Part shown: positions 1-64,000 of the stretch, piece by piece | Position numbering within the stretch: the stretch's first letter is position 1 | Layout of the letters: each line of letters starts with the position of its first letter | Assembly (NCBI GenBank): GCA_026387455.1 | Contig: JAPLLR010000046.1 | Coordinates: 4,921 to 68,920 of the forward strand | DNA length: 64,000 bases | Origin: Candidatus Omnitrophota bacterium | Lineage (GTDB): Bacteria; Omnitrophota; Gorgyraeia; Gygaellales; Profunditerraquicolaceae | Reading direction: 5' to 3' | The notes under the pieces: model-generated | The model's input: only the letters and a program-made list of their open reading frames with translations | Database searches by the model: none | What the model was told of the DNA's origin: nothing | Made by a program: the position numbers and the translations under genes

Positions 1-1640
1 CTGTTGGTTATAAAGGAAATATTGATAACGAACCGGCTTTACAGAAGGCTGTAAACCAAGATGCCCAGAATAGGCAAGATGCTCAGAAGTATGGCATTAA
101 GTATGACCCTAACAATCAGGCAGGGTTTCAGAAGGCTTTAGAGAAGGCCAAGGCCGCTAATCCAGCTGGTGTTCAAAGCACTTCGGCTCCGGGTAAGGCA
201 GTACAAGATTCCCTTGGAGCAGGAGCATCCCAGAAAGATAAAAAATCCCAGGATGTACCGTCAAGTAAACCATTAGGATTTGGGGAATTTAATTTAACCA
301 TGTCTCCTGAAGATACTTGGAGCCATATGTCAGCAGCAGACGTAAATGGCCTTTCGCCAGAGGAACGCGGGAAAGCTATAGCACATAGAACTAAAATAGC
401 AGAAGAAAAACAAGCAGAAACAAAATTAGTGCAGGACAGTTGGTCAAAATTTGAACAAAGTGACGGCGCTGCTTCTCTGGATGCCTTAGTGAATTTAAAA
501 GAACATAATAGATACTCTAGGGTAGAGGGAGCAGAAGATAAGATTAAAAACTATAACCCTGAGAGATTCTTTAAGGAGCAGTACGAGCAAGATTCAGAAG
601 CATTGGCTGATATTAAAGTACTGGGAAAACTTGCGGAAATGGGCAATACTCAAGCTGAAGAATTGTTGAAAAAAATAGACCCCAAGCAGATCAGTGCTCC
701 GAGTCTTAAGACTATGGAAGCATTGGCAGGGTATAGAAATCCCTTGGCAGTAGCTATGTTTTACAGGGGCGAACTGGGTTCTGCCGAAGAGAGCGCATTC
801 AGAAGTTATCTCTATGGAAATTATGGTGGGCCTAGTAATTCAGAAAATAGAAAAGAACTAATCCAAGATTTGCGTCAGAATCCCCAGACTGAAGAAATAG
901 GAGATTTGCTTGCGCAGACCGAGTCACAGGGCATTACCCAGCCTTTTACCTTTAGTCTACCGGATCTACAAAAGATAGTAGAAAGCAGCGAAAATATAGG
1001 GGATGAAGACACTCGACCTTGGGCTCTTATTATTGCTCCCCAAAGAGACGATAATAAAGCTTTCATGGAAGTTCCGGGAGCACCCGGAAAAGCCACAATC
1101 TCTGAATTAATTGATAATGGATATCGCATAAAATATGTTGAAGCTGGGGGAGGAGATACGACGCCGGGAGAGGAAATCCCTAAGATTATAAAAGACTTTT
1201 CTCAAGAGCCGGCTTCACAAGGCCAAAAGCCGGCAGTAGTTGATATCAGGGGGCATGGTTCTACTGACGGAAGGTCAATGACTTTTGGAGATAAGCCTGA
1301 CTGGGGTAATGGAGTGCCTGATCTTTCAAACAGTTTTTCTGCTTATGACGCTGACAAGAACGCTGAAGATTTGTCACCTTATATAGGCACAAATACGATA
1401 ATACTCGTGGAAAGTTGTTCTTCCGGTAAATGCAGCACTAACCAGGTCCCAACTAAAAATGTCGCGCAATTAATCCGTCAATATTTCCCATCAAGAGGAA
1501 CAATCTATGCGCCGACAGAACCAACTCCCGGAACTACACCGAAATTTGATTCCATAAGCCATCAAGTTACTGATGTTGGGTTTCCAAATTCAGGAACTTA
1601 TACAAATTTTCCAACCGCAGTCGGGACAGATAATAAATAA
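1..1640 (+). CDS. 3' portion of a larger ORF (5' end lies outside the window); hypothetical protein whose C-terminal part has a caspase/CHAT-like (clan CD) Cys-peptidase motif order
   Basis: The frame of track ORF 300..1640 stays open back to nt 3 (VGYKGNIDNEPALQKAVNQDAQ...), so the Met at 300 is probably internal. The C-terminal part shows the ordered pattern PWALIIAP ... VVDIRGHGSTDG ... TIILVESCSSG (strand, His-Gly, then Cys after a hydrophobic strand). The CDS call is solid; the peptidase-fold reading is weak (about 0.3). Confidence 0.6.
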   Translation, partial: VGYKGNIDNEPALQKAVNQDAQNRQDAQKYGIKYDPNNQAGFQKALEKAKAANPAGVQSTSAPGKAVQDSLGAGASQKDKKSQDVPSSKPLGFGEFNLTMSPEDTWSHMSAADVNGLSPEERGKAIAHRTKIAEEKQAETKLVQDSWSKFEQSDGAASLDALVNLKEHNRYSRVEGAEDKIKNYNPERFFKEQYEQDSEALADIKVLGKLAEMGNTQAEELLKKIDPKQISAPSLKTMEALAGYRNPLAVAMFYRGELGSAEESAFRSYLYGNYGGPSNSENRKELIQDLRQNPQTEEIGDLLAQTESQGITQPFTFSLPDLQKIVESSENIGDEDTRPWALIIAPQRDDNKAFMEVPGAPGKATISELIDNGYRIKYVEAGGGDTTPGEEIPKIIKDFSQEPASQGQKPAVVDIRGHGSTDGRSMTFGDKPDWGNGVPDLSNSFSAYDADKNAEDLSPYIGTNTIILVESCSSGKCSTNQVPTKNVAQLIRQYFPSRGTIYAPTEPTPGTTPKFDSISHQVTDVGFPNSGTYTNFPTAVGTDNK

Positions 1641-1734
1641 ATATCTAGTTAATCCAAGCATAACCCTCTGTCATTTCCCAATAAAACTAAAAGAGACTAT
1701 AAATTTCTGTTGCAAGAGCTGATCTGTTTCCGCC

Positions 1735-1763
1735 TTGACAAAAAATTCGTTCGGTAGGATAAT
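1735..1763 (+). promoter_or_regulatory. sigma70-like promoter upstream of the first secretion ATPase
   Basis: TTGACA (1735-1740), 17-nt spacer, GATAAT (1758-1763). A GAGAGG Shine-Dalgarno-like element at 1809-1814 lies 5 nt before ATG 1820. Confidence 0.45.
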
Positions 1764-1819
1764 ACAGTTGCTTCGCATAAAATTAAATTAATTTGTAAGT
1801 ATAAAAAAGAGAGGCTGAT

Positions 1820-2893
1820 ATGGAAAGTAAGAAATTAGATTTAGGCCCGGTTCAGAAACTTATTGATGACCCCTCAATATCCGAGATTATGGTTAATGGC
1901 CCTAAAAAGATATTTGTGGAGAAAAACGGGAAAAAGATGTTAAGTGATAGTGTGTTTTCCGGAGAGGAAGAGCTGCTCAGAACTATAGAAAAGTTTTTTA
2001 GTGCCGTTGGGAAACGCGTTGGTAAGGATATCCCTTATGGAGACGTCTGTCTTGAGGATGGCACACGCGTAAATATAATGATGGCGCCTGTTTCACGTTT
2101 TGGTACAGCAGTAACCTTCAGGAAATTCTCTAAGCAGATAGGCTCACTCCAGGATCTAATTGCTAATGGAACCTTAACCCAGAAAGCAGCCGAATTTCTG
2201 ATAGCCTCCATTAAGGGCAAGATAAATATAATATTTTCCGGGGGTACGGGAACTGGCAAAACTACGCTTTTGCAAATGCTTTCTAATTATTTCGCTCCCC
2301 AGGAAAGAGTAGTTACTATTGAAGATGCCGCAGAACTAAGATTCACGCAGGAGAACTATATTTCTATGGAGACAAGGACGCCTGATGAATTTGGCAAGGG
2401 AGGGGTTAGTCTGAAAGATTTAATTTCCAATGCCTTGCGTATGACTCCCGATCGCATTATCGTAGGCGAGGTGCGCGGAGAAGAGGCGATAAACATGTTT
2501 CAGGCTATGGCTACGGGCCATTCCGGGACCATAGGGGTTGTGCATGGAAATTCACCTAAGGATGTGGTAGCCCGCTTAGAAACTATGGTTTTAATGTCAG
2601 GGATGAATATCCCGATGTTAGAATCAAGAAAAATAATTGCTTCTACTATTAATTTAATTGTTCATTTAGAAAGAGTCCAGGATGGTAGCCGTAAGGTTAC
2701 CTATATCACTGAAGTCAGAGGTTTGGATAATAATGAAATCCTGCTTAATGATTTATTTAGTTTTAGTTTTGAGAAGATGGAAAATGATAAAGTAATAGGA
2801 AGCCTTAAGCCGACAATAAAATATTATCCTTTATTCTTTCAGCGCTTTCAGAAACTAAACTTATTAGCTAATGATATATTCGTTAGTGATTAA
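1820..2893 (+). CDS. cpaF: CpaF/TadA-family (Tad/Flp-pilus type, T2SSE superfamily) secretion ATPase
   Basis: 357 aa. Motifs seen: ISEIMVNGPKKIFVEKNGK; Walker A GGTGTGKTT; VVTIEDAAEL (Asp box); Walker B/Arg finger LRMTPDRIIVGEVRGEEA; His box QAMATGHSGTIGVVHGNS; C-terminal RKVTYITEV. This is the full motif series of CpaF/VirB11-type hexameric ATPases. Confidence 0.85.
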   Translation: MESKKLDLGPVQKLIDDPSISEIMVNGPKKIFVEKNGKKMLSDSVFSGEEELLRTIEKFFSAVGKRVGKDIPYGDVCLEDGTRVNIMMAPVSRFGTAVTFRKFSKQIGSLQDLIANGTLTQKAAEFLIASIKGKINIIFSGGTGTGKTTLLQMLSNYFAPQERVVTIEDAAELRFTQENYISMETRTPDEFGKGGVSLKDLISNALRMTPDRIIVGEVRGEEAINMFQAMATGHSGTIGVVHGNSPKDVVARLETMVLMSGMNIPMLESRKIIASTINLIVHLERVQDGSRKVTYITEVRGLDNNEILLNDLFSFSFEKMENDKVIGSLKPTIKYYPLFFQRFQKLNLLANDIFVSD

Positions 2894-2900
2894 ATGAGCC

Positions 2901-2929
2901 TTTAACGGACGCAATATCCGTGATATAAT
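2901..2929 (+). promoter_or_regulatory. possible extended -10 promoter for the second ATPase
   Basis: TGaTATAAT at 2921-2929 with a weak -35 TTTAAC at 2901-2906 (17-nt spacer). It follows a small hairpin, ACGGA-cgcaata-TCCGT (2905-2921). Confidence 0.3.
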
Positions 2930-2993
2930 ATAAACAATGTGTAACGGCAGGCATAAAGCGAATAGAATTTAAGGGAGAAAGACGGCTAAGCTT

Positions 2994-4322
2994 ATGGAAA
3001 AAGAAAGAATTGCGATAGAAAACGAGATTCTGGACAGGCTGGCAGGCAAGATCTTTCTTTTGCAGGACCGGGCGAATAAGCGCGATATCATTTTTCAGAA
3101 GTTCCTGGAGGTGTATAATTCTATCCCCGGACAGGGGCTGGTGAGCAAGTTAAAAAACACGGACATGGAAGTCCTTTTTAATGATTTTTTTTCTTACGGG
3201 TTGATCGACGAGTTTCTTTCTGACCCAAAAGTAGAAGATATCATGATCAACCATCTTTCTCCTATATACGTGCATAAGACAAACTCCGGGTTGGTTAAGA
3301 CAGATAAGAGGTACACCTCCCGCGAAGAGCTGGATCTGTTGATTAAAAAGCTGGTTATTTTTTCTGGCAGGAAAGAAATCAAGAAGATCAACAATATAGA
3401 GCTTGCTGAGGTTAAAGGAAGAGGCAACATAGTTTATTCTCCTTTCGGGCCGCAGATCACAATCACGCGCGCCAAGGAAAAGCCGCTAAGCATAATTGAG
3501 TTGATTGAGAATGGTACGCTTAACCCTGAGATCGCTGCGCAGTTCTGGTTTTATGTGGAAGGATTAGGGGTTAAGCCCGCAAATATTGTCATATCCGGCG
3601 GGCCCGGGGCGGGAAAATCCACGCTCTTAAACGCGCTTTTTAGTTTTATTCCCGTACATGACCGCATTGTAGTCATTGAAGATACTCTGGAGTTAAATAC
3701 CACCCTTCAGGAGAATTGCTCGCGCCTGGAAAGCGATGAAGATGTATTGCTTATGGATTTGGTGAAGAACTCCCTGCGTATGCGGCCGGACAGGATCATT
3801 GTCGGCGAGGTCCGCGGCCAGGAAGCCCAGGATTTGATGACGGCGATGAACATCGGTAAATACTGCATGGGAACAATGCATGCTTCTACCGCCAGGGAAA
3901 CGATCATCAGGCTTCAGAACGAGCCGATGAATGTTCCGGAAGTATTGGTAAATTTAGTGGATGTATTTGTGATTATGCGGCGTTATAATTTAAACGGCAG
4001 AATTAGCCGCGTGGTCGGCGAGCTGGCAGAGACTGCCGGTATGGCGGATAAGACGATCTTGCTTTCTACGCTATGGACTTATGATTTAGGAACGAATAAT
4101 TTTAAAGAATCTTCCGTAGGCAGCGAATACCGCGATAGGCTTGCGTTAGTGAGCGGTAGGAGCACAGTGGAGATTATGGAAGAATTGAAGTTTCGCTCCG
4201 GTATTATCAGGGCGATGTTGAAAAAAGGCATTAAGGAAATGAAGGATGTAACGGAATTTTTCCAGAGGTATGCCGCTGATCCCCGAGAGGCGGCCGCTTC
4301 ATTAGGCATTAAGAGTAGTTAG
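2994..4322 (+). CDS. second, divergent T2SSE-superfamily (FlaI/VirB11/TadA-like) secretion ATPase
   Basis: 442 aa. Motifs seen: VEDIMINHLSPIYVHK; Walker A GGPGAGKST; IVVIEDTLEL; LRMRPDRIIVGEVRGQEA; His-box-like GTMHAST. It is a paralogue of the preceding gene but clearly diverged, with a longer N-terminal domain. Confidence 0.8.
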   Translation: MEKERIAIENEILDRLAGKIFLLQDRANKRDIIFQKFLEVYNSIPGQGLVSKLKNTDMEVLFNDFFSYGLIDEFLSDPKVEDIMINHLSPIYVHKTNSGLVKTDKRYTSREELDLLIKKLVIFSGRKEIKKINNIELAEVKGRGNIVYSPFGPQITITRAKEKPLSIIELIENGTLNPEIAAQFWFYVEGLGVKPANIVISGGPGAGKSTLLNALFSFIPVHDRIVVIEDTLELNTTLQENCSRLESDEDVLLMDLVKNSLRMRPDRIIVGEVRGQEAQDLMTAMNIGKYCMGTMHASTARETIIRLQNEPMNVPEVLVNLVDVFVIMRRYNLNGRISRVVGELAETAGMADKTILLSTLWTYDLGTNNFKESSVGSEYRDRLALVSGRSTVEIMEELKFRSGIIRAMLKKGIKEMKDVTEFFQRYAADPREAAASLGIKSS

Positions 4323-4335
4323 GGACACTTCCTAC
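4319..4335. repeat. left inverted repeat of the transposase cassette
   Basis: TTAGGGACACTTCCTAC. It contains the TAG stop (4320-4322) of the upstream ATPase gene. Confidence 0.9.
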
Positions 4336-4440
4336 CTTAGTAACATCATTTATATCAAGCACTTAGGATAATCAGGCTAAAATTCCACAAATTTTTCTGT
4401 TAGATTTTGCCACTTCCTTCGTCTATTATAGTGAGGAGGA

Positions 4441-5058
4441 ATGGTTATGTCTAGGACGGCACGCTTCATTCCACGGTATGGCTATCTACACATTATGTCA
4501 CGAGGTAATAATCGCCAACGCATTTTCTCATATGCACGCGACTATCGATTTTATTGCTCATGTTTGAGGAAACTTAAGGCAGAGGAGTCAGTTAAGATTC
4601 ATCACTATTGCTTGATGCCGAACCACCTACACCTTTTGCTTGGTGTAGGGCCGGCAAGCAATGTCGGCCGCTTCATGCAAAGGCTTGGGCTGAAGTATTT
4701 CTACTATTATCGCGCAAGGCGCGATTATATAGGGCATCTATTGCAAGGTAGGTTTAAGAGCAAGATAATTGTTGATGAAAAGTACTTTCTGCAATGCGGA
4801 AAGTATATTGAGTTAAACCCGGTGCGAGCGCAGCTGGTGAGTTTTCCGGAAGAATACGCTTATTCAAGCTATCGGCATTATGCCTTAGGAGGGGAAGATG
4901 AGATCGTCGATGACGACTTTTTCTATCTTAGCCTGCACAACGATGCCACTCGTCGAAAGGAGCTTTATTCAAATATGCTCTTTGATGAGAAAGGGTGTGC
5001 GAAACAATTGCATATTGATTCTTCTAACTTAATGTTTAACAATGAGTTAATAGAGTAG
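4441..5058 (+). CDS. REP-associated tyrosine transposase / IS200-like Y1 transposase (HUH superfamily, COG1943-like)
   Basis: 205 aa with a strong SD (GAGGAGG) before the ATG. HUH motif in HHYCLMPNHLHLLL; GHLLQGRFKSK; C-terminal YIELNPVRAQLV..PEEYAYSSYRHY with the catalytic-Tyr region typical of this family. Confidence 0.8.
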   Translation: MVMSRTARFIPRYGYLHIMSRGNNRQRIFSYARDYRFYCSCLRKLKAEESVKIHHYCLMPNHLHLLLGVGPASNVGRFMQRLGLKYFYYYRARRDYIGHLLQGRFKSKIIVDEKYFLQCGKYIELNPVRAQLVSFPEEYAYSSYRHYALGGEDEIVDDDFFYLSLHNDATRRKELYSNMLFDEKGCAKQLHIDSSNLMFNNELIE

Positions 5059-5072
5059 GAAGTGTCCCTAAT
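5056..5072. repeat. right inverted repeat of the transposase cassette
   Basis: GTAGGAAGTGTCCCTAA. It contains the TAG stop of the transposase (5056-5058) and, on the other strand, the TAG stop (5068-5070) of the convergent TPR gene. Confidence 0.9.
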
Positions 5073-6132
5073 ATCTTTTTTTAGAGCGAATAAACTCGGC
5101 TTTTTCAGATGCCTCTTTGGCTTTATCAGGTTTATTCATCTTTCGATAAAACTTTGCCATATTTTCCAGAACCTTGGCTACGTTTAGATGTTCCTGCCCA
5201 AGATTGCTCATCATTATCTCCAGAGAATCTTCATAAATATTCACTGCTTCTGCATATCGGGTTTCTTTTAAATAAAGCATAGGAAGATTATCTAAAACCC
5301 TGGGTGCATCCGGATGCCAAGGGCCGATATAAAGGTCATTGATATCCATTAGCCGTTTATAAATAGGCTCATTGATTTGTGACCATAGCTTGGCTGCCTC
5401 TGATTTAAGGCGGTTTATTGCCTTGTCAATGCTGGCATCCTCTTGATAAAAACAACTCTTGAACACTCCCCAGGCATACCTGTAATATTGTTCAGCTTCT
5501 GTAAATTTTTGCTGTTTTTCATATAATTTACCCATATCGGATGCCAAACGAATCAGTTTAGGATACTCTTGTCCGGAGTCTGCGATTGCCTGTAGGGAAG
5601 TCTTTAAAATACTTTCCGCCTCGGCGTATTTATGCTGATCCAGATATAAAGAACCTAGGTGGCTACGGACAATAGCAACGGCAGGATCATTGCTGCCTAA
5701 GTTTTTCTCCAGTATGTCTATAGAATTATTGTAAGAACTTTCCGCCTCGTTGAATTTACGCCACGCCTGATAATTCTCTCCCAGGGCATTCCAGACTTTA
5801 GCTGTATAAAGATTATCCAGCCCCAGGGTTAATTCATAGATTCCCAAAGCTTTTTGATAAAGCTCGTCAGCTTGCGCATAGTTGCCTTTAATCTTATAAA
5901 GAGTTGCTAAATTATTAATCATTGCAGCATCGTTAGGATGATCAGGCCCGAATTTTTTTTCAATTACGCCCAGGGCGCTAGTGCCCAGATCTATAGCTTT
6001 TTGATAATCCCCATAGATATAGGCATCGTTATATCCGTCAAGATATTCTTCAACTTGCCAGGATATATCTTCTTCAGCGTAAATTGAGGTAAATACAACA
6101 GCTATAAAAATGGCGATTAGAATCTTGCGCAT
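5068..6132 (-). CDS. secreted/periplasmic tetratricopeptide-repeat (TPR_12, kinesin-light-chain-like) protein
   Basis: 354 aa. N-terminal signal peptide MRKILIAIFIAVVFTSIYA. Repeated units of about 42 aa of the form Y..A..LY..AL.I.EK.LG.DHP..A....NLA.LY. GGAGG SD 7 nt before the ATG. Confidence 0.8.
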   Translation of the reverse strand: MRKILIAIFIAVVFTSIYAEEDISWQVEEYLDGYNDAYIYGDYQKAIDLGTSALGVIEKKFGPDHPNDAAMINNLATLYKIKGNYAQADELYQKALGIYELTLGLDNLYTAKVWNALGENYQAWRKFNEAESSYNNSIDILEKNLGSNDPAVAIVRSHLGSLYLDQHKYAEAESILKTSLQAIADSGQEYPKLIRLASDMGKLYEKQQKFTEAEQYYRYAWGVFKSCFYQEDASIDKAINRLKSEAAKLWSQINEPIYKRLMDINDLYIGPWHPDAPRVLDNLPMLYLKETRYAEAVNIYEDSLEIMMSNLGQEHLNVAKVLENMAKFYRKMNKPDKAKEASEKAEFIRSKKRY

Positions 6133-6170
6133 TCATTCCTCCGATTTAACAACTTTAAGATCTTAATTAT

Positions 6171-6199
6171 ATTATAGTCTATTTCTTTCGATTTTACAA
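6171..6199 (-). promoter_or_regulatory. sigma70-like promoter of the TPR gene
   Basis: Read on the minus strand: TTGTAA (6199-6194), 17-nt spacer, TATAAT (6176-6171), then GGAGG and the ATG at 6132. Confidence 0.55.
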
Positions 6200-6216
6200 A
6201 TACTTTTGTCTCAAGC

Positions 6217-6260
6217 AATGTCCAATCTGTAATAAACTAGGCAAGGAATGTCCATTATTA
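6217..6260 (+). repeat. pair of AATGTCCA-motif sites upstream of the Asn/Ser-rich gene
   Basis: aatgtccaatctgt (6217-6230) and aatgtccattatta (6247-6260). They match the second pair at 7647-7680. The 12-mer tgtccaatctgt is identical at 6219-6230 and 7669-7680. Confidence 0.6.
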
Positions 6261-6392
6261 CCCAGAGACGCTTTTAGCTTTGGCTTGAGGGGTGCTTTTG
6301 TTTCTAGGAGAGAAAACGCTATCAATTAGTTAGTTTTTAGCGTTGATAAAGTTGGTCTGCATGTTACACTTTACCTATACTGGAATAAAACT

Positions 6393-7637
6393 ATGGAAGG
6401 CCTAATGATTGCAAAGCCAGCAAGATTACTTATTTTAGTTTTAATAATTGTTTTGAGCCTATTGTCTTCTAGGGTTGAGGCAGAAGATTATTATAGCGGC
6501 AACCCCTACTCTTCTCCGGAGCCAAGTTCTTCCGACAATCAGGCCCCCAATAATAGTTACAATAATTCCACGGTGATAAGCTCGTTTAATCCGCAGCCCG
6601 GCGGAGTAAATAATATTCCTAATAGTTACAATAATTCCACGGTGATAAGCTCGTTTAATTCGCAACCAAGCGCAGCTTATAAGGCCCTTAATAGTTCCAA
6701 TAATTCTATGGTGATAGGCTCGCTTAATTCGCAGTCCGGCGCAGCTTATAAGGCCCCTAGCAATTACAATAGTTACACGGTGATAAGCCCGTTTAGCTAT
6801 AACACATCTTCGCAGCCCGGCGGAGGATATAATAACTCGGGCAGCATAACAAGCTATCCTAACAGTTACAACAATTCCACGGTGACATATTCGTTTAGTT
6901 ATAACACACCTTCGCAGCCCGGCGGGGGCTATAATAACTCGGGCAGCATGACAAGCTATCCTAGCAGTTACAATAATCCCATGCTGACAAGCCCGTCTAG
7001 TTATACCACGCCTTCGCAGTCCGCAGAAGCTTATGATAACTCAGAAAGTATATACTCCAGCTCTGCTTCGCTATCCAATTACAATAGCGCTACTAATACG
7101 CCGAATTATGATAATACTGTGGCTCAAAGCGCCCCAACAATATATAATGATTTATCAGAAGCTATTTATAACTCTCCGGTAGTAACACAAGCCGAGAAAT
7201 TTGGTTTAAGCGTAGAGAAAATCGGAGGGGGGGTAGGGATTACGCCGTACGATCCTGTGAAAGATGCTGTTGTATCAGCTCTTAACGAAGGTTATGAATC
7301 AGTTGTAGTAACCGGCGAGGGGGTATTGATACCCAATCCGATACAAGGTGACAAGAAAAGCGTAGTTATAGACAATAATAATCCTTCCCTTATCGGGCCG
7401 AATGGTCTTTATAGTACGTACAGGTCTACAGCAGATTTGCTCGGGGATATTTCTTCTCATGATGCTAAAGTGGCTGCGGCAGCATATACCCCAACTTCAG
7501 TAGCGCAACCGACTGGCATGCTTTCTAATTATAGCCCGGCACCTGTAAATTATAAAAGCGATACTCCAACAAGTCAGAATTATCAGTATAATGTAGCGAC
7601 CCCACAGGTTGAAGATCCCCAAATAAAGGTAGAATAA
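6393..7637 (+). CDS. secreted low-complexity Asn/Ser/Tyr/Pro-rich repeat protein with a more ordinary C-terminal domain
   Basis: 414 aa. Signal/anchor KPARLLILVLIIVLSLLSSRVEA. Repeats of NSYNNSTVISSFN.QPG / SYNT.SQPGGGYNNSGS.TSYP. The C-terminal region of about 170 aa (AEKFGLSVEKIGGGVGITPYDPVKDAVV...) is not low-complexity. No function recognised. Confidence 0.7.
   Translation: MEGLMIAKPARLLILVLIIVLSLLSSRVEAEDYYSGNPYSSPEPSSSDNQAPNNSYNNSTVISSFNPQPGGVNNIPNSYNNSTVISSFNSQPSAAYKALNSSNNSMVIGSLNSQSGAAYKAPSNYNSYTVISPFSYNTSSQPGGGYNNSGSITSYPNSYNNSTVTYSFSYNTPSQPGGGYNNSGSMTSYPSSYNNPMLTSPSSYTTPSQSAEAYDNSESIYSSSASLSNYNSATNTPNYDNTVAQSAPTIYNDLSEAIYNSPVVTQAEKFGLSVEKIGGGVGITPYDPVKDAVVSALNEGYESVVVTGEGVLIPNPIQGDKKSVVIDNNNPSLIGPNGLYSTYRSTADLLGDISSHDAKVAAAAYTPTSVAQPTGMLSNYSPAPVNYKSDTPTSQNYQYNVATPQVEDPQIKVE
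6541..7010 (+). repeat. in-frame tandem nucleotide repeats inside the Asn/Ser-rich gene
   Basis: A 39-nt exact repeat, aatagttacaataattccacggtgataagctcgtttaat, occurs at 6552-6590 and 6621-6659 (69-nt period). A second repeat family, ttcgcagcccggcgg...tataataactcgggcagcat, starts at about 6809 and 6911 (102-nt period). Confidence 0.85.
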
Positions 7638-7646
7638 TGACACAGT

Positions 7647-7680
7647 AATGTCCACTCTATAGATTGATTGTCCAATCTGT
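7647..7680 (+). repeat. pair of AATGTCCA-motif sites downstream of the Asn/Ser-rich gene
   Basis: aatgtccactctat (7647-7660) and attgtccaatctgt (7667-7680), in the same orientation as the upstream pair. Confidence 0.6.
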
Positions 7681-7852
7681 TCTGATTTCTTCATAGACGT
7701 GAAAATTGGGTCAGGATTATGTTTTTGCTTCAACTTTAGCTAAATAAATGATTCTCATCACCATTTTTTAGCAGGAAGTAAACTCTTTTAGTTGCAATAA
7801 TTAGCGGATTTTAAAGGAAAGAAAGCGGTATCAAAACAAGTAGATTTTATGC

Positions 7853-7880
7853 TTGACAGCGACGATCTTAATGATATACT
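7853..7880 (+). promoter_or_regulatory. near-consensus sigma70 promoter driving the riboswitch leader of the giant gene
   Basis: -35 TTGACA (7853-7858), 16-nt spacer, extended -10 TGaTATACT (7872-7880). Confidence 0.65.
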
Positions 7881-7889
7881 TTGGGTGTA

Positions 7890-8000
7890 ATGAAACGAAA
7901 GGGCAAACCAGGAGTAATCCTGGGGCGCAAAGCCGCGGATCCTAGAAGTTGGATTAAATAATTTTAAGTTTCTAGTTGTTAGGATAGCCGGGCTGCCGAA
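7890..8000 (+). promoter_or_regulatory. c-di-GMP-I (GEMM-I) riboswitch-like aptamer
   Basis: Conserved GEMM-I blocks occur in the right order. These are ACGAAAGGGCAAACC (7895-7909); a hairpin CCAGGA-GUAA-UCCUGG capped by a GNRA-type loop (7908-7923); GGCGCAAAGCC (7924-7934); a long second stem (AUCCUAGAA 7939-7947 pairing with UUCUA 7970-7974 and GGAU 7982-7985); and a 3' block AGCCGGGCUGCC (7986-7997). Compare the V. cholerae Vc2 aptamer as I remember it: ..ACGCACAGGGCAAACC-hairpin(GAAA)-GGGACGCAAAGCC-stem-GGUAGGUAGCGGGGUUACC. Confidence 0.7.
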
Positions 8001-8044
8001 TACCGACGAAAAAATCAGTATTTGCCAGTTCGGCTTTTATTTTT
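7993..8044 (+). terminator. putative intrinsic terminator / riboswitch expression platform
   Basis: Imperfect hairpin CTGCCGAATACCGA (7993-8006), loop cgaaaaaa, TCAGTATTTGCCAG (8015-8028). An alternative outer pairing is GCCGAA (7995-8000) with TTCGGC (8029-8034). It is followed by TTTTATTTTT (8035-8044). The left arm overlaps the 3' end of the aptamer. Confidence 0.45.
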
Positions 8045-8139
8045 AAGTAGTTAATAAGTAGTTTTAAAAATACTTTATAAACGAGAATATGAAAAACAAG
8101 AGGTTTTACCTCATAGTATTTAAATTAAAAGTATAATAA

Positions 8140-11100
8140 ATGCCTAATCAAAAGCCACGGACAGAAGAAGAGAATTCGCTAGAGCAACCCGAGACCCAGG
8201 TGAAATTTGTTTCCAAGTTCCAGGCCTGGATCCGCGTGGTTGCTTTTATTGTTGTAGCGGTCTTTCTTCCGGAGCAGGTAGCCCAGGCAGCGCAGTATGA
8301 TTGGCGCGTGCTCTGGAACAAGCCCGGCGTGACAACTTTTACCCCCAACTATCTTGCTAATCCTGATTCTCTGCGCAATCTGGATATCCCCCTAACCATA
8401 AAGAAGATCCTCAGTGACATCGCCAATAAGCAAGTCAATGCCATAAAGCTTTCTGACAATCTTACCATTGAGCTGGATAGGCCTCTAGAAATGTCCACTG
8501 TGCGCATTGAAGAGATCTTCAACTGGCTCAAGGGCAGGCCTTGCGGCTCAAAAGCGCTTTATGATTTCTTAAGCTTTAAGGGTATCCAAGCCTCTGAGCA
8601 AGATATCGCAGTAATGGCTTTGACCGTGGATATCTTAAATAACGTGGTTAAGCCTGAAGGAAACCCCGAAATTATTCTCAACTCTCTATATGCTTTGTCT
8701 AAGGCTTCTGAGTTCTTCGGCCTTAAGACTTATCCGGTTAAGCTTGCAATAGGAGAGCCTGTTGCTTCCTTAGCGCCATTCTTGGCCCATGTCAACGGCA
8801 ATCACTATGTCTTAGTTACGCGCATAGCAAATGGCAAAGTATATTTCAGCGATCTGCATAAAGAAGAATTTTTGGCCCTAGATAAATTTGCCGAGAAGTT
8901 TACCGGCAATGCTTTAGTCACTCAGCTGATTGATGGCGTTACTGAGCTTAGCGTTAAAGAAGCGATGCAGGTGATGGGGGCAAATGACGATGATTTTGTT
9001 GGGCCTCCAGCTCCAGCGCCCGCTCCACCTAGCTCAGACTTTGTTGGGCCTCCAGCTCCTGCACCAGCTCCTGCACCTGCATCTGCTCCTGCGGCTCCAA
9101 GCTCGGCTTCGTTAAACTCAGGCTATCAGCCGGGCGGCTATAATGGTAATACTTGGGTTCCTCCTTCTGTTGCTACTGCTGATGGCGGTAGGGTTGCTGT
9201 AGGGCCGGTTAGTTCAGGGATAGCCGAAGCCTATAACGCAGCAAATGCAGCGCCTTCACTATCTGCGCCGGCTCCATATTTAGATCGTTTTCAAAGTTCT
9301 GATCTAGGCACAGCTCCTACACCAAAATATGTGGCTCCTTCAGTATCTGCGCCGGCTCCTGTCGCTCCAGCGGCAATAAAGTCTGCTGATTATGCAAGAC
9401 GGCAACAAGCCGAAAACGCATTTAGCTATAGTCCCGGAGCAGGCACTAGTGATTATTATAAAGTCCCGGTAATAGACCAAGAGACAGGGCAGACCATAAG
9501 AACAGAATTAGTGAACAAGCACATTACAGATAGTGCTGAATCTCGCAGAGTCGCTGAAGGATTATTAAAAGATCAGGGCATACAGGTCCAGGGATCTACC
9601 TTGACAACCCTTAAACCTTTAGAACAGCTTGGCACCGCACCTCTTCTCCCGGATAAAATTTTATTTGCAGGAGATGGTAAAACGCCATTTTTGTCATCAC
9701 TCCCTTCAGCGACTAACGGTATTCCTAATTTGGTGGAGCACCAGATCTTGGTGGTGGCTGAAAAAGGAACTCTTCATTATAATATGTATGTTCCTCAAGC
9801 AAACGCTGATATTGCGCCTATCTATGTAGGAGATCATGCTCAGCTGAAAGGGACTCCAGGTTGTCCGAGTGGAATTTGTATGGATGCTGGCTGGAAAGGT
9901 GATACTGCAGCTCGTAATGATGGTGCAGCTTTTGTAGATATTAAAACATGGACGGGATGGCATACAACTACAGGCGAAGTCGCACCCTATGAGCAATTTA
10001 CTAATGGGGTATTTCATATTGGTAAAACTGCGTCAGAGCCACATTTCTCAGGAAACCCTATTGAGAGAGTAATTTTGCAAGATAACGTTGCAGTAGGCAT
10101 TAGTACGCTAGGCCAAACTTCTGCTTATCAACAGCCGGTTGTACTAACTGATGGTACGAAAGTTTCTGCTGAAGGCTGGAGAAATAATTATACGGTTAAT
10201 GTAGTCAAACCGGTTGTCCAGGTAGGACCGGATTTGAAAAACACAAGATATGATGGTTTCTATGTATCGCATGATCAAGCTGGGAATTCTGTTGGAGTAA
10301 GCCCCCTGATGACTAGAGTGGACATAATGGCAGATGTAAACCAGAGGAAAAGTCAGGGGGAGCTATACACACCAACCATGCCCGGAGATAATGTCATAGT
10401 TTTCGCCGGAGATGTAAATTCTTATATTTCAACCGGGGCTGCGATGACTAAAGTTGAGGCATTTGCAAGAGTTCCTAAGATTACCAATGATTTTTATAAT
10501 TATCAGTGGGGCAATAATTTTTATCAGCCTAAAGAATTAGTTGGTTCAGCAGAAAATTATGCTACCGGGCAGGTAATACCTTTTACTAACCCTCAGGAAT
10601 TTATTGATAATACTCATATTAGAATTGCCGCTCCTTTGCAGGATGGAGTTAGCGCTACCGGAGAAATAACCAGTATGTCCGGCTGGAAACAGGATGGTTT
10701 TATGATCCCGCTTGCTCCTTTTACCTCGGCCGACGGGATGGGTTACACAAAGAACGAGCTCACCGGAAAAGTAAAATCGTTCAAGATAGAGGGGGTTGAT
10801 TTTAAAGTTGATTATGCCGCCAAGCAGCCCGATATATTTAATCAGAAGTTATCGGTATATGGCACCGGAGAAGCATTCGCGGTTTTACCGCCTTATAAAA
10901 CGGCGACTGATGGAGGGGCGAGCATCTATATGACAGGGACTAAGGTTGAATTAGGTGTGGGATATAAGGCGGGAGATTCAATAGCAGTTATTTCAACTCA
11001 AGGTATTCAAGGAGGCCGGATAGAATTTCTCGTGCCGAATTTAGATATTAATAAGAATATTCAAGATCAGATAAAAGATGCTACCCAGCCTATGGTTATA

Positions 11101-14100
11101 CAAGATATAAACTTCAACCCCGGATACCAGGCGCAGTTTGCTAGGGATATAAATAAGGATAATACGATCGCGCTTTCCAAGGATGTGTTAGGCGGTAAGG
11201 TTGAGTTCTGGGGCGGGGGAGTAAAGTCATTGTACAGTGGCGAGATAAAGCCTTTAGGCAACAAGGAAGCTTTCTTTAATACTCACGCTGTCGCCGATAG
11301 GAACTTGGGCTTGGAAACAATATACAAGTTTGATAAGCAGGGCCTGACCTACAGCGGGTTACATGCATGGGAGCTGAATAAGTTCATTACCCCTTCAATA
11401 CAAGATCTAACAGGAATTCAGGAAGAGATGAAGAGTACCTTCATCGGAAAAACCCAGAACTATAATGAGGTATTTATTAATAAGGATCAGACGGTTTTCT
11501 ACAAGCCGGAAATATACAATGTTGGCGGCGCAAAAGCAGGACGCATCGAAAAGCTTTCTGTTGAAAAGCTTGCTGATCCTGCGACGTTTAGGACCAGCGA
11601 GGAAAGCAAACATCTTTACAAATCCACCGCGCTTACTCCGGATGCCAAAGTCGCTATTATTCATGCGCAGATCACCGGGCCTGAGCAGCTTAAGACTGAT
11701 GCTGCTACCTTTAGCCCGATGTTTGCGAATGTGCGGCACCAGTTTGAAGGCGGGATAGAAAAGTTTGTTGCAGCCGTGGAGCTTAATGACGCAGGTAAGA
11801 TAAAAGGCGAGGTAATTGCTATCGCTGATGTAAGAGCCTCTGCTGGTCTGCGGGATATCTTTAAAAATAAAGTTGAGATTAAAGGGGATAAGTATGCTTT
11901 AGAAGGGCTTAAAGGGAAGACGTATGAGCTCAATACAGCGGGTTTTGTGCAAGGGCAATTCATCAAAGGCAAGGGTGGCGCGTTATCCGGATGGAATAAT
12001 ATAGATGTGACAACAGATCAATTCCTTGCAATTACCGGAAGACAGGTAGAGAAAACTGATGGGTATCTTAAGGGTGTTGATCTTTGGATTTCGGATGGCG
12101 GCAGCAGAATCCAGGATGTCGGCTATGATAAGGCGAATGCGGGAAGTGGTTTTTATCGTCCGTTAGCTGCGGATAGGGCAGCAGATTTCAACAAGACTAG
12201 AATATGGAAGAACGAATTTGGCAAGGAATATGTAAAAATAGACACCAAATTAGGCGCACTTCCCGGTGATCAGCGCGATACACCCTACCTCATGGTTACC
12301 GATAAAAAAGCGCAGCCGGTCATGGTTGGCATAGGAGAAACTAACACGCAGATGCTGGAGATGTTCGACCAGCTGCACATGGCACGGGCCAACAACGATA
12401 CAGCGCGCATCGCAGAAATAAACAAGAACATAGAAGCAGAAACAACCAGGATAAAGGCGCAGTCCGCAACTTCCGGCAGTGATGGCTGGGATAAGGTATT
12501 TAGCGAAAAAAGGGCTCTGGATTATTCTAAACAAGGTAAATATATCTATGCTGCCGGAAACCAGGTTGCTACTTTTGCTATTAATGAACTTGTCAGCGGC
12601 AATGTGGCCCTATCAGGAGATTTCCGCGGGACCGCTAATACCGGAAGTGTTCTGAATATGAAAGATGAGATCGCAGGGGTCGCCACCACAGTTTTCTTAA
12701 ACAAAAATCAGGAGGCAGCTTTTACAAAAGGTATTTTTAGCGGCGGCAAAGGATTCGCTGATCCAGCCCATGCGGATCTGGGGCAGGTGCTTATAAACAA
12801 TCAAGGCCAGGTTACCAGCGGATATTTCTATGCCGGCACACCTAATCAGCGCGCTACAGAGATCCAAGAGACTATTGTAGAAGTCAAGACAGCAGATGCG
12901 CAAGCTGCAACCGGAAGAATGTTGCTTAAGGATTATTGGTATGAAGCAAAAGGAGCAGCAGATCCTTCCAAAATAGAGCTTCTTGGCGGCACAGTCAGGC
13001 AGGCGCAGGTAGCAGGCTATAATTTGTTGACCAAGGAAACTTCGCTTATAGATTTCTCAAGAAACGGTAATAAGGATAATACTTTTGTGACCAGGGGAGA
13101 TGCTGCTATTCCGTGGCTGGTGCCTGTGGTGGATGGATTTGTGCCGGCAAAAGGCGGGGAAAACAATCCGGATAATCAGGCGCCCTATGCAATGGCGTAT
13201 GAATATAAAAAGGCAGCTCAGACGGATCCGGTGCACACCCTGATCAGCGGGCCGCAGCATCTGGTCTTCAGTCCCACCAATAAGATCACTTCCGAACAGG
13301 GCAGGGTAACCCGCGATATGCTGGACATGAAGAATATTAAGATCGAAGGGGATTCTGCTAGCAAGCCCATTCCTTTGTCAGCGCAGGTGGACAGAGATTT
13401 TAATGTCAAGGCAAGCAAGGGGTTTGAGTTTGTCGGCTCCGGGCAATTGACCACTGATGAGCGCGGCAATATGCAGTTTAATGGCAAGGAAACTAATGTC
13501 AGAGAATATGCCGGCAGCGAAAAAGCCCCTATTGACAGGATGACCCGTCAGGTGTTTGTCGAGGGATTAACGGAACCGATAGAAATGGAATTCCAGAAAG
13601 GCTGGTATAAGACAGATACATTCGGAAATCCTGCAGACGGAGCAGCTGAGGCGGTAGGACTTCAGGGAAAGATGTTTAAGGGCATGAAGCTGGACGGCAT
13701 GGGTCAATTCACATTTGAGGGAAACCATGTAAATTTAGTCCAGGAAATGAGACGTATTGAGGATGTTGAGAAGATAAACCCCCGTGACGCTCAAACTCAG
13801 GCTGCTCTTGAAGCAAAAGTAAATGACATAGTTGCACAAACAAAACCGGAGTTTTCTAAGCCCATCAGCATAGAAGAGGCGGTTAAGCAGATAGCCCAGG
13901 CTTATCTTGATTATAACGCAGAGGGTGCACATTATCATCCTAATGGTGTAGATCCTCGCGGACAGGATAAGAACTGTTTTGGCTTTGCTGTTGATCTTCA
14001 AAACAGGCTTGAACAGATAGGCGTACACAGTACCGTTATACAGGTGGGTGATGGGGATGATCATGCTGCACTTTTGGTAAGAACAGAGGGCGCCAACGGC

Positions 14101-17100
14101 TATTACATTATTGACCCGGCAATGAATGTAGCCGGCAGAGGGGAAGTCGTTAATAAATGGAGAGATAGCGTAGCCCAGCAAACAGTCAGCATTTTAGGAG
14201 ATAAGTCGTCTACTTCAGTCACCTTTGATGAATTTGCTAATCAATCTACAGCAGTAGGGCTTGCAGAGAAATCCAATCCCCAAGGCTATATAGATAGTGC
14301 TGTAGCAAGGCGCATGGCTCAAAAGCAGACGGATGTTTCTTATAATGCAGATGGAACAGTTTCCGGATACCAGACGCTTAAATTTTCCGCGGACCACAAT
14401 GTTGCCACAGAAGTACAGGGTTTTGTATCCGGCACCACCTATGCTGCCAGATACGGGAATATGAAGCCCGGAGAAAGACATGTGCCGATTGTATATACAA
14501 ATGAAAACGGAGAGTATGACAATGATAGCGGATTCCGGGCGCCTGCATCGCGCACCATTGAAACGGATATTTACGGTACCCTTAAAACTGATCAGGGAAT
14601 TATTTCTGTGGGCCGCCCAGAAAACACCTTCAAGAGTCTGGCGATTGAAGGTAGGGTTCCTGATGGAACAGGTTCGACCAAAGGCGGAGTGATCGCCCAC
14701 GATATTTATTACGAGGCGATGAAAAAAGGCGATGGCTTTGAGTTTGTCGGTGGCACTATGGGTCAGGCGGATTTAGTGAAGATATTAAAAGGTGGAAATA
14801 AAGAGTCTGCCCCCAACATCTTAAATTCTGCGACTACTAATTTGAAAGAAACACAAGGCCTCCTTACAACAAAAAATAATGAACCGTTGCATTTAATGAT
14901 GGCTTCCGGGCAGTTCAATGATATTTCCTTTACTACAGGCGATCAGGACGGCAAACCGCAAAGTAGCACTAATCCAACCGCAGGCACATCCGCAGAAGCA
15001 GATGCCAAAAATAAGAGGCCATTGAATCCTGAATTAGACGCTAACAAGGCGTTTACCGGCAGGGTCACCGGTGAGCAGCACCTTAAATTTATGCCTTCTT
15101 TCAGCGGGGCCGGCGGAAGGGTGGAAGGGGATCTTTCTGACGTGGTAATAAGTACCACAGGGTTTAAACAGGCTGAGGTTAAGGAGCAAAACGGCAAGAC
15201 AGTGCTCAAAGATGCAAGCCAGCAGTTTACCCAGGTGCCTCTATTCTATGACCGCGAGAATCCGCAGGTGACCAAGAGGTTGTTTACCAGCACCCTAACC
15301 CCCGAGAAAAAGGATGGGGGTTTAAAGATTGAATTAAATGCCCAGGGCAATGTTATTACTGATCTGGCAGGCATAGCCGTAGGCGATGCTGCCAAGGAAC
15401 AAAGAGTACGCTCAAGCGAATTTTTGGCTGTGAAAGAAAAGGACCATGCGGGAACTAATCCTGCTGCCGACGGTGAAAAGATACAGGTGCGCCTGAGAGA
15501 TTTCTACACCGGCGGGCTGGTTCAGAAGAATGGTTCTGTGGTTTCTATTTTTGGGGAAACCGGAAAGCCGCTAGAAGAAGTGGACCCGATTGCAAAAGAT
15601 GCGGTAAGTAATTATCCGCTCACTAGGTCTTATATAGAACTGTCAGATCAGGACCTTGGCGAGTATAGCGGCACCCGGATAGCCGGGGGGATCAGGACCG
15701 CAGGTGGTGAGTCGATATTTTTCCATAATATTAGTGATCCGGAGACATTTGCCAGAGCAGAGCAAGCGGTTAAGCCGGTGCAAAAGATGACTGCCGAAGA
15801 AAATAAGGCTCTTGCCGAGAAGGTGGGCTTGGACCCTAAGGAGTTTAATAAGCCCGGCAATCAGCTGACCCCAGAGCAGATAGAAACGTTGGCCGGAAAA
15901 AGAAATATCTATAGCCTTAACCAGCTTTCTGCGGAACAGATAGATAAAGTAAGAGGAGAATTAAGCCGCTTAGGCCAAGACAGTCAGAAAAAAGATGTGC
16001 AAGCCCAAGCCGGAGATTTAGCCAGACAATTACAACAAATCAAGGCAGGCAGTATTACCCCGGAGCAGGCAGTATTCCTCTTTGGCGCGCAGGATTTGTT
16101 AAACCGCAACTTTACGCCATCCCGCCATCTCAATGTTTCTAAGAATGATTCAGGCGCAGTGCATGCCAAAGGAGAGCAGATACTTGATGCGACATTCTCA
16201 TCTAATATGGCTAATGAAGGCGGAACTATGAGCGCCAATATTACTAATATGGGAGTGAGCCTTTCCGAGAATTTGTCTGAAGGGGTCAATACCACTTCAG
16301 TGTTGGCGAACAGGCAGACTATGAAAGAGCTAGCTAAGAATGTTGGTGCTACGTATATAGGAAAGCCGCTGGATCAGATCGACGAAAGAGGAGAGGTGGT
16401 TTACGGAAAAGGATTAAATTCCGGACATTTAGGGCTAAGATTATCTGACAATTTTTATCAGGAAATTGCGGTGAACAAAGAAGGAAATGTGGTGACTGAA
16501 GGCGCAGGGATATTCGCTGGTACAAAAGAAAAGCCAGTATGGTTTTCTTATTTTGAAGGTGCCAAGGCGATCGGAGATAAGAAGGCAGAAGCCACTACGC
16601 TAGAGATGAATAATTTCCGGTATTCAGGTGTTCTTAAAGAAGGAGTAGTGGTGGCAAAGGAGGGATATGTAGATTCTCTCAAAGAAGTAAACGGCGGGAA
16701 GATAGAGCTTGGTAAAGACGGCCATGATCCGAGTAAGGGCCTGCGCACTGCCGGAGGCAAAGAGGTATTCTTTACTTCTTTGTCCACCCCTGAGGCTTTT
16801 GGCGGCGATCCGCAGGCGATGAGGAAGCAGGCGGCTTTAGAGAATGCAAGGAGCTTAAGGGCAGCAGGGAAAAGTGATGCGGAAATCGCCAAGATGCTTA
16901 AGGTTGAGCAGAAGTATAGCAAAGAGGATGCTGAACAGATTATCCGTGAATCAAAGGTAAAGCCTAATGTGGTCGCAGAAATCAAGAAAGAAGACTTAAG
17001 GAAGCTTGAGGTGTCTCCTGATTTCAAGGCAACAGGAGTTCAGGTATTGCTGCCTTCTTTCTCAGCAAACCTAATGCAGGAAGGTGGAAAGATTACCGCA

Positions 17101-20100
17101 GACTTAAGAAAGACCGCCATATCTTTTGATAACCGCATGGTCGGCCAGGGGCTGGCCACCACTTCTGTGATAAAGGATGGTGAAGTTGCTTATGTGAAGG
17201 GTATATATGCGCCATGGAGTATGGGTAAGGTTGATTTCAGGTTAGTAATTGATGACAATGGAAACATGGTTACTAAGGGTGGCGGGGTATTCGCCGGCAC
17301 AGCTGAAAACCCCATAGAATATGCCTATCAGGACGCTTTCCGCGCCAAGGGAGAGAATTTGACTGAAGCCTACCAGCTGCCTGAGCCCATTAAATTAAAT
17401 AATTATTACTATGATGCAATACTCGGCGAGGGCGGTCTAAGTATCCAGAGTGGCAAAGTAGAAAGCATAGAAGTGGCCGGTAAGGAGATAAAGCTTAAAG
17501 GCCATGATCTAGCAAAAGGCATGATTACTGACAGTAGTACTCCTACCTACTTATTCTTGGGCAGGGTTTCCCGCTTTGACAATAAAGGCAGGCCGCAGAA
17601 AGAGGAAAAACAAAGCTCTACCGAAGCATCGCAAACATGGGATTTTTCTGCCGGCAAGGAAGCTCCTGCTTTTGATCTATCCGGATCTTTCGGCGGGACT
17701 TACGGCAACGTACCTTTTATGGACATAGTAAACAAAGGGATTAATGATACCTTAGATAAAGCGGCGCCTCAAGATAGAAAAAAATTCGTAGATGATACGC
17801 TTGCGGCGCAGACTCAGCGCGCAGAGGCAAAGGGAGATGTTCAGGCGATGCTAAAGGCAGAAATGGAAAAGGCAAGCAGAAAAGATAATCTGGGTATTGT
17901 CTTGTCCGGAGATGATTTCAAGGCCAGAGGCTCGCAGAAGCTGGACTTTACACCCACCAGCAACCTCTTTACTGACGGCGGCGGAACGATCTCAAGAGAC
18001 ATTACTTATAACAACTACACCCTGGTTGTAGATAGTAAGCAGCTGGTGCCTATGGTTACTGACGGAAATGACACCAAAGGTATCTTCCAGAATAAGGCAT
18101 CAGGCAGGATTTCTATCGCAGGCGGTAAATTGGGCGGGCAGGTGCTTACTCCTGGCGCAGGCGTATACGCAGGAACTAATGAGCGCAGAATAAATGGCAC
18201 ATACCAGGATGGAATATTAAATTCTATCTATGAAGCCTCTGGCCCGGTTCCAACTCTCTTAAAGAATTATTATTATACAGCAGAGGTCAAGGATAGCGAT
18301 AGTGACGGCATAGGCGATTCCCTGAATCTTTTGGGGGGAAAAGCGCAGAATATAAATTTTGTGGGCAGGGATTTATTGCCTAATGGAGATTATGAGCTCA
18401 ATAAATCCGGGTGGGCTATTTTCGGCGACTCCAAGGGCAAGTTAGCCCGGATCGGCAGTTTTTCACCTTCGCTTACTCTCTTTAGCGAGCGCGGGCAAAT
18501 TAACTTAGATAAAGATACGATTTTAGGTTCTTTATCCAAAGATGACACAACCTTAAAACTCATGACCACTATCGATGTCGCAAAGTATAGGAGCCTGCTT
18601 GCGGCTGAAGGGTACAGAACAGAAATAAAGAGAAATGATCTTTCCGGAATAAATTATATCCTTATTTACGATGAAAAGAATAGGGAGGTTGGCAGCGCAG
18701 CAGTTAGCGATGACGGCCTGAGGGTGAAGGGGGGAGTAATTCCCATCGCCAGAGACACTGAATCAGACACTATTTTCCGCGTGTACATGTATACCGCTGT
18801 TAAAGATGATAAGATTTACTTGAAACATGACGCATGGAATATCGAACAAGGCGTTGATGACGGCAAGACATTCAATCAGCTAGCTCGAGACGATAACGTG
18901 AAATGGGGACACAGGATGTTTTTGAGAAGTGACGAGACTGAGGGCGCGGACATGGCTGTGGCGCGGATGATGTATGCGCATGGTGTTGGTTCAAGGGGCG
19001 TCTGGTTTAATGATTATGATTCAAGGGATAAGCTGCTCAAAAAGTTTGACAGCGGAGAATATAACTGGTTTAAGATGCAGGATAATTTACTTACCCAAGA
19101 AAAATACACAGGTACAGCCGTCAGGAATTTCTACAAGACTTGGGGTTTTGTCCGCAATTTTCTGCCTGCTGCTCCTAGCGTTGAAGCCAGAGCGGACCAG
19201 AGTAATGGCGGGATGGTTTTGGAAGCAGTGGGAGATGCTGCTTTGATTGCCGGGCCGTTACTCAAAGGAATCGGCGTTGGCGCAAAGGGTCTGCAACTTA
19301 TCGGTGGGACAGCAAACGGTTCCTCTAGGGTAATGAGGGTAATCAACGCAGCAGCCAAATTGGAAGGAATGAGCACTCTTACCAAGGGAAGTGTGCAACT
19401 TGCCACCAAAGGATCAGCCAGTTCTTCTAGAATAATAAGCGGCCTAAGCAAGGGACTTCTTTGGGAGGGCAGGATTGGAAAAGCGGCGCAAGTAGCACAA
19501 GGTACCACTCGCGTTGCGAGCGCTGCCCAGAATCTCTCCTGGGGTTCCAGGGCCTTAAGAGGCGGCTGGAATAGCGGAAAATTTCTGGCTGGTCGCGTTG
19601 CGCCGCGCGTCGGCCTTTACGGCACATTAGGCGGTATCAACAGCTACAATTCCATGTCTGCTGAACAGAAGGATTGGTATTCTAGCGGTAGAGCAGCAGA
19701 AGCGTCGAAGGATTCACAGAATCATGCTATTGCTTTAAGGGATACCTTTAGAAGCTGGGCAGCCAACTGGGAAGTGGGGCTGGATGGTGCCATAGGAAAT
19801 AAGGCAGATGCTGATAAGGCAGATAGTGTTTCCAAAGGCCTGCAGCAGAACGCTTCCGTAATAACGCAGAATAATTCCAAAGCGATTAAAGAAGCAGTCC
19901 CGGGCCTAGGGGGAAAAATCCTGGCGATGCCGATGGATGTTGAGCAGACCCTTTTGGGTTTTGCCGGTTTTCCTTCGAATGCCTCCAGGAATATGGGCAA
20001 ATACGGCATAGCACAGGGTTCAGCAATGAGTGGTTGGAGCATGTACAGCTATCTTTCCTCTGTTGCGGAATCAGGAATATATGCATTGACTTCCCTCGAC

Positions 20101-23100
20101 GGCTATTTTAGGAATTCGGTTTCAGACTCCTACTATCAGGGCTCTATCACTGGGGGATGGGAATCTTTATTAGGTGACGGATTCAGCAATTTTGTCAATC
20201 CTGAAAAGAGCAAAGACACCAATCCTATAACCAATCCCGAGCAGTATGCGGGATTGAGTTATTTCGCAACGCAGATGTGGTTATTGGGCGGTTACAAAGA
20301 AGGTGCAGGCCTAAAGAAAGGCGAAGCCAGAGGCACTCCGCTTTTAGATACATATCAAACCCTGACAGCCATAGAGCTTACACCAATGAATCTTATGCTT
20401 TTCCCCGGAAATGAGCTTGGTAGGCAGGTGGGCATGGTAAAAGAAGCGGCGACAGCAGGTAGAACTGAAGGCGATGCTTCTTCTTTCCGCGGCAGGTTAA
20501 ATCAGCTCGGAAACGCAAATGGCGGCCCCGGGCATCAGTTTGTGGAAAATCTTATTTCTGCAGCCCTACCTTTACGTTCTCCGCAAGCAACTCCTTCGAA
20601 TAAAAGTGAAGTTGCTCCTGTGCAATCTTCTACGGAAGCGGGAGGAACAGTAAGGTTAAATGAAAATGATGTAGTAGGCGATAGGGGCAGAAGAGCGGGG
20701 GGTAGCGATGTGAAGGCTCCTGCTTCTCAGCCTGAAATGTCACGTCCTAACTTCTTTCAGCGTTGGAGTCAGCGTAGTTATCTAAAGCAAGAAGGATACT
20801 CTTTTTCAGAAAGAAGAGCGATTGCAGATGGGCGTCTTGCGCCTACAGATAGAAGTGGAAATGTCAGGGCAGACGTAGTAAATCGTTTTAATGAGATTGG
20901 CGCTACTCCGACTTGGGTTGGAAGATCGCTTAATCGGGCAAGAGAAGCCACCACCACTTGGATTAAGAATCAGATAGACGCCAGCCCCACAGTGAACTGG
21001 TTTAAGAACGATGCCTTTGATATGTCTAAGTCTCCTGTGGTCGATGCCGGCAAAAAAGTAGCTGGCGCAGTAGCTGATGCAGGAAGGGCCACCGCAGACT
21101 GGGCTAAGAATGACGCACTGGATATGTCTAAGTCTCAGGTAGTCAACTGGGCCAAAGACACCAGCGTCGGCAAATGGCTGGCTAACGATGCCTTTGATAT
21201 GAATAAATCTCTTGTGGTCAACTGGGCAAAGAATGACGCCGCTCCTTGGGTCAAGAATCAGATAAATACTAGCCCCACAGTGAACTGGTTCAAGAATGAC
21301 GCCTTTGATATGTCTAAGTCTCGGGTTGTCAACTGGGCAAAGAACACTGCTCTTCCCAATATCGCTGCCTCTGCCAATCCTAAGAACTGGACCACCTATA
21401 ATTGGGCTAAGACAGCTGCTATCTGGGCAAGAGACACCGCCACCCCCTGGATTAAGAATCAGATAAATACCAGCCCCACAGTGAACTGGTTCAAGAATGT
21501 TTGGCAGCTTGCTACTTCCTCGCAGTATCGTTTCCTCAATAGACGCGGTATTAAAGATCCAACTACGAGAGCTGCAATCATCAGGGACGGATATTCAGCT
21601 CCGGAATCTCCCAATAAGACCTTATTTTATGAGATGCGCGCTGATCAATATTTAAAAGACAATGGTTTCTTCTTTAGAAGGCAAAGAACAGCGATTAGGC
21701 AAGGGCGTTTAAAATCTAATGATTTGAGTCTTAGCCGTGATTTTAGCGAAATTCGTAAGGGGCGCGTAGTTTATGATGAGGCGGCCCAAAATGATGTTTT
21801 ATCATCCGGCCGCAATGTACATCTGTCGATGGCTGGTGAATGGGCAGCGGATATAGGCGGAAGGAAGAAGGGTGATGGCGGAAGATCGTTAGAAGCCAAG
21901 ATTCTAAGAGTAGAAAAAGGCGAAGACGGCGCGACTCGCATTTGGTTGGATACAGAGGAGATCTTCGGTGGCCGCGGCGCTACCTCAAGGGACGGAAAGA
22001 CCATATACTTCAGCCGCAACGCGCACGATGGGACAGATGTGCATGAAAGCACAGAAGCAGCCTTGCTATCTAAAGGCATATCCCCGTCAGCGTCACATAA
22101 AATAGCGGCAGAGGCTGAGGTAAGGTATTTAGCGCGTACGCTCGGCTATGACTTAAATGATCCCAGCCAAAGAATGCTAGTAGAGGAAATGGCAAGGAGC
22201 CATTCTGATGCCACTAAGGTCGCTAATAAGGAAAGGGCTCCGCCAGCGCCAAAATCGCCTTCCCATGTAGTTGTTGCTCCCGCAGAAGGACCGGGTTTTA
22301 GAGCTGCTGTTGGAGAAGGCGAAAGTATCAGCGATGTTGCCATAAGAGCTGGCCGCAGGCCAGTAGCTATGCTTACCGAAGGCACACCCAGCGATGCCTC
22401 TCGTTCCAGAACCGCAGCCAATCCCGAATCCGAAACCGTATCTAAATCTCAAGAAGCAATTAAACAAGATAAGCTGACCAGAGAGGCCCGGATATCTGAA
22501 TTCAGGCGGCAGCAGGAAGAAAGACAGGAAATTGAAAGAGCCCAAAATATACTTGGGAGTAAGGATCTTAAGCCGCAATTTATCTTTGCCCCTGAGACTG
22601 GCAGGCGCGTATTCATCGCTACCGCTGATGGAAAGGTGGCATTAGTAAAACATGGAGAAGAGGCGCCGGATATATCCCGCAGACCCATTGCCCTTCTTCC
22701 TGCACCTAAACCTGCGATCGAAGTAAAATCTGAATCCAAATCTGCACCCGCGCAATCTAAAGAAGTTGCGGAATCCAAAGCCCAGCCTGATGATAGAGTG
22801 TCTGTGTCTAACGAAGCCAGGCTTAGGAATGAACAGGCCAATCAGGAAAAGAAGGCTGAGTTTAAAGCAAAACAGGAGAAACTTGAAAGAGTAGCAAAGA
22901 TTGTTTCTGAGACGCCTAATACCGATAAAGCCAAGCTAAGAGTGGCTAAGGAAGTAGTTAAAGATAGAAGCTTACCTAAGAGGGAGCGTTTAGCAGAGGC
23001 AGATAAACTTATAGAAGCAGCAAAGCCATATGCACCCAAGAAAGAAGCTGCTAAGCCAGAAGTCAAAGAGCCGGTTTCTCAGTTGGTTGAATTAGGCGAT

Positions 23101-26100
23101 GGTAAAGGCACGATCAAGGTAAAGGTAAATAATCCGGAAGCGCTCGCAGGAGACCAGAAGAAATTAGAGAGATTAAATCGCGCTGTCGCTAGGATAGAAA
23201 AACAGAATTCTCAAGCTCAGGATGAAGCGGTACAGGGCCAGATTCAGGAAGCTGGATTCTGGGCGAGATTAATCGGCAGAAAAGGCCGTTCAGCTTTTGA
23301 AGCCAGTCCTTCATCCAACCCTGCCGAAAGCCCCGCATTAAAAGAATTAAAAGCGCAACGCGATGCCTTAGCCGAGAAGATCACTAAGAATATGTCGCCT
23401 GTCCCTGAAGCTGATTTGGCCAGACAACATCTCCAGCAATTAAGGAAAGCCATAAATATTCTTAAGGAGACTACTGACTCTGACCGGGCTATGGATAGAG
23501 TGGTTAAGGAAGTAGTCAGCAAGGATAAAAAGCAAACCAACAAAGAGCGCCAAACAGAGGCGAAAAGGTTTATAGAAGAAGCCAGGCGCTATCTGCCTGA
23601 ATCGCAAGCCCCTAAGCCTGTTATACCAAAAGGTCCATCCGTCGTATATTTTGGCAACGAAAGCGGGCCAGTACAAAAAATCCATCTTAGCCCCAAAGAA
23701 ACAACGCAAGATGCAGCAGCGACAGCAGCGAAGGTTTTCCGCAAGCCTATTGCGCTTCTACCTGCTCATATATCTGCACCCAAGCCATTCTTTAGCAGAG
23801 TGATAGATGCCATAAAATCGAAGTTCTCTAGATCTGCTAAGTCTTCCGAGCCAGAGTTACTGCCTTCAGCTAGTCAGGAAGCAAAAGAGGCGATTAGAAA
23901 AGAAAGAGTAGCACAGAGAGATCAGCTTAAGAAAGTAGCGGCCATAGTAGCCGAAGCCGAGACTCCTGGTCAAGCTAAAGTAAAAGTAGCGCAGATGCTG
24001 CAGAGCGAGCCGGCTAAGAAAGACCTATCCAAAGAAGAGAGAAAGGTAGCTTTAAAGAGAGCAGAAGAGCTTATAGAAGAGGCAAAACCGTATGCACCTG
24101 AAGTCGAGCAAGGAAAAGAGCATGCCAGCAAGATCGAAAAAGTTACCAAGATCCTTCAGCAAACCACTGATTCTGATCAAGCCAGGGCAAAAGTCGTAAA
24201 AGAAGTAGTTTCAGACGGTAGAAAGCAGACTAAGAGAGAAAGAATTGTTGACCAGCGTAAGGCAGACCAGTTGATTGTAGAAGCCAGGCGCCAACTGTCT
24301 AAATCGCAAACTCCTAAGCCTGCTATGCCAAAGAGCCCATCCGTCATAAACTTTGGTAATGAAAGTGGGCCAGTAGTAAGAATCAACCTTGGCCCCGGAG
24401 AAACTGCGCAAGATGCAGCAGCGAAGGCTTTACGCAAACCTATTGCGTTTCTACCCGCACCTAAATCCCAAGCCAACAGGCAAGAAGTTGCTAAGCCTGC
24501 TCCATCCGAAGATGTTCGGCCGATGTCTGATGAAGCCATAGCTAAGAATCGGCTGGACAATAGGCAAAGGATAACTGAATGGAAAAACCTGAAGAGAATA
24601 GGACAGATACTTTTCGAAACAGCAGATATCCAGCAAGCCAAGGCAAGAGTAGCGCAAGAGGTGCTTGGGGTCGGTAAGGAAAGATCCCAGAGAGAGCAAA
24701 AAGCTGCGCTTAGGAAGGCAGAAGGGCTTATAGCAGAGGCAAGGCAACATGTGCCTAGCGCCACCACCACTACTGTTGCTCCCAAGTCCAAAATGACAGA
24801 GGTGGCTAGGATCGTGCGCGGTGAGAATGGCGAGCCTGCATTTGAGGCACATCCGACTATGAGTTCCTCCAGCGCGCAGTTGAAGGAGTATGTAGCTACA
24901 GAAGAAGCAGCCCATCTGACATTAGGTAACAGAGGCACAGCCGCGGAAGAAATCGCTGCTAATGTATTTACCCTTGAACGCTTAGGCATACGCGATGCTG
25001 AGAAAGTTACTGATCCGCATTTAAGAGCTTTAGCAGAGATATCATTGGACCATGGCGTAGAGAGCCCCATAGTAAGGACTGCCCGTTTTTATAGCGAGAT
25101 AGATGCGCAATTAAGAGACCAGCTTGTAGACAGCCATGGTAATTTGCGCCGGGACGTTTTGGATAACGCTACTAGACAGCTTGCGGGCCTTAGGAAAAGA
25201 AGCAGCGATGTAGAGGCTCGCAGAGACCATTTGAAAGATTTATTATCCTGGTCGCGCATAGCCGTCAGTAAGGAAGGCCAGCCTCAAGAAGTTTTGGCGC
25301 GTTCGCCGTTCAGGATGGCAGACGCTGGTAAAGAAAGCGCGCAGAAGACGCTAAGTGAATTAATTAGTCAAAGTAACTCCTTGTCTACAGAAGAGGCAAA
25401 AGCTCTTGGGGTTGCAATAAAGAATGCAATAAAATCAGGAACGCCAATTGATCAAATACAAGATCCTACCATTAGAAAGGCAGCTCAACTTTGGAAAAAA
25501 GCTTTTGAAAGTCCAGAGCTAAGAAAAGTGATGAGCTTAGAACTTAAGGAAGATCAGATAGCCCAGACTATATTAGAGGCTGTATCGAGGCCGATACTAG
25601 GTAGAGATTTGGGTGCTGGAAAGACAGCAGGTGATATCGCAGCCTTTGCAGTTCGTTTCCAGGTAGCTACGCAAGAAGGTAAAGAATTGAATGAAAGTTC
25701 TTGGAAAATAAAAGATTTCTTAATTGAGCAAGCAATTGATGGCTCTGACCCCATAGCAAGATTTTTTATGGAAGAAATCGCTAAATCCGCAAAGATATTG
25801 AGATGGGTTGTCGTGCCAGATGGAAAAGGCGGCACAGAGTTTAAAGAAGTGCCTATTGATGGTTTTGAAACCCCAGCGGACGCAAAGAGTAAATTTATTT
25901 TTGCTGATAGTGAAACTCTACTAGAAGTTTATCTAGGAGCAAAAGAGAAGAATGGCGAGAAAATGCGCGAAGCATTTAGGCAACTTACAGGAGCTAGCGC
26001 AGACGAAACACAGCTTTTCTTTGCCAATGCAACTTTGATTAAAGCAGAAATAGGGAAAATGTTTAGTCAGTTAAGTAGGGGAAATATTAAAAAAGCAGAG

Positions 26101-29100
26101 CTTATAGCTATTTTATATGAAAAATTAATGAAGTTAAAGGAAACCACGCCGGATTTAATAGATGGTCGATTAATCATAAAAGATGGATTAGGTAAGGAAG
26201 TAGAGGTTCATTCCTCAGCTTGTATAAAGGATGAATATCTACCGACGAAGTTACTTGATTTATATAGAAGCATGCGTAAAGCTAAAGAGTTACCCTTTTC
26301 AATGTCTTTCGAAGAATTTAAATCATATGCCCAGCATTGGGCTAGTTCTATGAATCAAAGAATTGACGCAAACGTCTATGTTGAGCTCGACCATTTCGTA
26401 ATGACGCCAGAAGAGAGGATTAAAGCTAACTCTCATCCTTATAGAGTAGCTCAAGAAGATGGGACGGGTCGTCCGAGTACTATTTTAGGAGATCCAATAG
26501 AGGCAGCTTTCTTAGTTGCTAGAATTACTGATGCTAAGCTGAAGTTAGTCTCCGAACCCTCTTTTGATAAGTATACCCAAGAGGAGCGAATAGCAGATAT
26601 AGCGAATGCTCGGCTTCAGGAGTCAAAGAAAAAAGCAGATTTTGCGGAGTTGATTAGCGGGGAATATGGCATAGGAGCAGATAAATTTACTGGCTTTACT
26701 GCAACCCCTGGTAGGGATATGTTACAGTATTATGGAGTAGGGAAGAAGCAACGCGATATACGCTTACTTGATCCGGAGAAATTAATTAAGGAAACGGATC
26801 GAGATTTTAGAGCGACACTTGACAAAGCTATTGAAGGTCAGATAGATACACATATTGGTAATATTAGAGATAATCCGCGCGCTTTACATTTAGGCATTGG
26901 TAGAGATGCAGCTATTGTAAGAAGAGCCTATGAAACAACAAAAAAAGCGGTAGAAGCTGGAGAATTAGTTAGTTCAGATGGTCGTCCTTACGAAGTTAAA
27001 TTTATTGAAGGGTTTGAACCAAAAACACAACAAGCATTGATGAAGGAGTATAGTAAAGGACGCCTTGAAAAACCGATGATTATATATGTTGTCGGTGATC
27101 CTTCAGGAGGTAATATAGCTGCTTTATCAAGAGGTGTAACATCAGCTGCTACACATCAGCTAACCATGGAAGGTATAACTAATATAACTCAGCATCTAGG
27201 TAGGGCAGGAACAGAAGGTAGGGCCGGAGGTTTACATCCAAAGGATCCAGTGAAATTTTTAACACTATCTTTAGAAGATCAGTGGATTACTCCTAAGCAA
27301 AAGAAAGAATTAGCCGGGTTAACTGGTAGAGACTTGACTAAGAAATTAATAGATATTGGGTATAATATTGATACAGTTATTGGAGAACAAGGTTTTCACC
27401 GTACATTAATTACTTCAGTTTCAAATATACAATATACACAAGCAGAGTTAGCTGCTTTAAAGGCAAATTTACAGGCAAGAAGAGATTCTCAGCGGACACA
27501 AAATAGAGATTTAGGCGTATCTTTGAATGGTACCTTAAATAATGTGCCCGAAGGCGCGCGTAAAGTTATAGAAGCAAAGTTTTCTAATGCTCAACGCGGT
27601 TGGACAATTCCCGCAAGCGATTCTAAAACAGCTCCGCTTAATTTAACTACTGCGGGCAGTCTCGTCTGGCAACAAACCCAGTCACTTATGCATGCTGCGC
27701 AAGACGACCGTAAGTCAATAGCTTCTCTTAATCTTGGTTTGTCTTCAACAACCCAGGCAGCGTTACAGGCAAGAGATTTAACCACGCAGGAAGCTTTTAC
27801 TGCTGTAACTGAGATGGTAGATAATGGCGTTCTGAATTTAGCCCATCCTGAAAGAGGAATTACCTCGTTAGCAGCTATCGGTGGAGCGGTGAGGGCGCTA
27901 AACAGCCAGAATTCGACTCAGCCGCTTAATATAGGTAAGGCTGAAATCGATGATATGTATAATCCTGTTTCCCGCGATTATAGCTTACTGCGTAGTGTGA
28001 CTACACAACTGCAGAATACTAATCCGCAATTAGCCAGAGAGCTGCAAAGTGTTTATAGTGGTACTTATACCACTTCGCAAAGACAAGAATCTATCCGCCA
28101 AGCTGAATTAAAACTTGAGGCTAGGCAGATTCGCTTAGTGAATAACCAAGAAGCAGGATGGGAAAAGACAAAGAGAGGAATTGGTTTTGTTGCTGGCGGC
28201 GCGGTGCTTGGTACGGTGGCCGGCGGTGTCTCCTGGTTCCAGAATAAACAGCGCCCGACAAAAGACGAGATGAAGGATATATACAGGAATACTAGTTTTA
28301 TCTTGTCGAACCTTCCTTTAATAATCAGGGCTAAACCCGAAGCAGGGGTTGCGGTGGCGAAATTATCATTCCTGGCACTGGGAATTGTGCTAGCTCTTAA
28401 ATTAGCGCCCCCAGCTATACCTTTATTAGCTAAATTAGCCGCAAGCACCAGCCTGGCTGGCTTTCTAGCTCCGATAGTGACTTCTTCAACAACTAATCTC
28501 GCGATATTAGCAGGGACAAGTGCTGCCATAGGATTGCCGGCAATGAAAGCTGTGGATGTTGCAGCCAGAAGGCAACAGGTCACAGTAGGCAAGATCACTC
28601 CTTTGGCCCAGGAATTAGGCGTATCCGAGGGGCAGTTAGCTCCATTATTCACTCCGCGCATCCAGCCGCGCGCGCCAAGTGAGATGATTGGCCGTACTTC
28701 TTTCCTGCAGCAGGCTAATCCTAGCAAAGCCGCGAAAATGGATGTTAATAAGTTGGTTCCCGGCCTTAATATGGATGAGGTAAAAGGGTTCGTTAGTATC
28801 TTTAACCGTCCATATCGTAATGCCGTAAATGCCACCACAAAGTTAATAGAAGCCAATTCCTATTTCAGCGCGGACAATCTGCAGGCGCAGGCTTTTAGAT
28901 CGATTAATCTTTCGGCCAAAGCCGAAGAGCAGAGCGAGCGGGAAGCAAACGCAAAGAGGCAGGAGCTAAAGGAGGAAGCAAGGAAGCTTAAGATCCTGAC
29001 TCAGGCTTTATTAGCGCTAGCGGGAAATGAAAGCCGGCCTAATTCTGGTAGAGTAAAATTAAGCCGGGTCAAAGAGAAATTAGAGCGCTCCGGAGAGGAT

Positions 29101-32100
29101 TTGTGGGAGGTAGCAGAGAAGTATCGTCTTATCCAACCGGAAAATGCGGTTACCTTTGATATGGCTGAGCCGGTGGTAGAGAGATTATCCCGCAAGGCAG
29201 GCATCTCTAGAGATGAGGCCAGAGAATTTGTTTATCCGTTGGTAACTCAGAGGACTAACCAGAATATCGCGCAAGACGTGCAGAATGCGCATAATGAGTT
29301 GATGGTAACCATGCCAGTAGCTGCCGATATGATACCTTTACCTACCATCGCCAGTGCGACTAGAGATGGCTCATGGCAGCGCTTTACGGACAGATTAAGA
29401 GAGCGCAATGACGCTGACCTTGCGGAAGCCAAACTTATTGCCGAGGCGGTTAACAATACTCAGGCAAAGGGTTGGAATATTGGCAGAGTTCTTACACATA
29501 TTAGCCCGGAGAATTTAGCAAAGACAAGGCAAGATATTGCTACCGGTAAAACAGATACTAATGTTCCGGAAATTGCCAAGCCTGCTGAGCCGAAAGCTCC
29601 TACTCAGGCAGAGATTCGCTCTAGCCTCGAAACTTTAAGCCAGAAGACAGAACGGGTCACTCTTGCCGGAGGACGCAAGGTAGAGGGAGTCAGGGTAGAG
29701 GCCGGCACAGCGGTTGAGATCAGCAATCACCGTCCGGATGGAAAATTTGTAGCTAAGGATCTAGCCAAGCCTAAGGATACGGCAAAGATTAGCGTAAATA
29801 AGGACGGCTCTGTCTTAATTACTAGCAGAAACGGTTTAGGCGATAAACTTGAGAAATTAATCAAGAAAGAAGTTCCGCAAGCGCCTTATGTAGACGCGGT
29901 AAAGCCGATCTCTAGTATTACGCAGACTGTCACTACGATTGCTGTGTGGGGTTTTAGTGTTGCGATTGTTTTAGCAGCAATGCATACCGGTTGGTTTGAC
30001 CCCGCAGCATTAGCGCATCTTGCCGGCTGGAAGGCGTTCTTAGCCAAGGGAATCATTAACGGATCGGTTATGTTGGCAGCTTTGACTTTGCATGAACTTG
30101 GTCATGCTGCTGTCGCTTTCTTTGCCGGAGACAAGAGCCAGAAGGTCAGGGACAGGTTGACGCTCAATCCGCTTAAGCATTTAAGCGTATGGTCTTTACC
30201 TATATTAGCAGGATTACCGGGCGCGGCAAAGCCGGTAGAAGTCAATTTTGGCAGATTAAATGACAATAAGGTGAGGGCAGTAGCTGCCGCAGGTCCGGCA
30301 GTTAACTTAGTTACTGCTGGCCTGGCGCTAGGAATATTCTTATTGACCGGTAATCCCACGGTTGCCTTGTTCGCAAAGCAGTTTGCAATTATCAGCGCTG
30401 TGCTAGGTACCGTTAACCTTATTCCATTTGCCCTTCCTCAATGGATAAGTAAGTTTATCAATAAAGGCAACAATAAGCCGGTATTATTTGACGGCGCGCG
30501 CGTGATCTTAGGCGCGAAAGAGAAAGTTTCGCCTAAGATGCAAATGGTAGGCGGTGTTGCCCTTATGCTTTATATGTTCGGGCTTGGGCCAATTCTGCAA
30601 GGACTTGGTTTTGGCGCTGGATTAGGCGCAGGCATGGGCGGCGGTGGAGCCGGTGTAGGAGTAGGCGGCGCAGCAGGCACCATCGGCAAAGGTAGTGGTT
30701 CTGGCGGTGGCGCTGGCAGAGGCACAGCTGAGGTTAAGAGAATTGAAGAAGATGCCAAAAAGGTCAAGCAGTGGTTTAATGATGATTTGAAGCAGATAAG
30801 AGAGGCAAGAGAGGCTCTAGACAGACGGCTGAGAGAGTTACGCAGTCTTATACCTAAACCTCCAATATTAAGCGAAGAGCAGAGAATATTTACTGAGAAT
30901 ATCTTCAGCCGCATCTATCCGCGTTTGATGACTGTCGGAACTCGTCTAGTGGATAATTACCAGAGACTAGCTGGTGAATATGGCTTAAAGCCGGGCAATA
31001 TACGTCTTTATGTGGTTGGAGGCACTGCCAAGAATAAACAGTTAATCGGCTTCAACAGTGATATTGATTTAACTTTTGTTGTAGAAAATTCCGCTGGTTC
31101 TTTAGAGGTCCTGCCTAATAGAGAAGAGTTAGTGCAGAGCCTCTTTGCGGACACGATAAGAGATGTCTTCGGCGATGCCACTGATCAGGAGAGGGCAGCC
31201 ATCCGCGGTAAACTAGATATGTTAAGGTTAGGAGGAGCGCTGAATGAGATTAATGGTCCAGCATTGCTCCTGGCTAGCAGCGAATCCAATAAAGCGCAAC
31301 AGTCTTCACCTAAGCCTACTCAGCCTACTGGACAAGGTCAAAATAGGCATCAGGAGACTCCGATTGCCCCGACACCATCCACGACTTTGCCAACTCAGGA
31401 GCAAACCGGAGAAAAATCGCCTCTCAGAGGAGCTGTGGTGGGCATGTTTGGCTCAAGCATTGGCGTAGGCAGCCATCCGATAGACATGCTCGCGCCTTTA
31501 GATACCTTAGGTAATACTGTCAATTCACTACAACATTTACTCAGTATAGGTGCTGCACAACGTGTGCTTAGCCCGGGTATTCCCGGGGCGACTGCGAATG
31601 CGCTTTCGCAGGTCGTCGGTACGACAAGTGCGCACAATATAGTTACAATAGTTGCAGTAGTAGGATTAGTTGTAGTAGTAGTCACAGTTGGCGCAATAGC
31701 TCTGGTTAATAGCTTCAGAGCAGATGCGAAAACTGCAGGTGCAGGAAGTGTAATCAGCGGAGACGCTGAAAAGACCAGTGGTTCCCAGTTTGCGCCCGGT
31801 AAAGATGCCGGAAACAAAGGTTCCAGAGGTGTAACCGAAGGAACTCGTAATGGCACGGGGTTGCCTGTAGGAAACAATACAGGTAATACCGGAAATACTG
31901 GTAATGCAGCTACTGGATCCAATGGAAATAATGCAGGTTCTGGCAAGAGAACCGGTGGTTGGGCGAGTGCGGTCGAATTAGTAAGAAAACTGTCTTCATT
32001 TGTACGTATCAAAGGTCCCGCAAATAGCCTCACTCCCGCGCAAGTTGTGTCGGAAACCTATGGCGCTCGTGGTCCGCCCGCAGCACTAACAATCATTATA

Positions 32101-35100
32101 GCTACTTTCGCCGCTACGGTAATGCTGGGCAACATCTATGCCGCATCAGCGGTAACGGTTGCCGGTTTACTCGGCGGATTAGCCATAACAGCCCTCTCGG
32201 TAATTGCCTCCTTTAGCATTAATCATATATACTCCTCAAGACTTTATCCGCAAGACGGCCAGGCCAGCATTATAACCACAGGCGTCTACCGTTATTCTCG
32301 GCACCCGCAGCATCTTTGTCTGCAGTTATCCATGCTTGGTTTCTTGGCGATGTTCCCCACAGTTTATACCGCCATTACCGTCATCGCCGTTGTTTCATTA
32401 TTCCATCTTGAATCCAGAAAAGAGGAAGCGAAGTTATTAAATGACTCAAAGCTGGGAGCAGATTATGCCGAGTATCTCAAGAATTCCGGCTTGAAGATGC
32501 TCCCCAGAGATATTGCTAAAAAGATTAGGCCGTATACTTCTTCCGTGGCAGGAGTGGTGACGGCTATTGTTGTAATCGGAGGCTTATTAGCGGCCCCCCT
32601 CCAGGGATCGACCCCCGCTAAAGCCTCCGATACAACGTATACTACAACCAATCCAATCAATAATATAAATTTAACCAAGTATGGCGAGCCTTCCGTGGCA
32701 GGAGTTCGTCGTACAAATGTTGTATCAGAGGGCTCCACAGAAGGCCGTCCCTCCAGGACATTGACCCCTTTTGCCGGAGCCCTCTTTACAACTCAAGGAG
32801 GTGTACTATGTGCCCTATTAATATTAACACTATTAGCATTGACCACATCGTTGATTTTGGCAAGGACCGCACCACTTTCGCAGCAGCCCGTGAACCTGAT
32901 ACGCACCACCTTAGGATCTTCCTTATTTATCAGGATACTGGCAACGTCTACACTCGTAACGGCCGGGCTGATAGCTGGGAGGAGCTTATTGGCGGCAGGC
33001 GTGATACCATACTTGAGCGCGTTCTTGATGCTCGTAGGAACGGTGTTCCTACTTATCGACTTAACGGTTCGCACGAATAAAATAGGATTAACGGTTCGCA
33101 CGAATAACAATAACATAGGAGGTGTAAAATGTGCACAGATTATAACGAATTACAATTCAACCACTTCGTCGTTACAGCCGACGGCACAATCTTTGGAAGT
33201 GCTAGACACGAAGGTCACACCTACAACTTTATTCTCCACGGCAACTATGTCCAGGCCCAACACGGTGAACAATGGATCGATCTGGACACGCCTATCGCAG
33301 AAGTTGTCAGGAGAAGGGCTCAATCAGCCTACGCTATCGCTCCCCGGTACAAGGCCAGCAGGTTCATCTTCGATTAGAACTGCCGGAGCAGTGGTAGCTT
33401 TGGTGTTGGGTGTGATTCTTATTGCCGGCGCGCTGGCAGGCATTCCTCATGGAGTGGCCCCTGTCAGCGCCGCCGTTGCATTGGGGATGTGCAGCCAGGA
33501 AGGAGTTGCTACCGAGGAAGATAGCTTTAGGAATTTAAGGTTAACCCCTGATTACATCCGAAGCGTCCGCTTCGATGAGGAAGAAATAAGAGGGGCGGAT
33601 GAAACTGAACGCCGCATCAATCTTCTTATAAAAGGTATGGGGGACTCTAATTCTCCTTCCGAAATTGGAATAGTAAAGATCCCGGGAAGCCTGAAACGGG
33701 ATAGCTGCCGGGTGTTCAGGTTCAGTAATATAGAAATGACATTTTTTGAGGTCACCAGCCGCTTTGATTCGCAGGAAGGAAGATTCTCTTTGCCGGCGTT
33801 GCCTCAACAGCATGCTTTCCTGATTTCATCAAAATCAAATGATGTCATAGGGCACGGAATCATTAATCGGCCTGTCGGTATTAACGATGAAGTATGGTTC
33901 AGGTATGCTATCCACGGCGGACCTCACAGCAAAATTGGAGCTGATTTCCGGAAAAAAGATTATTATGGGACCAAGGCTTTGGTTTTGATTATGGCGATAT
34001 GTGTAAGCAGCGGTATTTTCAAGGGCCCTGTGAATGCGATTACAACATATTTTGAGAGAGATGAACAGCGCGCTGATCCGGAAGCAGTTCCCGCGGGTAA
34101 GAAATTTATATATGCCAGAGGATGTACTCCTGTTAAGGATAATGATTATTCTCTCTGGCAGTTTAGAATGGATGGTAAAGCCATACCTACCGTAGATGTA
34201 GATGAAAAAGAGCTTGCTAAGCTTGATGGTCGGTCAGCGCAGGAAGACGACTTTGTGGAAGTCAAACTCGGTGACCTGGTGTTTGAGAACGGTCAGCTTT
34301 TCTACCGCCCGAAGGCAAAACCTGAGGATTCAAAGGGCTTGTCCGGTTTTGCGCTTAACTTGAGCCTCTGGCAGTCAGGTTTGATTGTCACTGCAGTTAT
34401 CGTTTTAGTCGCAGCTATAGCCGTAGCCGTAATGGCTAATAGCGTCAGGGGAGATATTTCTTACTTGGATAAGGCTAGAGTTATTCTAGCCAGCCGCTAT
34501 CTGGAAGATTATCAGCGCAGGCAGTTGTTTACGAGAATGGCTAAGGGAGAAATCAGGTTTACCCAGGACACTAGGTTCAGCGACGAAGCGGTGTCCATAT
34601 CAGGAAAGTCATTAAAAGATATTGCCCAGGAAGTATTAAAAGTTATTAATTACTATGAAAATTCGACGCCCTCAGTCAAGGCCAAGGGCACCAATATTCT
34701 GGCCAGACTGTTTTCTTCCCTTGGTTTTATAGTGTTTGTTATTGTGGGTATATATGAATTTGTCTATGCCATGTCTGATTATAACGATGGCAGGGGCAAA
34801 AATTACGCTGCTATGAATAATGTGGATGAACTTAGCTATTCCGTTAGAGATCGTATTTGGGCTTCTCAGGAAGAGTTCATCAGATTATTAGGCGAGGATC
34901 CCAGTAAGGCTGTAAAAGCCGACAAAAAAGAGAAAATCGGCAAGGTAGCTCAGATGTTGGATTTCATGAATGTCCATCGCCAGGCCATCCAGAAATATGC
35001 CGATCAGTATGGAATCGATCCGGAGCTACTTGCCGCGATCCTCTTGACTGAAAGACTGGATATGTTTGAAGGAGATTTCCCGTGGGAGGTTAATACTGAC

Positions 35101-38100
35101 AGATGGAGCGTATTAATCGGCCGCGATGCCTCCGTGGGTATCGGTCAGGTGCGCATGAGCACTGCCCGTTCACTCTTAAAGGCTGCCAAGTATCCTGAGT
35201 TTAAAGGCAGGAAAACCAATGTCTCCAACTGGAATCTTTATAAGATGCTCACTAATGAAGATCCGGAGTTTAATATTATGATAGCGGCTATGGCCTTAGC
35301 AGATGTAAGGGACGGTATTGCCAGGGATATTAAGAGCAGCAGGTTGCCGCAGCTTAATGCCGAGCACTTAAGACTGGAAATGGCTTATCGTTACACTTCT
35401 TCCTTGAAAGGCCCGGTGGGTGCGCCGGTAAGCTTCGCAGAGTATAATAAACAGATAGAGAATAAAGATAAGAAGGCGTACAACAGGTCACAGGCAAATG
35501 AGTATGCTTATTGGGTAAGAGCGAATAGGGATTTAATCCGCGGTTTATCCATCTTTACAAATGCTCCCATAGCCAGAAGCTCGCTGCCGGCATTCAGCAT
35601 CTCAGGGGGATTGGATCTGATAGTGGCATTAGTTCTGGCGGTAGTAATTATCGATGCTATCTCGGCGACTTGGAGATATGTTGATCATAAGTTAGGCGAC
35701 CGCCGCGCAAATGAGAGAAAAGACGGATTGTACGCATCTGATAAATATAGAGAGTTTAAGAATAAGGATAGGCAAGAGAAGTTGAACGAGATCAAGGGGC
35801 AGTTTAGGCGCGTAAGAGAAGTAGCGGTATTATGGATAGGGTTGGCAGTCGTGGTGGCTGGGCTGAAGTGGGGCCTGAATAATTGCCGCAAAGACAATGC
35901 TCCGAGCCTGCGTGAAATTGCAGCTGAAGTTTGCGCTGATGCCCAGACCATTAAGGATGAAGGTAATAAATTTATCCAGTGGGGTAAGGAAAGATTCAAT
36001 GATCCGCGCTCTTTCGGGCAGCAGGCTAATTATGCTGCCAGAGAGTTTGGCCGGGATCTTGGCAGTGGTTTGAAACAGAATGAATTGCTTATGCAGGGCG
36101 TAAGCGGAAAAATGGACGGCGAGTTTGCCCTGAAGAAGATAGAGGAAATCAGGGAGGAAAACAGAAAGCAAACCACCAACTCCCTGCCGGCAATCAGCAT
36201 CATCGCGCCAGCAGCGATAATTTCCCTGGTTGCCTTAGCAGTGCTGGTTTATGCGATCTATAGGATTTGCCTGGTTAATAGATATTCCCGCGATAGAGTT
36301 ATAGATATGGTTGCTACAAAGCTGGAAGATAAAATAATTGTTGATACCGAGGAATTAGCCGAGACCAGGATCAGTGGATTAAATGACGCAGAAGAGCGCT
36401 TTGTCCGTGCGATAGTATTGGCAGAAGAGGCGCTTAAGGTCAGGGACCATGAGTTAATGGCTGAGGCAGTAGCTGGACTTTTCGTGGAAACAGAAACCGG
36501 CATAGATATTAAGCTGTTGAAGGATTACTTGGGATTAAGAGAAAAATATGAGAATCCGAAGATGTCTCGTGAAGAAAAAAGAAAGACCCAGCTATCTATA
36601 GCCAGGCATGAGGTGAAGCACGTTATTTCCGGCGTTATGGAAACTCCTAGAAATTCACAGCAGAAGCTGCCTTACTTCGCATATTTTTCTCCCTCCAGCT
36701 TTGGCGGCAGCGTCCAGGTTTCTGTTACTTGCGAGAATACCCGGAAAGCGATCCGTAGGCTCCAAGATATAGAAGCAATCGCCGGCCGAGTCTCAAATCG
36801 TCTCAATAAAGAGGGAGTTATAGATTACCAGGGCCTGGATGCTGAGGCTAATTTTGGCCTGAAGGCAAAAGAGGTGCGTTTTGTCATGGCGATAGTTCAG
36901 GCAGAAAGGGCCATGCGTAAGGCCAAGTCTGATTTAATGGCAGATGCCATCGTAACGCTTTTCACCGCTAAGGAAGTTTCCGCGGATGTATACTTCCTTG
37001 AGAGATACCTGTCCTTAAGAAAAGATTACGAACGCAGAAGGCAGGCTGATGAAGAGGAAGGGCGAGGCAAGGCGCATCATGAAGCCAGGCTGCATATTGT
37101 CAGGTCCGAGCTAAAAGATGTCCTTTCTGCCGTAATCAATATTCGCAAAGAGCAAGGTATTCAGCTGCCCGGATTTGCATACTTCTCACCGGCAGCCTTT
37201 GGCGGCGGAGTTGCAGTTTCCGTCAGCAGCGCAAAAGTAGAACCCATTATCCGTAGAGAGGTTGGCAGCAGGTTTAAAATCGGTGGTACTGAATATAATG
37301 AGGCGGATTCCAGTCGCGGGCATCGCATCGCCGGAGGAAAGGCTTGGAATATTCTGGCGGATTGGGATGTAAACACTGAAGGCGTTTATTTCGAAATGTT
37401 GAAAAGGTTAAGCAGCAAGGGTGTTGATTTAGCGTCCGTCTCAGCTGATGGCCGGGCTGATGTCTTAAGGGAAGTCTTTGATACTATCTTGAATCTTGTC
37501 CCCTTCAATGCAAATTTTGAAGGCCTCAGCAAAATCGGTAAAGTATTCGAGCAAGGCGGAGTCTGCAAGCATCATGGCGTATTAATTGCCATGTTTGTGG
37601 AGCGCATACTTAACAATTATAGCTCTAAATGGAAAGGCGCAATTTACTTTGTTTACGGCCCCAGCCATAATCCCACCCATGCCTGGGCCCTTTATGTGAC
37701 CAGGGCTGGAGATTATTGCGTTTTTGACGTAACACAGAGAAAGATCGTTGGTCTGGATGGGCAATTTAGTTGTAACGATCAAGGCACAAAGGTTCCTTAT
37801 TCTGATGGTGTAGGTATGAATGATATCATCGCACGCACCAACGCAAGATTACGGGAGAGCAAAGAAGAATCAGATAACTATAGCGTTACCGGCTTGCCTA
37901 CATTTGGAGAAGCGATTCGCAGGGATCCCCAGAATCGCAGACCGCCCTCTACTGATGATAGAGAGTTGCCGGCACTTGTCTTCGTAGATACGCAGACATT
38001 AGTTGTAGTAGCTGCGGTGGCGGCAGTGATTATCGGCGCAGCTTACCTTGTTTACCGGGTCTATAACGGTTATATGAATCACAAAGTAGCAGTGGCAAGC

Positions 38101-41100
38101 ATAAATGAGATGGCCAGGCAAGCTAGCCGCGCGCCGAATAATATGTTTAACCGCGCCAATATTGTACGCATATCCGTATTACTTGCCGCAGTTATTCTGT
38201 TAATCTCCGTAGGATTATTCCATTTCGTAATTCTGGCAGCAACCACAGTAGAAGCAGATATCGAAGAAACAAAGTCTAGGATCAAGGCTGAAATATTAAG
38301 GCTTAGCGGTTCTGTATATGACAATGAGAGGTCTAAAGTAATAGCCGAATTCTTTAAAGGTTTGCCGGAGCAAGACCTTGCTCTGGCAGTGGATGTACTT
38401 TTGGAATTATCCGATGATCCTAGTATTGGACAATGCTGCATAAATCACTCTATGACCCTTTCTCTTGCAGAGAGCTGCCGCGTCAGGCCGGAGCTTATGG
38501 AGATAGTGGCTTCGAGAATTGCGAATTTAATAAGTCAGGGCATAGGCAGGAAGGCTATGCTGGTAGAGATCATCAATTTATTTAGTCTGGTATCTTATGA
38601 GAACCGCGTCTTAGGAAAATCAGATTTCTCAGCGATGCTCTTGTGGAAGATGCAGGAATTAGGCATACCTATGCCGAGAATTATGGAATTGTTGGGTGGG
38701 TGTTTCAAGACCTGGCGTGAAGATTTGGAATATGATTATACATGGCCTGAACAATCTCTCGGAGAGAGCATTGGTTTAAATTGCAATGGCGGAGCGGTAA
38801 TATTGAAGTCCATTGATAAGAGCTGGTATTATATTTTTAACACAGACAATGTTTGTATAGGCAGCGCGCTGATTAGCTGCGCTATGCAAAGGAATGCAGC
38901 TTACCTTTATATTAATATATGGACTGGAGCAGGCAAGGGCATAGGGACTGAGATTATGCGCTTTGTCGCCGAAAAGATAAGCAGAGTTGATGGGCCCAGC
39001 GTTATAGGGGTATTTGTCCCGGCGGACAAGGATTATGTAAGATTCTTGCTGCGCTGCGCAAAGCTGGGAGTTATCAATAGAGTTGAGCTTAAAGTCGAAG
39101 ATAGCGCTAAGTATATCAATAGCGTAGGCATGGGCAATTGGAATATGCCGGAACAGTCTTCGGGTTGGCAGGTAATTACGAATGAAGCAGAGATGGATAA
39201 TTTTGGCAAAGGCAGAATATTTGCCAGATGCATTGTAGATGCAAACCAGCCGCAGACTCCTTCCGTGGCAGGAAAGAATGCGGCTACTGACAATAAGGGC
39301 ACGGAGGAACAGAGAAAGGTAAGCTCTTCCGTAGCCCTTGTTACAGACAAGCTTGGGGTGCTGGTAGCGATAGTTGGAGCATCAATTCTATTAGCGTTGT
39401 CAGCGAAATTCTTAGGGCTGGCTTTATTAATCGGCGTTGCAGCGGTAAACAATGATGATGCGAAATACGTGTTGAATATCGAACTCCTCAAGGCAGAGCT
39501 TGTCAATAAGGGGATTCTTCGCGATAAAGATCAACCGCTTAATATTAATCCTGCAGTATTAATTGCTGTTAGCGATTTCTGCTATACCGATGGAGAGTAT
39601 TTGGTAGGAAGAGAATTCCGTAGGCTTGCCAAGGCATTAGGGCTTGTGATGAGGGAGCTGGAGAGAAGAACCGGTAAACCGGCTGCAGAGATCAGTCTTA
39701 GCCAGAGCAGCCTTACCAAAGAAGAAATCGCAAACATCTTAAATGCGGCTAAGGAAGAAGATTATGCGCAAAGAGAGGTAAGCGCGTTCTCCAGAAAGAT
39801 AGAGCTTGGCCAGAGGTTGCTTAAGGGCGGCACTTCTGCCGAGACCATCCTGCAATTCTTAACTGGTAGATTCTTTGGGGCAACCTCAGGGTCCACTAGG
39901 TCTATCAGCGCTACTGAACATAAAGTGAAAGATTTACTCTTTGATATAGATCATACCCAGGAAGGCAAGTCTTTGCGTAAGAAAGAAGAGACAGCCAGAT
40001 TACTGAAAGAGCTTCTCGGCCAGGTGGTGATCGACAATGTCAATATTCCCAAGTTTTTCGCCTTTGATATCGATGACACCTTAACCAAAGCAGACATTAA
40101 ATCCTTTAACGCTATGGTTGAAGTCTTAAAAGAAGACCCATCTGCATTTGTAGGAATAATTACCGGAACAGGCGCTTTTGACCTGAATTATGATTCAGAA
40201 GAAGAGCGCATTGCTGAGAAAGACGCAATATATGACACCAAGATTAAGCCGGCTCTGGTTAAACTTGGCCTGAACCCGGATCGCCTAGATTTTGTTATCT
40301 CTGTTGTTTCTACTCCAAAGCCGAGAAAGCAATGGACTGAGTCGCCTATGGTTAATCCTTGGGTTAGCATTAATGCATACTGGTGTGTAAAGATTAATGA
40401 CGGAAACGGTGGTTTTATCAAACAGTATCCGACAGAAAGCAACTTTAGAGGTATAAATAAGCTCACCGGAGCCAGCAAATTATTCGAATATTTTGCCCAT
40501 AAATTCTCTAACAACGCAACAGTTTCTTGGGAAAGGGCAGCTCAGTTGGCTACTCAGTTCCTGCATAGGTCAGTATTGGTTATGGCGGATGATGATCTTG
40601 AGCATGCGCGTATTCCTGTGATTTGCAAGCCTACCAATAGCAAGGAAAAAGGTATGTTGCAGCAGCTTGGCGCTCATTCGCGCGAAAACGAGATACAGGA
40701 GCCTTTCGGAGTAGGCAGGATTTATATTAATACTAACGTTATCAAGTGCCCCTGGTTAACCATCGAAAAAGCTCCTGAAGAGTTTGTTTTTGATTTTGAA
40801 ATTGATGTCATCCTGGGTCTGACTACATTGCTTGAGCATATGAATGACCCTAAGCGTAACGCGCGTATCTTTAACGTGGAAATCGAAGCCCATCGCGTTA
40901 AACCGGTTAACGGTACTGCTAACGGTAATTCCACAGATCCTCAGGTCGCGACTTACCGCGCTCCCGGCTCAAGGGATAGGGGCGCGCGCAAGGGCTTGCC
41001 CAAGGAGATCAGAAACGCCGAAGAAAAAGATTCCGCGAACATCAGGCAATACTTGCTTGACGATGACGGCGAGGTAGCTAAGCTCATCGCAGGGCGCAAT

Positions 41101-44100
41101 AGCAGCGAATTAACATATTACGGATTCTATAAGAAGCTGGCAGAAGAGATCCTGCCTCAGGGCAAGGTTATCTTTAAGGTTATACCTTCCCAGAATATGG
41201 GCTTCAGGAGAGACGACGGCGATAAGACCTATATCTATGCCGTCGGCACAAAAGGCGATATTACCTATATCTATGTCACTTCTGCTTTATATGAAAAGAT
41301 CAGGGCAAGCACATATTTCAAAGCTGCCCTTTGCGTCCATGAGGTAGGCGAGACTAGAGACGTGTTCAATCACCTGACTGCCATGAAAGAAGAGATCCGC
41401 TTTTCCAGCGATCCGAAAAGCAACTTAAGCGACATGCAGCGTCTTGTATTTGATTCCGAGAATGATAAAGGAAACATGGCTTACCTATTAAGCATTATCC
41501 CGGATCGCCTTGTCCAGAAGGCATATTCTGATATCACCAGCGAGATGATCAGCTATGTAAGCCTGCTTATCGCCAAGCAGGTGCACGAAAGGCCGGTAGA
41601 CGCAGCTGTCATAGAGGAGGATGCTAATATCGCTGATTCTTTGCGTCATAGGCTATTCGATTCCATAAATAAGGCTACCCAGAATATTAGCATCCTTGGG
41701 CAGGGAGGCATATTATCAGAAGAGGTAAGGGGCGCCCTGAAAACTACCGAAGAATCAATCAACATCATTCTTACTTCCATAGAGGATGGAAAATTGAACC
41801 CCATAGCCAAAGACGCAGCGATCAAATTGCTTAAGAAACAGGCCAGGATCCTTAGGGAATTAACAGAAAATATGGCTTATTTGGAAAGATTCGAATCTTT
41901 TAATTCTCTTAAGAAGGATATCGATGAGTTCTACAAGAGGGTAGTTGAGGGGACACCTACGGTGGTAAAGGACCAGGAGCTGATTGACCTGGCTGATTTT
42001 ATGCAAGCCATCCACACTGAGCATTATGGGTATGGCTTTAGGCCGGTTGTTTCTGACCCTGGAATGCCTTTACCTATATTAATTAATGCGCATGACCTGA
42101 TGAGGATCTTTGAAGATCTATTACAGGCAATAGCTAGGAGAGCACATAAATCTAACACGGCAGTAGTATTTGTCACTGAACCCGGATTAATTAAAGTGAT
42201 TTTTAAGAACACCGATGCAGACGTAGTTGCTGTTCAGGCACTGCTGGAGAAGTGGCATGGCAGGGCATATCGTACACAGATAATCGGCACTTTAGGTGAT
42301 ATCGTCTTAGAGTTCCCTAAGGCTTTCAAGCTCTATCAGACTATTTCAAATGAAGTATTGGCTCAACTTGCAAATACAGATTGGGTTGTTTCTGTCTGTC
42401 AGCATAAAGAAAACCATGAGAATTTTATTGTTGATGAAAAGGTAAGTAGGATGACCGTTTACGGCCAGTATCTTTCACATGGCATGTGTCCGCAGTGCGA
42501 AAAGAAGAATCGTCCTGTTGAGTCAGAAGCTCAGGCAGCCGCAGCGAAGGTTCCGTCTGCGCCAACCAAGATCAGAGTTTTGTTTGTGGATGACGAAAAA
42601 GCAATTAGGGATATGATGGCGGGAAGAAATAATATGCCAGGATACCTGGCGATGATAGCTAAAGATAAGACAGTGAATCTTTCTTTTGAAGTGGTGATCG
42701 CGGAAAACGCCCAGAAGGCGCTTAACGCGTTTGTAGATGCCCAAAAGAAAGGACAACCTTTTGACTTAGTGGTCACCGATATGTCCATGCCGAAAAATCC
42801 TGATGAAGAGATCGAAGGCGGACGTGAATTAGCCCAGGCGATTAAGAAGATTGCACCCCAGACTTATATTATTATGGTCAGCGGTCATCACAGCCAGATG
42901 ACAGAGGTGGCCCAAGCTATCAAGGAAAATGTAATCAATAGTTTCTACACCAAGCCATTTATCGGAGAGGCAGTTAAGGAAGCGCTGCTAGGGTTTAAGA
43001 CCGCGCCCAACCTACAGGAAAAAGCACCTGTTAAGCAGGATGTTAGTATACTTGGTTCTGCGGCTGCCAGTGCCACAGCAGCGGCTACAGCAGCGCTGGC
43101 TTTCTACGCAGCAAAGGCAGTGATTATTTCCAGCTTTCATCCTTTCGCCATAGCGTTATTCGGAGTTTTAGCAGCAGTGTGTTTTGTCTCTGCGGCATGG
43201 GCTTATCTTTTTGGTTCGCAGGCTATCAGGCTATGGTTAACCAGGGCCAAGCCTGTACGCGCGCCTCCTGAGGCAAGAGCCAGGTTAGAAGCACAGCTGC
43301 AGGATTTCTTCGGGCCTGATGTCAAGGTGGTTCTGGAATCCGACTGTAAGACTATTGCCTCAAGCGATAAAGATAATAAGACAGTATTTGTTGATATCGA
43401 TTGGCTTTATAGGGTAGCTCCCCGCGCAACTGAACTTACCTCGTTCCAGAAATCTCTCCTCACCCATGAAAAAGCCCACTTAAACGGTGCCACAGAATCA
43501 GAAGCTTATATTGCCCAGGTTCTCGCTTCCCTTGTCCAGGATATTAATAATGCTAAGGGCGTTAAATTATGGGCGCTGTTCCTGGGTGTAGTTACATTAT
43601 GCCTAAGTTATAATAAACTTATTGCCGCATTTCCGATTTTAGCCACAGGCTGGATCGGAGTCCTTCTTATTGGCACAGCACTGGTGTTGTTGGGTGTTAA
43701 CTTTGTGCTTGCAAAATTCACCAAGAGAGGGGCTTCAGCTTTCTTTACCACAGTTGCATTGACTTTCTTCTTTGTCGGTCTTCTATTGGCGGTGGATGTG
43801 TTTAACCCGCTTTACGGAAATATCCTGAAGAGCTGGTTTCCGCAGACATGGTTGGCTTACATTGCTGACATGCGCGGAGCGGCAATAGCGATAGTAGCTT
43901 TTATTTCTCTGATCGTTCTGCCGGCTTTGATCAGGGAATATCAGGATAAGTTGGCCAAAGAGGATATCTATAAATACGATATCAAGGCTTTAAAAGATAA
44001 TCTTCTCAGGTTTATTAACGACGACATCAAGGATGAAAAGGTCAGGCAAAACTATATTGATCAGGTGGAAAGAATTGCTGTAAATAATTCTCGGGCAAAT

Positions 44101-47100
44101 AGAAGATACCTGCGCGATGTGCTTATGGTGCTGGAATGGGAGTTGTCAAAACAGAATGCTATCAAGGACCGCGCCTCATTGTTCCCGACTGCCCAGGAGC
44201 GTAAAGACGAAGCTGCAAGCGTTGATACGCAGAAAGCTCAAGACGCCCAGAAGGCCGGAATTGGGGCGATAGCTAAGGTTTCTTGGTTAGGCGTACTTTG
44301 TTCTTTTATCGGTCACAGCATCCAGGAGAGGGAAAAGAGGTTCTGGGACAGGGTTGCGGATTATTCCGGAGCTAGGAAGGTCTTTTACTTTGTCTTCGCT
44401 TTAGTTGCATTCATTCCTAGTTCAGCATTGGGGATAGCATTGCATTTTGGCAAGGCAGCCAGAGATTTCTTTATCCGTCATCAGGATAGGAACAACGAGG
44501 AAGCTTTTAGAATGCATGGCATGATGGCTGGTAAAGAGCTTTTGAAATTAGCCGACGCAGAAGAGCATGTAAGGGCTGCGTTTATGATGGCGGATAGGAT
44601 CAGCTTGAGCGGTAAACCTTCCGCCAATGTTTCGAATAGTATCAGGTTAAGCAAGAGGGGAATCTTCTGCCGGGAATGGTGGCGCTATCACTGGTTTGCC
44701 GCCAGAATGCGTTGGCCTAATGTCACCGGTGCCCTCTCATTTGTTAAGAGCAGGGTGGTCTTATTGATTTGCGGTTCCATCATCAGCTGGCCGATTGTCT
44801 ACGTTCTTTGCATACACTGCCCATGGTTGGCTAATGCTGTTCCGTTAATCAAGCCGCTCTTAGATGGCTGGGCTGTCAAGCAGGGCTTCCCGATTACCTG
44901 GGCCGAAATCTTGAAGATATTCTTCCTAGAGCTCTTCCTTACCTTCTTCCAGAACCCTGGTCTTCTTAGGGATGAATTATTGCGTTTTAATGGAGCGCAG
45001 AGCATTATTCAGGTCGAGCCCGGAAAGGCCAGCGCAAATATTGATAGGGGCATTATAAAAGGATTAAATGAGAATAATATGAGCACCAGGAAATTATATA
45101 ATGCCGGCTATGTTATCTTTACCGGAGCCCCGCATCTGAAGCTATTATTTGAGGAGAAGTGGGGAGCCTCCCGCGATAGCCATCCTTTGATTACCCTGAA
45201 AGCTTTCGCAAGCAATATCCTTAACGTAGCTACTTTAATGGTCCCGCTAGTAGTTATTCCCACGATGCTTTATACCTTATCTAGCTGGCATGTAGCATCA
45301 GCGGTCCTTATCTTATCGCTTTCTTTAGTGGCCTTCTTGGCTCCCAGACAATTCTATGTGTATATAGCGTTTAAACTCTCTCCGCCAAAAGACAAAGAAG
45401 CGCAGGATAGGTTGAAAAGAAGAATAGTGTTCGCCGCGGCATTGGATAAGCAGAAAACTGATTTCTTAAAGGGCGCGTGGGGGCTATCCATCATCGGAAT
45501 TGAAATCGGCGCCATCCGTGAATTAGGTCACCTGATACAGGGCCCGATAGGCACCATCGCTGATATTTTTGAAGGGCCGGAAGGCGCCCTGTCTCTCGGC
45601 GGACGCTTCTTCTCTTACTACGAAAGCCAGATCTGCGAGCATGTCTTTGGAATGCAGATTGACCAGCAGGATGAGCAGGATAAGAAAGAAATAGTTAGCC
45701 AGTTCCTTTATAATTACTTCGGCGGTAAGGGCCCGATGGAAGCAGCGTTTGCCTATGCCAGCTATCGCAATCGCGAATATTCCAAGGCCGCGCAGCTTAT
45801 GTCTGGCATCGTGAGTAGGTATGATTTAGATCAAGAAGGCCGTAACTTGACTGACAATGTCATGAAGGCTAGCGGTGAAGGCCTATCAGATAACCTTGGA
45901 AAGGCGATGAGGGAAAACGCCGAGGCCAGGGAAAGGCTTGCCAAGAATCGCGATAGATGGATAGCAGATATGGCGGACAGTCCTTATTTAAGCCAGGAAG
46001 CGTTTCTGGGTATGTTTGGCGTTGACGGATTCGAGCACTATTATAACGCTGTTGGTGACAATAAGAATAAGCTGGATCAGACTTTGCCTAATTCAGTCAA
46101 AGAAGTAAGAAATAATCTGATTCAGACAGCTCAAGTTGCTTTTGAGAAATGGCTCGTCAAAGGCGGGTTAGCAGAAGATTCCTTGCCTGTCGAGTTGATA
46201 GTAGCCAGGCAGTCTGATGTGGCTGAACCGGTTTCTGGCCAGCAGCAGGTGGCGGTATTAAGAATAAACCCTTTAACCAAGGAAGCCAGGATTTACTACT
46301 GGACCTCAGATGGGGAAACGGCTAAAACAGAAGTTTCTTGGGCCAATATTAGCGGAATAGTGATACCTGAAGGATTAAAGCAGTCTGTCATTGTTCTGAC
46401 CTCTCAGGAGCTCTTGACTGGCGAAGGTAAGGATGCCGGGTTCATCGTGCAGGCAAAAGGCCTGATCGAGGCGGTGTTAATTGATATCAAAAAGACCAAG
46501 ATTACCCTTGCAGAAAAGGACATTGATACCAGGGTGCTGGAGGAGCGTAAGGCAGAAGCGCTCAGGATAAAGGGCGTAAGCCGCCAGACTGAAGCCATCC
46601 ATATCAACGGAAACGGTAACGGCGAAGACACCCAGAGCATTATGGATAAGTTGATCAAGTTGGGCCCCAAGACCTGGCGCCAGCTTTTGAGAGGAGAGAA
46701 TCAGCAGGATTTTGTGAGCGTGATTAAGGCCATGGAAAGGGCTGGCTATCTGGATGACTGGAGCGAGGATGGTTTAACCGCAGCCATGGAGGCCTTCTGC
46801 AGGAGCAAGGGAGATTTAGATTTTAGGAAAGATTTCGCGAAGGTAAAAGATGCCGTCGTCAAAGAGCTGAGGGAGAGGGTCGGAATAGAAAAGGAAATAG
46901 AGAAGATCAAGGTAGAGATCAAGAAGGTTGATCCTTTAGAAGAGGGCAAGAAGAAAGAGCTCAAGATTAAAGAAGTAATGCTTGAGATAGAATTAGCCCA
47001 GATGGCTAGCAAAGTAAAGGATGCAGTCAGGGAGACCAAGGAAGATAAGGCAAGCGTAGCCACCAAGATAGGTAATTGGATTGGTCGCCAGAAGACAGAG

Positions 47101-50100
47101 GTGATGTCGCCTGAGAAATCAAAGATCAAGTCCTTGTCCGAGGAAAAAGATGCCTTAAGAGAGAATGTGGCTTACCTGAAGAAGATAGCTATTGTTACCG
47201 GAGATAAGGAGCTGGAGCAGCTGGCAAGGCAAATGAGTGCTTTGCAAGAGATGCTAGACTTCTCCATTGCCGCCTTAAGAAATTCTGGTAACTATGATGA
47301 CGAGAGATTACGCGCCATGGACCAGAAGGCGCAGGAGCTGGCGATGTCAATCGCTAAGCTTAAGATCGGCAAGCTGAATTTTGCGGAGATAAAGAAGAAG
47401 CTTGGAAATATACAGTTAACAACCAGCCAGGTACCCATGCCTGATATCAACAGCCTGCTGCAGGAAATAACATTCGGCAGGTTCTTTGAATTCGGCACAG
47501 ACTTATCCGCATATTTCGGCCAGGTGAAGAAATTCTACGTAAACTATACTTCTGAGGCGGCAAAGGCAGAAAGGCAGCGCCAGCAGAATGTGCTTTCTAG
47601 GATTAACTCTTCCTTAGAGAATATATTAAGGACGGATTCAGGGGCTTACGAGGTTTATTCTAGGTTCGAGGCTGATCCCAAGGCTGTTGAGATAGAGCTC
47701 CAGGCTTATCAGGATATGGTGGCAAGCCTCAAGCAGACATACCTTAGCGGCATAAAGTATCCTGTGCGCGATAATCTGGGCAGGGTGGTTTTTGAGTTTG
47801 ATTTTGAGGCGAGGCTTGCGGCATTGAAGGTTTTGTATAAAGATGCGATCCTGGCCAGAGTAGTCAACGAGAATATGGAGAAATTGTTCCTGGGTAATGC
47901 TGAAGTCTCCACAGAATCGCTGCGCAGGCAGTTAGAGGAGTTAGCCAACAATGAATCAGAGATCGATGCTATGATCCGGGGAGAGCAAACATCTAAATAC
48001 TGGGATACGCTGGTAGAGGCATTGCTCAAGGTTAATGGAAAAGAGATGACTAAGCAAGCGCAGGAAGAGTGGTTAAGGGGCTACGTTGATTCTATCAATC
48101 TTTACCAGGATCCTAAGGTAGTATTGAAGAATATGATTGATGAGCTAAGCGCTATGATAGTCCTTAAGGAAGCTAACCGGGACACCAAGGAAGCATCGGC
48201 AAAAGATGTCAGAACAAAGCTTGAGCAGATGAGGGACCTGATCTTTGCCTTAAAGCCTGCGCTCGTGATACGCTATGAAGACAGGACTGACTTACCTATA
48301 AGTAAAGAGCTGATTGACCTGGTGATCCGTTTCTTCGCTGATGTAAGGACCCTGGCTGATTTGGAAGCAAAAGCAGGCACACCTGAATATATCAAGCTTA
48401 ATAAATTATTGCATAAACTTGAAGAGCGAGCCCCAGATGATATCGTGGCTGTTTCTGAAAATGCAACCCAGGAGTTAGAAGATGCGCGTGGATATATTGA
48501 AGAAGGTAAGAAGAATATTCCTGAGAGCAAGAAAGAGGAATTAGCCAAGCTAGAAGAGCAGAAAGCAGCGGCCCAGAAGAATATCCAGAAATTGGAGCAG
48601 AACAAGAACTGGCTGAATAGGGCTATCAAATGGCTGGGCTTTGATTCAAAAGATGTCGAAGACCTTTCCGCCGAGAGCACCAGCCTGGATAGGAAAATTC
48701 AAAAGGCGACAGCGCAGCAAAAAATTGACCATAAGGCAAGGCTCGAGGCATATGAAAGGTCTATACAGGTCTTAAATAGTATCTTCCCGCAGAAAGAAGA
48801 AGATCAGGCTAAATTAATTGCTGATCCGGATAAGGCGCTAGAAGGAATAAAGAACGTTAAAGATGTATTAGCTGAGGTCTTAAGCGGAATAGAGGCCAAA
48901 ATCAAAGAAAAGATGGATTCTGCCAGAAAAGATGGCCAGGCTAAGAATGATAACGCCTGGTTTGACAAGTACCTGGTAGAGACGCTTGAATTAAGGGCCA
49001 AGAGGGATAGGATTAAGGATTTATTATCGAGGATAGAAATACAGAAGGTGCTTATCGAAGATGCGCAAAAGCTTTATGCCAGATGGAAGGCGTTTATCAT
49101 TCGCTGCGCGCTTGAAGGCTACTCTGCTCTGGCGGAGTATGAACTGATCCATAAGATGGATGAACTTAAGCTAAGCCTTAGCCTCAGCACCTTTGATGTT
49201 TTGGATAGAGCATATTTTAAGATGCTGGCAGAGGATATGGGCATTGAAAAGAAAAACGTGGTCAATGTCATCAAGTCAAGGCTAGACAGCGATGAGAAGA
49301 AAATAGCCAACTTTATTTCTCGCCTCCAGGAGAGGCTGAATTCTGCTGGTGGATACTTTGTAGGGTCTGAGGTGTTAGCGATACTCAACAGCTTAGTTCT
49401 GGAAGAAGCTAGGATGACTCCTCAGGTAAATGATGCTCTCAGAATTGCAGAATTCTCAAGGCGCGTATCTTTGGCCAATAGCTTTGTAGAGAGCTTCCAG
49501 AAAATCCTGGCTTTCAGAATCGGCAAGATCAGCACAGAGCGCATTATTAATTTGGCGGATGAGACCGCTAAGACCCTGGTAAGAGAAAGGTTTGTCGCGG
49601 AGCTGCAGTCAAGGCACAAAGAATTGAATGCCGAACAGATAAGTCGCTTTAGCGCGATAGTTGAGAAGATTGGCCAGATGCGCGTACTCGAGGGATTAAG
49701 GGTAAACAGAGTCACGATACTTAGAGCCGCAGAGGAATTAGGCAAATTAAACGAAAGAGAGCTCTCCCGGGCATATGAGACGGTAATCGAAGGCAGGGGC
49801 ATTGGCGTAGCCACCAAAGAACTGGAAAAATCTATTGAGGGGGTAAGAGAGGATATCGCAGAAGCAAAGGCTAGAAAGGAAAAGGATAAGAAGGCTATCG
49901 AGGAACTGCAGCAGAAACTGATAAGCTTAAACAAGGCATTTTACATATTAAAAGAAACCAATTCTGAAATAGCCGCAATAATCAAAGAAGTCGCCGGCTC
50001 CTTCAATTCTGATGAAGTAGTGGATCTTGCCCTGAAGGCCTTTGGCAGGTTAGAGGCTAGGCTGGCTGCTAGAGCCGCTGCGGAAAAAGATGAGTTCGTG

Positions 50101-53100
50101 CGTAAGCAATTAGAATCCAGTCTGGAAGCTTTAAAGACAGATATCAAGGCACTGATTTATATCCTTAAGGTCGTAGCGCCTTCCATGAGAAGCAGGATTA
50201 ATGCGACAGCTTTAGGTTTGAAGAGCCGGATTCAGGAGCTCCTGCCAGTTGCTGCGGTTGAGCAGATCAATCCCGAGGCGATTAGGTTAAGAGAGGTGTT
50301 TGATCAATTGGCTCAGGATAGATCAGCAAAAGACATAACTAAGGAGCAGGTAGATGTTTTAAGCGTTATAGCAAGCATCCTCGGGGAGAGCATAAATCAA
50401 TCACTTTATGTCAAGGATGCTGAAAAGCATGATATCGCAGGGCTTAGGATTCAGTTAGGATTGTTGCAGCTTGCTGAAAACGCGGATAGTGACACCGGCT
50501 TCATTAATGGTTTGAATCCCGCGCAATACTGGACAGATTCACTAGAGAAGGGTTATCAGGAGGCAAGGGATCATGTGCGTTTAGGTGATAATCCTTTCTA
50601 TGAAGATATGTACAGAAGCGAACTTGAGGCCAGGGAAAGCAGACTTCAGACGCAGAAGGTTCATAAGCAGGTTGAGGCGTTGGTTAAGGATGTCACTGAT
50701 ACCAAGGCTAGGCTCGATCGGTTTACGGCGAATAAGGCTGCATATTCCGATGCCCAGGCTCGCATCAATAAAGAGAAGGAAAGATTAGATAATCTTTACA
50801 AAGAGCTGAATAAGGTAAGCAATGATGAGGATAAGCTTGTTGAGAGCGCGGTATACTTAAGGCATCTGGCTGAGGCGACTAAAGAGCTGTGCTTACGCAT
50901 TATCGAGTTGAGGAAGGTGGATAGAGAGCTCAATGATATCGAGGGCAGAAAAGGTGCCGCAGAAACGATGAAGAACTGGATGCTGTGGCAGGTAAAAGCT
51001 GGTCTGTCGCGGGATTGGGATATGTATCTGATCTGCATGGATCTGGGGAATAAGTTAGCTGTTAAGCTGGATGAGTTTGATAAGACTCGGGAAGCTTTAG
51101 CAGCCTTGGAGAAGGAAAGAGAAGAATTATCCAAAAAACGTGATGAGTTGAACGCAGAGCAAAAGCTTAGGGATGTTAAGGGGCTCCAGGAGCAGGAGGA
51201 TTTCATCATCAGCAGCCTGGAAAAAGAGAGAGCTGCATTCTTAGCTAAGGTTGAAGAGTTATATCAATTAGGTCTGCAGGCAGCAGATTTAAGGACACAG
51301 ATCAGCCGTGCGAACGCTTCCATTACTCGTTTTGCCTCTAAGATGCAGGCCCAGGCGAGTCCGGAAGATATTAAGCAGCAGCAGGAAGAGCTGAAATCCC
51401 TGCAGGATAAGCGTAAGCTCCTTGAGGATAAGTTAGTTGAATTGGAAAAGCAGATGGCAGCGCGTAATCAAGAGCTAAGGAATACCGTGGAGATGCTTAA
51501 GATCGCAAAGGCTATTGAGGGTTATAGCGCAGCCTTAATTAAAATGAAACAAGCCTTGGATGCCACAACTGACAAAAAAGAAAAGCGTGAAGAAGAAAAG
51601 AGGATTAATAAATTAAGCTTGAATATCCAGGCCCTGGTCAAGGCTAAAGATGATACTACTAAGACACTGTTTGAAAGGATAACTGTCTGTCAGAAGATAC
51701 AGAATAGTATTGAAGTAAATCTCAAGCAGAATGATGAAGGTGCTGAGCTTGAGAAGCAGTTACGCAAGGTAAATATAAGGCTTGAAGAATTAAGGAAGAG
51801 TATCGCTGTCAAGGAGCAGGAGGTCAGGAATGCGCTAGATAAGATAGAGTTGATCACAGGCGCTGATGCCGTAAGGACGCTGTACAGCCAGGAGAATACA
51901 TTAAGAGAAGAGCTGAATGAGCGCTTAAGCGCCTTGAAAGAATTAAAGGATAAAGATAGCGCTAAGAGAGGCCTAAGGCAGGATAAAGATGATATCTTAG
52001 GCAGGAAGACAGCCTCTAACTATAGCGATGACCTGATCGGCCAGATCCATACTTTGAAGATGACTGATCTTACTGATGAAGAGAAGGCTGTCTTGGAAGA
52101 TATCGAGGCTTGGCAGAGGGAAAATCAACAGGGGGTATTCATGGTTTCAGTCTTGGATAATTTGATTGCTTCTTCTGAGGCGCTTAAGGAAGAAGTGGAT
52201 ACCGATACCTTCAGGAATAATATCATCGAGAGATTGACCGGATGCGAAGCAGAGTGGTTGATTTACCTGAATGCCCAGGTAAAAGAACTGCTTAAGAAAG
52301 AAGCTCCGTTATTAGCATTTGGAGATAAGAAGGCATTCTATAGCTGGCTGAAGAGCGAATTCCCGAGGGTGCATGACAAGTATGACCTCAAAGACACTTC
52401 TCTTTATAAAAAGATACTTTATATAGTGGGTGAGCTTTTTGAGATAAATCATCGCGATATCGGTGATCCGATAGCCGGCAAGGAGAGTTCCGACATACAG
52501 GCCGCGGCTGAATCCAGGGTTAATGCCGAAAAAGATAAGACAAATTTAAGCGGCACATTAGCCAGCGTGAACAAGGATGCCCTGACCTTAAGCGTTTACG
52601 CATCCTTACGTACGACTAAGGATGATAGCGCAGAGAAATCCGTATTAAAGACAGGCGTAAGATTAGGGGCTAATCTCGGTAAACTTATAGAGAATGATGA
52701 GTATATAAATAATTCAGACTTGGAGAAGATATTCACCGGTATTTACCGTGCCTATGAACAGATATCCGCCAGCGCGCAGAATATCATGGTTACCTACGAA
52801 AGAGTGTATACCTTAAAACAAAAGCTTAATGATTTGGGTGGCAACGTGGATGTAGAATACTTACGTATAAAAGCTGATTTAAGGCAGGCGCAGAGGGATT
52901 TAGCCAGGGCATTGGAACTTGAAGGCCGCGTAGACATCAGCTTAGAGGCTAGCCCGGAGAAATTGCAGCAGGTAGTGTTGGATAAAGTTGAGGCTGCTAT
53001 ACACGAAGCGATCAAAACCCAGCTAGCGGATATTGAAGGCGTTGACCCGGGAATGCTGGCTAGACTGTTAGAGAGAGTTTCAGTGTATGTGACAATAGGT

Positions 53101-56100
53101 TATGAAGCTACTAGCCTTAAGGAGACCGGAGCTGAAACCCAGAAGAGCAATAAATATCCCTTAAGCTTCATGCTGCATTTGGTTATCTGGGATGGCGCAA
53201 GCGGAGTGAATAAGGAGATTAAAGAGACGCAGAAAAAGCTTTATGAGTATAAGAAGGCGATGATCCTGGATGACTTAGAGGATAGAATCAAAAATGCGGA
53301 TAGCGTCTGGGAGATGGCTAGAAATATGCGCTATAAAGAGATGGTCACCAGGAAGTCTGGTAACATTGAGCAGGCCATATTCGGCGAAAGGATGAAGAAA
53401 CAAGCAAAGGCCGAAGAGAAGAAGGCTGAGCCCGCGTTTGAATTTGAGACGGAAAATGTTTATCCGGGCATAGATGAGCCGGTTGCCGAAGTAAGCAGCC
53501 AGATTGATAGCCAGCCGCTTGATGTAAATATCCATATGCCTTTCGGCCAGATTCAGGAGACGGCTAGCTTAGTCAGGCCCGAAGACAGGGATGAGGCATT
53601 CAATAAAGCGTTATGTGAGGCCATACTTTATAACGAAATCACCTACGGCAATAAGGAATTATATATTAATGCCTATGTGTATTTGATGCGTAATGTGCAC
53701 ATCTGGCCGGAAGATTTGACTACAGAAAAAGTCCTATGCATGATGGATTCTAGGCTCAGGGTTAGGTTCGAGAAATATCTCCCGGAGATCATGGAGAATT
53801 TAAGGAAGGCGCGTAATGAGCATAGCAGTAATCTTTTGAAGTGCCTCATTGATGAAGAAGATAGCATTATGATAGAGCTGGGTAAGCATCCGCAGCCGCA
53901 ATTGCGCAAGACTTTAGAGCAGAAATTGGCCAGGGTCAGGGAAGAGAATAAGCTCGTCATCGAAAGAGAGGAAGTTTCTGCGGATAGCTTAAATGGCGCT
54001 ATAGAGGAAAGATTAAAAGAGATCTATGATGGCCAGGAAGGAGAACTTTTCATCAAGTTAAATGAAGATTACCTGGCTAGCGAGTTGGAAAAGAAAAGTA
54101 GGAATGTTTCAGCGGATAGCCTGATTGATGCTGCGCGCAGACAGGAGGCAGAATATTTATCCATGCTGATCGAGGCCAGGATTGAATCTCAACCTCGTAT
54201 CCGTCTGGTCGAGCTGTTGGACAAGAGCCAAGAGCTGCACGCCAAGACAACTGCCTTAATAGCTGCAATCAAAGAAAAGCAAAGAGTACCTTCCGCAGTG
54301 CTTCCTGAAGCGACAAAGTCAGGTTTTGAAGTGGCTACGCAAGAAGATGGAAAAGCAGAAAAGGCCCTGAATAAGCTGGTCGAGAAATTGAATGACCAGG
54401 ATTGGAGCGTCTTATTAGAAGATCAGATCTTAGGCAGCGTGCTTAAGGATATACGCGTACATGAACCCAGATTCCTAGGTTTTCTCCCATTTTGGGACAG
54501 CGATTTCAAGAACGCCGTGCAGGATGCCATTTCTAAGGTTAAGGACGCCAAGGTCAGCGAAGAAGAGATCCTGGATAAATTGGCAGAGGGAATGCGCGCG
54601 TATATCCAGAAGAAAGACGCAGACGGCACTCTTGGAGAACTTATCGTTAGAAGTGCAGACTTGAAGGGATTAAAGATAGACGGCCTTGCTGCCGAGGAAT
54701 TAAGCGAGATGATCGATGCAATCTTCTCCGGAAAATCCGATTCCATGTACGCTTCCAGCTTTGTCAGCGCCATGGAAGAGCAGTTGGAGAAGGCCAAACA
54801 TTCCAAAGATCAGGTGGTTGCTAACTTGAAAAAAGCGATCATCTCCTTCCAGCTCGACGAACTTATCAGTAAGATAAGGGAAGAGCTACCCATAGCCATA
54901 GCAACCAAGAAAGCCGCTTTGGAGGTTCTGAATTGGCTGAAAGATAAAGAAGCTAAAGGTTTGCCTGAATATCTTACGGCAAATAGAAGATATCTGGATA
55001 CTGTAGAGTATAATCAGTTCCAGGCGACATTAAACACTTTTAAGACATGGTACGTAAACAAGGAAAAATTAAGCCAGGCTTTTGACAATGCCGCTTCAGG
55101 CTCTGGTACTCCGCCGCCGCCTCCTGAGTTGGAAGGCGCAGTAAGATCATTTATCGAAGGCACCTATGATACGAAGGCTGGAGAGTTTAACGGTGGAGAG
55201 TATAGCCTTTATCTTAATTACGCCCGTACAGAGAATAAATTATCGGAATTAGAGATAAGGCGTAGTGAACTGGAAAGAGCCGGTATTGATTTATCTTTGA
55301 TCAACCTGGTTTTAGCCACTTCCAAGATGACCTTCTGGACCGCCGAAGAGAGGTCCGATTACTTCCAGAATTACAAGGCTAAGGCCAAAGAAGTAAGTGA
55401 AGACAGCATTGAATTATTGAAGACCCAGCTTTACTTAAAGGCCCTGCGCCAGGCTCTGGTTTATAAGGCAGACGAGATCAGCAGCGATGACCAGAAAGAG
55501 TATTTTCTGGGAGATAGCTTAAGCAAATATTCCAGGGATGGAGCTGGCAAGTCATTAAAAACTTTGCGTGAAAGTATAGACGGACTAAAAGATGCCGATG
55601 ATATTAAGGCCGCGATCAAGTATTATCAGGAGAAGAGCGTTTCTCTTAACAGGAAGGCGATATTGGATGCCTTAGATACCTACAGGGCATACGTACAGTT
55701 CCTGCGCGAAAACAAGCAGGATATCTCTATAAACCTGGCCACCAATTATATCGTAATGGGGGTTATGAACGCCATTTACTTGATACAGGTATTGACCAGC
55801 GATCTTGGGTCCCCCAACGCTACCAAGATCGATGCGATGCGCAAGAAGATGCTTCCTGAGTTCAAGCTCTTAGGTGCGCAGCTTTACGGCCAGTCTGCTA
55901 TGCAGATCAACGGAAAGTCCGTGAACATCGCCAGGCAGAATTATTATGTGAACCCGAGGAATGCATTCATCTTCCACGAGGTTGCGGATTACACCGGGAA
56001 CCATTACATCGAACAATTAAAACGCAATATCGTATTCCGCGAACAGACTGATAATAGCTCTACATGGATGGAGGTCAGGTATACTGACCTGGATCTATCT

Positions 56101-59100
56101 ACCAGCCAGCGGACCACTAGCTCTACCTCGACTAGCCAGCAGACCTCTCTGGACCAGGAGAATAATGATCTTCTCCAGCAGCAGGATAATCAGCAGTATG
56201 TATTAAATAGCAGCAAGCTGATTTCTATGGGTAATCTTGGGAAGCTGCGCGCGGATTACAGCGTCCTGATCAATTCCGATAGGACTGGCAGCGGCACAGG
56301 CACTGAGGATACCTCTACCTCAACTACGGCTAGCTCCTCTAGCCAGCAGGAAGCCGAGCAAAGGCGCCGCGCCAACGAGCATCGCATCGGTTTGGAATAC
56401 GAAAGAGGCACGGATGTGAAATTCAAGGCAGGAGTTAACTTCTATATTAATTACGATAATGTAGATGCCTCTAGCGATACTACTACCACTACTGGCACAA
56501 CCACAGAGGATAATGCCAGCCCATATCGCTATGTGATATATCTGGACGCGGATACTGACTCTACCAACGGCCGCATCGGAGTGGAGGTCAAAGAAGACGG
56601 TGAGCTTTCTGTCTTCTCCAGCTACCGCCATCTCTTTGACTTAAACGGTAACCGCGGAAGGCTGGAGTTGAGCTATCAGGATCAGACCATTTACGGAAAA
56701 TATAATCAGAGAGCCGGAGCCTGGGTCTTTGAAGGATTATTCCAGCAGGACGATACCGCGCTGATTATCGATGTCCGCGCCGGACGCGATATCGGCAATA
56801 GCGGCTGGAGATGGGGTGTGGGAGACAGATATCAGGCCAATGATGATAATTCAGATACACAGGATAGTTCTACTTCTACTTCTACTTCTACCACAGATAG
56901 CTCTTCCAACAATAAGAGTAATGTGCCGTATCTTATCCTCGCCAAGAAATCTGGTAGCGTAGAAGTCTTTAACTTAAAAGCGGGTTGGGATACTGAGACC
57001 AATAATCCGGATGGAAAAGTTAAGGGACAGTATATGACGACCGCCAACAATACGTTATATTTAAGCGCGGAGACTAAGGCTGAAAACACGCAGGCTGAGC
57101 TGGGCAATATCTATTGGACCGGAAACACCGGAAAGCTGACCACTGCGGTGAACTGGACGACAGATGAAGGATTGGGAGCACTATTGAAGTGGTCCGGCCG
57201 CCGCAGCTCTTTAAGCGTATCCGGGACAGAATCCGGCCTAAACGCTACCGCCGAATATTATCTTTTGGGCGAAAATAGCTCTGCCAGCTCCAGGTCACAG
57301 ATAGATAACTCCAACATCCTTAATCTGAGGACGCCGGTAGGCAATATCCGCTATGATTCCAGCTACGCTGAGATAGTGAAAGGTTTACGGGAGAACCTCA
57401 GGAAGGCTGGCACGGATACCAGCAGTGTCTCCAGCGATACCGATATTGAAAGATTGGTAAAGAAGGTAGTGGGCGATAAGGTAGAAAGTAAGAGTATCGA
57501 GTTATTTGAGCGCCTTGGCAAATACATGAAGACTGACGACCTACTTAACCTTCTGGAAGATTATAATGCTCTGCGTAAGAACAGCAGCCTGCCGGAATAT
57601 TTAGGCGTGGATAGCGAAAGCATTGATCTGATGAACCCGTTGCATTTCTGGGAATTCAATTACTGGAGAGAAAAGTACAGGCAGGACAGGCATCAGGCCA
57701 TAGAGTCTATCAACAATCTTAACCAGCTTAAAGATGAAGTCGCTGTACTTATGGGCGAGAGGGCATTTAATTCCGGTAACAGCAAGGAAGTCGGGCTGGT
57801 GCGTCATTTTGCAAGTTTAGTTAATTCAGAGATGCCGGTAGAAAATGTGGAAAGCTATTTGAACAACGCTATCCAGGTCAAGGCCTATTTGACCGCAAGC
57901 AACCGCGCCTTGCCTTATCCGATCATGCCTAAGCTGGACGTCACTGATCCGGAAGCGCTTAATTTCTTATTCCAGTGGACTAATAAATATATAGCCTGGC
58001 GCAATGATAGCATTACTGACCCGCAAGTCTCCAGGCTTATGGCTTACACCGCTGTTTTCTTGAAGGACGAACAGGTGGCCTTCAATACTCAGGCGCGCGC
58101 ACCTCCGCAGATCGCCCAGACCATCGAGCTTGCTGAGAAGCTGCTTAAGGAAGACTCTCAGATGAACGCGGCACAGTTAATCCGCTTCAGCGAACTTTAC
58201 CATACCACCTTAGACAGATTAGGCACCGAATTCAGCCCCGATTTAAAGTTCTACACTGCTTTGCAATTTAGCCCTCTATCCGCGATCGACCCGCAGCGTG
58301 TCAAAGAAGCCAAAGATGCTATTACCCAGGCTGTCTCCGAAGTTGCCTGCGCCTCAGAAGACATCTCGCTTTGTGAGGACAGGGTAGTTGCCCGCCTGAC
58401 TTATCTAGAATATCAGTATCGTGATGTAGCCGTACGCCTTGAGAAGATGATGGAGATGAGGAGTTTCTTTGAAGAGCTGGTCTCTGGGTTAGAGATCTCT
58501 GACTTAAGCCGCCAGGCCATTGATTTGTATTATTGGGTCAAGGCGGAAGAAAGGGACAGCAACGTCAGGAGAGACTTCCTTACTCTCAAGAGGATACATA
58601 CAGATGCGGTCTTTAACGGCGCGCCTTACAGCTTAAGATTGGAAGACCTGAGGAAGCGCCTTGGAGAGCAGCAGGAGATGAACAAGAATTTAAAGAATGA
58701 TTTAGTTCTTGTGGATGAGTTCTTAAAGGCGGTCAAATATTACAGGGCTTGGATGGGCACTTCTAAAGAGCCGCGCATAGAAGTTGAGCGAGCGGGCATA
58801 AACAGCTCGATATTAAAACCGCTATTCCACATAGATCTATCCAACGGATTAGACGAAATGGATAGGCCTGGATTAAAGAAGATGCTTGCATCACCTAGCA
58901 GTAATTTTGATCAGATAAAGGTCAGATCAGTAAGGGCGGATGCGCAGACCGGATTCATTGCTACTGTTAGCGACGCAGGGATATTGATCAACAGGGAGAT
59001 CCTGAATAATGATTCTGTCAAGGCAGGCGAATTCATCGAGCAGGTATTAGAAAGAGCAAATCTTGATAAAGAAGAGAGGGCGCATATAGAAGCGCTGCGC

Positions 59101-62100
59101 GGCCTTGAAAGAGGAAAGATGATCCAGCTCATCCTGGTCCATGAATTAGGCGCGCGTTTCGGATTTGCCCACGAATCCAACATCAGCCTTGAGGAGATCT
59201 ACAAAGGTTATATGGGCTGGGGCTCTGAACAGGCTAAGGCCGGCGAGGAATTGCTGAACAGATTAGACAATTTATTCCAGAAGACCCACACTATCGTAGA
59301 TTACAATTATGACGGTGATGGTACAGACCTTGCAGCCGCTGATGCTGCAGGCGACGCAGAGCCGTTGGCTCTGGATCCGTTTGCTCCCGGGACTACCGAA
59401 TACGAGTTGGTGCACGAGAGCGCGTTCCTGAGTCTTTTTGGCGTGAGCAGCTATGATGACTGGGTTGCATCTTTTGGAGAGGATTCCGCTGCCCTTGACT
59501 GGGTAGGCGGCAGGGCTCAGGAAGTAAGCAGTAATTATGGAGGCAGCGTCAGCGCTTATATTAATGATCTTACGGTCGTGCAGTCGTTATCTACGGCTTT
59601 AGGTAGCGCTTCTATGGGAGCAAAGACGATTTTCGAAGGCGCTTATCAGGTGAGCATTACTCAGCTTACTTGGCATACTACTGCATATATGACCGAATTG
59701 TTTAGTGTTGTGGGCAGTTCTGATTGGGAAGGGGTAACACAGTTCATTGATTTCTTAGAGAAAGTCGCTAACTTTGACGCAGCTCTTAAGTCAAGCTCCT
59801 ATAGCACTCAGATAGATGCCGATATCTTATACAGCGCTTTTGGCGTGCGTTTCTTAGATGGCATCAGTAAGGCAGAGCTTGGCATAATCGGAGACGAACA
59901 GTACGGTATACTTTATGACGAGCAGGGTAATGTCAGGGATGCCAGCGACGCTATTAGTTTCTATGAGTCGGTGTATCTGTTCTACGCCGCTTGGCAGTCC
60001 AGTTCTGTCTCAAGCCAGCTTAACTCTACCATATTTGTACCTGCTTTCGGTCTGGATATTTCTAACGGCATACAGGCCGCTGACCTGGTCATCTTCGGCA
60101 ACCAACATTACGGGCTGCTTTACGATGAGTCCGGCAACGCTAGAGACGCCAATCAAGCCATAGATTTCTATACCAAGGTATATCAGTTCTACGCCGCCTG
60201 GCAGTCCAGTTCTGTCTCAAGCCAGATTAATTCCACGATTTTTATCTCGGCCTTTGGCCTGGATCTTTCTAACGGCATACAGATAGCGGATTTGTTAGTG
60301 TTCGGTAACCAGCAATACGGATTACTGTATGATGAGTCCAACAACGTTAGAGACGCCAATCAAGCTATAGATTTCTATACCAAGGTGTATCAGTTCTACG
60401 CCGCCTGGCAGTCAAGCTCTGTCTCAAGCCAGATTAATTCCACGATCTTTATCCCAGCTTTCAGCCTGGATCTTTCCAATGGTATACAGATAGCGGACCT
60501 GCTGGCATTCGGTAATCAGCAGCAGGGTTTACTCTATGACGAGCAAGGTAATTCTAGAAGCGCTAGTTCCGCTATTGAATTCTATGGGGCAGTATATCAG
60601 TTCTACGCCGCCTGGCAGTCCAGCTCTATGGCTAGTCAGGTCAACGCTACTTTATTCATTCCTGCTTTCGGTCTGGATCTTTCTAACGGAATCCAGGTTT
60701 CAGATTTGCTCGCGTTCGGCAACACGCAGTATGGCTTGCTTTATGATGAACAGGGCCACGTCAGAAGCGCAGATGCGGCTTTAGATTTCTATATTTCCGT
60801 TTATCAGTTCTACGCCGCATGGCAGTCTAACTCCTTTGCCAGCCAGATAAACTCCAGCATATTCATCTCTGTCTTCGGCCTGGATCTTTCTAACGGTATC
60901 CAGGAAGCTGATTTAATCATATTCGGCAACACGAATTATGGATTGCTCTTTGATGAGCAGGGCAATTCCAGGAATCCCAACGACGCCATAGATTTCTATG
61001 AGGCGGTGTATCAGTTCTACGTCGCTTGGCAGTCTAGCACTTACGCCGTAGCCATCAATACCCTGATCTTTAACTCCGCTTTTGCTGGGCTGGATCTCTC
61101 AGATGGTATTCAGATGGCGGACCTTTCGGCATTTGGTAACAGGAATTACGGCATACTGTATGATCAGGCAGGAAATTTAAAAGACCCTAATGCCGCGATC
61201 GATTTCTACGAGGCAGTAGTAGAGTTCTACAACGCCTGGAATGCCTCTAGCCTGAAGAATGACATCAACAGCATCATCCTCGGCCCTGTCTACGGCATCA
61301 ACTTAAGCGACGGTATCAGCGAGGCAGAGCTTGCCGCCTTCGGACGCAACGACCAGACGACCGGACATTACAATCCGCTTTATGACGATCAGGGCAATCT
61401 CAGGGATCCGCAGGACACCCTGGACTTCTTCGCGGCAGTGGTCAGCTTCTACAACGCCTGGAACGCCTCTAGCCTGAAGAACGACATCAACAATATTATT
61501 TTTATTCCTGCATACGGTTTGAATCTGGCAGATGGGTTAAGCGAAAGTGAGCTGAGCATAATGGGCGATGGAACTTTAGGCATACTTTATGAAACCGCCG
61601 ACCACTTAAGGGATGTAGATAGGGCCATGGAGTTCTATGAGGCCATAATCGTCTTCTATCAGGCCTGGAACGCTTCGCCTTTAAGGAATGAGATCAATAC
61701 ATTGATCCTGATCAACGCCTATGGTATCGACTTATCTGACGGCGCTATACAGTTAAGCGAATTGAGGGCTTTGGGTATCTACGAGTCTATTCCCAACGCT
61801 CCGCTTCTATATGACGAGAACGGGCAATTAAGGGACGCCGCTGACACAATGGATTTCTTTGAGGCGGTCGTGGGCTTCTATCAGGCTTGGAATACTTCGT
61901 CTTTAAGGAATGAGATAAATTCCCTCATCTTAATATCCGTCTACGGCATAGACTTATCCGACGGCATTAATATTTCCGATATAAACGCCTTCGGCAATAA
62001 AGACCCGAATAAGCCGTATATGTTATATGACCAGGACGGCAACCTGAATAACGCATCTGACATCATCGATTTCTTTGAACTGGTGGTTGAGTTCTATCAG

Positions 62101-64000: not shown

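Follow-up and report, generated by a model that had tools for sequence, protein, structure and literature searches.

Transposase genes known as TIRYTs are bounded by terminal inverted repeats built on the core GGGGWSAS (Di Nocera, De Gregorio and Rocco, 2013, BMC Genomics 14:522; PMC3733652), and a repeat may reach into the 3' end of its gene (PMC3733652). Repeat termini that give a TAG stop codon to flanking open reading frames (ORFs) were published in 2013 as well (Di Nocera; PMC3733652), and the signature motifs of subclass 2.1, namely NHVH, W[EQ], YIELNP and SS, are set out in Table 1 of a later study (Quentin, 2018; PMC6006769).

We analyzed a stretch of 64,000 nucleotides (64 kb, hereafter the window) from a Candidatus Omnitrophota bacterium, in which a single transposase gene lies between two convergent genes and is enclosed by inverted repeat arms. 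We judge it likely, with a probability of roughly 0.7, that this cassette is a TIRtron, i.e., a TIRYT-type, RAYT-like gene resembling Quentin subclass 2.1 and Bertels Group 1 with terminal inverted repeats of 16-17 bp. TIRtrons are a kind of element already described, of which this is an Omnitrophota example, and the mechanism is not new. The features of the locus are as follows, with relatives denoted by L numbers, L103 being the sister genome:

2994..4322, + strand: T2SS/T4P-type (FlaI/TadA-like) ATPase, the upstream neighbor (profile matches, C-termini compared)
4319..4335, + strand: left terminal inverted repeat TTAGGGACACTTCCTAC (pattern search)
4320-4335, + strand: conserved core TAGGGACACTTCCTAC of the left arm (identical core in L103)
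4336..4446, + strand: non-coding leader (92% identical to L103)
4447..5058, + strand: Y1/HUH tyrosine transposase of 203 aa, RAYT-like, TIRYT / subclass 2.1 type (Pfam, NCBIfam, alignment, fold)
5055..5071, - strand: right terminal inverted repeat, GTAGGAAGTGTCCCTAA when read on the + strand (identical in L103)
5068..6132, - strand: TPR-repeat protein, the convergent neighbor (profile match)

The transposase gene likely starts at the ATG at 4447, 7 nt past a GGAGG, and the public gene call begins at this codon too. The protein matches Pfam Y1_Tnp with 42.5 bits and carries an HUH motif at H60/H62 (PNHLHLL) and a catalytic tyrosine at Y120 (CGKYIELNP); the identical 203-aa protein is present on two short Logan contigs, and the runs SRR20698646 and SRR20698647 carry it. 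Across an alignment of 43 homologues, N59-H60-x-H62, Y120-I-E-L-N-P and S140-S141-Y142 show no or almost no variation, and the catalytic residues of the window protein are intact. The subclass 2.1 motifs take the form NHLH, LQ, YIELNP and SSY, one of the four deviating by a W to L change that is shared by the window clade, whereas the wider family has WQ. Pfam detected no C-terminal domain beyond Y1_Tnp (E ≤1) in this protein or in five longer relatives; the window protein ends ahead of the basic C-terminal tail, and a weak AT-hook-like GRPK occurs in P0062 only.

An AF2 model of the transposase (pLDDT 85) has as its top Foldseek match the E. coli TnpAREP (4er8_A; E 8.6e-9, TM 0.74 over 160 columns), followed by the IS608, ISDra2 and IS200 transposases (2a6m, 2xma, 2f4f) at E ~5e-6. 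Similarly, the NCBIfam model REP_Tyr_transpos (NF047646) scores 65 bits, under its equivalog cutoff of 80, and the IS200 model (NF033573) reaches 19 bits where its cutoff is 55. The RayT-like label given in the earlier note is borne out by these scores, the YIELNP motif and the best fold match; by its motifs and predicted fold, the protein is placed on the RAYT (TnpAREP) branch and not with IS200 TnpA. An ordinary insertion sequence of the IS200/IS605 family would be compatible with the Y1_Tnp match, with the short element of ~750 bp and with the two to three divergent homologues found in some related genomes, yet we regard it as very improbable given a Y motif that reads YIELNP rather than Y---Q (PMC6006769, Table 1), the sub-cutoff IS200 score and the closer fold of TnpAREP. 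Moreover, the cassette has symmetrical inverted ends in place of asymmetric subterminal hairpins, IS200-type hairpins not being found there and secondary structure at the ends being insignificant; tnpB is absent, with the ATPase and the TPR protein as the neighboring ORFs, and the window contains this one transposase copy without a second. In annotation, IS200 is the wrong name for this gene, which should be listed as a tyrosine transposase of the RAYT-like (TIRYT) type with terminal inverted repeats.

The bracketing of an HUH Y1 gene by inverted copies of one motif, as first noticed in the earlier note, holds at 17 of 17 positions. A pattern search places TTAGGGACACTTCCTAC at 4319-4335 on the plus strand, as reported there, and finds it reverse-complemented without a mismatch at 5055-5071, correcting the earlier placement (5056-5072) by one base. 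The repeat does not extend past 17 bp, as neither 4318/5072 nor 4336/5054 is complementary. Its core AGGGACAC agrees with seven of the eight positions of the TIRYT consensus GGGGWSAS (PMC3733652). For each arm, the neighbor that reads inward has the G-rich strand as its sense strand. At up to three mismatches the two flanking arms are the only matches to TTAGGGACACTTCCTAC in the 64-kb window (chance expectation 0.06; two or more matches in none of 100 shuffles), looser cores gave no further copies in it, and 9 kb of L103 hold no dispersed copy either.

A single arm does not form a hairpin, its DNA folding energy being about -1 kcal/mol (z ~0) and no better than that of shuffles. A hairpin within one arm (TAGGGA-CAC-TTCCTA) had been suggested by eye and was dropped on these grounds and on those of 138 arms, in which 81% pairing compares with 78% for shuffled arms and 77% after a shift of one position, with marginal covariation. 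A scan of the window for double-foot hairpins (TAG-stem-loop-stem-CTA) returned one weak intragenic chance match, Rfam returned one sub-threshold chance match, and the arm has none of the features of a terminator (neither a stable stem nor a T-run).

Among 80 homologues in GTDB genomes, nearly all proved to have inverted GGGGACG[GTC]TTC arms nearby when an unbiased inverted-repeat search was applied, down to 40% protein identity. These relatives with inverted GGGGACGNTTC arms, about 80 in number, belong to Omnitrophota, Patescibacteria and Aminicenantes; over ~150 arms the conserved part is the outer GGGGAC(G/A)NTTC, and the G-run core reads GGGGWSAS or GGGGACGN. The relatives L003, L013 and L014 (65-71% protein identity) show the same pattern in other gene contexts, with a homologous arm (C)TAGGG(G)ACGCTTCCTAC in L003 and L013, and plasmid-borne proteobacterial relatives have repeats of the classic GGGGWSAS form, with GGGGTCAG found in Iodobacter and GGGGACAG in P. 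aeruginosa. Some members bear swarms of inverted doublets, with 27 arms in 20 kb in L052, 15 in L059 and 13 in 6.7 kb in L051, and in the close relative L096 the 13 kb surrounding a different RAYT contain 12 GGGACACCCTT arms; swarm-bearing relatives have roughly one arm per 1-2 kb. The 11-nt arm core, which Omnitrophota and Patescibacteria still share at 40% protein identity, and the REPIN-like doublet swarms of some genomes may be of interest to those studying RAYTs and REPINs.

These swarms bear on the reading closest to that of the earlier note, a canonical REPtron in which the arms would be GTAG-headed REP hairpins spread genome-wide by the RAYT, the two seen here being those that adjoin its gene. 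The RAYT-like protein, the inner arm ends reading GTAG/CTAC, the doublet swarms of the arm motif in L052, L059, L051 and L096, and two GC-rich hairpins flanked by GTTAG...CTAC in the L013 leader all speak for it. We nonetheless consider it unlikely. Of the REP-like dispersal for which the earlier note proposed a search, nothing is seen in the DNA covered, the 64-kb window and 9 kb of L103 both being free of further copies, and the one-arm energy and pairing values given above are not those of a hairpin. The GTAG/CTAC ends on which the comparison with a REP/RayT unit had in part been built likewise proved specific to a small clade: the GTAG head is not kept in the family, being found only in the window, in L103, in one arm of L003 and in L013, with ATAG, AGAG or GGGA in its place elsewhere. 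Furthermore, the residues with which E. coli TnpAREP reads GTAG are missing from subclass 2.1 (PMC6006769). The CGTC-tagged REPs of Di Nocera (2013), considered on account of the GACG contained in the arm, were rejected, the arms being without the unpaired CGTC head, the 8-9-bp AT-started stem and the CCA tail.

That the arms hold the stop codons of three genes, as the earlier note had proposed, is confirmed by the coordinates of the ORFs and of the repeats: the TAG of the ATPase (4320-4322) lies within the left arm, and the right arm contains both the TAG of the transposase (5056-5058) and that of the TPR gene (CTA at 5068-5070, TAG on the minus strand). Because all 9 nt between the transposase and TPR stops belong to the right arm, the intergenic regions on both sides are without a spacer, and the statement that no intergenic sequence is left to spare stands. 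The last two codons (AGT AGT) and the stop of the ATPase differ from those of cassette-free orthologues. The TPR protein ends in ..KKRY as its cassette-free orthologues do, with the repeat giving the stop codon only; the native end of the L107 orthologue is ..DRY-TAG. Both neighbors, the ATPase and the TPR gene, have real ends that did not arise from misassembly.

Stop codons of this kind recur in the family. A TA precedes the G-run in 41 of 153 arms in the family set; an inward-reading ORF of at least 80 aa is faced by 31 of these, and in 12 of the 31 the TAG of the arm is the end of the ORF, with further cases in L096 and L103. At least 14 relatives and one P. aeruginosa plasmid TIRYT have the TAG of the transposase placed identically within the right arm. 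The sharing of stop codons is already known for REP termini (2013), and a new mechanism is not needed.

The history of the site can be followed in two related genomes. In L096, orthologues of the ATPase (86% identical) and the TPR protein (73% identical) converge across a 17-nt spacer, and the cassette is absent; in L103 (ATPase 93%, TPR 82% identical), the cassette occupies this site, both of its ends carry the 16-bp core TAGGGACACTTCCTAC unchanged, and all three stops are again supplied by them. Cassette-free relatives, as envisaged in the earlier note, therefore exist in the form of this empty site, and the identity of gene ends raised there applies to one neighbor: the L096 TPR gene ends ..RKRY-TGA with its stop at the same codon as in the window, whereas the ATPase ends ..K-TAA in L096, ..K-S-S-TAG in the window and ..K-H-I-S-TAG in L103. 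The cassette thus came or went as a unit, from arm to arm, given that two related genomes have it and a third has the orthologous site without it, a conclusion that is drawn from one empty-versus-filled comparison (L096 vs window/L103) and fits gain and precise loss alike. A TA target-site duplication was also considered: excision leaving one TA restores overlapping stops (TTAA) in the window, but fails for the L103 TPR gene, and TA on both sides is missing in most relatives. Since simple excision restores both stops in the window and not in L103, no one insertion model fits both genomes.

The position of the cassette has not changed since the window and L103 split, and the transposase has been under purifying selection since then. 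The two transposases share 92% amino-acid identity with a crude dN/dS of ~0.3, and identical codons make up 90% of conserved residues in the transposase vs 84% in the ATPase and 82% in the TPR gene. Together, the empty orthologous site, the filled one and the sister copy provide well-resolved evidence for a poorly studied class, in which a TIRtron comes and goes as an arm-bounded unit and then persists under purifying selection.

Persistence of this kind is also what would be seen in a domesticated, immobile HUH gene whose arms serve the host as protein-binding, mRNA 3'-end or translation-termination elements, with the stop overlap itself selected. This reading, to which we give a low probability, draws on the stability at one site over the window/L103 divergence, the purifying selection, the single copy in the window and the housekeeping-like character of RAYTs in general (PMC5581495), as well as on arms that are perfectly kept between window and L103 and whose G-rich strand is the neighbors' sense strand. 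The perfect conservation of 32 nt at ~6-8% divergence is, however, statistically unremarkable, the arm is without terminator features, the empty site of L096 indicates that the neighbors work without the cassette, and the TAG-flanked arms of L096 are mostly away from gene ends.

Within the cassette, a leader block TTCTGTTAGATTTTGCCAC...CGTCTATTATAG is kept among relatives and is followed by the ribosome-binding site GGAGG (4435-4439). The leader may function as a promoter; a sigma-70 promoter was tried as a candidate and rejected when the conserved block failed the promoter scan, which found no canonical sigma-70 site on the plus strand of the leader and scored one on the minus strand only. 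Significant secondary structure was not found in the leader.

Returning to the TIRtron reading, the cassette would occupy what was formerly a very short spacer between two convergent Omnitrophota genes. The enzyme would nick and rejoin single-stranded DNA at the outer arm boundary, as other HUH Y1 enzymes do, and would recognize the stem formed by two inverted arms rather than a one-arm hairpin, the paired arms being those at the two ends of the cassette or closely spaced doublets in other genomes. Such recognition and rejoining may have moved the cassette (or its arms) to the present site. In the window clade, the outermost arm triplet is TAG, read inward on either side, so that a gene abutting the arm ends on it; the TPR gene has kept its exact C-terminus, the ATPase would have lost its own stop and reads two extra codons into the arm (three in the sister genome), and the transposase TAG within the right arm is an old family trait. 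On this view the shared stops are no separate device but a side effect of squeezing a repeat that ends in TAG into a compact genome, to which a preference for insertion beside (T)TAG may also contribute. The arms are candidate substrates for a biochemical test of a TIRYT.

A more far-reaching proposal, which we put forward tentatively and hold to be doubtful, is that the arms or the cassette prefer insertion just 3' of (T)TAG, and that the GGGGAC(G/A)NTTC-armed family constitutes a large, unrecognized, RAYT Group-1-like set in Omnitrophota, Patescibacteria and Aminicenantes. If so, amber stops would be natural landing sites, allowing seamless docking on gene ends with the stop replaced and the protein untouched, and some of these systems would make REPIN-like populations, against expectation for subclass 2.1.

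Among known systems, the TnpA proteins of IS200/IS605 (IS608, ISDra2) resemble the window protein in their HUH/Y1 fold and presumably in their single-strand DNA chemistry, and they may offer a parallel in inserting beside a short specific sequence; unlike the window, they feature Y---Q, a dimeric architecture, asymmetric subterminal hairpins and multiple copies. E. coli TnpAREP (RayT, PDB 4ER8) is the best structural match, with HUH and Y---NP chemistry and inverted copies of the presumed substrate flanking the gene, but sequence identity is only 18%, and E. coli REPs are stable hairpins of at least 30 nt with a 5' GTAG in hundreds of copies, whereas the window arm does not fold and dispersal is not seen. 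With subclass 2.1 of TnpAY1 (Quentin et al., 2018), equivalent to RAYT Group 1 (Bertels et al., 2017), N-H-[VL]-H, YIELNP and an SS motif past the core are shared, as are a wide taxonomic spread and the absence of canonical REPs beside the gene; the low copy number of the subclass would agree with the one copy in the 64-kb window. The window protein differs in its length (203 aa vs a median of 238), in L-Q instead of W-[EQ], and in that the conserved C-terminal HTH-like domain of the subclass (Bac_DnaA_C / HTH_23 / HTH_28-like) is not detectable; the subclass is reported to be without REPIN-like swarms, which some members of the wider Omnitrophota/Patescibacteria family have.

The TIRYTs differ from the present case in their hosts, Omnitrophota having been unsampled in 2013, and the arms here are very short (16-17 bp) with three G only, the protein is without the basic C-terminal tail, and both outer TAGs are used by neighbors. 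Shared with TIRYTs/TIRtrons are a RAYT-like Y1 gene, terminal inverted repeats instead of REP hairpins, a GGGGWSAS-type core and a repeat that extends into the gene at its 3' end. TIRYTs often have no or only a small repeat family elsewhere in the genome, in line with the lack of further arms in the 64-kb window, and the plasmid examples of Iodobacter and P. aeruginosa, the latter also with its transposase TAG within the right arm, have the same layout. Compared with REP/RayT unit, TIRYT/TIRtron (PMC3733652; subclass 2.1, PMC6006769) is the better label for this cassette.

The left arm of the cassette, TTAGGGACACTTCCTAC at 4319-4335, returns as its reverse complement at 5055-5071, and sequence reading and a pattern search agree on a perfect 17-bp inverted repeat; the earlier note had the repeat right but placed its right arm one base too high (5056-5072). 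These two are the only matches to TTAGGGACACTTCCTAC in the 64-kb window at up to three mismatches (0.06 expected; two or more matches in 0 of 100 shuffles). The ORF table confirms both the three stop codons inside the arms and the lack of any free intergenic base on either side of the cassette.

Genes terminating within the arms
2994-4322, + strand: upstream ATPase ORF, 442 aa; stop TAG at 4320-4322 within the left arm
ending at 5058, + strand: enclosed transposase ORF; stop TAG at 5056-5058 within the right arm
5068-6132, - strand: convergent TPR ORF, 354 aa; stop CTA at 5068-5070 within the right arm

The likeliest transposase start is ATG 4447, seven nucleotides past a GGAGG; public assemblies record its 203-aa form, not the 205-aa form. 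A strong sigma-70-like site on the minus strand (4453-4425; TAGACA, 17 nt, TATAAT; 11 of 12 matches) overlaps this start and points across the left arm out of the cassette, in antisense to the ATPase gene; the sister genome, L103, has TAGACA...TACAAT in the same place. An Rfam DUF805b RNA match over the transposase 3' end and right arm (5041-5061, +) was taken as a chance match given its sub-threshold score (16.6 bits, where the gathering score is 35.6; E 0.27).

Profile searches identify the neighbouring products as a T2SS/T4P-type (FlaI/TadA-like) ATPase and a TPR protein. The ATPase gene is the second, FlaI/TadA-like member of a tandem of different T2SS/T4P-type ATPase genes (1820-2893 and 2994-4322, +; 357 and 442 aa), and the 357-aa gene is absent at this position in L103 and in L096, a close relative of the window organism. 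Downstream, a 414-aa protein very rich in S, N, Y and P (6393-7637, +) carries repeated NSYNNSTVISSFN-like units and has no Pfam match; its L096 counterpart, of 416 aa, holds the same position. No stop codon interrupts the frame from 8140 to 64000 (+), which spans 18,620 codons or more and continues past the window end. It is a giant gene, such as has been reported from Omnitrophota, and in L096 and another relative, L097, the orthologous region holds called genes of 16,970 and 16,983 residues.

The whole arm-to-arm unit is present or absent at one orthologous site. In L096 the site is empty: an ATPase gene (86% identical), a 17-nt spacer and the convergent TPR orthologue (73% identical, ending ..RKRY-TGA) adjoin with no cassette, and orthologues of the window's next genes lie beyond. 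In L103, located by a metagenome scan with the TPR protein as query, the cassette sits at the same position between TPR and ATPase genes 82% and 93% identical to those of the window; it is ~94% nucleotide-identical to the window's, its 16-bp core TAGGGACACTTCCTAC is identical at both ends, and the TPR and ATPase genes end ..KKRY-TAG on the arm and ..K-H-I-S-TAG, respectively. The check proposed earlier, whether cassette-free relatives have identical gene ends, thus gave a divided answer in L096, where the TPR end is the same but the ATPase end differs. The TPR C-terminus is unaltered, the arm TAG occupying the native stop position (TGA in L096, a native TAG in the relative L107), and the ATPase frame, its own stop gone, runs on into the arm for two or three unrelated codons. 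The nearest ATPase homologues, 85-89% identical, end ..SLG(V/A)K-stop or in short tails (KREEL, KRQDLLK); the window protein ends ..SLGIK-S-S-TAG. From Lys codon to arm the junction measures 6 nt in the window (AGTAGT, 4314-4319) versus 9 nt in L103 (CACATCTCA), both in frame, and is hypervariable and unalignable though its surroundings are 86-94% identical. The two transposases share 92% amino-acid identity by a crude count, and identical codons among conserved residues reach 90% in the transposase, 84% in the ATPase and 82% in the TPR gene, which indicates that the cassette was co-inherited with its flanks under purifying selection (dN/dS roughly 0.3, a crude estimate).

The enzyme is an intact, selected HUH/Y1 transposase of the RAYT branch. 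It matches Pfam Y1_Tnp (42.5 bits), and its 65 bits on the NCBIfam REP-associated tyrosine transposase model, though under the equivalog cutoff of 80, greatly exceed its 19 bits on the IS200 model; H60 and H62 (PNHLHLL), Y120 (CGKYIELNP) and the SSY motif are invariant across a 43-homologue alignment. The best structural match of an AlphaFold model built on the homologue alignment (mean pLDDT 85) is E. coli TnpAREP (4ER8; E 8.6e-9, TM 0.74, 160 columns), followed by the IS608, ISDra2 and IS200 transposases (E ~5e-6). A large protein collection holds ~1,500 homologues, and most of those with a named source carry the label Candidatus Omnitrophota.

Inverted arms with a conserved core are a family-wide feature. 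The nearest relatives in other contexts (L003, L013 and L014; 65-71% identity) share the window's layout: a left arm (C)TAGGG(G)ACGCTTCCTAC whose TAG is the upstream gene's stop or lies in frame 6 nt past it, a leader of ~100-200 nt with a conserved block, and a transposase gene whose TAG falls inside the right arm; in L003 a convergent radical-SAM gene terminates on the outer TAG of the arm. The transposase alignment was used to retrieve 80 loci from GTDB species representatives, and in each the best inverted repeat linking the 400 nt upstream to the gene 3' end was sought with no motif assumed. Nearly all have inverted arms with GGGGACG[GTC]TTC, down to 40% protein identity and including Patescibacteria and Aminicenantes. 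In a profile of 153 arms, conservation sits in the outer G-run and ACG, and the inner GTAG/CTAC of the window arms is a clade peculiarity. Proteobacterial plasmid relatives (~38% identity) carry textbook GGGGWSAS arms (AATAACTGGGGTCAGAGCAAA in Iodobacter; a 32-bp arm, AAAGGGGACAGATTTATTTTCCCTACTCTAAT, in P. aeruginosa), and the Pseudomonas plasmid transposase ends ..L-E-TAG within its right arm as the window's ends ..I-E-TAG.

Cassettes of the window clade recur at the ends of Tad/T2SS-like clusters (L003 3223-5713, L013 1705-4269, L096 950-3752, window 1820-5058), preceded by two T2SSF genes in L003, L013 and L096 and by a T2SSE ATPase gene in the window and L103; chance, a hotspot or old linkage might each account for this. 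On the contig shared with L014, four arm-like copies (GGGGACGCTTCT.TCC; L016 5698, 6575, 7386 and 8044) flank the transposase as well as the neighbouring transglutaminase-like and ORF6N genes. The L013 leader contains two tandem ~47-nt units (3515-3607), each with GTTAG, a GC-rich hairpin (loop ..ATAGGAAG..), CTAC and RCTTTTTGY, positioned exactly at the conserved GTTAGATTTTGCC block and resembling GTAG/CTAC-footed REP hairpins inserted 3' of TTAG.

The earlier note's reading of the cassette as a REP/RayT unit fits the potential of the wider family, but such a system is rather unlikely in the window genome, since a single arm forms no stable hairpin and the stretches searched in the window and L103 contain no extra copies. 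Either strand of one arm folds at ~-1 kcal/mol, equalled or bettered by 79-154 of 200 shuffles; neither cassette end has significant structure; and no further arm copies or looser cores occur in the 64-kb window or in 9 kb of L103. A hand-drawn hairpin, TAGGGA-CAC-TTCCTA, was set aside as marginal (81% paired in 138 distinct arms, where shuffles gave 78% and a one-position shift of the partners 77%). Arm swarms do occur elsewhere in the family (L052, 27 in 20 kb; L059, 15; L051, 13 in 6.7 kb; L039, 13), mostly as inverted doublets 30-50 nt apart, and in other genomes the family can act like REPINs. L096 itself carries another RAYT (160 aa, 41% identical to the window transposase), with 12 GGGACACCCTT arms in the surrounding 13 kb. 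Its REPIN-like doublets (3229-3266, 3865-3902, 8663-8745, 10138-10216, 11232-11280), of the form GGGACACCCTT, 12-nt spacer, AAGGGTGTCCC, flank that gene and are scattered nearby, and a 174-aa gene upstream has as its stop a TAG joined directly to the first arm.

Stop-codon sharing also recurs. TA directly precedes the G-run in 41 of the 153 arms; 31 of these have an ORF of 80 aa or more reading inward to them, and 12 such ORFs (177-834 aa) terminate on the arm TAG. Many further neighbour genes stop 4-14 nt from an arm, and at least 14 loci have the transposase TAG at the equivalent right-arm position. In L096, TA precedes 7 of 14 arms, usually one per doublet and mostly away from gene ends. 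Together with the family counts, this suggests that the TAG belongs to the arm itself or to the site where it lands and does not arise from use as a stop. IS608 and ISDra2 have tetranucleotide targets, and by analogy a (T)TAG insertion preference is a possibility. A TA-duplication model, which rebuilds overlapping stops (TTAA) in the window, was rejected: it does not work for L103, and in most relatives TA is not present on both sides.

By analogy with the HUH Y1 enzymes IS608, ISDra2 and E. coli TnpAREP (PMC6006769, PMC3479197), the transposase would nick and rejoin a single strand at the arm boundary. Because one arm cannot fold, the recognised substrate may be the stem of the two inverted arms. 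The stop overlaps result from a TAG-ended arm that abuts genes in a compact genome.

The original observation is correct and the cassette a clean example of what is already described: the TIRYT class, GGGGWSAS arms, a repeat over the gene 3' end and TAG stops supplied by repeat termini. Di Nocera et al. (2013; PMC3733652) named the class TIRtron/TIRYT and noted that its repeats can overlap the gene 3' end, and TnpAY1 subclass 2.1 corresponds to Bertels' RAYT Group 1 and probably to these TIRYTs (Quentin et al., 2018; PMC6006769). The signatures of subclass 2.1 are NHVH, W[EQ], YIELNP and SS (Quentin et al., 2018, Table 1); the window protein shares its HUH, YIELNP and SSY motifs, but the window clade has L in place of W in W[EQ], and the C-terminal HTH-like domain, a subclass 2.1 feature, was not detectable in the window protein, which terminates ahead of the basic GRPK-type tail of longer relatives. 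The host phylum was not sampled in those earlier TIRYT studies, and the interest lies at the family level, in an arm core strikingly conserved across candidate phyla and in possible TAG-directed insertion. Moreover, whereas subclass 2.1 was reported without REPIN-like swarms (PMC6006769), such swarms accompany Group-1-like RAYTs in some Omnitrophota.

Follow-up and report, generated by a model that had tools for sequence, protein, structure and literature searches.

Based on Rfam searches, predicted folding and the comparison of orthologous leaders, positions 7853-8044 of the window (the whole 64,000-nt stretch of DNA that was analysed) probably constitute a promoter and a 5' leader with a class-I cyclic di-GMP (c-di-GMP) riboswitch that acts on the transcription of the downstream giant gene, a reading to which a probability of roughly 0.85 is assigned. 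The sequence of the element suggests c-di-GMP as its ligand, and a transcriptional ON switch is predicted from the architecture of the leader. Giant genes of Omnitrophota reach tens of thousands of codons and count among the longest genes known, and their regulation has not been described. The RNA class and the mechanism are themselves ordinary; the novelty lies in the target and in a leader that is conserved in its entirety among giant genes of the C39 type. The combination of promoter, aptamer and overlapping terminator was found before an orthologous giant gene of the C39-peptidase type at 19 genome loci and on 11 metagenome contigs. No riboswitch or promoter is mentioned in the text of the earlier description of the giant genes (10.1101/2023.11.21.568195) or of a 2026 preprint on complete Omnitrophota genomes, and a full-text literature search for Omnitrophota together with riboswitch returned nothing relevant.

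The 5' part of the giant open reading frame (8140-64000, forward strand) starts at ATG 8140, directly downstream of an in-frame stop, and remains open to the end of the window with at least 18,620 codons, in agreement with the gene of more than 56 kb claimed by an earlier reading of the sequence made without database searches (the sequence-only reading). The encoded protein begins with a signal or transmembrane segment followed by a peptidase C39 domain (amino acids 182-261), and further along it contains a match to the Pfam isoprenylcysteine carboxyl methyltransferase family (ICMT) and a response-regulator receiver domain. Upstream of the leader lie two secretion ATPases of the T2SSE family, an IS200-type transposase, two proteins without Pfam matches and, on the minus strand, a tetratricopeptide-repeat (TPR) protein; this gene set fits the secretion-system locus that has been reported upstream of Omnitrophota giant genes (10.1101/2023.11.21.568195). 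The same study reports that most giant genes are closely followed by PilZ genes and that many of them contain GGDEF domains, so that a connection of these loci with c-di-GMP signalling already exists. That the giant protein serves in adhesion or predation is a hypothesis of that literature (10.1101/2023.11.21.568195).

The leader is preceded by a sigma-70-type promoter at 7853-7880 on the forward strand, which consists of a -35 hexamer TTGACA (7853-7858), a 16-nt spacer and an extended -10 element TGaTATACT (7872-7880), as the sequence-only reading had described it. It matches the consensus at 11 of 12 hexamer positions and in the additional TG, and it is the top-scoring site in 7000-8600 in a consensus scan. 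The orthologous leaders keep TTGACA, about 17 nt and TGTTATACT at the same location. Transcription would start near 7887, and the aptamer begins 12 nt downstream of the promoter end. A protein-coding reading of 7853-7961 was rejected, as the overlapping open reading frames are merely chance ones of 26-30 codons.

A search of the 64-kb window with cmscan at Rfam gathering thresholds gave a single match, a c-di-GMP-I (GEMM-I) aptamer of 109 nt at 7893-8001 on the forward strand, which covers the full length of the model and belongs to clan CL00126 (64.7 bits, E 5e-13). The top model was RF03167 (c-di-GMP-I-GGC), the gathering score of which, 59, is exceeded by a small margin. One more family of the clan exceeded its own gathering score at 7893-8001 and was hidden by clan competition; as this competition shows the best member only, the score of the window for RF01051 is inferred from the counts of hidden matches. 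Across the orthologous leaders these hidden matches equal in number the leaders for which RF03167 is the best model, with one hidden match for the window, which indicates that the family passing its threshold at these sites is RF01051. The sequence-only reading had named RF01051 as the model to search with and c-di-GMP-II (RF01786) as a negative control. A match of the c-di-GMP-I clan above the gathering score was obtained, with RF03167 rather than RF01051 as the best model, and RF01786, as expected, gave no match in 7800-8140 even at E <= 10. Otherwise, a permissive Rfam scan of 7800-8140 returned only noise (E > 2).

The GEMM-I sequence blocks listed in the sequence-only reading are all present at or near the positions first given for them, namely GGGCAAACC at 7901-7909, GGCGCAAAGCC at 7924-7934 and AGCCGGGCUGCC at 7986-7997, all on the forward strand. 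Between the first two blocks, a GUAA-capped hairpin is formed at 7908-7923 by a stem (7908-7913 with 7918-7923) and a GNRA loop (7914-7917). P1 has two clear pairs, C7896-G7998 and G7897-C7997, the junction is closed by G7903-C7928 and C7904-G7927, and the long P2 pairs 7931-7943 with 7981-7994 around an apical insert of 37 nt, which is AU-rich and of weak predicted stability (-2.3 kcal/mol). P2 also contains an A-rich asymmetric internal loop, with an invariant A before GGAU, at the location where a tetraloop receptor would be expected. When the positions of the Vc2 aptamer are mapped onto the window by the sequence blocks and the Rfam alignment, G20, A47 and C92, which contact c-di-GMP in Vc2 (PMC4744006, PMC5888326), correspond to G7902, A7929 and C7996, and the universally conserved interhelical pair C44-G83 (PMC4744006) corresponds to C7926-G7987. 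The equivalents of A47, C92, C44 and G83 are invariant in an alignment of 21 sequences, the G20 equivalent is G in 19 of these, the window included (A in locus L010 and C in locus L019), and the loop of the first hairpin is of the GNRA type in all 21 copies (GUAA, GCAA, GAAA, GCGA, GUGA or GGAA). Judged by its sequence, the leader element has the clan match, the covarying helices, the pocket bases and the interhelical pair of the c-di-GMP-I class, and it lacks the defining bases of the GGC and c-AMP-GMP variants.

Support for the secondary structure is provided by covariation in the 21 copies, which were aligned with MAFFT and then scored against the GEMM-I structure taken over from the Rfam consensus, in which P1 was moved by one base to give CG/CG pairing. 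Standard pairs occupy 96.4% of the cells, and 10 of the 21 pairs vary on both sides (in 38 cells), whereas none of 500 shuffles attained any of the five measures used and sliding the 3' partners by 1-3 columns lowered pairing to 28-46%, with at most 4 pairs varying on both sides. The covarying pairs comprise all six of the first hairpin, the junction pair C7904-G7927 (C-G in 10 copies, U-A in 7 and U-G in 4) and three of P2. The two base pairs of P1 are 83% paired and too short and too conserved to give informative covariation. The conservation of both stems by compensatory change, on which the sequence-only reading had made its assignment depend, is seen in the homologous leaders. In a set that comprised the window and 11 metagenome copies from outside the model building, with ten distinct sequences besides the window, pairing reached 99.6% and 8 pairs varied on both sides, in an alignment that was fitted to the model and leans towards the structure. 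A covariance model built from the alignment detected only the aligned copies and a copy at locus L029; the rest of the window and loci L012, L018, L022 and L023 gave no match to it. At L029, the c-di-GMP-I match lies on the opposite strand and in a different context.

The aptamer runs directly into an intrinsic terminator (7986-8044, forward strand), the left arm of which consists of 7986-7995 and 7997-8003 and the right arm of 8018-8024 and 8026-8035. In a fold of 7985-8050, the hairpin 7986-8035 has a predicted stability of -24.1 kcal/mol (z -4.3), and none of 200 shuffles was equally stable. It is followed by the U-tract UUUAUUUUU, which ends at 8044, 95 nt upstream of ATG 8140, so that the hairpin and T-run described in the sequence-only reading are indeed located about 95 nt before the start codon. 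This terminator was found by folding, as its loop and bulges lie beyond the limits of a simple terminator scan, which missed it. The overlap with the aptamer that had also been described exists and is larger than first stated, since the left arm starts at 7986 and not at 7993; it takes the last 16 nt of the aptamer, including the 3' strand of lower P2, the C92 equivalent and the 3' strand of P1. In each of the 33 related copies, the 3' segment of the aptamer, AGCCGRGYUGCCGAAUA, forms the left arm and pairs with UAUUUG-N-CARYYCGGYU, which is followed by UUUUUAUUU. By inspection, the arms show partial covariation and some C-A mismatches: where the sixth base of the left arm is A, the opposite base is U (five of five copies), and a U at the eighth base faces A or G, the left arm being constrained by the aptamer. 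The minimum-energy fold of the whole leader is the terminator conformer (-50.6 kcal/mol), and the best fold of the window leader with the right arm blocked has -35.3 kcal/mol, which leaves the terminator fold favoured by about 15 kcal/mol.

Because the left arm is the 3' strand of the aptamer, aptamer and terminator are mutually exclusive. No separate anti-terminator element is present in the leader, the aptamer itself taking this role, and P1 and P2 stabilized by the ligand can therefore only prevent termination. The ON-switch logic of the sequence-only reading is supported by this architecture of overlapping arms in 33 of 33 copies and an energy gap of about 15 kcal/mol, from which the direction of the switch is inferred. 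In the proposed mechanism, RNA polymerase would start near 7887 from the strong promoter and synthesize the 109-nt aptamer at 7893-8001. When the ligand is absent, 7986-8003 may pair with 8018-8035 to form the terminator, and transcription would stop at the U-tract about 95 nt before the start codon. When c-di-GMP is bound during the synthesis of the next 20-35 nt or so, P1 and lower P2 could be locked. The ligand would be held in the pocket of G7902, A7929 and C7996, which may be braced by docking of the GNRA loop on P2 and by the C7926-G7987 pair. With the left arm of the terminator sequestered in this way, the polymerase could continue into the gene, which exceeds 56 kb. A high level of c-di-GMP would in this way license the synthesis of the giant protein through a kinetically controlled ON switch.

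The distribution of the element was followed with the first 287 amino acids of the giant protein, which match 38 loci in metagenome-assembled genomes of Omnitrophota with up to 66% identity. A clan CL00126 aptamer above the Rfam gathering score is located upstream on the same strand in 20 of the 38 loci, and the distance from the aptamer end to the start codon is 80-185 nt in 19 of these 20 genome loci and 138 nt in the window. At locus L014, a gene for a glycine-rich membrane protein of 391 residues lies between the aptamer and the giant gene. Loci L012 and L018 are preceded by a coding sequence resembling this extra gene, and no riboswitch was found in the upstream DNA searched there (620 nt and about 3 kb). 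At loci L022 and L023, the promoter and the downstream leader are kept and the aptamer and the left terminator arm have been lost together, which fits the two acting as one unit. Riboswitch control is thus not universal, as these four orthologous loci show none; at loci L008, L013 and L026 the upstream sequence is too short for a judgement, and the eleven distant matches L028-L038 were left out of the leader comparison. A scan of metagenomes with the core pattern of the aptamer returned 80 loci, and 11 of its 81 matches have the N-terminus of a C39-type giant gene downstream. The remaining matches precede ordinary genes of the c-di-GMP regulon of other organisms, such as those for adhesins and a GGDEF/HD-GYP protein, and this aptamer sequence type is therefore generic for c-di-GMP-I rather than specific for giant genes.

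The label of the top model raises the question of whether the element could be an RF03167 variant with an altered pocket that senses something other than c-di-GMP. RF03167 is the best model not only for the window but also for 13 orthologous leaders. In the cmscan alignment, its consensus is GGGACGCGAAgCc, and the window sequence is GGGGCGCAAAGCC. The letters GGC presumably denote the bases at positions 20, 47 and 92, in line with the printed RF03167 consensus. The A47 equivalent is G in that consensus (GCGAAgCc), but it is A in the window (A7929 within GCAAAGCC) and in all 21 aligned copies. Moreover, the best model alternates among clear orthologues between RF03167 (59-66 bits, gathering score 59) and RF01051 (57-64 bits, gathering score 35), and all of these have A at this position, so that the label reflects similarity in P2 and the 3' strand and not in the pocket. 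It is concluded from the sequence that the pocket is the canonical one, with G/A/C rather than G/G/C, and a variant of altered specificity is considered very improbable. On the side of the mechanism, an OFF switch, or an action on translation rather than on transcription, is viewed as extremely unlikely: the short open reading frame and the conserved blocks between the terminator and the start codon could add translational control, but the left arm is the 3' strand of the aptamer in every copy, with no separate anti-terminator, the U-tract is canonical, and the hairpin cannot mask the ribosome-binding site because about 95 nt (120-185 nt in most orthologues) separate it from the start codon.

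A further possibility is that the main product is the terminated leader RNA of about 155 nt, which would buffer or store c-di-GMP, with the control of the giant gene being secondary. The near-consensus promoter and the dominance of the ligand-free terminator fold, from which abundant short transcripts are expected, would suit such a function, and a precedent exists in another bacterial predator, Bdellovibrio bacteriovorus, the merRNA of which is a c-di-GMP-I riboswitch with a proposed tie to the switch between attack and growth phases (PMC3627812). Unlike merRNA, however, the Omnitrophota element is always followed by the same conserved open reading frame on the same strand and at a conserved distance, which is a signature of cis control, and a primary storage function is accordingly judged improbable. 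The flanks of the leader contain other conserved elements. A block upstream of the -35 hexamer (7818-7835, forward strand; AAGAAAGCGGTATCAAAA, consensus AAGAAARCGYTNNCTTTT) is present 16-18 nt upstream of TTGACA at nearly every orthologous locus, even at L022 and L023, which lack the riboswitch, and is a candidate transcription-factor site or UP element. The leader alignment shows a second block after the terminator (8050-8070, forward strand; GTTAATAAGTAGTTTTAAAAA, consensus YTTAWTAAGNAGTTTYANAAA), which is retained in L022 and L023 despite the loss of the aptamer. A short putative upstream open reading frame (uORF) at 8089-8139 on the forward strand, MKNKRFYLIVFKLKV, ends in TAA TAA abutting the giant ATG and is a shortened form of the uORF of 24-35 codons present in most orthologous leaders. 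A more speculative and rather unlikely extension is that the riboswitch is one layer of a conserved, multi-layer licensing of the largest bacterial genes, together with a leader-RNA buffer and a prey or surface trigger. The promoter-upstream site, the post-terminator block and a coupled uORF might be the other layers, abundant terminated leader RNA might buffer c-di-GMP as proposed for merRNA, and contact with prey or a surface might lift c-di-GMP past the buffered threshold, with an all-or-none commitment to at least 56 kb of transcription.

If the conserved c-di-GMP ON switch is real, it would give the longest bacterial genes known their first concrete regulatory input that can be tested, and it would connect them with the PilZ and GGDEF components that have been described at giant-gene loci. 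How much of the leader is read through relative to terminated at about 8040 should then vary with the conditions of attachment or predation. A caution also arises for annotation, in that the Rfam label of a GGC variant can fall on aptamers with a canonical pocket.

Among the known systems, the element shares with the Vc2 riboswitch of Vibrio cholerae (RF01051) the two-helix architecture, the GNRA loop on the first hairpin, the blocks GGCAAAC, GCAAAGCC and AGCCGGGCUGCC, the pocket bases G20, A47 and C92 and the interhelical pair C44-G83 (PMC4744006, PMC5888326). In contrast to Vc2, P1 of the Omnitrophota element is minimal and its P2 carries a long and variable apical insert (37 nt in the window and about 10-100 nt in the orthologues); the window and most orthologues have G at the equivalent of Vc2 A43, and the aptamer apparently scores slightly higher with RF03167 than with RF01051. 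The P2 and 3'-strand consensus of RF03167 (gCcAcGGguC ... GacAGCCggGcUGCcgaag) is almost identical to the Omnitrophota leaders, in which the G of that variant at the A47 equivalent is replaced by A throughout. In the c-AMP-GMP class, the distinguishing base is an A at the G20 position, where the window has G7902 and, among the orthologues, only L010 has A. The riboswitches of this class (GEMM-Ib) have the same fold and belong to the same clan (PMC7266159). merRNA has no conserved downstream open reading frame and is a proposed store of c-di-GMP (PMC3627812), whereas the Omnitrophota element is the cis leader of a conserved gene. The closest characterized analogue is Bc2, a class-I c-di-GMP transcriptional ON switch upstream of cap, the gene for a collagen adhesion protein of Bacillus thuringiensis. 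Termination within its leader keeps this gene strongly repressed, and high c-di-GMP relieves the repression (PMC4933901). Both have the design of a kinetic ON switch, and the target of Bc2 is likewise a large surface protein. On the other hand, Bc2 belongs to Bacillota and has been validated experimentally, whereas the Omnitrophota element is known from its sequence and predicted folding, and with a target of more than 56 kb, the cost of read-through would be orders of magnitude greater for the Omnitrophota switch than for Bc2.

Conserved sequence in the leader of the giant C39-peptidase-type gene extends on both sides of the c-di-GMP-I riboswitch. At nearly all orthologous loci among the Omnitrophota matches to the N-terminus of the giant protein (L001-L038, each numbered in its own coordinates), the block AAGAAARCGYTNNCTTTT, which occupies positions 7818-7835 of the forward strand in the window, lies approximately 16-18 nt 5' of the −35 hexamer, and the promoter that follows it is likewise conserved (TTGACA / TGTTATACT). 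This block could be a transcription-factor site or an UP element, and in either case a second regulatory input would be added. On the other side of the riboswitch, directly 3' of the terminator U-tract, the block YTTAWTAAGNAGTTTYANAAA (8050-8070 of the forward strand in the window) occurs at the same position in all orthologous leaders and is kept even in L022 and L023, which have no aptamer. These two loci (approximately 2750-2970 in L022 and 2790-2970 in L023) are natural versions of the leader without the riboswitch; they lack the aptamer and left terminator arm through deletion but retain the promoter, a U-rich remnant, the post-terminator block and a small upstream ORF (uORF). The genome JBAZKC01 holds both the riboswitch-less L022 and L017, in which the riboswitch is present.

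Alignment of the leaders of L001-L027 revealed that the uORF, of 24-35 codons, is found in most of them, where it starts approximately 50 nt 3' of the terminator and ends by abutting or overlapping the ATG of the giant gene (TAATG, TAAAATG). The GGGGTAAGGGG block inside the uORF is invariant among the aligned orthologous leaders, and its reading frame differs by locus, giving GVRG in some and WGKG in others; the use of two different frames suggests that the block is conserved as RNA rather than as peptide. The uORF continues in frame into the giant ORF in L005, L023 and L027, and the window carries a shortened uORF of 15 codons without the G-rich block (8089-8139, forward strand).

In some leaders, the interval between promoter and aptamer contains an extra element, AAGCCACGG(AACGAAAAUCCGC), followed by a hairpin. 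It was located at approximately 1735-1785 in L004, 2670-2720 in L005 and 2727-2776 in L016, as well as immediately 5' of the aptamer in L007, L010, L015 and L020, and is absent from the window leader. Because AAGCCACGG is a second copy of the 5' arm of P2, the long second helix of the aptamer, the extra element could compete with that arm for pairing to its 3' partner.

The surroundings of the giant gene also vary. At some loci, the riboswitch is separated from the giant gene by a gene encoding a glycine-rich membrane protein of approximately 390 aa (1784-2959 in L014), the stop codon of which overlaps the giant ATG; this arrangement is a putative two-gene operon under riboswitch control. A coding sequence also lies upstream of the giant gene in L012 and L018, and in L018 a search of the 3 kb upstream detected no riboswitch. 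In the window, the region 5' of the giant gene carries an inserted IS200-like Y1 transposase ORF (4441-5058, forward strand; PF01797, E 8e-11), which separates the T2SSE ATPase genes from the TPR gene. The L006 contig possesses a second c-di-GMP-I aptamer (86-233), 2.6 kb upstream of its giant-gene riboswitch, with a very long P2 insert and an overlapping terminator of its own; downstream of it is encoded a 177-aa secreted protein, which by eye looks like a transglutaminase or cysteine peptidase.

The aptamers themselves differ at the ligand-contacting pocket base G20 (Vc2 numbering; G7902 in the window). The paralogous giant genes L001 and L019 are both in genome JAPLLW01, and the L001 aptamer retains G at this position, whereas that of L019 (2696-2813) has C; the paralogues may have diverged in ligand specificity. 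The L010 aptamer (2737-2836) has A at the G20 equivalent, and A at this position is a mark of c-AMP-GMP-type GEMM-Ib aptamers.

Follow-up and report, generated by a model that had tools for sequence, protein, structure and literature searches.

One of the questions raised by this locus is whether a reading frame that stays open for most of a 64,000-nt stretch of DNA (the window, hereafter) can be a single real gene and, if so, what decides when such a costly gene is expressed. Giant ORFs have been described in Omnitrophota (Seymour et al., 2023, PMC10066038), and since the giant genes of this phylum are already catalogued in thousands, one more truncated example changes little. The giant gene in the window is itself of a known kind. 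What is new is a conserved putative c-di-GMP riboswitch that precedes it and most of its relatives; a leader riboswitch is not mentioned in the giant-gene papers bioRxiv 10.1101/2023.11.21.568195, bioRxiv 10.64898/2026.06.07.730766 and PMC10066038. Together with a conserved protein head, this leader makes it testable when and why so costly a gene is expressed. All of the features described below lie on the + strand.

The giant coding frame and its conserved head

The frame opens with an ATG at 8140-8142, directly preceded by an in-frame TAA at 8137-8139 and a further one at 8134, and contains no stop over 8140-64000 (55,861 nt, 18,620 full codons), where it leaves the 3' end of the window; what is seen is the 5' part of an ORF of at least 18,620 codons. 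The 178 stops of this same frame are all upstream of 8140, and each of the other five frames has 725-1,815 stops, with a longest open stretch of 1.6 kb. Even at the lowest off-frame stop density (3.4% of codons), the chance of an open run of 18,620 codons is about e^-640. A coding signature was found in all 18 consecutive 3-kb tiles (position-1 purine 0.62-0.72, position-1 G 0.33-0.40 and GC1 higher than GC2) and, as it is alike in every tile, it indicates that the frame is coding from end to end. The stop count of all frames bears out what the sequence-only reading had claimed, a stop-free frame from ATG 8140 to the end of the window, and we conclude that 8140-64000 is a single real giant coding frame. 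It was absent from the supplied ORF list because that list leaves out ORFs that run past the end of the sequence.

The first part of the protein is a conserved N-terminal head (aa 1-290; 8140-9009), which was delimited by Pfam, alignment and AF2/Foldseek and consists of a signal segment followed by a C39-type cysteine peptidase domain. The hydrophobic signal segment spans aa 23-43 and an invariant A-Q-A follows at aa 48-50. Pfam Peptidase_C39 matches the head with 32.6 bits (cut-off 22), and both Cys135 (nt 8542-8544) and His222 (nt 8803-8805) are invariant in 40 aligned sequences. The AF2 model of the head has a pLDDT of 77 and the papain-like fold of the C39 family; its best Foldseek matches are the peptidase domains of LahT, PCAT1 and ComA (E 5e-6 to 1e-3, TM 0.65-0.72 on target). 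Neither an ABC transporter domain nor a Walker A motif was found after the C39 domain by Pfam and motif search, so the protein is not a PCAT. Since the signal segment precedes it, the C39 domain is probably located outside the cytoplasm.

Homologues of the head were found as ORFs in 138 GTDB species genomes, at 49-65% identity. Among the protein homologues with a source name, 38 of 39 are titled Candidatus Omnitrophota/Omnitrophica; the best 80 genome loci mostly carry the same titles and roughly a fifth of them are automatically labelled 'uncultured Planctomycetales'. The Omnitrophota origin that had been guessed earlier is thus supported by the names of the homologues. As in the window, the homologous ORFs are long: 75 of the 80 run off the available sequence and 32 show no stop over about 3,500 aa. 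The body is almost sequence-unique: once aa 1-290 are set aside, its matches to the initial ~3,600 aa of the 80 homologues come down to two short stretches. Protein-pattern scans of genome and metagenome contig collections found no relatives of the last 300 aa of the window.

West-Roberts et al. (2023, bioRxiv 10.1101/2023.11.21.568195) described giant proteins of Omnitrophota that begin with a signal peptide and a C39 domain, and Nielsen and Lui (2026, bioRxiv 10.64898/2026.06.07.730766) a 24-protein PF03412 architecture cluster. The kinship with these published genes that had been proposed for this locus holds, as the same signal peptide and C39 domain are found here. In the literature, giants are defined by a length of at least 10,000 aa (10.64898/2026.06.07.730766) or, for 46 'giant' genes, of more than 30,000 aa (10.1101/2023.11.21.568195); the ORF, with at least 18,620 codons before it leaves the window, lies above the 10-kAA limit. 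Their published traits are a signal peptide with C39 or S8, numerous TM helices and type II/IV secretion/pilus genes nearby (10.1101/2023.11.21.568195; 10.64898/2026.06.07.730766).

Genes of the latter type are found here too. Two T2SSE-family secretion/pilus ATPase genes lie at 1820-4322, one at 1820-2893 (357 aa; Pfam T2SSE E 2e-47) and the other at 2994-4322 (442 aa; E 2e-31). Their best NCBIfam models are TadA-family, VirB11/TrbB and FlaI, all under the equivalog cut-offs, which agrees with the Tad/T2SS-type ATPases named in the sequence-only reading. No GspD, GspF or pilin genes were found in the 8 kb upstream of the ORF. Conserved upstream synteny was also considered and rejected: in the 80 loci, the 10 kb upstream contain hardly any counterpart of the ATPases, a TPR gene or the ORF at 6393-7637.

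A conserved aptamer-terminator pair in the leader

Between these upstream genes and the ORF, transcription is predicted to start just 5' of an aptamer, from a putative sigma-70-like promoter at 7853-7880 (TTGACA, a 16-nt spacer, TATACT and a TG extension). With 11 of 12 consensus matches it is the best + strand site within 4300-8400, a candidate by consensus alone. The aptamer (7893-8001) is of the c-di-GMP-I type (GEMM-I clan), as identified by Rfam RF03167 (64.7 bits against a gathering score of 59, E 5e-13, model positions 1-80 of 80) and by covariation; a second Rfam family of the same clan (CL00126) also reaches its own gathering score in the window. When the two-hairpin fold was laid on 20 homologous leaders, 94.6% of the cells pair, with changes on both sides at 8 pairs (38 cells). 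None of 500 shuffles reach the observed pairing, and slid controls drop to 26-46%. We take the ligand-contact positions to be G20, A47 and C92 in Vc2 numbering, and their mapping onto the aptamer is our own; the window has G, A and C at the mapped positions, as do most of the family aptamers (G in 70, A in 79 and C in 77 of 79).

The aptamer runs directly into an intrinsic terminator (7988-8044), which was recognised from the MFE fold and from covariation. A 14-bp helix is formed by 7988-8001 with 8020-8033 and extended by the pair G7987-C8034, followed by TTTTATTTTT at 8035-8044; the 5' arm of this helix is the 3' strand of the aptamer. The hairpin is contained in the MFE fold of 7885-8145, and in the 20 leaders 86.5% of the cells pair, with covariation at one pair (CG in 10, UA in 5). 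Because the terminator shares the 3' strand of the aptamer, an ON switch is predicted, from this structural overlap only. We suggest that the leader element is a putative c-di-GMP-I-type riboswitch with a coupled expression platform.

The same arrangement recurs in the homologous loci. An aptamer lies 41-211 nt (median 168) upstream of the ORF start in 66 of the 80 loci, and in a further 6 the ORF behind the aptamer is one that adjoins the giant ORF. Our own aptamer model gives 79 matches in 1.17 Mb, every one on the strand of the gene, and in 14 of 15 further loci, which were outside model building, Rfam too gives a match at or above the gathering score. A hairpin and a U-tract follow 70 of 73 aptamers. 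We lean slightly towards the view that the C39-headed giant genes of Omnitrophota constitute a phylum-wide c-di-GMP regulon, in which the ON riboswitch with its built-in terminator would hold back their expression as long as c-di-GMP is low; the rise that releases it would plausibly come with contact to a host or prey cell. If so, no cis-regulatory element of giant genes would have been described before this leader. As a practical matter, aptamer and head make up a compact signature of ~1 kb, by which the beginnings of giant genes can be recognised on fragmented contigs that cut the genes short.

Peptides of the V. archaeovorus giant protein were found to be up 3-fold in attached cells and a coat role was proposed for it (PMC10066038), whilst PilZ genes follow most giant genes and GGDEF domains occur in many giants (10.1101/2023.11.21.568195). 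Control by c-di-GMP would fit both the attached-cell rise and the PilZ/GGDEF context. The leader riboswitch ties in with these PilZ genes and GGDEF domains, and a regulon, if it exists, would directly explain the reported rise of the giant protein in attached cells.

Repeats, membrane region and domains of the body

The body of the protein contains three sets of repeats. Divergent internal repeats with units of ~260 aa (25-33% identity) occupy aa 2,396-3,412 (15325-18375), in a region that is rich in Gly, Ser, Thr and Asn and nearly Cys-free. A second region (aa 4,256-5,555; 20905-24804) has short Trp-containing motifs and then charged ~200-aa repeats with 33-42% identity. Near the end of the window, 16 tandem copies of a 69-72-aa repeat (aa 17,182-18,310; 59683-63069) form a helical unit whose predicted fold, obtained from an alignment of five non-overlapping three-repeat rows, has no counterpart among solved structures; a Pfam 'Glyoxalase' match in these repeats has no passing stretch and is spurious. 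The repeats that had been named at 20.9-24.8 and 59.8-63.1 kb are indeed present (20.9-24.8 and 59.7-63.1 kb). Among direct repeats of at least 40 nt in the ORF no nucleotide copy pair exceeds 84% identity, the second region included, and this makes a collapse of the repeats in the assembly unlikely.

The membrane-spanning region extends over aa 6,735-12,401 (28342-45342). On a crude scale (Kyte-Doolittle, 19-residue window, threshold 1.8) the protein has 33 hydrophobic segments, of which 32 lie between aa 6,735 and about 12,400 and at least one is doubtful, in line with the many TM clusters noted earlier. A TM helix is improbable for the segment at aa 8,613, as this lies inside a conserved, soluble-looking module (aa 8,461-8,644; 33520-34071) with the motifs VIGHG, FRYSIHGG and KGYGKEAL. 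At least 20 homologues of this module were found (E 1e-10 to 1e-23), in proteins of 282-6,010 aa, and no Pfam family covers it. A GNAT acetyltransferase assignment was not adopted; its sole PDB match (2fck, at E 0.94) and one motif are a hint. Word-index homologue searches with aa 8,701-9,900 and aa 8,455-8,655 gave no match, while an index-free search found relatives of both regions, which indicates that word-index searching is insensitive for this protein.

Four further domains can be named in the membrane region. An M50 (site-2-protease)-like intramembrane metalloprotease segment at 30070-30495 was recognised from a sub-threshold match to Pfam Peptidase_M50 (24.7 bits, E 1.8e-5, cut-off 27.2), from the NCBIfam daptide intramembrane metalloprotease (E 8e-4) and from motifs read directly, HELGH at aa 7,318-7,322 and NLIPFALP...FDG at aa 7,425-7,452. 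An ICMT/PEMT-type membrane methyltransferase domain follows at aa ~8,017-8,112 (32188-32475), with 31 bits to Pfam ICMT (cut-off 24, E 3.5e-7) and E 4.5e-6 to NCBIfam isoprenylcysteine methyltransferase. A response-regulator receiver domain (42577-42984) matches Pfam Response_reg with 38.1 bits (cut-off 30.2) as well as receiver domains in the PDB; it is intact, with DD at aa 11,484-5, the acceptor Asp 11,547, Ser 11,581 and Lys 11,605 read directly.

The fourth, a Tse3/SLT-like lysozyme-fold muramidase domain at aa ~8,930-9,100 (34927-35439), was reached by profile and transitive searches. The region matches the homologue P0040 with E 8e-32, and P0040 passes Pfam T6SS_Tse3_cat (28.8 bits, cut-off 27); a joint profile of 13 sequences, the window among them, matches the P. 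aeruginosa Tse3 structures 3wa5, 4luq and 4m5e at E 2e-10. In these 13 sequences Glu8971, an Asp and an S-x-G-x-x-Q motif are invariant, and Glu8971 (nt 35050-35052), which aligns with the AEQ Glu of Tse3, is the predicted catalytic residue. The window's own sequence matches Pfam SLT and SLT_2 at E 0.09-0.16 only, so that the predicted assignment as a Tse3-like peptidoglycan muramidase is a transitive one for this sequence. Of the cell-wall-active domains that had been claimed, this single one was recovered and no others. The muramidase and the receiver are separated by six predicted segments, which would place both on the same side of the membrane; at least one of these predictions must be wrong.

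The membrane region is followed by a highly charged region of ~3,000 aa (45637-54639; 37-41% D/E/K/R/Q) that has no hydrophobic segments and is probably α-helical; its Pfam matches are of coiled-coil type only and all sub-threshold. MmeI_hel, BRE1, Lyx_isomer and Terminase_7 (Pfam) are likewise all sub-threshold and were set aside. A PDB sequence search of the whole 18,620 aa in four pieces matched the receiver domain alone.

A divergent SecA_DEAD or SecA preprotein-binding domain is reported for 'most', not all, giants (10.1101/2023.11.21.568195; 10.64898/2026.06.07.730766), and the sequence-only reading had placed a divergent SecA-like motor at this locus. Such a motor is undetectable in the 18,620 aa by Pfam, PDB and motif searches: SecA_DEAD has no match at E<=1 in two offset Pfam tilings, no SecA is among the PDB matches, and neither DExD nor a convincing Walker A is present. 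The sole SecA-like string, TGEGKD at aa 12,760, has a non-helicase context. A SecA-like domain could lie beyond nt 64000.

With respect to the published subtypes, 'archaeovorin' is defined by glycosyltransferases, glycosyl hydrolases, methyltransferases, peptidases, SAM enzymes and NUDIX together; of these traits, the 18,620 aa have a methyltransferase (ICMT) and peptidases (C39, M50-like) besides the muramidase, whereas no glycosyltransferase, NUDIX or radical-SAM domain was found in them by Pfam. The 'dockerin-type' subtype has many dockerin and TSP3 repeats; neither PF00404 nor PF18884 was found at E<=1, and the 69-aa repeat is a different helical unit.

Proposed working and comparison with known systems

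We consider it likely that the window holds the first 56 kb of a genuine Omnitrophota giant gene, with an envelope or contact protein under a c-di-GMP ON switch. The working that we infer as a whole would be as follows. Transcription from the promoter near 7853-7880 would enter the c-di-GMP-I-type aptamer. As long as no ligand is bound, the aptamer would give up its 3' strand to a downstream pairing that forms the terminator, and transcription would end before the ORF; with c-di-GMP bound, the aptamer would keep this strand, no terminator would form and the polymerase would enter the gene. A costly surface/membrane protein would in this way be expressed in the high-c-di-GMP (attached) state. 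Its family-defining head would carry a Sec-type signal segment and a C39-type cysteine peptidase that retains the Cys/His pair, followed by ~6,700 aa, nearly Cys-free and repeat-rich, that are probably exported. About 5,700 aa would then weave through the membrane, bearing the M50-like protease segment, the ICMT-like methyltransferase, the Tse3-like muramidase and a phospho-accepting receiver, and ~3,000 aa of charged and probably helical sequence and the array of 16 helical repeats would extend to near the end of the window. Such a protein may act at the cell envelope or at the site of contact with another cell. Peptidoglycan cleavage is predicted to be its only recognisable outward-directed activity, and the Tse3-like muramidase with its named catalytic Glu is a small, expressible piece with which the cell-wall-digestion idea can be tested.

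Other explanations should be weighed against this one. It is very improbable that the open frame is an assembly artefact, whether a chimeric contig that fuses pieces of several long genes in frame or a product of collapsed repeats. GC3 does move along the ORF from about 0.38 to about 0.56, metagenomes with Omnitrophota contain many giant genes, two regions of the ORF are repetitive, and the only independent assemblies found by exact-protein look-up, 2-5 kb Logan contigs (SRR20698647, SRR20698646), span 1549-6580, upstream of the ORF. Yet the stop-free run and the uniform coding signature speak against an artefact, and the low identity of the direct repeats leaves short reads without anything to collapse or cross-join on; moreover, in 32 independent assemblies the same head is likewise followed by an ORF that stays open past ~3,500 aa, and long reads have closed other giant genes of the phylum. 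Another possibility, which we hold only tentatively, is that the ORF is real and its product is a polyprotein, cut by its own C39 or M50-like protease or by host proteases into many smaller membrane and secreted proteins, so that no 18,000-aa machine exists. This was raised before by West-Roberts et al. (10.1101/2023.11.21.568195), and a conserved C39 peptidase, catalytically intact by its residues, at the very start, a site-2-protease-like segment in the membrane region and domains that are functionally unrelated to one another would all suit it; however, no cleavage sites can be named and the C39 domain may process other substrates.

Concerning the function, it is rather doubtful that the protein serves the cell's own envelope, as a coat, in remodelling of its own wall or in membrane organisation, instead of attaching to or digesting another cell. 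A role in surface contact would agree with c-di-GMP control, with the pilus-type ATPases next to the gene and with the published attached-cell increase (PMC10066038), and among solved structures the muramidase is closest to an interbacterial toxin, although none of these points is decisive. An envelope function would agree with the single wall-active domain, as Tse3/SLT-type enzymes also remodel the wall of the cell that makes them, with the housekeeping or signalling types of the ICMT-like, M50-like and receiver domains, with the coat proposed for the V. archaeovorus protein (PMC10066038) and with the Pfam tilings of the 18,620 aa, which turned up no family of adhesins, dockerins, lectins or glycoside hydrolases. 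As for the RNA, we find it unlikely that the element is a c-di-GMP-I look-alike for another ligand (e.g. 3',3'-cGAMP or an unknown dinucleotide) or an OFF switch. The best Rfam family is the variant RF03167 and not RF01051, and 9 of 79 aptamers have a base other than G at the position equated with G20; against this, G, A and C occupy the three contact positions in the window and in the majority of copies, another family of the clan also scores at gathering, and in one of the homologous loci (L042) the canonical family scores best. With the 3' strand of the aptamer taken up in the sole hairpin that has a U-tract, no separate anti-terminator remains for an OFF design.

Our preferred reading, an envelope or contact protein under a c-di-GMP ON switch, can be set beside four known systems. 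With the C39-headed giants of Omnitrophota the gene shares the phylum, the signal segment and C39 domain, many membrane segments, a mostly unannotatable and sequence-unique body, the receiver, methyltransferase and peptidase content, and type II/IV-type ATPase genes and a transposase in the flank; it differs in that SecA_DEAD, glycosyltransferase, NUDIX, GGDEF, dockerin and TSP3 were not detected in the 18,620 aa. Tse3, the muramidase toxin of P. aeruginosa type VI secretion (3wa5, 4luq, 4m5e), and the SLT lytic transglycosylases align in the motifs of the catalytic core (AAIILTE...D...S-x-G-x-x-Q; profile E 2e-10), with the Glu conserved. In contrast to Tse3, only a core of ~110 aa aligns, the domain lies between membrane segments of a giant protein and not in a secreted effector, and no immunity gene is visible here. 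The peptidase domains of PCAT-type ABC transporters (LahT, PCAT1, ComA; MEROPS C39) are alike in fold (Foldseek E 5e-6, TM about 0.7 on target), in Pfam family and in the conserved Cys/His pair, whereas the C39 domain here is not fused to an ABC transporter, is preceded by ~80 aa of extra conserved sequence and stands behind a signal segment, which makes it probably extracytoplasmic. Finally, the leader has the same two-hairpin fold, by covariation, as the c-di-GMP-I (GEMM-I) riboswitches (V. cholerae Vc2; RF01051, RF03167), with the GNRA tetraloop hairpin, the conserved GCAAA and CGCAAAGCC cores and a transcription-terminator expression platform, and several known examples likewise precede a gene for a surface/adhesion-type protein. 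It best matches the 'GGC' variant model RF03167, yet the varied position is A, and it differs from the known riboswitches in that the gene predicted to be controlled is at least 56 kb long and that one gene family is linked to the element across a whole phylum.

The giant reading frame and its conserved head

From ATG 8140 (+), which directly follows an in-frame TAA (8137-8139), the frame is open to the end of the 64,000-nt window without a single stop, which gives 55,861 nt or 18,620 full codons, while the remaining five frames contain 725-1,815 stops and are open for at most 1.6 kb at a time. The codon-position bias is the same in all 18 consecutive 3-kb tiles (purine at the first position 0.62-0.72, G at the first position 0.33-0.40), which indicates that the frame is coding over its whole length and not merely open. 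The sequence-only reading had proposed a single ORF of at least 18,620 codons leaving the window, and both the stop scan of all frames and the codon bias agree with it; its absence from the supplied ORF track is explained by the omission from that listing of ORFs that run off the sequence end. One question is whether repeats were collapsed in the assembly. The two repeat regions that had been pointed out in the ORF are both present but, since no nucleotide copies within them are more than 84% alike, collapse is unlikely. Exact matches to the window were found in two independent Logan assemblies, covering only 1549-6580, upstream of the ORF. Along the ORF, GC3 climbs from first-half values of ~0.35-0.48 to 0.52-0.56 close to the end of the window and GC2 drops, a drift that may reflect amino-acid content or a mosaic origin.

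A search with aa 1-1,200 matched 39 proteins, nearly all bearing Candidatus Omnitrophota or Omnitrophica names and all aligned only over the first ~280 aa (49-64% identity). A profile search with the head, aa 1-290, extended the family to 138 GTDB species genomes. The best 80 of the homologous loci are mostly titled Omnitrophota, with about one fifth carrying automatic "uncultured Planctomycetales" labels, which supports the earlier proposal of an Omnitrophota giant gene. The homologous ORF runs off the locus sequence in 75 of these 80 loci and is still open after ~3,500 aa in 32. The other five (L004, L010, L034, L063 and L082) contain complete ORFs of 407-3,551 aa with the same head, so that the head, and the riboswitch with it, is not restricted to giant proteins. 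Outside aa 1-290, just two short stretches match the first ~3,600 aa of the 80 homologues. The family can thus be described as a conserved head on a fast-changing body, a pattern reported for long Omnitrophota proteins at large (Nielsen and Lui, 2026; bioRxiv 10.64898/2026.06.07.730766).

The head begins with a hydrophobic (signal) segment (aa 23-43), followed by an invariant A-Q-A (aa 48-50) and a C39 peptidase domain above the Pfam threshold. Cys135 and His222 of this domain are invariant in 40 sequences, and its AlphaFold model (pLDDT 77) resembles the peptidase domains of LahT, PCAT1 and ComA. Immediately 3' of the head, a Pro-Ala linker (PAPAPAPP..., window 9001-9099) lies where the conserved part gives way to the variable one; tandem repeats of 12 and 18 nt (9050-9092) coincide with it.

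The leader riboswitch and terminator

Directly upstream of the giant ORF lie, in this order, a predicted strong promoter-like site (7853-7880, +), a full-length aptamer of the c-di-GMP-I clan (7893-8001, +; Rfam score 64.7 bits, threshold 59, E 5e-13) and an overlapping terminator, spanning 7853-8044 together. These elements did not figure in the sequence-only reading. The predicted aptamer fold is supported by covariation in an alignment of 20 homologous leaders, where 94.6% of cells pair and 38 cells changed on both sides; none of 500 shuffles reached this pairing and slid controls fell to 26-46%. A covariance model built from this alignment gave 79 matches in 1.17 Mb of loci, all 79 on the giant-gene strand, and Rfam's own models confirmed the aptamer in 14 of 15 loci outside the seed alignment. 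Of the 80 loci, two of which have too short upstream DNA to judge, 66 have the 3' end of the aptamer 41-211 nt upstream of the ORF start (median 168); six more carry the aptamer ahead of another ORF (391-2,378 aa), which in turn adjoins the giant one. The aptamer-terminator arrangement is thus kept before 66-72 of the 80 homologous ORFs.

In the terminator hairpin, 7988-8001 pairs with 8020-8033 (+), followed by the U-tract TTTTATTTTT, and the same arrangement of hairpin and U-tract follows 70 of 73 aptamers. The 3' strand that completes the second stem and the closing stem of the aptamer doubles as the 5' arm of the terminator hairpin, which makes aptamer and terminator mutually exclusive. 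Since the terminator shares this strand and no separate anti-terminator is visible in the leader, we infer an ON switch. Three nucleotides of the window aptamer map to what we take to be the ligand contacts of Vc2, the V. cholerae c-di-GMP-I riboswitch. They read G, A and C here, as in most family copies, which argues for c-di-GMP as the probable ligand, although the Rfam family that scores best is the "GGC" variant of c-di-GMP-I.

Extra c-di-GMP-type aptamers were seen before other genes in five of the homologous loci (L008:77-201, L061:2579-2667, L069:1398-1555, L023:5787-5936 and L046:862-952). Three of these precede ORFs of 2,089-2,504 aa, Gly/Ala-rich membrane proteins just upstream of the giant gene, and the switch may govern further large envelope proteins as well.

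Anatomy of the body and the upstream flank

No Pfam family was found in aa 300-6,700, a Gly-, Ser-, Thr- and Asn-rich region with only four or five cysteines and two divergent repeat sets. Many TM clusters had been proposed, and indeed 32 of the 33 hydrophobic segments fall in aa 6,735-12,400. The same region contains an M50-like segment (HELGH motif, below the Pfam cut-off), an ICMT-type methyltransferase domain (above it), a conserved module with no assigned function (aa 8,461-8,644), a lysozyme-fold, Tse3-like muramidase domain (aa ~8,930-9,100) and a receiver domain with all phospho-acceptor motifs. The muramidase assignment is based on transitive and profile matches: the region matches a homologous protein, P0040 (E 8e-32), which itself scores above the threshold of the Pfam Tse3 muramidase model, and a joint profile matches Tse3 crystal structures (E 2e-10). 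Glu8971, the predicted catalytic residue, is invariant. Of the cell-wall-active domains suggested earlier one therefore stands as a candidate, and the plural was overstated. Further on, aa 12,500-15,500 have 37-41% charged residues and no hydrophobic segments.

The suggested divergent SecA-like motor was not recovered anywhere in the 18,620 aa by two Pfam tilings at E<=1, a PDB search or a motif search, and neither were dockerin, TSP3, lectin, glycosyltransferase or NUDIX families detected there. The predicted hydrophobic segments between the muramidase-like and receiver domains are even in number, which cannot be right if one domain lies outside and the other inside. A hydropathy-scale TM segment (aa 8,613-8,631, window 33976-34032) falls within the conserved module, which looks soluble (motif KGYGKEALxLIMA), and probably represents a buried helix; this calls for caution in TM counts of such giant proteins. 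Cysteine is nearly absent from the first ~8,000 aa (five, including the catalytic Cys135) and from aa 17,000-18,620, and reaches 1-10 per 500 aa in the membrane and charged regions, a distribution that may separate exported from cytoplasmic parts.

The neighbouring Tad/T2SS-type ATPases proposed before are two T2SSE-family genes (1820-2893 and 2994-4322, both +), closest to TadA, VirB11/TrbB and FlaI models. Between them and the giant gene lie a Y1 transposase gene (4441-5058, +; IS200-like, REP-associated tyrosine transposase type), a TPR gene on the opposite strand (5068-6132) and a 414-aa ORF (6393-7637, +) that ends ~215 nt before the promoter-like site. Neither Pfam nor NCBIfam gives a family for this ORF, the 80 loci lack a counterpart, and it carries 69-nt and 102-nt tandem repeats (6551-7042, ~80% matches). 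At the 5' edge, an open ORF of at least 545 aa (3-1640, +) has no family match; a relative (27% identity) lies at 870-1868 of locus L082, just upstream of riboswitch and giant ORF. In L004, L023, L032, L033 and L036, transposase homologues (40-65% identity) lie at most 3.5 kb before the giant ORF. The gene neighbourhood seen in the window is not conserved in the 10 kb preceding the 80 homologous ORFs.

Proposed working and comparison with known giant genes

The working that we propose builds on the coding frame, the head with its intact C39 pair, the membrane-embedded enzyme-like domains, the muramidase-like domain with its Glu, the intact receiver and the aptamer-terminator pair. Termination in the leader would keep the giant gene off until c-di-GMP rises; the ligand-bound aptamer would then retain its strand, no terminator would form and the gene would be transcribed. 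The signal segment would take the first ~6,700 aa through the membrane; the middle part would serve as membrane anchor and carrier of envelope-directed activities, and the receiver domain, necessarily cytoplasmic, would tie the protein to a two-component signal. The target may be the wall of a prey or host or the cell's own envelope, and the product may act as a single polypeptide or be processed. Three published observations are in line with a c-di-GMP link: most giant genes are followed by PilZ genes, many of them contain GGDEF domains (West-Roberts et al., 2023; bioRxiv 10.1101/2023.11.21.568195), and the giant protein of V. archaeovorus is 3-fold more abundant in attached cells (Seymour et al., 2023; PMC10066038).

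The word "riboswitch" is absent from the main text of Seymour et al. (2023), West-Roberts et al. (2023) and Nielsen and Lui (2026), and full-text queries pairing it with either phylum name (Omnitrophota, Omnitrophica) turned up a single study, on an unrelated subject. In the literature searched, which covers subscription journals only in part, this conserved c-di-GMP leader is thus unreported. The class of gene itself is already known, and the giant ORF is therefore of moderate interest. ORFs > 20 kb occur in most genomes of several Omnitrophota classes (Seymour et al., 2023; PMC10066038); 46 genes > 90 kb were described, with N-terminal C39 domains, TM helices and type II secretion genes nearby (West-Roberts et al., 2023; bioRxiv 10.1101/2023.11.21.568195); and a catalogue of 5,761 proteins with 10,000 aa or more includes a C39 architecture cluster (Nielsen and Lui, 2026; bioRxiv 10.64898/2026.06.07.730766). 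The largest Omnitrophota examples mostly have a SecA-like domain, unlike the 18,620 aa in the window. The flank agrees with published descriptions in which secretion or pilus genes and mobile elements adjoin giant genes. The ORF at 8140-64000 is a further, truncated example of these described genes; what is usefully added to them here is the leader with its conserved riboswitch and terminator, together with the compact signature of the head.

Follow-up and report, generated by a model that had tools for sequence, protein, structure and literature searches.

A very divergent, probably SF2-type P-loop NTPase module within a giant Omnitrophota membrane protein

The window, the whole stretch of 64,000 nucleotides that was analysed, contains a giant open reading frame (ORF), and the question raised by this locus is whether the protein carries a motor of its own. 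An earlier note on this DNA had recognised four blocks, at aa about 5,800-6,380, as the nucleotide-binding domains of a divergent SecA-like motor embedded mid-protein. Translation confirmed that the four blocks lie in a single ORF, in frame 1 and in the correct (SF2) order, and that the range given for them was correct. The module (Table 1), whose limits were set by homology to its relatives and by a GC3 trough, is indeed located in the interior of an ORF of at least 18,620 aa. The reading favored here, with a rough probability of 0.45, takes aa ~5790-6440 as a real P-loop NTPase cassette of the SF2 (DEAD/SecA-like) type, conserved but very divergent, within a giant membrane protein of Omnitrophota type.

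Table 1. Location of the giant ORF, the putative ATPase module and neighboring features in the window
Feature	Position (nt)	Strand	Residues (aa)	Basis
Two T2SSE-type secretion/pilus ATPase genes, upstream	1820-2893, 2994-4322	+		Pfam T2SSE, E = 1.8e-47, 1.9e-31
Giant ORF	8140..63999	+	at least 18,620	Longest stop-free stretch; ATG at 8140; continues past window end
Hydrophobic signal-peptide-like N-terminal segment, FVSKFQAWIRVVAFIVVAVFLPEQV, then AQA|AQ	8206..8280	+	23-47	Hydropathy scan, sequence
Peptidase_C39	8683..8922	+	182-261	Pfam PF03412, E = 4.1e-07
Putative SF2-type ATPase module, whole	25507..27459	+	5790-6440	Family alignments; GC and GC3 profiles
Candidate Q-motif glutamine, 22 residues before Walker Lys	25555..25557	+	Q5806	Gln in 7/8 family members
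Motif I / Walker A, LGAGKT	25609..25626	+	5824-5829 (K5828, T5829)	Translation
Motif II / Walker B candidate, ADET	25999..26010	+	5954-5957 (D5955, E5956)	Translation, family alignment
Insertion of ~190 aa between motifs II and III	26062..26589	+	~5975-6150	Spacing conserved in family
Motif III, FTGFTATPG; YY at aa 6197-6198	26686..26712	+	6183-6191 (T6187-A-T6189)	Translation
Second RecA-like domain	26677..27414	+	6180-6425	
Motif-V-like GDPSGGN	27094..27114	+	6319-6325	G6319, G6323, N6325 invariant 9/9
Motif VI, (Q)HLGRAGTEGRAGG / QHLGRAGTEGRAGG	27190..27231	+	6351-6364	Q6351, R6355, R6361 invariant 9/9
Strand FLTLSLED, directly after motif VI	27256..27279	+	6373-6380	Family consensus W-Y-L-T-I-x-L-E-D
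First hydrophobic segment after module	28342..28398	+	6735-6753	Kyte-Doolittle scans

The giant ORF has the characteristics of Omnitrophota giant membrane proteins (West-Roberts 2023, Seymour 2023), namely a length above 20 kb, many membrane segments, an N-terminal signal peptide followed by a C39 domain, and an upstream type-II-secretion-like locus. According to the literature, predicted signal peptides adjoin C39 domains in these proteins and a type-II-secretion-like locus lies upstream of their genes, with which the T2SSE gene pair of the window agrees. The C39 region (aa 22-281) matched the homologue P0003 with E = 5e-99, and the signal-peptide-like segment was kept in that homologue. Other Pfam matches in the giant ORF were Peptidase_M50 (~aa 7311-7402), ICMT/PEMT (~aa 8014-8099) and Response_reg (~aa 11515-11615). 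A block of 30-40 membrane segments, predicted by Kyte-Doolittle scans, begins at aa 6735 and extends to aa 12401. Only the C39 N-terminus and the ATPase module were found to be common to other giant proteins.

Relatives of the module are few. When 1.84 billion representatives were searched exhaustively with phmmer, only five came up: three that are Omnitrophica/Omnitrophota MAG proteins by annotation (7277, 5637 and 1333 aa), and two entries without an organism name, P0002 (852 aa, JGI/IMG) and P0005 (a 328-aa fragment). Three further relatives came from GTDB, on contigs of Omnitrophota MAGs, where they lie in open stretches of 8 kb. In total about nine related modules were found, all named ones being Omnitrophota MAG proteins, and the module is restricted to giant ORFs of this group. 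The relatives are distant (14-38% identity), with the blocks in register in 8-9 of them. Motifs II and III are ~200-230 aa apart in the family. Of the six copies that keep both Walker A and motif VI, five have 489-567 aa from one to the other.

Conservation was concentrated in the blocks. An alignment of nine sequences, which takes in every relative found, has 537 columns. Of these, 32 were conserved in all or all but one sequence, and 9 of the 32 fell within the four blocks (31 scored columns), compared with 1.85 expected (hypergeometric p = 2.4e-5). The catalytic residues, whose loss in all homologues would have spoken against a motor, were retained: the Walker A Lys was present in 8/8 and the Asp of the DE box in 9/9 sequences. 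G5825 and G5827 of Walker A were likewise invariant (8/8). Motif III was conserved as a class only ([ST][AG]T), with TAT, TGT or SAT in 8/9 sequences and loss in P0004. Motifs V and VI, with the Gln and arginine fingers, were found in a second RecA-like domain, as expected of SF2 proteins. It is highly probable that the module is an SF2 cassette. Three conserved elements, Q5806, GDPSGGN and FLTLSLED, were absent from the earlier note. The spacing between the Gln and the Walker Lys (~21-22 residues) is similar in SecA and DEAD-box proteins.

The alternative that survives best, itself rather unlikely, is that an SF2 core has degenerated into a pseudo-ATPase and would now serve in structure, nucleotide sensing or protein binding, possibly outside the cytoplasm. 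Catalytic positions are eroded in some copies: the Walker A Thr is replaced by Ala in 2/8 sequences (GKA in L002 and L004), and E5956, present in 8/9, is lost in P0001a, where DE has become DL. The motif VI Arg pair is 6 residues apart across the family, compared with 3 in SecA and DEAD-box proteins, so that the second Arg is displaced by 3 residues relative to canonical SecA. In the window copy the strand before DE is only weakly hydrophobic (LTGASADE, compared with for example ITIMDE in relatives), and two positions otherwise conserved in 8/9 sequences deviate, P to R at 6010 and W to K at 6372. The location of the module would fit this alternative as well. The N-terminus of the giant protein looks like a cleavable signal peptide, and hydropathy scans detected no further hydrophobic segment between aa 42 and aa 6734; therefore the module may lie outside the cytoplasm, where no ATP would be available, which counts against an ATP-driven role. 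However, the invariant residues are exactly the catalytic ones (Lys, Asp, Gln and two Arg), which one would not expect if the fold alone mattered, and GKT, DE and TAT are all retained in the window copy. The prediction that the window copy is catalytically active is evenly balanced.

Membership of the SecA family, the more specific claim of the earlier note, found no support in the profile searches. The hmmscan check that had been proposed, against Pfam (SecA_DEAD, DEAD, Helicase_C), found no match at E <= 10 in the window copy or in five relatives, and three more relatives matched no Pfam family at E <= 1. The Pfam models SecA_DEAD, SecA_PP_bind, P-loop_SecA and SecA_SW had no match in 9 family members or in the whole 18,620 aa. 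E. coli SecA, used as positive control with the same tool, scored 437 bits on SecA_DEAD (PF07517) and 310 on P-loop_SecA (PF21090). A search of NCBIfam with the module gave nothing at E <= 10, no significant match to the curated SF2 profiles (Pfam DEAD, Helicase_C, ResIII, SecA_DEAD) was observed, and the single sequence and three family profiles, when searched against PDB sequences, gave chance-level matches only, without SecA among them.

Profile-profile comparison by hhalign gave probabilities of 1-12% overall and 6-12% against the SecA profile. In the top local matches, motifs of the module are paired with their counterparts in SecA, DEAD-box proteins, UvrB and DinG, and LGAGKT is aligned to the Walker A of all four. 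SecA was the highest-scoring comparator (NBD1 28.8, NBD2 32.4). Its lead at NBD2 persisted with a depth-matched 6-sequence SecA profile; at NBD1, with matched profile depth, the SecA score was no better than the DEAD-box score. The best local match placed motif VI and the following strand on SecA QLRGRSGRQGDPG..FYLSLED (score 32.4, P = 0.002; 26 columns, 42% identity). Realignment placed motif III on SecA MTGTA and the preceding stretch on SecA ITFQNYFRLY..GMTGTA. The full-length score of 32.2 was no better than that of block-shuffled controls (mean 27.5, maximum 32.5), so the hhalign signal rests on short motifs.

A true SecA-family paralogue, fused into the giant protein, docking on SecYEG and pushing the giant polypeptide through the channel, is quite improbable. 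The hhalign results in favor of SecA, the position of the insertion, which is that of the SecA preprotein-binding domain, and the existence of Pfam-detectable SecA_DEAD domains in published giant proteins all speak for it. The order of elements is also that of canonical SecA (E. coli b0098): Gln, Walker A, DE, a large insertion, TGT/TAT, V, VI and a strand ending in LED. Against it stand the empty SecA profile searches and the equal NBD1 scores. Furthermore, the insertion is dissimilar to the preprotein-binding domain (PF01043; SecA residues ~220-378), with no Pfam match and no hhalign similarity, its sole hhalign match being off-diagonal, to SecA 587-639. No SecA_SW match was found for the helical scaffold, wing and two-helix-finger region after NBD2, where only a conserved helical stretch (QIDAQ...) is present; a C-terminal domain is lacking as well. 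Unlike the soluble canonical SecA, the module is fused within a membrane protein. What stands of the SecA-like motor is a DEAD/SecA (SF2)-type P-loop core with two RecA-like domains, the first of them putative, and an insertion at the position of the preprotein-binding domain.

Structure prediction gave fold-level support that was obtained independently of the motifs. Both AlphaFold2 models of the module had low confidence (mean pLDDT 50 and 56). Around the P-loop, domain 1 had pLDDT below 50 (model residues 1-95 and 153-211), with only the post-P-loop helix as expected. The insertion was mostly helical and partly confident (pLDDT 70-90, model residues ~210-300). Foldseek with the module model gave nothing at E < 0.04. 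The structural matches were generic SF2 helicase domains and SecA was not in the top 60. In these models domain 2 has the SF2 helicase-type fold class.

Equally improbable as the SecA paralogue is a nucleic-acid-dependent SF2 helicase or translocase unrelated to secretion, acting for example on cellular or prey RNA or DNA. Unlike generic SF2 cores (eIF4A/RhlE, UvrB, UvsW, Snf2, DinG), the module has no detectable nucleic-acid-binding accessory domains, is found in a membrane/secretion context and gives no match to the Pfam models DEAD and Helicase_C; the ~190-aa insertion between motifs II and III also sets it apart from DEAD-box proteins. That the four blocks are chance matches, to which a length of 18,620 residues offers many opportunities and which would fit the lack of a supporting database profile, is effectively refuted by the in-register conservation in 8-9 distant relatives, the column enrichment and the fold-level support.

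If the inferred ATPase activity of the SF2 cassette is correct, ATP would, by analogy with SF2 enzymes, be bound in the cleft between the two RecA-like domains. Domain 1 would contribute Q5806, K5828/T5829 of Walker A, D5955/E5956 of Walker B and T6187-T6189 of motif III, and domain 2 would contribute motif V (G6319, G6323, N6325) and motif VI (Q6351, R6355, R6361). Hydrolysis would then drive the opening and closing of the two domains. The insertion would be the likeliest substrate-handling element, because it is placed where SecA has its preprotein clamp. A role of the module in handling polypeptides, the inferred substrate, is putative and rather doubtful. Nothing was found in support of ATP-powered movement of a downstream rod, which had been suggested as an alternative to self-driven translocation of the giant protein.

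A more far-reaching and very improbable scenario is that the module and the C39 domain form a 'biogenesis cassette', in which a Pfam-invisible SF2 motor would thread or ratchet the polypeptide to which it belongs, over 18,000 residues long, in cis into or across the membrane, or, if exported, would work outside the producer cell, for example in prey on prey ATP. If true, such an in-cis or in-prey motor would be unlike SecA and make up a new class among SF2 protein motors. Peptidase-containing ABC exporters combine a C39 peptidase with a membrane domain and an ATPase, and the giant protein likewise unites a C39 peptidase, membrane segments and an ATPase in one polypeptide. This is an analogy only, with homology seen in the C39 domain alone: the ATPase of the giant protein is SF2-like and not ABC-type, and the parts are thousands of residues apart.

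SecA_DEAD-like domains inside giant Omnitrophota proteins have been described, together with the idea of self-export, in 2023 (West-Roberts et al. 2023, bioRxiv 10.1101/2023.11.21.568195), and a PF07517 architecture cluster has been reported (Nielsen 2026, bioRxiv 10.64898/2026.06.07.730766). The published domains were detected with Pfam models and also lack the SecA scaffold/wing region. Unlike them, the window module escapes Pfam detection at E <= 10, precedes the membrane block instead of following it, and has no detectable preprotein-binding domain. Judged by the published descriptions, it is a more divergent, Pfam-undetected variant of these SecA-like domains. The similarities are a mid-protein SF2 core without scaffold or wing, Omnitrophota hosts for all named relatives, and a giant ORF with a signal-peptide-like N-terminus, C39, membrane segments and type-II-secretion-like ATPase genes nearby.

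The giant protein is encoded by a single huge ORF on the plus strand, which starts with the ATG at 8140, has no stop codon before the end of the window and covers at least 18,620 aa. The earlier note had described four sequence blocks at nt 25540-27260 (aa 5801-6373 of the ORF) and read them as a SecA-like DEAD motor embedded in the middle of the protein. The observation was confirmed by translation, as all four blocks were found in frame. In the region that holds them, aa about 5790-6440 and here called the module, the elements follow in the order Q, I, II, a gap of about 200-230 aa, III, V and VI, where the Roman numerals are SF2 helicase motifs. In the second half of the module, helices and strands follow one another as in a helicase C-terminal domain. 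Modelling of the full module with AlphaFold2 from a 6-sequence alignment gave a mean pLDDT of 50, and a Foldseek search with that model returned nothing significant. The module can be taken with fair confidence as a core of SF2 type made up of two RecA-like domains; the model of the first domain is of low confidence.

Features of the giant ORF and of the genes upstream of it
Feature	Protein position (aa)	Window position (nt)	Strand	Remark
T2SSE-family (GspE/PilB/PilT-like) secretion/pilus ATPase gene		1820-2893		first of two in tandem, just upstream of giant gene
T2SSE-family (GspE/PilB/PilT-like) secretion/pilus ATPase gene		2994-4322		second of two in tandem, just upstream of giant gene
IS200-like Y1 transposase gene		4441-5058		between secretion ATPase genes and giant gene; Pfam Y1_Tnp, E = 8e-11
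Peptidase_C39	182-261		+	near ORF N-terminus; Pfam
LGAGKT	5824-5829	25609-25626	+	
ADET	5954-5957	25999-26010	+	
FTGFTATPG	6183-6191	26686-26712	+	
QHLGRAGTEGRAGG	6351-6364	27190-27231	+	
M50-peptidase-like membrane stretch	about 7311-7402	about 30070-32440, with the next stretch	+	Pfam
ICMT/PEMT methyltransferase-like membrane stretch	about 8014-8099	about 30070-32440, with the preceding stretch	+	Pfam
Response-regulator receiver domain	about 11515-11615	42680-42990	+	Pfam

A profile search for SecA_DEAD and Helicase_C, proposed in the earlier note, gave no Pfam match in the region. No SF2, SecA, DEAD or helicase domain was found with Pfam and NCBIfam over the region or with Pfam over the whole 18,620 aa, and none of the relatives of the module had an SF2 or SecA match. 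Against the PDB sequences, neither the single sequence nor any of three family profiles rose above chance-level matches, so that the module was matched by none of Pfam, NCBIfam and the PDB sequences. When 1.84 billion cluster representatives were searched exhaustively with phmmer, only five relatives (P0001-P0005) emerged. Three, with 7277, 5637 and 1333 aa, bear an Omnitrophica/Omnitrophota MAG annotation; the others are P0002 (852 aa, JGI/IMG) and P0005, a 328-aa fragment. P0001 (MBF0384904.1, 7277 aa; locus L001) carries two copies of the module, at aa about 1745-2400 and 6140-6850. Three further copies came from scanning GTDB genomes by pattern, all in fully open 8-kb stretches of Omnitrophota MAG contigs. 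A word-prefiltered search of the protein collection with the single region, the 6-sequence alignment or a 9-sequence short alignment gave no match; these negatives are not evidence of absence, because P0001-P0005 belong to that same collection. No related loci were seen in genome contigs searched with the single protein or in metagenome contigs searched with the short alignment, and tblastn against collections of plasmids and phages was likewise negative.

In the alignment of nine copies, identity to the window copy was 14-24% over the full module and at most 38% in the best-conserved C-terminal block, and 32 of 537 columns were conserved in all sequences or all but one. The Walker A lysine and the DE acid, whose conservation the earlier note had named as a check, were retained: K5828 in 8/8, D5955 in 9/9 and E5956 in 8/9 sequences. 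G5825 and G5827 were invariant too (8/8), as were G6319, G6323, N6325, Q6351, R6355 and R6361 (9/9), and a glutamine 22 residues before the Walker lysine was present in 7/8 members. Departures from this pattern were also observed. Motif III is absent from P0004, and the first P0001 copy, the most divergent one, has DL in place of DE and a longer loop between the two motif VI arginines. Walker A reads GxGKA at loci L002 (CAIOTT010000026.1) and L004 (CAIOPG010000004.1), while their close relative L003 keeps GKT; the replacement of the Mg-coordinating threonine by alanine suggests that catalysis was lost in some lineages. In the window copy the strand preceding DE is weakly hydrophobic, and the residues at aa 6010 and 6372 differ from those conserved elsewhere in the family.

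The invariant GDP[ST]GGN (window 27094-27114) resembles the GDSAGGN nucleophile elbow of alpha/beta hydrolases of the hormone-sensitive-lipase/GID1 type. PDB matches to GDSSGGN of GID1/esterase proteins had E-values of about 0.7-1.4 and were not significant. A nucleophile elbow was rejected, since no serine is conserved at the nucleophile position, and the segment was for the same reason read as a convergent strand-turn-helix representing SF2 motif V.

Our tentative reading, to which we give a probability of about 0.45, is that the module is an SF2 ATPase cassette in which ATP-driven domain closure would work on a polymer gripped by the insertion between motifs II and III. The favoured polymer would be a polypeptide, with a role in the biogenesis or processing of the giant protein. 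P0003 (MBL7081377.1, 5637 aa) matches aa 1-281 of the window protein (nt 8140-8985; signal-like segment and C39) with E = 5e-99, and apart from this and the ATPase module the two proteins are unrelated. When the whole protein was tiled against its relatives, only the C39 N-terminus and the module were common to them. Such sharing among giant proteins speaks for a core role in biogenesis or processing and not for a role as cargo. The C39 domain keeps candidate catalytic residues, a cysteine in GRPCGSKAL and a histidine in NHYVLV.

The topology of the protein calls for a caveat. In a crude hydropathy scan, the only hydrophobic segment near the N-terminus was aa 23-41, with VAQA|AQ after it; aa 42-6734 had none, and 30-40 segments lay within aa 6735-12401, so that the module precedes the membrane block. 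The N-terminus is like a Sec signal peptide, with a basic KFVSKFQAWIR, a hydrophobic core and PEQVAQA|AQ, and is conserved in P0003; predicted signal peptides are known from the literature to adjoin C39 domains in Omnitrophota giant proteins. Given this signal-like start and the long stretch lacking hydrophobic segments, the module might be exported beyond the cytoplasm, and this would speak against ATP-driven work inside the producer cell's cytoplasm. The receiver domain would normally face the cytoplasm. That the module is instead a degenerate or extracytoplasmic pseudo-ATPase is rather improbable. The losses of the Walker A threonine and of DE are confined to some copies, and the window copy keeps both GKT and DE.

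The module was compared by hhalign with a profile of 79 metagenomic SecAs plus those of E. coli (100% identical to b0098) and B. subtilis. The best match covered motif VI and FYLSLED (score 32, P = 0.002-0.007, 26 columns, 42% identity), followed by Walker A (score 27-29, P = 0.006-0.03); the DE match was not significant. The local matches were collinear, with a probability of only 5-12%, and of 1.5% against the single E. coli SecA. The power of the method is low, as profiles of DEAD-box proteins and SecA, known homologues, reach only 53% against each other. Column shuffles scored 17.7 on average, but shuffles of 25-column blocks reached 32.5, and therefore the full-length score comes from short motifs only. 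A DEAD-box profile (five E. coli paralogues and eIF4A) scored 26 on Walker A and 22 on motif VI, and UvrB and DinG scored below it. With a depth-matched 6-sequence SecA profile, the first SecA nucleotide-binding domain (NBD1) tied with the DEAD-box proteins and the second (NBD2) led by 5-9 points. Among the comparators SecA may thus be called the closest, although weak, match, and the layout is SecA-like. The interpretation in the earlier note is partly supported; the features that define membership of SecA were tested for and not found. The two motif VI arginines lie 6 residues apart in the module, compared to 3 in both SecA and DEAD-box proteins. A true SecA paralogue is unlikely, and a nucleic-acid helicase equally so. 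Chance as the origin of the four blocks can be dismissed, as they hold 9 of the 32 conserved columns where 1.85 were expected (p = 2.4e-5).

The concept of SecA-like domains in Omnitrophota giant proteins is already published: West-Roberts et al. (2023, bioRxiv 10.1101/2023.11.21.568195) proposed for them a role in exporting the giant protein itself, and in Nielsen (2026, bioRxiv 10.64898/2026.06.07.730766) the long Omnitrophota proteins include an architecture cluster with PF07517. What the present analysis adds is a family so divergent that Pfam misses it, with a motif VI geometry of its own. The SF2 cassette would be a more divergent ATPase family, overlooked by standard annotation, with K5828, D5955/E5956 and R6355/R6361 as residues open to test. 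If active on polypeptides, the module would be a tractable way into giant-protein biogenesis, the synthesis, insertion and export by bacteria of chains tens of thousands of residues long; if it lies outside the cytoplasm or lacks activity, the proposal that such domains drive self-export would need revising.

Published Omnitrophota giant genes encode many membrane helices and a C39 domain beside a predicted signal peptide, and upstream of them lies a locus resembling type II secretion. The window gene agrees with them in its signal-like segment and C39, its membrane segments and the upstream T2SSE genes; a TPR gene also lies upstream. A 5-kb Logan contig from SRR20698647 was the only other place where the protein of the first T2SSE gene turned up.

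A sharp GC trough was observed across the module (window 25500-27750), with GC of 0.36-0.41 compared to 0.45-0.50 in the flanks. GC3 at the module was 0.269, compared to 0.44-0.50 in the rest of the ORF; nowhere else in its 56 kb is the value lower, and it lies over 3 SD under the ORF mean. The effect lies largely at synonymous sites, because amino-acid composition differs only mildly. The only other stretch of low GC3, at window 8890-10400, follows the C39 domain, and the two shared cassettes are thus the parts of the ORF richest in third-position A/T.

Follow-up and report, generated by a model that had tools for sequence, protein, structure and literature searches.

Site-2 protease, nucleotidyltransferase-like and ICMT/PEMT-like modules side by side in a giant mosaic protein of Omnitrophota

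In a 64,000-nt stretch of a Candidatus Omnitrophota contig (hereafter the window), a giant open reading frame (ORF) encodes within 2.6 kb a site-2 protease (M50) module, a nucleotidyltransferase (NTase)-fold module and a membrane methyltransferase module of the ICMT/PEMT type (Table 1). In the reading that we favor, and regard as reasonably probable, they constitute a small "enzyme island" of three independent modules in the membrane zone of a giant mosaic protein, where they would act as separate tethered enzymes. The flagged block (nt 29,900-32,500, aa 7255-8135 of the giant ORF) was singled out by a first-pass annotation as three elements in one ORF, and frame 1 of the plus strand contains every motif quoted there, with Gly-rich and Asn/Gly/Thr-rich linkers and transmembrane (TM) helices separating the modules as it had proposed.

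Table 1. Coordinates of the giant ORF, its upstream genes and the features of the flagged block
Feature	Position (nt)	Strand	Remark
Two GspE-like T2SSE ATPase genes	1820..4322 (1820-2893, 2994-4322)	+	5' of giant gene
Giant ORF	8140..64000	+	ATG start at nt 8140, open past the 3' end of the window
Peptidase_C39-like domain, N-terminal (aa 182-261)	8683..8922	+	Pfam PF03412
M50 module (aa 7262-7491)	29923..30612	+	Pfam PF02163, phmmer, self-excluded profile
HELGH, zinc-binding and catalytic motif (H7318, E7319, H7322; aa 7318-7322)	30091..30105	+	C-terminal end of TMb
NLIP, 19-residue insertion (aa 7430-7448) and LFDG	30415..30495	+	D7451 = putative third zinc ligand
Gly-rich, weakly hydrophobic linker (aa 7490-7528)	30607..30723	+	Composition
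NTase-fold module (aa 7548-7715)	30781..31284	+	Core nt 31009-31071
Module with SPGIP motif (aa 7725-7832) and strongly hydrophobic TM helix TMf (aa 7833-7856)	31312..31707	+
Asn/Gly/Thr-rich low-complexity linker	31708..31959	+	N/G/T-rich stretch aa 7911-7935
ICMT/PEMT-like membrane methyltransferase module (aa 7981-8133)	32080..32538	+	Pfam ICMT, PEMT, DUF1295

The giant ORF comprises at least 18,620 consecutive sense codons without a stop (frame 1, plus strand, table 11) at ~46% GC, and as it exits the window the 18,620 aa visible are a lower bound on its length. It belongs to the known class of mosaic giant proteins of Omnitrophota, since its N-terminal TM helix and C39 domain, its many TM helices and the GspE-like genes upstream match the published hallmarks of these giant genes (West-Roberts et al. 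2023, bioRxiv 10.1101/2023.11.21.568195; 2026 preprint 10.64898/2026.06.07.730766). The same two sources describe "Archaeovorin"-type and C39-only architectures, the mosaic joining of TM segments with enzyme domains, peptidases and methylases as a defining trait of the class, a type II secretion-like locus 5' of giant genes, and the expression of one Omnitrophota giant gene. In the window's protein, a single TM helix (aa 23-41, a hydrophobic segment) precedes the C39-like domain (32.6 bits against a Pfam gathering threshold, GA, of 22), and the two GspE-like genes (T2SSE E-values of 1.8e-47 and 1.9e-31) are represented in NCBI by the Candidatus Omnitrophota proteins MCX5705601.1 and MCX5705602.1. 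The protein further resembles its class in the tens-of-kb length of its ORF, its divergent enzyme domains, peptidases and methyltransferases among them, scattered along the sequence, and a receiver domain; unlike in typical Archaeovorins, glycosyltransferases, NUDIX, SecA-DEAD and glycoside hydrolases were undetected in the visible 18,620 aa. The main texts of the two preprints do not mention M50, ICMT or nucleotidyltransferase.

About 95% of the giant protein is without detectable homology. Its membrane-embedded central zone spans aa 6735-12400 and holds ~35-40 hydrophobic helices. Self-BLAST of the protein identified repeats at aa 2517-3173, 4701-5550 and 9391-9666 and a tandem array near aa 17190-18340. 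The flagged block contains no repeats, and each of the three modules occurs once within the window.

In the M50 module, an additional lead-in TM helix (TMa) precedes a full four-TM small-S2P core (TMb-TMe), and the module can be assigned from its sequence as a genuine small site-2 protease of the YwhC/COG1994 type. The excised domain scores 29.0 bits with Peptidase_M50 (GA 27.2, E 8e-7); phmmer against 5.8 billion proteins retrieves stand-alone site-2 proteases at E 6.5e-14; and a profile of 120 stand-alone relatives, made without the window sequence, yields 98 bits. The AF2 model (pLDDT 79, pTM 0.72) places mjS2P (PDB 3B4R) at Foldseek rank 2, with a probability of 0.90 but an E-value of 0.47. 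As in small stand-alone S2Ps such as YwhC/COG1994 proteins (~200 aa) and mjS2P, HExxH lies in a TM helix and is followed by a GRLTLNPLxH loop, an AGPxxN helix and NxxP...DG, in the same helix order and with 30-46% core identity. In contrast to these proteins, the module is embedded in a giant polytopic protein, ~7,300 residues from its start, has the additional lead-in helix, and carries a Gly-rich segment in place of the C-terminal helix.

The small-S2P invariants (H, E, H, GD, R.TLNP..H, P, GP..N, N..P and DG) are all kept, the motifs downstream of HELGH being RLTLNPLKH (aa 7339-7347), AGPAVN (aa 7384-7389), NLIP (aa 7426-7429) and DG (aa 7451-7452). The almost complete motif set reported earlier is thus present, but the spacing between NLIP and DG is noncanonical, at 21 residues instead of the usual short gap, because of a 19-residue insertion that is unique to the window sequence and was seen in none of the 120 aligned relatives. 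The N, P, D and G flanking it align by MAFFT to invariant or near-invariant columns, the HMM local alignment ends at NLIP, before the insertion, and the AF2 model contains a short helix within it (pLDDT ~80). The insertion could push the third zinc ligand out of place. As the HExxH and Asp ligands are intact, the module is most likely an active intramembrane zinc protease.

The third module, a predicted SAM-dependent membrane methyltransferase of the ICMT/PEMT superfamily, combines two TM helices and a helical hairpin with an RHP loop and, at its C terminus, an EE...G..Y.EY segment; its motifs read GVYRYSRHPQH (nt 32287-32313), RKEEAKL (nt 32416-32436) and GADYAEYL (nt 32455-32478). Pfam ICMT matches the excised domain at 33.3 bits (GA 24, E 7e-8), followed by PEMT (29.4, GA 25) and DUF1295 (21.9, GA 20.4), and there is a weak match to an archaeal ICMT (PDB 4a2n_B, E 0.0028); NCBIfam isopcys_mtase gives 31.9 bits, far under the 160 set as its equivalog cut-off. 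The window module is 45% identical to the ICMT-like module of protein P0121, its alignment with Ma-ICMT (PDB 4A2N) covers residues 98-191 of the latter, and it shares with ICMT/Ste14 and the ICMT/PEMT/DUF1295 superfamily the C-terminal SAM-binding core (G.Y...RHP, hydrophobic hairpin, EE...FG..Y.EY). It differs from ICMT/Ste14 in reading RHPxH rather than RHPxY, in leaving the N-terminal third of the model unmatched, in being fused rather than free-standing, and in that neither prenylation machinery nor a CaaX substrate is in evidence. The earlier M50 and ICMT assignments are firm, both passing Pfam GA, and these family matches far exceed chance.

For the NTase-like module, the assignment holds with moderate confidence as a minimal Pol-beta-type nucleotidyltransferase fold with a GG...DxD motif. 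A long lead helix is followed by a strand, GG, a loop and the SDIDL strand, the motif being YVVGG, 11 residues and SDIDL (aa 7624-7644). GG and SDIDL are invariant across three homologues of ~36% identity, all three of which match NTP_transf_2. Compared with minimal nucleotidyltransferases (MNT/NTP_transf_2; PDB 2RFF, 1YLQ and HI0073 1NO5), the window module has a sub-threshold NTP_transf_2 match and no HEPN partner, and the alignment shows no third acidic residue that is conserved; its structural model is of low confidence (pLDDT 62). It belongs to an unannotated family of modules that recurs in large proteins (P0219, P0225). Of the segments that flank it, the Gly-rich one may serve as a flexible linker or form a weak additional membrane segment, and the SPGIP module, which has no Pfam match, is 30% identical to aa 2027-2126 of protein P0121 (E 1.4e-4).

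Topology was predicted from positive-inside charge counts. The K/R counts flanking the TM helices alternate consistently, and the M50 TMb-c and TMd-e loops fall, with the ICMT RHP and EE segments, on the K/R-rich (cytoplasmic) side. HELGH, LDG and the RHP/EE motifs are accordingly predicted on the same cytoplasmic membrane face, which would not put the catalytic motifs of the two enzymes in incompatible compartments. By a plain TM count, the NTase module would lie on the noncytoplasmic side, away from NTPs; for it to be cytoplasmic, two weak hydrophobic segments (aa 7490-7512 and 7764-7785) would have to cross the membrane as well.

It is conceivable, though unlikely, that the modules are degenerate relics, i.e. 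three inactive pseudo-enzymes kept as membrane anchors or scaffold in a fast-evolving giant protein. Pfam scores near the thresholds, the insertion splitting the third-ligand motif, RHPxH in place of RHPxY and an NTase without an identifiable third carboxylate would all fit such decay. However, the small-S2P invariants were all kept while ~95% of the surrounding protein diverged past recognition, which argues for purifying selection on catalysis. The invariant GG and SDIDL of the NTase homologues speak against decay as well, as does the RHP.H...EE core that the ICMT-like module has in common with its paralogue in P0121 at 39-45% identity.

Still less probable, in our estimate, is a functional cassette in which the M50 and ICMT-like modules would act in sequence and the NTase would add a further modification. 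The protease would first cleave the giant protein or a partner in a segment close to the membrane, and the ICMT-like domain would then methyl-esterify the new C-terminal carboxylate. In eukaryotic CaaX processing, a membrane protease (Ste24 or Rce1) is likewise followed by ICMT/Ste14. The adjacency of the modules in one polypeptide and the predicted placement of the M50 and ICMT catalytic motifs on one membrane side favor this possibility. However, conservation of the trio as a cassette is not supported by the sequences compared, because homologous modules in other large proteins have different neighbors. For instance, the ICMT-like paralogue in P0121, probably from the same metagenome-assembled genome as the window, follows a GT1 glycosyltransferase, and neither an M50 nor an NTase lies in the ~1,700 aa before it or the 500 aa after it; the NTase-like module of P0219 is without an M50 or ICMT partner. 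The M50 modules of P0236, P0240 and P0131 have neither ICMT nor NTase as neighbor; that of P0236 occurs with ClpB-like AAA domains, and neither ICMT nor NTase was found within 20 kb of that of P0240. P0240 (MFA5336699.1), a 3,036-aa "site-2 protease family protein" of Candidatus Omnitrophota, resembles the window's protein in carrying its M50 module late in a very large TM-rich protein, with 47% identity over the N-terminal half of the domain, but it has a canonical NLIPLWPLDG without insertion and shows no broader collinearity. This comparison comprises only ~5 other proteins, and the representative library does not include the window's own giant protein (no self-match), so that giant ORFs are under-sampled.

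Outside giant proteins, M50-NTase adjacency does recur, as an NTase-fold gene (PolyA_pol) lies immediately upstream on the same strand at four of seven stand-alone small-S2P loci; however, these neighbors look like housekeeping CCA-adding enzymes, in the synteny cca-M50-scpA-scpB, and an ICMT/PEMT neighbor was present at none of the seven. The closest M50 relatives are nearly all stand-alone proteins (~130-350 aa, most ~200 aa), in agreement with the earlier statement that such families are normally separate; the fusion is nevertheless not unusual in this context, as the ORF is an Omnitrophota giant protein and mosaic fusion defines that class. An assembly chimera or several genes, with three domains from separate small proteins, could be suspected from the mostly small, stand-alone nearest relatives of each domain and from the doubt with which giant ORFs are frequently met, but is very improbable given the stop-free reading frame at its GC content, the presence, letter for letter, of some upstream sequence in an independent Logan assembly, the lack of an excess of promoter or terminator signals inside the block, and an architecture fitting published Omnitrophota giant genes, one of which is reported as expressed.

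The enzyme island remains our preferred reading, and the different neighbors of homologous modules elsewhere argue against an obligate three-step pathway. Each module would work as an enzyme of its own, tethered to the inner membrane of the producer at the cytoplasmic face, where the substrate methylated by the ICMT-like module may be an interfacial carboxylate or lipid head group. The M50 module would cleave helix-destabilised TM or juxtamembrane segments, with the giant polypeptide itself as the most economical substrate, and the autoprocessing suggested in the first-pass annotation is plausible but speculative. If the M50 module does cut the giant polypeptide, this would provide one route by which such a protein is cut into pieces.

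The flagged block (nt 29,900-32,500 of the window, aa 7255-8135) does not represent a 2.6-kb gene of its own. It lies inside one giant stop-free frame on the + strand that begins with the ATG at nt 8140, stays open up to the window's final base, comprises at least 18,620 codons and needs no alternative genetic code. The frame spans at least 55.9 kb and leaves the window at its end, on a source contig of 132,931 bp; the giant-gene threshold in West-Roberts et al. (10.1101/2023.11.21.568195) is a gene of >90 kb. Antisense ORFs in the region, all ≤212 aa, were regarded as by-products of the coding strand, and counts of internal transcription signals in the flagged block were not above those of shuffled sequence.

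Coordinates of features in the giant protein, its locus and the compared loci (residue i of the giant protein corresponds to nt 8140+3(i-1))
Feature	Nucleotides	Residues	Strand	Remark
IS200/Y1-type transposase gene	window 4441-5058		+	between GspE-like ATPase genes and giant gene
TPR_12 gene	window 5068-6132		-	between GspE-like ATPase genes and giant gene
N-terminal TM helix		23-41	+	single hydrophobic segment
Peptidase_C39 domain		182-261	+	Pfam 32.6 bits
Internal duplications	~15688-17658, ~22240-24789, ~36310-37137	2517-3173, 4701-5550, 9391-9666	+	self-comparison of giant protein
M50 module		7262-7491	+	Pfam, phmmer, family alignment
NTase module		7548-7715	+	hG[GS]...DID motif, homologues
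SPGIP segment		7725-7832	+	followed by very hydrophobic helix; between NTase and ICMT-like modules
ICMT-like module		7981-8133	+	Pfam
Receiver domain (response regulator)	window 42682-42984	11515-11615	+	38.1 bits vs GA 30.2
Tandem repeat array	window 59707-63159	~17190-18340	+	units about 69-71 aa (207-213 nt)
PolyA_pol-M50 loci	L013 3787-5642; L015 2785-4621; L020 1764-3624; L018 35-3633			sources differ

Over the 18,620 residues of the giant protein that the window encodes, the only domains recognised by Pfam are C39, M50, ICMT/PEMT and a receiver domain, and roughly 95% of the protein is "dark", without detectable homology, with about five Pfam-recognisable domains. A Glyoxalase assignment within the tandem repeat array was rejected as spurious, its 41 bits being a sum in which no single stretch was significant; the copies of the array are 40-72% identical to each other. 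Three internal duplications with 27-41% identity were also noted amid otherwise unique sequence. Hydrophobic helices are very unevenly distributed, with none in aa 42-6734, about 35-40 in a dense zone at aa 6735-12400 that includes the flagged block, and none again in aa 12402-18620. The receiver domain is located in the same TM-rich zone, immediately ahead of a further cluster of TM helices.

On the 5' side of the giant gene lie genes for a pair of GspE-like T2SSE ATPases, for an IS200-type transposase and for a TPR protein, along with two ORFs that matched no Pfam family. The ATPases and the TPR protein were identified by exact look-up as MCX5705601.1, MCX5705602.1 and MCX5705604.1 of Candidatus Omnitrophota, and relatives of the ATPase among GTDB species genomes also belong to Omnitrophota MAGs. 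In related Omnitrophota genomes, no homologue of the giant gene was found within 10 kb downstream of the 81-89% identical ATPase; the upstream synteny is uninformative, as the transposase and TPR genes intervene between the ATPases and the giant gene.

Published Omnitrophota giant genes encode an N-terminal C39 domain near signal peptides, numerous TM helices and highly divergent enzyme domains, and have a type II secretion-like locus upstream. The giant protein of the window shares these properties, being encoded in an Omnitrophota genome, starting with a TM helix and a C39 domain, being rich in TM helices and divergent domains, and having T2SS-like genes upstream. A 2026 survey (10.64898/2026.06.07.730766) reported a "C39-only" architecture cluster and assigned 46% of long proteins to a TM-only, membrane-anchored type, and another study described gigantic proteins with membrane-embedded lipid-modifying domains, peptidases, methylases and receiver domains. 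The Pfam families PF02163, PF04140 and PF01909 do not appear in the supplements of the two preprints on giant genes. The flagged block is a further instance of this known class of giant proteins and not a new kind of system. The first-pass annotation had called the fusion of its three enzyme-like modules unusual; it is ordinary for Omnitrophota giant proteins, and a combination that surprises the eye is the normal state for the class.

The three domain assignments themselves were right (firm for M50 and ICMT-like, moderate for NTase-like), all the quoted motifs were found at their places, and the observation is borne out by solid statistics. For the M50 module, the HExxH residues H7318, E7319 and H7322 lie in a TM helix, at the C-terminal end of the hydrophobic segment aa 7302-7325, and occupy invariant columns of the family alignment, as do both subfamily motifs, RLTLNPLKH (aa 7339-7347) and AGPAVN (aa 7384-7389). 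Every invariant column is retained by the window sequence in both family alignments (20 and 121 sequences), namely H7318, E7319, H7322, a GD pair, R.TLNP..H, a Pro, G-P..N, N7426, P7429 and D7451-G7452. One detail of the motif set had to be corrected: its members are all present, but the NLIP and DG elements are 21 residues apart rather than a few. In the family, the third zinc ligand is the Asp of a contiguous NxxPxxxxDG motif in a later TM helix; the candidate for it here is D7451. In the MAFFT alignment N7426, P7429, D7451 and G7452 fall on invariant or near-invariant columns but are split by a 19-residue insertion, FALPQWISKFINKGNNKPV, directly after NLIP, which was found in none of 120 relatives.

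The Peptidase_M50 profile PF02163 matched the excised domain with 29.0 bits (GA 27.2) but gave only 22-23 bits when scanned inside pieces of 1,000-5,000 aa, and the domain is therefore easily missed. A phmmer search of 5.8 billion proteins with the M50 piece gave a best E of 6.5e-14; among the matches listed, all 120 carry PF02163, and nearly all are free-standing, about 190-245 aa long and annotated as site-2 protease, YwhC or Zn-dependent protease. A profile built from 120 relatives with the window sequence excluded scored 98 bits, the local alignment stopping at NLIP. The AF2 model of the module (pLDDT 79, pTM 0.72) consists of helices only, arranged in the order expected, and renders the insertion as a short helix (pLDDT about 80). 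The same phmmer query found no match among PDB sequences, and in a Foldseek comparison of the model with the PDB the archaeal site-2 protease 3B4R (3b4r_B) ranked second, with a probability of 0.90, a non-significant E of 0.47 and a TM-score of 0.36-0.38. We conclude that the module is a genuine small site-2 protease (S2P), predicted to have its ligand set intact.

For the NTase module, the hG[GS]-x(9-13)-Dh[DE]h motif is present as YVVGG, 11 residues and SDIDL, and the NTP_transf_2 match on the window module was sub-threshold (17.5 bits vs GA 21, E 0.0055). When 1.84 billion representatives were searched exhaustively with HMMER, two homologues with 35-36% identity to the window emerged, in P0219 (3,340 aa; aa 2572-2678) and the 167-aa P0225. 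GG and SDIDL are invariant among the three aligned sequences, and conservation across them extends to the lead helix and to the motifs "PG.I.LY.VGG" and "SDIDL.F.V.N..GSL". NTP_transf_2 was matched by all three homologues (best E 1.4e-5) and GlnE by two of the three; their alignment has no invariant Asp/Glu after DID that would represent a third catalytic carboxylate. A word-index homology search with the NTase piece gave no match, comparison of the alignment profile with the PDB gave only noise, and Foldseek of the NTase model returned nothing significant. The window module probably has a Pol-beta-type NTase fold.

The ICMT-like module scored above the curated thresholds of three families, ICMT (33.3 bits, GA 24), PEMT (29.4, GA 25) and DUF1295 (21.9, GA 20.4). 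Among solved structures the best match is the archaeal ICMT 4A2N (E 0.0028), aligned from the G.Y..RHP loop through to the EE...FG..Y.EY segment at the C-terminus. The ICMT signature known from Ste14 consists of RHPxY, a hydrophobic stretch and EE; the window has RHPQH, a hydrophobic hairpin of 32 residues and KEEAKL, with His in place of the Tyr of RHPxY both here and in the paralogous module of P0121 (39-45% identical). As the NF040696 equivalog for protein-S-isoprenylcysteine O-methyltransferase gave 31.9 bits, below its cut-off of 160, the module is classified from these scores as a member of the superfamily only, and nothing points to a prenylcysteine substrate. The SPGIP segment, which matched no Pfam family, is also common to P0121 (30% identity, E 1.4e-4), where the order is swapped so that the segment follows the ICMT-like module instead of preceding it.

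Membrane topology was predicted from hydropathy and K/R counts in 15-residue flanks, the K/R-rich side being taken as cytoplasmic, and these counts alternate cleanly across the helices of the block. The loops that follow the HELGH helix and the NLIP helix (the latter loop with D7451), the segment after TMf (the helix following the SPGIP segment), the RHP loop and the EE tail are K/R-rich; the turns TMa-b and TMc-d of the M50 module and TMg-h of the ICMT-like module are K/R-poor. This arrangement agrees with S2P and ICMT enzymes (RseP, mjS2P, Ma-ICMT), the active sites of which open to the cytoplasmic face. By K/R counts the M50 and ICMT catalytic motifs are predicted on the same side, and the objection that the motifs might face incompatible ones does not apply to these two modules. 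The NTase module would lie outside the cytoplasm by plain helix count, and inside only if the Gly-rich aa 7490-7512 and the weakly hydrophobic aa 7764-7785 both cross the membrane, an option that fits the K/R-rich sequence right after the Gly-rich segment. TM predictions for Omnitrophota giant proteins are described as unreliable in the literature.

The modules occur in other proteins in different company. P0121 (MCX5706631.1), a 2,400-aa partial "glycosyltransferase" that occupies a whole 7.2-kb contig, has GT4/GT1 domains followed by an ICMT-like module, with M50 and NTase absent; it probably comes from the same MAG as the window, its accession being in the same series as those of the window's proteins. 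Its ICMT-like and SPGIP paralogues after GT4/GT1 may belong to a second giant gene or to the distal part of the window's. P0219 has the NTase module alone of the trio, and P0236 (4,189 aa) an M50 module with a pair of ClpB-like AAA modules and NHL repeats after it. In P0240 (MFA5336699.1, 3,036 aa), which is annotated as a "site-2 protease family protein" and comes from Omnitrophota, the M50 module follows about 30 TM helices; the adjoining gene call on its contig exceeds 4,700 aa, and no NTase or ICMT was found within 20 kb.

In the representative library, P0121 was the only protein matching more than one part of the block; the protein of the window itself was not recovered from this library, and giant ORFs are thus clearly under-represented and the sample is small. 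Second copies of the three modules were not found in the window. Four scans of genome and metagenome collections gave no encoded relative of the block (genome contigs with the block itself, metagenome contigs with the NTase and the ICMT alignments, and synteny). A word-index homology search with the whole 881-aa block also gave no match, probably because low-complexity linkers swamped the search. The evidence available, a small sample of sequences, says that the trio is not a unit and that its three domains appear to have been shuffled independently.

Among seven examined loci with stand-alone small S2P relatives, four have a PolyA_pol-family nucleotidyltransferase gene as the next gene upstream, on the same strand, and in three of these it overlaps the start of the M50 gene. 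Thus giant proteins are not the only setting in which an M50 recurs beside an NTase-fold protein, which offers a lead for an M50-NTase link; the adjacency may represent housekeeping synteny (cca-M50-scpA-scpB). In an hhalign comparison, the PolyA_pol family and the window NTase share only the helix-strand-GG-DxD core (probability 60%, 39 columns).

The sequence shows one ORF in which three modules, each recognisable and with its catalytic motifs conserved, lie in a membrane-rich zone. The modules probably act as independent tethered enzymes, and in the giant protein the M50 module is the best candidate for intramembrane cleavage, the target of which may be the giant polypeptide. An attractive alternative, modelled on CaaX processing, is that the ICMT-like module would act after the M50 module, the two forming a built-in "cleave-then-cap" maturation unit in which the M50 cuts the polypeptide, for example in the adjoining Gly-rich, helix-destabilised segment, and the ICMT-like module methyl-esterifies the new C-terminal carboxylate. 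If true, the unit would represent a prenyl-independent counterpart of CaaX processing in bacteria and would explain the dissection of giant proteins into functional pieces. However, the shuffled module neighbourhoods speak against such a sequence, as do the seven stand-alone S2P relatives, none of which has an ICMT gene beside it, and we consider the coupled scheme very improbable.

The M50 module bears on a question that the literature on Omnitrophota giant proteins leaves explicitly open, namely whether they act as single polypeptides or are cut into pieces; the cutters suggested to date are limited to C39 and S8 peptidase domains. In the complete 3,340-aa P0219 (L014 10001-20023), six copies of "[KR]D[EQ]A[MI][ILV]T" were noted at apparent module borders and could be processing or cleavage sites; the "[KR]D[EQ]AM[ILV]T" border motif is absent from the giant protein of the window. 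As about 95% of that protein is without detectable homology, the C39, M50, NTase, ICMT-like and receiver islands are its only experimental handles. An apparently intact, putative intramembrane metalloprotease amid about 40 TM helices represents a concrete candidate for cleavage within the membrane, and the value of the block lies in the experimental handle that it offers on giant-protein processing.

Follow-up and report, generated by a model that had tools for sequence, protein, structure and literature searches.

Segment 32529-33377 of the DNA analysed here, a 64,000-nucleotide stretch of an Omnitrophota contig (the window), is very likely a conserved module of structured RNA and small genes, embedded in an Omnitrophota giant gene as a second translated unit. 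In the module, one or more copies of the RNA precede one or two small genes, which belong to a single family; all parts lie on the sense strand. A first-pass annotation had placed two small genes in a segment of about 570 bp; both do lie there, but the segment is too small, as the stretch free of giant-protein selection covers approximately 32529-33377 and includes two copies of the structured RNA.

Small genes nested in a giant open frame

The host is a mixed-domain gene in frame +1 of the forward strand. An open-frame scan followed it from 8140 to 64000, where it continues past the window end (>18,620 codons, with no stop from 8140 to the window edge), and it stays open across the module as had been claimed. 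Its Pfam domains include Peptidase_C39, Peptidase_M50, ICMT, Response_reg and Glyoxalase, and genes for T2SSE ATPase lie upstream; no SecA-like domains were seen in the portion of the giant gene within the window. Omnitrophota giant genes with upstream secretion genes have been described previously, the “Archaeovorin”-like giant gene being a very long single ORF with a C39 peptidase, a response regulator and mixed domains that follows type II/IV secretion genes (10.1101/2023.11.21.568195). By this published description the host is an Omnitrophota giant (“Archaeovorin”-like) gene. A frame-2 ORF at 31244-31468 has an SD-like site in front of it; its translation is Leu/Arg-rich junk.

Two small ORFs on the same strand lie wholly within this longer ORF in another frame, +3: ORF A (32808-33080, 90 aa) and its divergent tandem paralogue ORF B (33129-33377, 82 aa). 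Their coordinates and lengths agree with the first-pass annotation, as does their standing as the sole frame-3 ORFs (of at least 60 aa) within the giant ORF. Both begin with ATGTGC, and each is preceded on the forward strand by the Shine-Dalgarno (SD) site AGGAGGTG, at 32796-32803 for ORF A and 33117-33124 for ORF B. This site had been described as ending 6 nt upstream of the start, which is right for the GGAGG core; the full AGGAGGTG ends 4 nt before the ATG in both cases. A GGAGG-type site 4-8 nt before the ATG is present in 34/34 complete homologues, and also in metagenome loci. Together with conserved length and fold, these start signals support the reading of ORF A and ORF B as genuine overprinted genes with internal starts. 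The 27-bp tandem duplication noticed earlier is real, and copies the tail and stop of ORF A at 33061-33107 (forward strand): a 20-nt exact repeat, TTAACGGTTCGCACGAATAA, occurs at 33061-33080 and 33088-33107, with a spacing of 27 nt. This duplication preserves the giant-ORF frame and is specific to the window; a 93 %-identical relative (L044) does not have it, showing an in-frame 33-nt gap at that place.

The small ORFs encode a protein family of constant size. A search with ORF A returned 89 homologues at 52-93 % identity, every one of 85-100 aa, whose alignment has 14 invariant columns; a profile search extended the family to 226 cluster representatives, and among the 150 listed nearly all have 76-124 aa. 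The family is near neutral (median pI 6.45). ORF B is rarer, with four homologues from databases and two more found via tblastn. Pairwise BLASTP of ORF A against ORF B gave no match and profiles were required: hhalign aligned ORF B to the ORF A family with 97.9 % probability (E = 6e-13, 74 columns). AlphaFold2 predicted confident folds for both peptides (ORF A, pLDDT 86.6, pTM 0.77; ORF B, pLDDT 90.9), and the ORF B model has the same strand-helix topology as that of ORF A. The paralogy proposed for the two ORFs is thus upheld, as a distant one. Neither ORF A, ORF B nor distant members gave a significant profile or fold match to known families in Pfam, NCBIfam, PHROGs or the PDB.

Free-standing homologues, for which the first-pass annotation had suggested a search, were found between mraZ and rsmH in Omnitrophota dcw clusters, where paralogues of the family occur as ordinary non-nested genes. 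These dcw paralogues have no RNA, their off-frames are full of stops, and they start at the residue equivalent to the start of the nested copies. The earlier suggestion of a captured, frame-domesticated cassette gains partial support from these paralogues and from the unconstrained, stop-free giant-frame peptide described below; as to the direction of capture, we infer that the nested copies derive from an ancestor that stood alone before the giant frame came to read through it.

The nested arrangement recurs well beyond the window. We compared 70 loci, 38 from genomes and 32 from metagenomes, nearly all from Omnitrophota; they are linked by descent, and two pairs (L024 = L062 and L034 = L072) are duplicates between the collections. 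ORF A is nested in a giant open frame on the same strand and with the same frame offset in 69/70, the single exception being an indel-bearing copy, and at all loci the small ORF reads in the -1 frame of the giant ORF. The giant frame is open over the entire fetched locus (up to 10 kb per side) in 59 loci; in the other 11/70 it is interrupted, or ends, no more than a few kb from the module. At each of five breaks examined, a second long open frame on the same strand overlaps the interruption, pointing to indels, though some of the breaks may be real gene boundaries. By tblastn, the giant-frame flanks of the window have essentially no homology to those of other loci where the small ORF is 50-90 % identical, so the position of the module within the giant protein is not comparable between loci. 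A literature search found no report of nested or overlapping genes in Omnitrophota, and nested ORFs are not mentioned in the published giant-gene work that we examined. The first-pass annotation had left room for chance or an assembly artefact, and a chimera in a metagenomic contig has a certain prior plausibility, on which that reading depends entirely. Recurrence of the same architecture in 69/70 loci from different samples and assemblers refutes it, as do the resampling and frame-score statistics below, and we regard its probability as negligible.

Selection on the two frames

Substitution patterns place protein-level selection in frame 3. Differences between the window and a close relative fall on frame-3 codon positions 1/2/3 as 4/1/17 in ORF A and 15/12/40 in ORF B; downstream of the ORFs, the same relative differs by 8/7/27 when counted by frame-1 codon positions. 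Summed over eleven close pairs, the counts within the small ORF are 82/63/362. Frame-specific coding scores agree: along the giant ORF, scored in 1,853 sliding windows, frame 3 outscores frame 1 on ORF A alone. These data confirm the earlier proposal that selection has acted on frame 3 while the giant frame is merely open, and purifying selection acts on the proteins of the small ORFs, which have their own conserved SD, ATG and stop.

The same data weigh on the idea that conservation is purely at the RNA or DNA level, the small ORFs being untranslated parts of a larger non-coding RNA, a recombination site or a mobile element. In favour of this idea, covarying RNA structure adjoins the ORFs, and the module is modular and repeated, with frequent assembly breaks at it. 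Such a reading leaves unexplained the three-periodic variation (82/63/362), the conserved length, start and stop, the confident folds of both paralogues (pLDDT 87 and 91 when rounded) and the ordinary genes of the dcw operon, and the module is not accompanied by any integrase, transposase or reverse transcriptase. We therefore consider it extremely improbable.

In the giant frame, the amino-acid sequence across the module is unconstrained. At a small-ORF identity of 78-100 %, the giant frame is 39-97 % identical, and the changed giant-frame codons comprise 18 non-synonymous and 4 synonymous. Classical dual coding, with both frames constrained as protein, is rejected on these figures. What is constrained is the absence of stops. 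Synonymous resampling of ORF A predicts 5.4 giant-frame stops, and 0 are observed, in 34/34 loci; for the window itself, the probability of a stop-free giant frame is <1/2000 across ORF A and 0.028 across ORF B. ORF B in the window has 0 giant-frame stops against 2.75 expected, and B-type copies have 0 against 2.7-4.6 expected. The underlying codon bias is strong: the ORF A family uses TTA at 0.04, ATA at 0.06 and GTA at 0.07, against 0.34, 0.35 and 0.30 in the giant frame, and CTY at 0.86 against 0.28. It is the bias of the small ORFs against NTA and NTG among synonymous codons that keeps the giant frame free of stops.

This bias also accounts for the antisense open frame at 32793-33116 (minus strand), in codon register with ORF A, which is open as had been noted. 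Antisense stops would need TTA, CTA or TCA on the sense strand, and NTA is depleted to keep the giant frame open, which makes the antisense frame a by-product. It is stop-free in only 16/34 loci (0.88 stops observed against 2.9 expected), and we reject it as a gene.

Stop avoidance further bears on whether the giant ORF is one gene or a series of adjacent operon genes, with the module as an ordinary intergenic leader and small genes. The module-spanning frame would then be untranslated, and translation of the downstream protein would begin separately past the small ORFs, termination-reinitiation being one possible route. Gene callers do annotate the small gene and then a giant gene starting 80 nt later; in many loci a hydrophobic stretch resembling a lipobox, signal peptide or TM segment lies in the giant frame just downstream (L001 ...LLVALATGC, L031 ...SIVGC, window ...AVALGMC); and a structured leader with a strong SD resembles a 5' UTR. 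An unused frame should, however, gather about 5.4 stops per ORF A, instead of the none found in 34/34 with NTA/NTG avoidance, and the RNA copies and ORF B, too, leave the giant frame open. As no stop closes the upstream part, ribosomes from upstream must read through the module. Separate operon genes are therefore an improbable explanation, while a mixed model, with read-through plus re-initiation at the module, may hold.

The constant offset of the small ORFs, -1 to the giant frame in every locus, raises the question of programmed -1 frameshifting of the dnaX type, in which an SD-like stimulator would append ORF A to the upstream half of the giant protein and so yield a truncated product. Internal SD-like elements are known frameshift stimulators, as in dnaX and prfB. 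Here, however, an invariant ATG lies at initiation-type spacing from the GGAGG, there is no conserved slippery heptamer between SD and ATG, the spacer varies in length, and the free-standing paralogues begin at the equivalent residue. In L032, L011, L019, L027 and L037 a stop closes the small-ORF frame 3-15 nt before the ATG. Frameshifting, which we judge very improbable, is rejected on account of these stops and the missing slippery site.

A structured RNA ahead of the small genes

Two copies of a structured RNA motif precede ORF A on the forward strand. The upstream tandem copy (32529-32636) matches our covariance model, R1, with 85.5 bits (E = 3e-18), and the copy abutting the ORF A SD (32661-32795) with 130.8 bits (E = 2e-29); the match of this second copy extends to 32812, covering the SD and ATG of ORF A. 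Both fold stably, with dG of -52.5 kcal/mol (z = -4.6) for the upstream copy and -63.3 kcal/mol (z = -6.1) for the second. The RNA comprises two hairpins over ~140 nt: hairpin 1 has the loop UUCCGUGGCAGGA and shows an SD-like AGGAG, and hairpin 2 has a CCUCC loop and a GACCCC bulge. Across loci, R1 matches lie directly 5' of the first small ORF in nearly all cases; of the extra RNA copies, several are followed by extra family ORFs and others stand alone, including the upstream copy of the window. Neither the structured RNA nor the wide occurrence in Omnitrophota had figured in the first-pass annotation.

Covariation supports the structure. RNAalifold gave 24 pairs, 22 with compensatory changes, and covariation statistics found double changes in 20-22/24 pairs. 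Pairing is 91.5-96.1 %, compared with 75 % in shuffles and 41-58 % in slid controls, and 0/500 shuffles reach the observed values; one alignment used, A5, was fitted to the model. G-U pairs are frequent in the stems, which places the RNA on the sense strand. It is a previously undescribed structured RNA inside coding sequence: cmscan of 31500-34500 against Rfam, with E up to 1, gave 0 matches, and a literature search for the loop sequence returned irrelevant matches only. Covarying, on the mRNA strand and adjoining a start, the RNA has the structural features of a cis-regulatory leader. A sigma-70 promoter and terminator scan gave nothing above shuffled expectation.

We propose that this RNA is a candidate cis-acting leader that would govern internal initiation, on the grounds that its invariant CCUCC is complementary to the start-site GGAGG and that hairpin 1 carries AGGAG. 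The CCUCC loop and the GGAGG are both invariant across loci, so covariation is uninformative on their pairing; in the minimum-energy fold of the window the CCUCC sits inside a 5-nt loop and the SD is unsequestered.

Other classes of embedded element were considered and rejected. Group I or II introns and inteins do not fit a segment that keeps the host frame open, lacks splicing-type structure and contains an ORF with an SD and stop of its own. For integron attC-like folded DNA, the sense-strand G-U pairs fit RNA instead, and an integrase is absent. A type III toxin-antitoxin is rejected with an RNA unit of ~140 nt, no terminator and an unrelated protein.

Proposed function, precedents and implications

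From the selection signatures we infer two uses of one mRNA. Ribosomes translating the giant frame would traverse the module and leave a disposable linker of ~280 residues in the giant protein, while other ribosomes would initiate at the internal SD sites and produce the small proteins. The small protein may work with or regulate the giant protein, or may serve cell-envelope and division functions. A more specific version, that the module is a dedicated control device for the giant gene, seems unlikely to us at present; in it, an RNA-protein switch with nut/N-like or checkpoint logic would license onward transcription or translation through the distal tens of kilobases, or the module would couple production of the giant protein to the cell-division and cell-wall programme, a coupling suggested by the paralogue that heads the dcw operon.

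An embedded module of RNA and small genes, translated alongside its host, has partial precedents. In the surfactin synthetase operon of Bacillus subtilis, the gene of the small regulator ComS sits in another frame within srfAB, carries a ribosome-binding site of its own and is co-transcribed; no structured RNA leader of comS is known to us. The likeness is that of a small same-strand gene in another frame inside a very large multi-domain gene (see PMC12915044), an arrangement that in comS couples production of the small regulator to expression of the big gene. ComS differs in having 46 aa and a narrow lineage, whereas the module family is widespread in Omnitrophota, duplicated, and accompanied by free-standing paralogues. 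The host frame of srfAB, moreover, encodes a functional enzyme domain and is truly dual coding, whereas the giant frame here is only stop-free. The spanin genes Rz/Rz1 of phage lambda, too, form a same-strand pair, with one gene wholly contained in the other and read in a shifted frame. The Rz and Rz1 products act together, which is the logic proposed for the predicted partnership of small protein and giant protein; in contrast to the module, Rz/Rz1 is a cassette for phage lysis, has protein constraint on both frames, lacks an RNA leader and shares no homology with the module.

Initiation profiling in E. coli has revealed out-of-frame internal ORFs on the same strand (GndA; retapamulin Ribo-seq) (10.1101/520783; PMC11230408). 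They share with the module an internal out-of-frame start within an annotated gene, which for the module is predicted from sequence, but they are mostly <50 aa and poorly conserved, while the module protein is far better conserved than its host and has a globular predicted fold. Leaders that act through SD accessibility (riboswitches, ribosomal-protein leaders, RNA thermometers) resemble the module RNA, whose covarying structure lies just 5' of a strong SD and contains an invariant CCUCC complementary to it; the module RNA differs in lying inside a translated ORF that needs an open frame, in being often tandem and sometimes without an adjacent ORF, and in matching no Rfam family. Processive antitermination RNAs (lambda nutL-N, HK022 put, Bacillus EAR) are hairpins within or ahead of very long transcription units, and in lambda the gene directly downstream of the RNA site encodes a small protein that binds this site. 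To these the module bears a resemblance of layout alone, with no homology, and its near-neutral protein is not arginine-rich.

To our knowledge, no bacterial ORFs longer than those of the Omnitrophota giant genes have been described. Most bacterial genes nested on the same strand are very small and show little conservation. The folded nested protein of ~90 aa described here, together with its duplicated paralogue, is conserved across many Omnitrophota, and much more strongly than the host protein. The module offers a clean natural case of selection for stop avoidance without protein constraint, exerted through synonymous choice in another gene. Annotation is influenced as well: at the module, gene callers divide giant genes, and the frame-1 “peptide” of ~280 residues is hydrophobic enough to pass for TM helices, affecting published estimates of length and topology. 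The dcw-cluster paralogue provides an initial connection, open to testing, between giant genes and the biology of the cell envelope or of division. If the module were indeed a dedicated control device, the giant ORFs of Omnitrophota would be composite units with internal regulatory RNAs and genes, and not simple single-product genes.

Two paralogous genes inside a giant ORF

The giant ORF runs in frame +1 on the + strand from 8140 to the window end (64000), open for >18,620 codons, and its layout agrees with that of published Omnitrophota giant genes (10.1101/2023.11.21.568195). Its Pfam domains are only scattered: Peptidase_C39 close to the N-terminus, Peptidase_M50, ICMT immediately upstream of the ORF A/B region, Response_reg and Glyoxalase. 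On its 5' side lie two T2SSE secretion ATPase genes (1820-4322, +) and a TPR gene, with an IS200-like Y1 transposase gene (4441-5058, +) between the ATPase genes and the giant one.

ORF A (32808-33080, +, 90 aa) and ORF B (33129-33377, +, 82 aa), which the first-pass annotation had picked out as nested paralogues, are indeed the sole frame-3 ORFs of at least 60 aa within the giant ORF; both start with ATGTGC, with AGGAGGTG 4 nt ahead of each ATG. The antisense ORF noted with them (32793-33116, -) is likewise present and open, as is the 27-nt-spaced duplication, a 20-nt exact repeat at 33061-33080 and 33088-33107. Under a three-periodic Markov model trained on the remainder of the giant ORF, frame 3 outscored frame 1 at ORF A only, among 1,853 windows of 270 nt (+31 bits; mean over windows -110, SD 26). 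Elsewhere, a frame-2 ORF of 74 aa (31244-31468, +) with an SD-like TAGGAGGAG upstream has a Leu/Arg-rich translation and resembles off-frame junk.

ORF A has 89 database homologues (52-93 % identity, 85-100 aa throughout), several labelled Candidatus Omnitrophota, and an alignment of 36 family members has 14 invariant residues and the motif VYTRNGRADSWEEL. Homologues of ORF B comprise four in the database (82-85 aa) and two found by tblastn, in which ORF B also weakly matched A-type genes of other loci. BLASTP of ORF A against ORF B gave no match; profile-profile comparison established their paralogy (97.9 % probability, E = 6e-13). AlphaFold2 confidently predicts the same topology for ORF A (pLDDT 86.6, pTM 0.77) and ORF B (pLDDT 90.9, pTM 0.80): five strands, a helix and a strand. 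An exhaustive profile search yielded 226 cluster representatives, and of the 150 that were listed almost every one has 76-124 aa; family proteins are near neutral (median pI 6.45), and the family had no match in Pfam, NCBIfam, PHROG or PDB sequences. We conclude that ORF A and ORF B are real, conserved, paralogous protein genes.

Nesting and selection across related loci

We compared loci from species-representative genomes (35) and metagenomes (32), and several retrieved by exact protein look-up. The nested arrangement held in 69 of 70 related loci: frame +1 relative to the small ORF was open through it in every locus except one indel-bearing copy. All 34 complete homologues had an ATG with a GGAGG-type site 4-8 nt ahead, and second family members within a locus always shared strand and frame. 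This recurrence led us to reject an artefact. In 59/70 loci the enclosing frame was open across the entire fetched DNA (up to 10 kb each side). At the breaks in five examined loci (L014, L023, L029, L036, L042) another long same-strand open frame overlaps each; these breaks are probably indel errors, and may alternatively be real programmed or evolutionary frameshifts. The giant frame also breaks near the small ORFs in L049, L068, L070 and L078.

Gene callers typically called the small ORF and restarted the giant gene ~80 nt further on, so public annotations split giant genes at this point. Such JGI and NCBI calls, with a restarted or overlapping giant gene in one continuous frame, occur at L001 747-1099, L002-L006, L007 319-588 and L043-L047.

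Codon-position counts locate protein-level selection in frame 3. Against a close relative, L044 (ORF A protein 93 % identical, downstream DNA about 94 %), differences at codon positions 1/2/3 were 4/1/17 in ORF A and 15/12/40 in ORF B, both in frame 3, and 8/7/27 in frame 1 over 33400-34150. Summed over eleven close pairs, the small ORFs differed at 82/63/362 positions, a pattern on which we rejected a function at the RNA level only; the same nucleotides retained 78-100 % identity as small protein vs 39-97 % in the giant frame. Programmed frameshifting at ORF A was also rejected: the ATG is invariant and initiation-type in its distance from GGAGG, a stop closes the small-ORF frame 3-15 nt ahead of the ATG in several loci (L032, L011, L019, L027, L037), and no slippery heptamer is conserved between SD and ATG. 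Divergence from L044 is mosaic across 32749-34150: nucleotide identity is about 92 % in ORF A, only about 73 % in ORF B, about 94 % past ORF B (33400-34150) and >97 % beyond about 33470, and no alignment was possible on the 5' side of the SD. Such a mosaic suggests that the module recombines or turns over faster.

The enclosing frame carries a different signature. When synonymous codons were resampled using the giant-frame codon usage of each locus, 5.4 giant-frame stops were expected in ORF A and none occurred in 34/34 loci (P(none) about 1e-3 per locus); ORF B-type genes had 0 vs 2.7-4.6 expected, and the +2 frame over ORF A had 9.8 observed vs 9.4 expected. The ORF A family is depleted in NTA and NTG codons, which make TAA, TAG or TGA in the next frame, and this keeps the giant frame open: usage relative to the giant frame is 0.04 vs 0.34 for Leu TTA, 0.06 vs 0.35 for Ile ATA, 0.07 vs 0.30 for Val GTA and 0.86 vs 0.28 for Leu CTY. 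TTA and CTA are lost through this bias too, which makes the open antisense frame a by-product; it is free of stops in just 16/34 loci.

The main alternative is that these are separate genes and the open frame running through them is unused, which the stop-avoidance signature contradicts. Directly past the module (33385-33480 in the window), hydrophobic, signal-peptide-like stretches are often encoded in the giant frame, some with a lipobox-like ..(A/G)C end (AVALGMC in the window, LLVALATGC in L001 at about 1099-1180, SIVGC in L031). These segments leave room for additional re-initiation; a separately targeted downstream part may have left them as relics or may use them as signals.

A structured RNA ahead of the small ORFs

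A giant-frame 'conserved peptide' upstream (NLTQP..SVAG..LQGLTPL..) proved to be a nucleotide-level motif, since four-fold-degenerate third positions are almost invariant within CCGTGGCAGGA. RNAalifold, run on 24 sequences, gave two hairpins in which 22 of 24 pairs show compensatory changes. Standard pairs filled 91.5 % of cells (shuffled 75 %, slid controls 41-54 %) and both sides had changed in 85 (shuffled 25.5, slid controls 13-25), values reached by 0/500 shuffles. A further 33 instances from metagenomes, independent of these and in an alignment fitted to the model, showed 96.1 % pairing and 154 double-change cells vs 45.7. G-U pairs are frequent, which assigns the structure to the sense strand. 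Hairpin 1 has an SD-like loop, UUCCGUGGCAGGA; the long hairpin 2 has an invariant, GGAGG-complementary CCUCC in its apical loop and a conserved UGACCCC bulge. The motif has no Rfam match.

With the covariance model (R1), almost every locus showed the motif just 5' of its first small ORF, including L024 and L028, where B precedes A. It is often tandem, as in the window (32529-32636 and 32661-32795, both +, folding z-scores -4.6 and -6.1). Extra family ORFs lie kilobases off in the same giant ORF and frame in L013 (3662-3889), L076 (12245-12478), L074 and L075, in the last three preceded by their own RNA copy, so the module has duplicated within giant genes. Other extra RNA copies stand alone: a degenerate one 6 kb downstream in the window (39231-39365, +; 38.5 bits, E = 1e-6) retains hairpin 1 and its loop, has neither the CCUCC loop nor the UGACCCC bulge in hairpin 2, and is followed by no SD or family ORF. 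Contig ends inside or adjoining the motif are common (L032, L044, L048, L052, L055), a sign that assemblies may break at the repeated RNA.

The conserved module is thus the RNA followed by SD-led small ORFs, with selection at the protein level on the small ORFs, at the structure level on the RNA, and as stop avoidance alone on the enclosing frame.

Origin and possible role of the module

The family includes two distant members, P0175 and P0244 (56 and 48 bits with the family HMM), that are ordinary genes. Both lie between mraZ and rsmH, heading a dcw (division and cell-wall) cluster that continues with an ftsL-like gene, ftsI, murE, murF, mraY, murD, ftsW and murG. Neighbouring proteins on their contigs are labelled Candidatus Omnitrophota, their off-frames are full of stops, and the RNA motif is absent. 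Distant free-standing paralogues in this position occupy L080 10001-10264, L081 1547-1810 and L082 1814-2188; in NCBI MAGs, MraZ and RsmH accessions are consecutive, and the small gene between appears unannotated. The family is therefore not limited to nested copies, which makes de novo overprinting of ORF A on the giant gene unlikely. The first-pass proposal of a captured cassette gains partial support from these free-standing relatives and from a giant frame that is merely stop-free; its direction, with the giant frame coming to pass through a pre-existing gene, is one we infer.

The selection signatures suggest that both frames are translated. Giant-frame ribosomes would read through the module to yield an unconstrained linker of ~280 residues, and others would initiate internally at the strong SDs, producing the small proteins from that mRNA too; the RNA may modulate this initiation, or some other stage in expressing the giant gene. 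The small protein may be a functional partner of the giant protein or of the cell-envelope/division machinery, as its dcw paralogue (guilt by association) and the analogy with comS/srfA and Rz/Rz1 would suggest.

Neither same-strand nested genes nor leader RNAs are new as kinds. Nested or out-of-frame ORFs go unmentioned in the giant-gene papers checked, and literature searches likewise gave nothing on them; what is new here is the combination of cassette, stop-free-only host frame and RNA motif. The giant-frame reading of the RNA copies (32529-32795), e.g. SVAGVVTAIVVIGGLLAAPL, is hydrophobic enough for a TM-helix call, and topology predictions for giant proteins may count such RNA-derived, non-protein segments. 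Giant ORFs of many Omnitrophota carry a conserved, widespread cassette in which the host frame is kept no more than stop-free and a previously unrecorded RNA motif lies within coding sequence.
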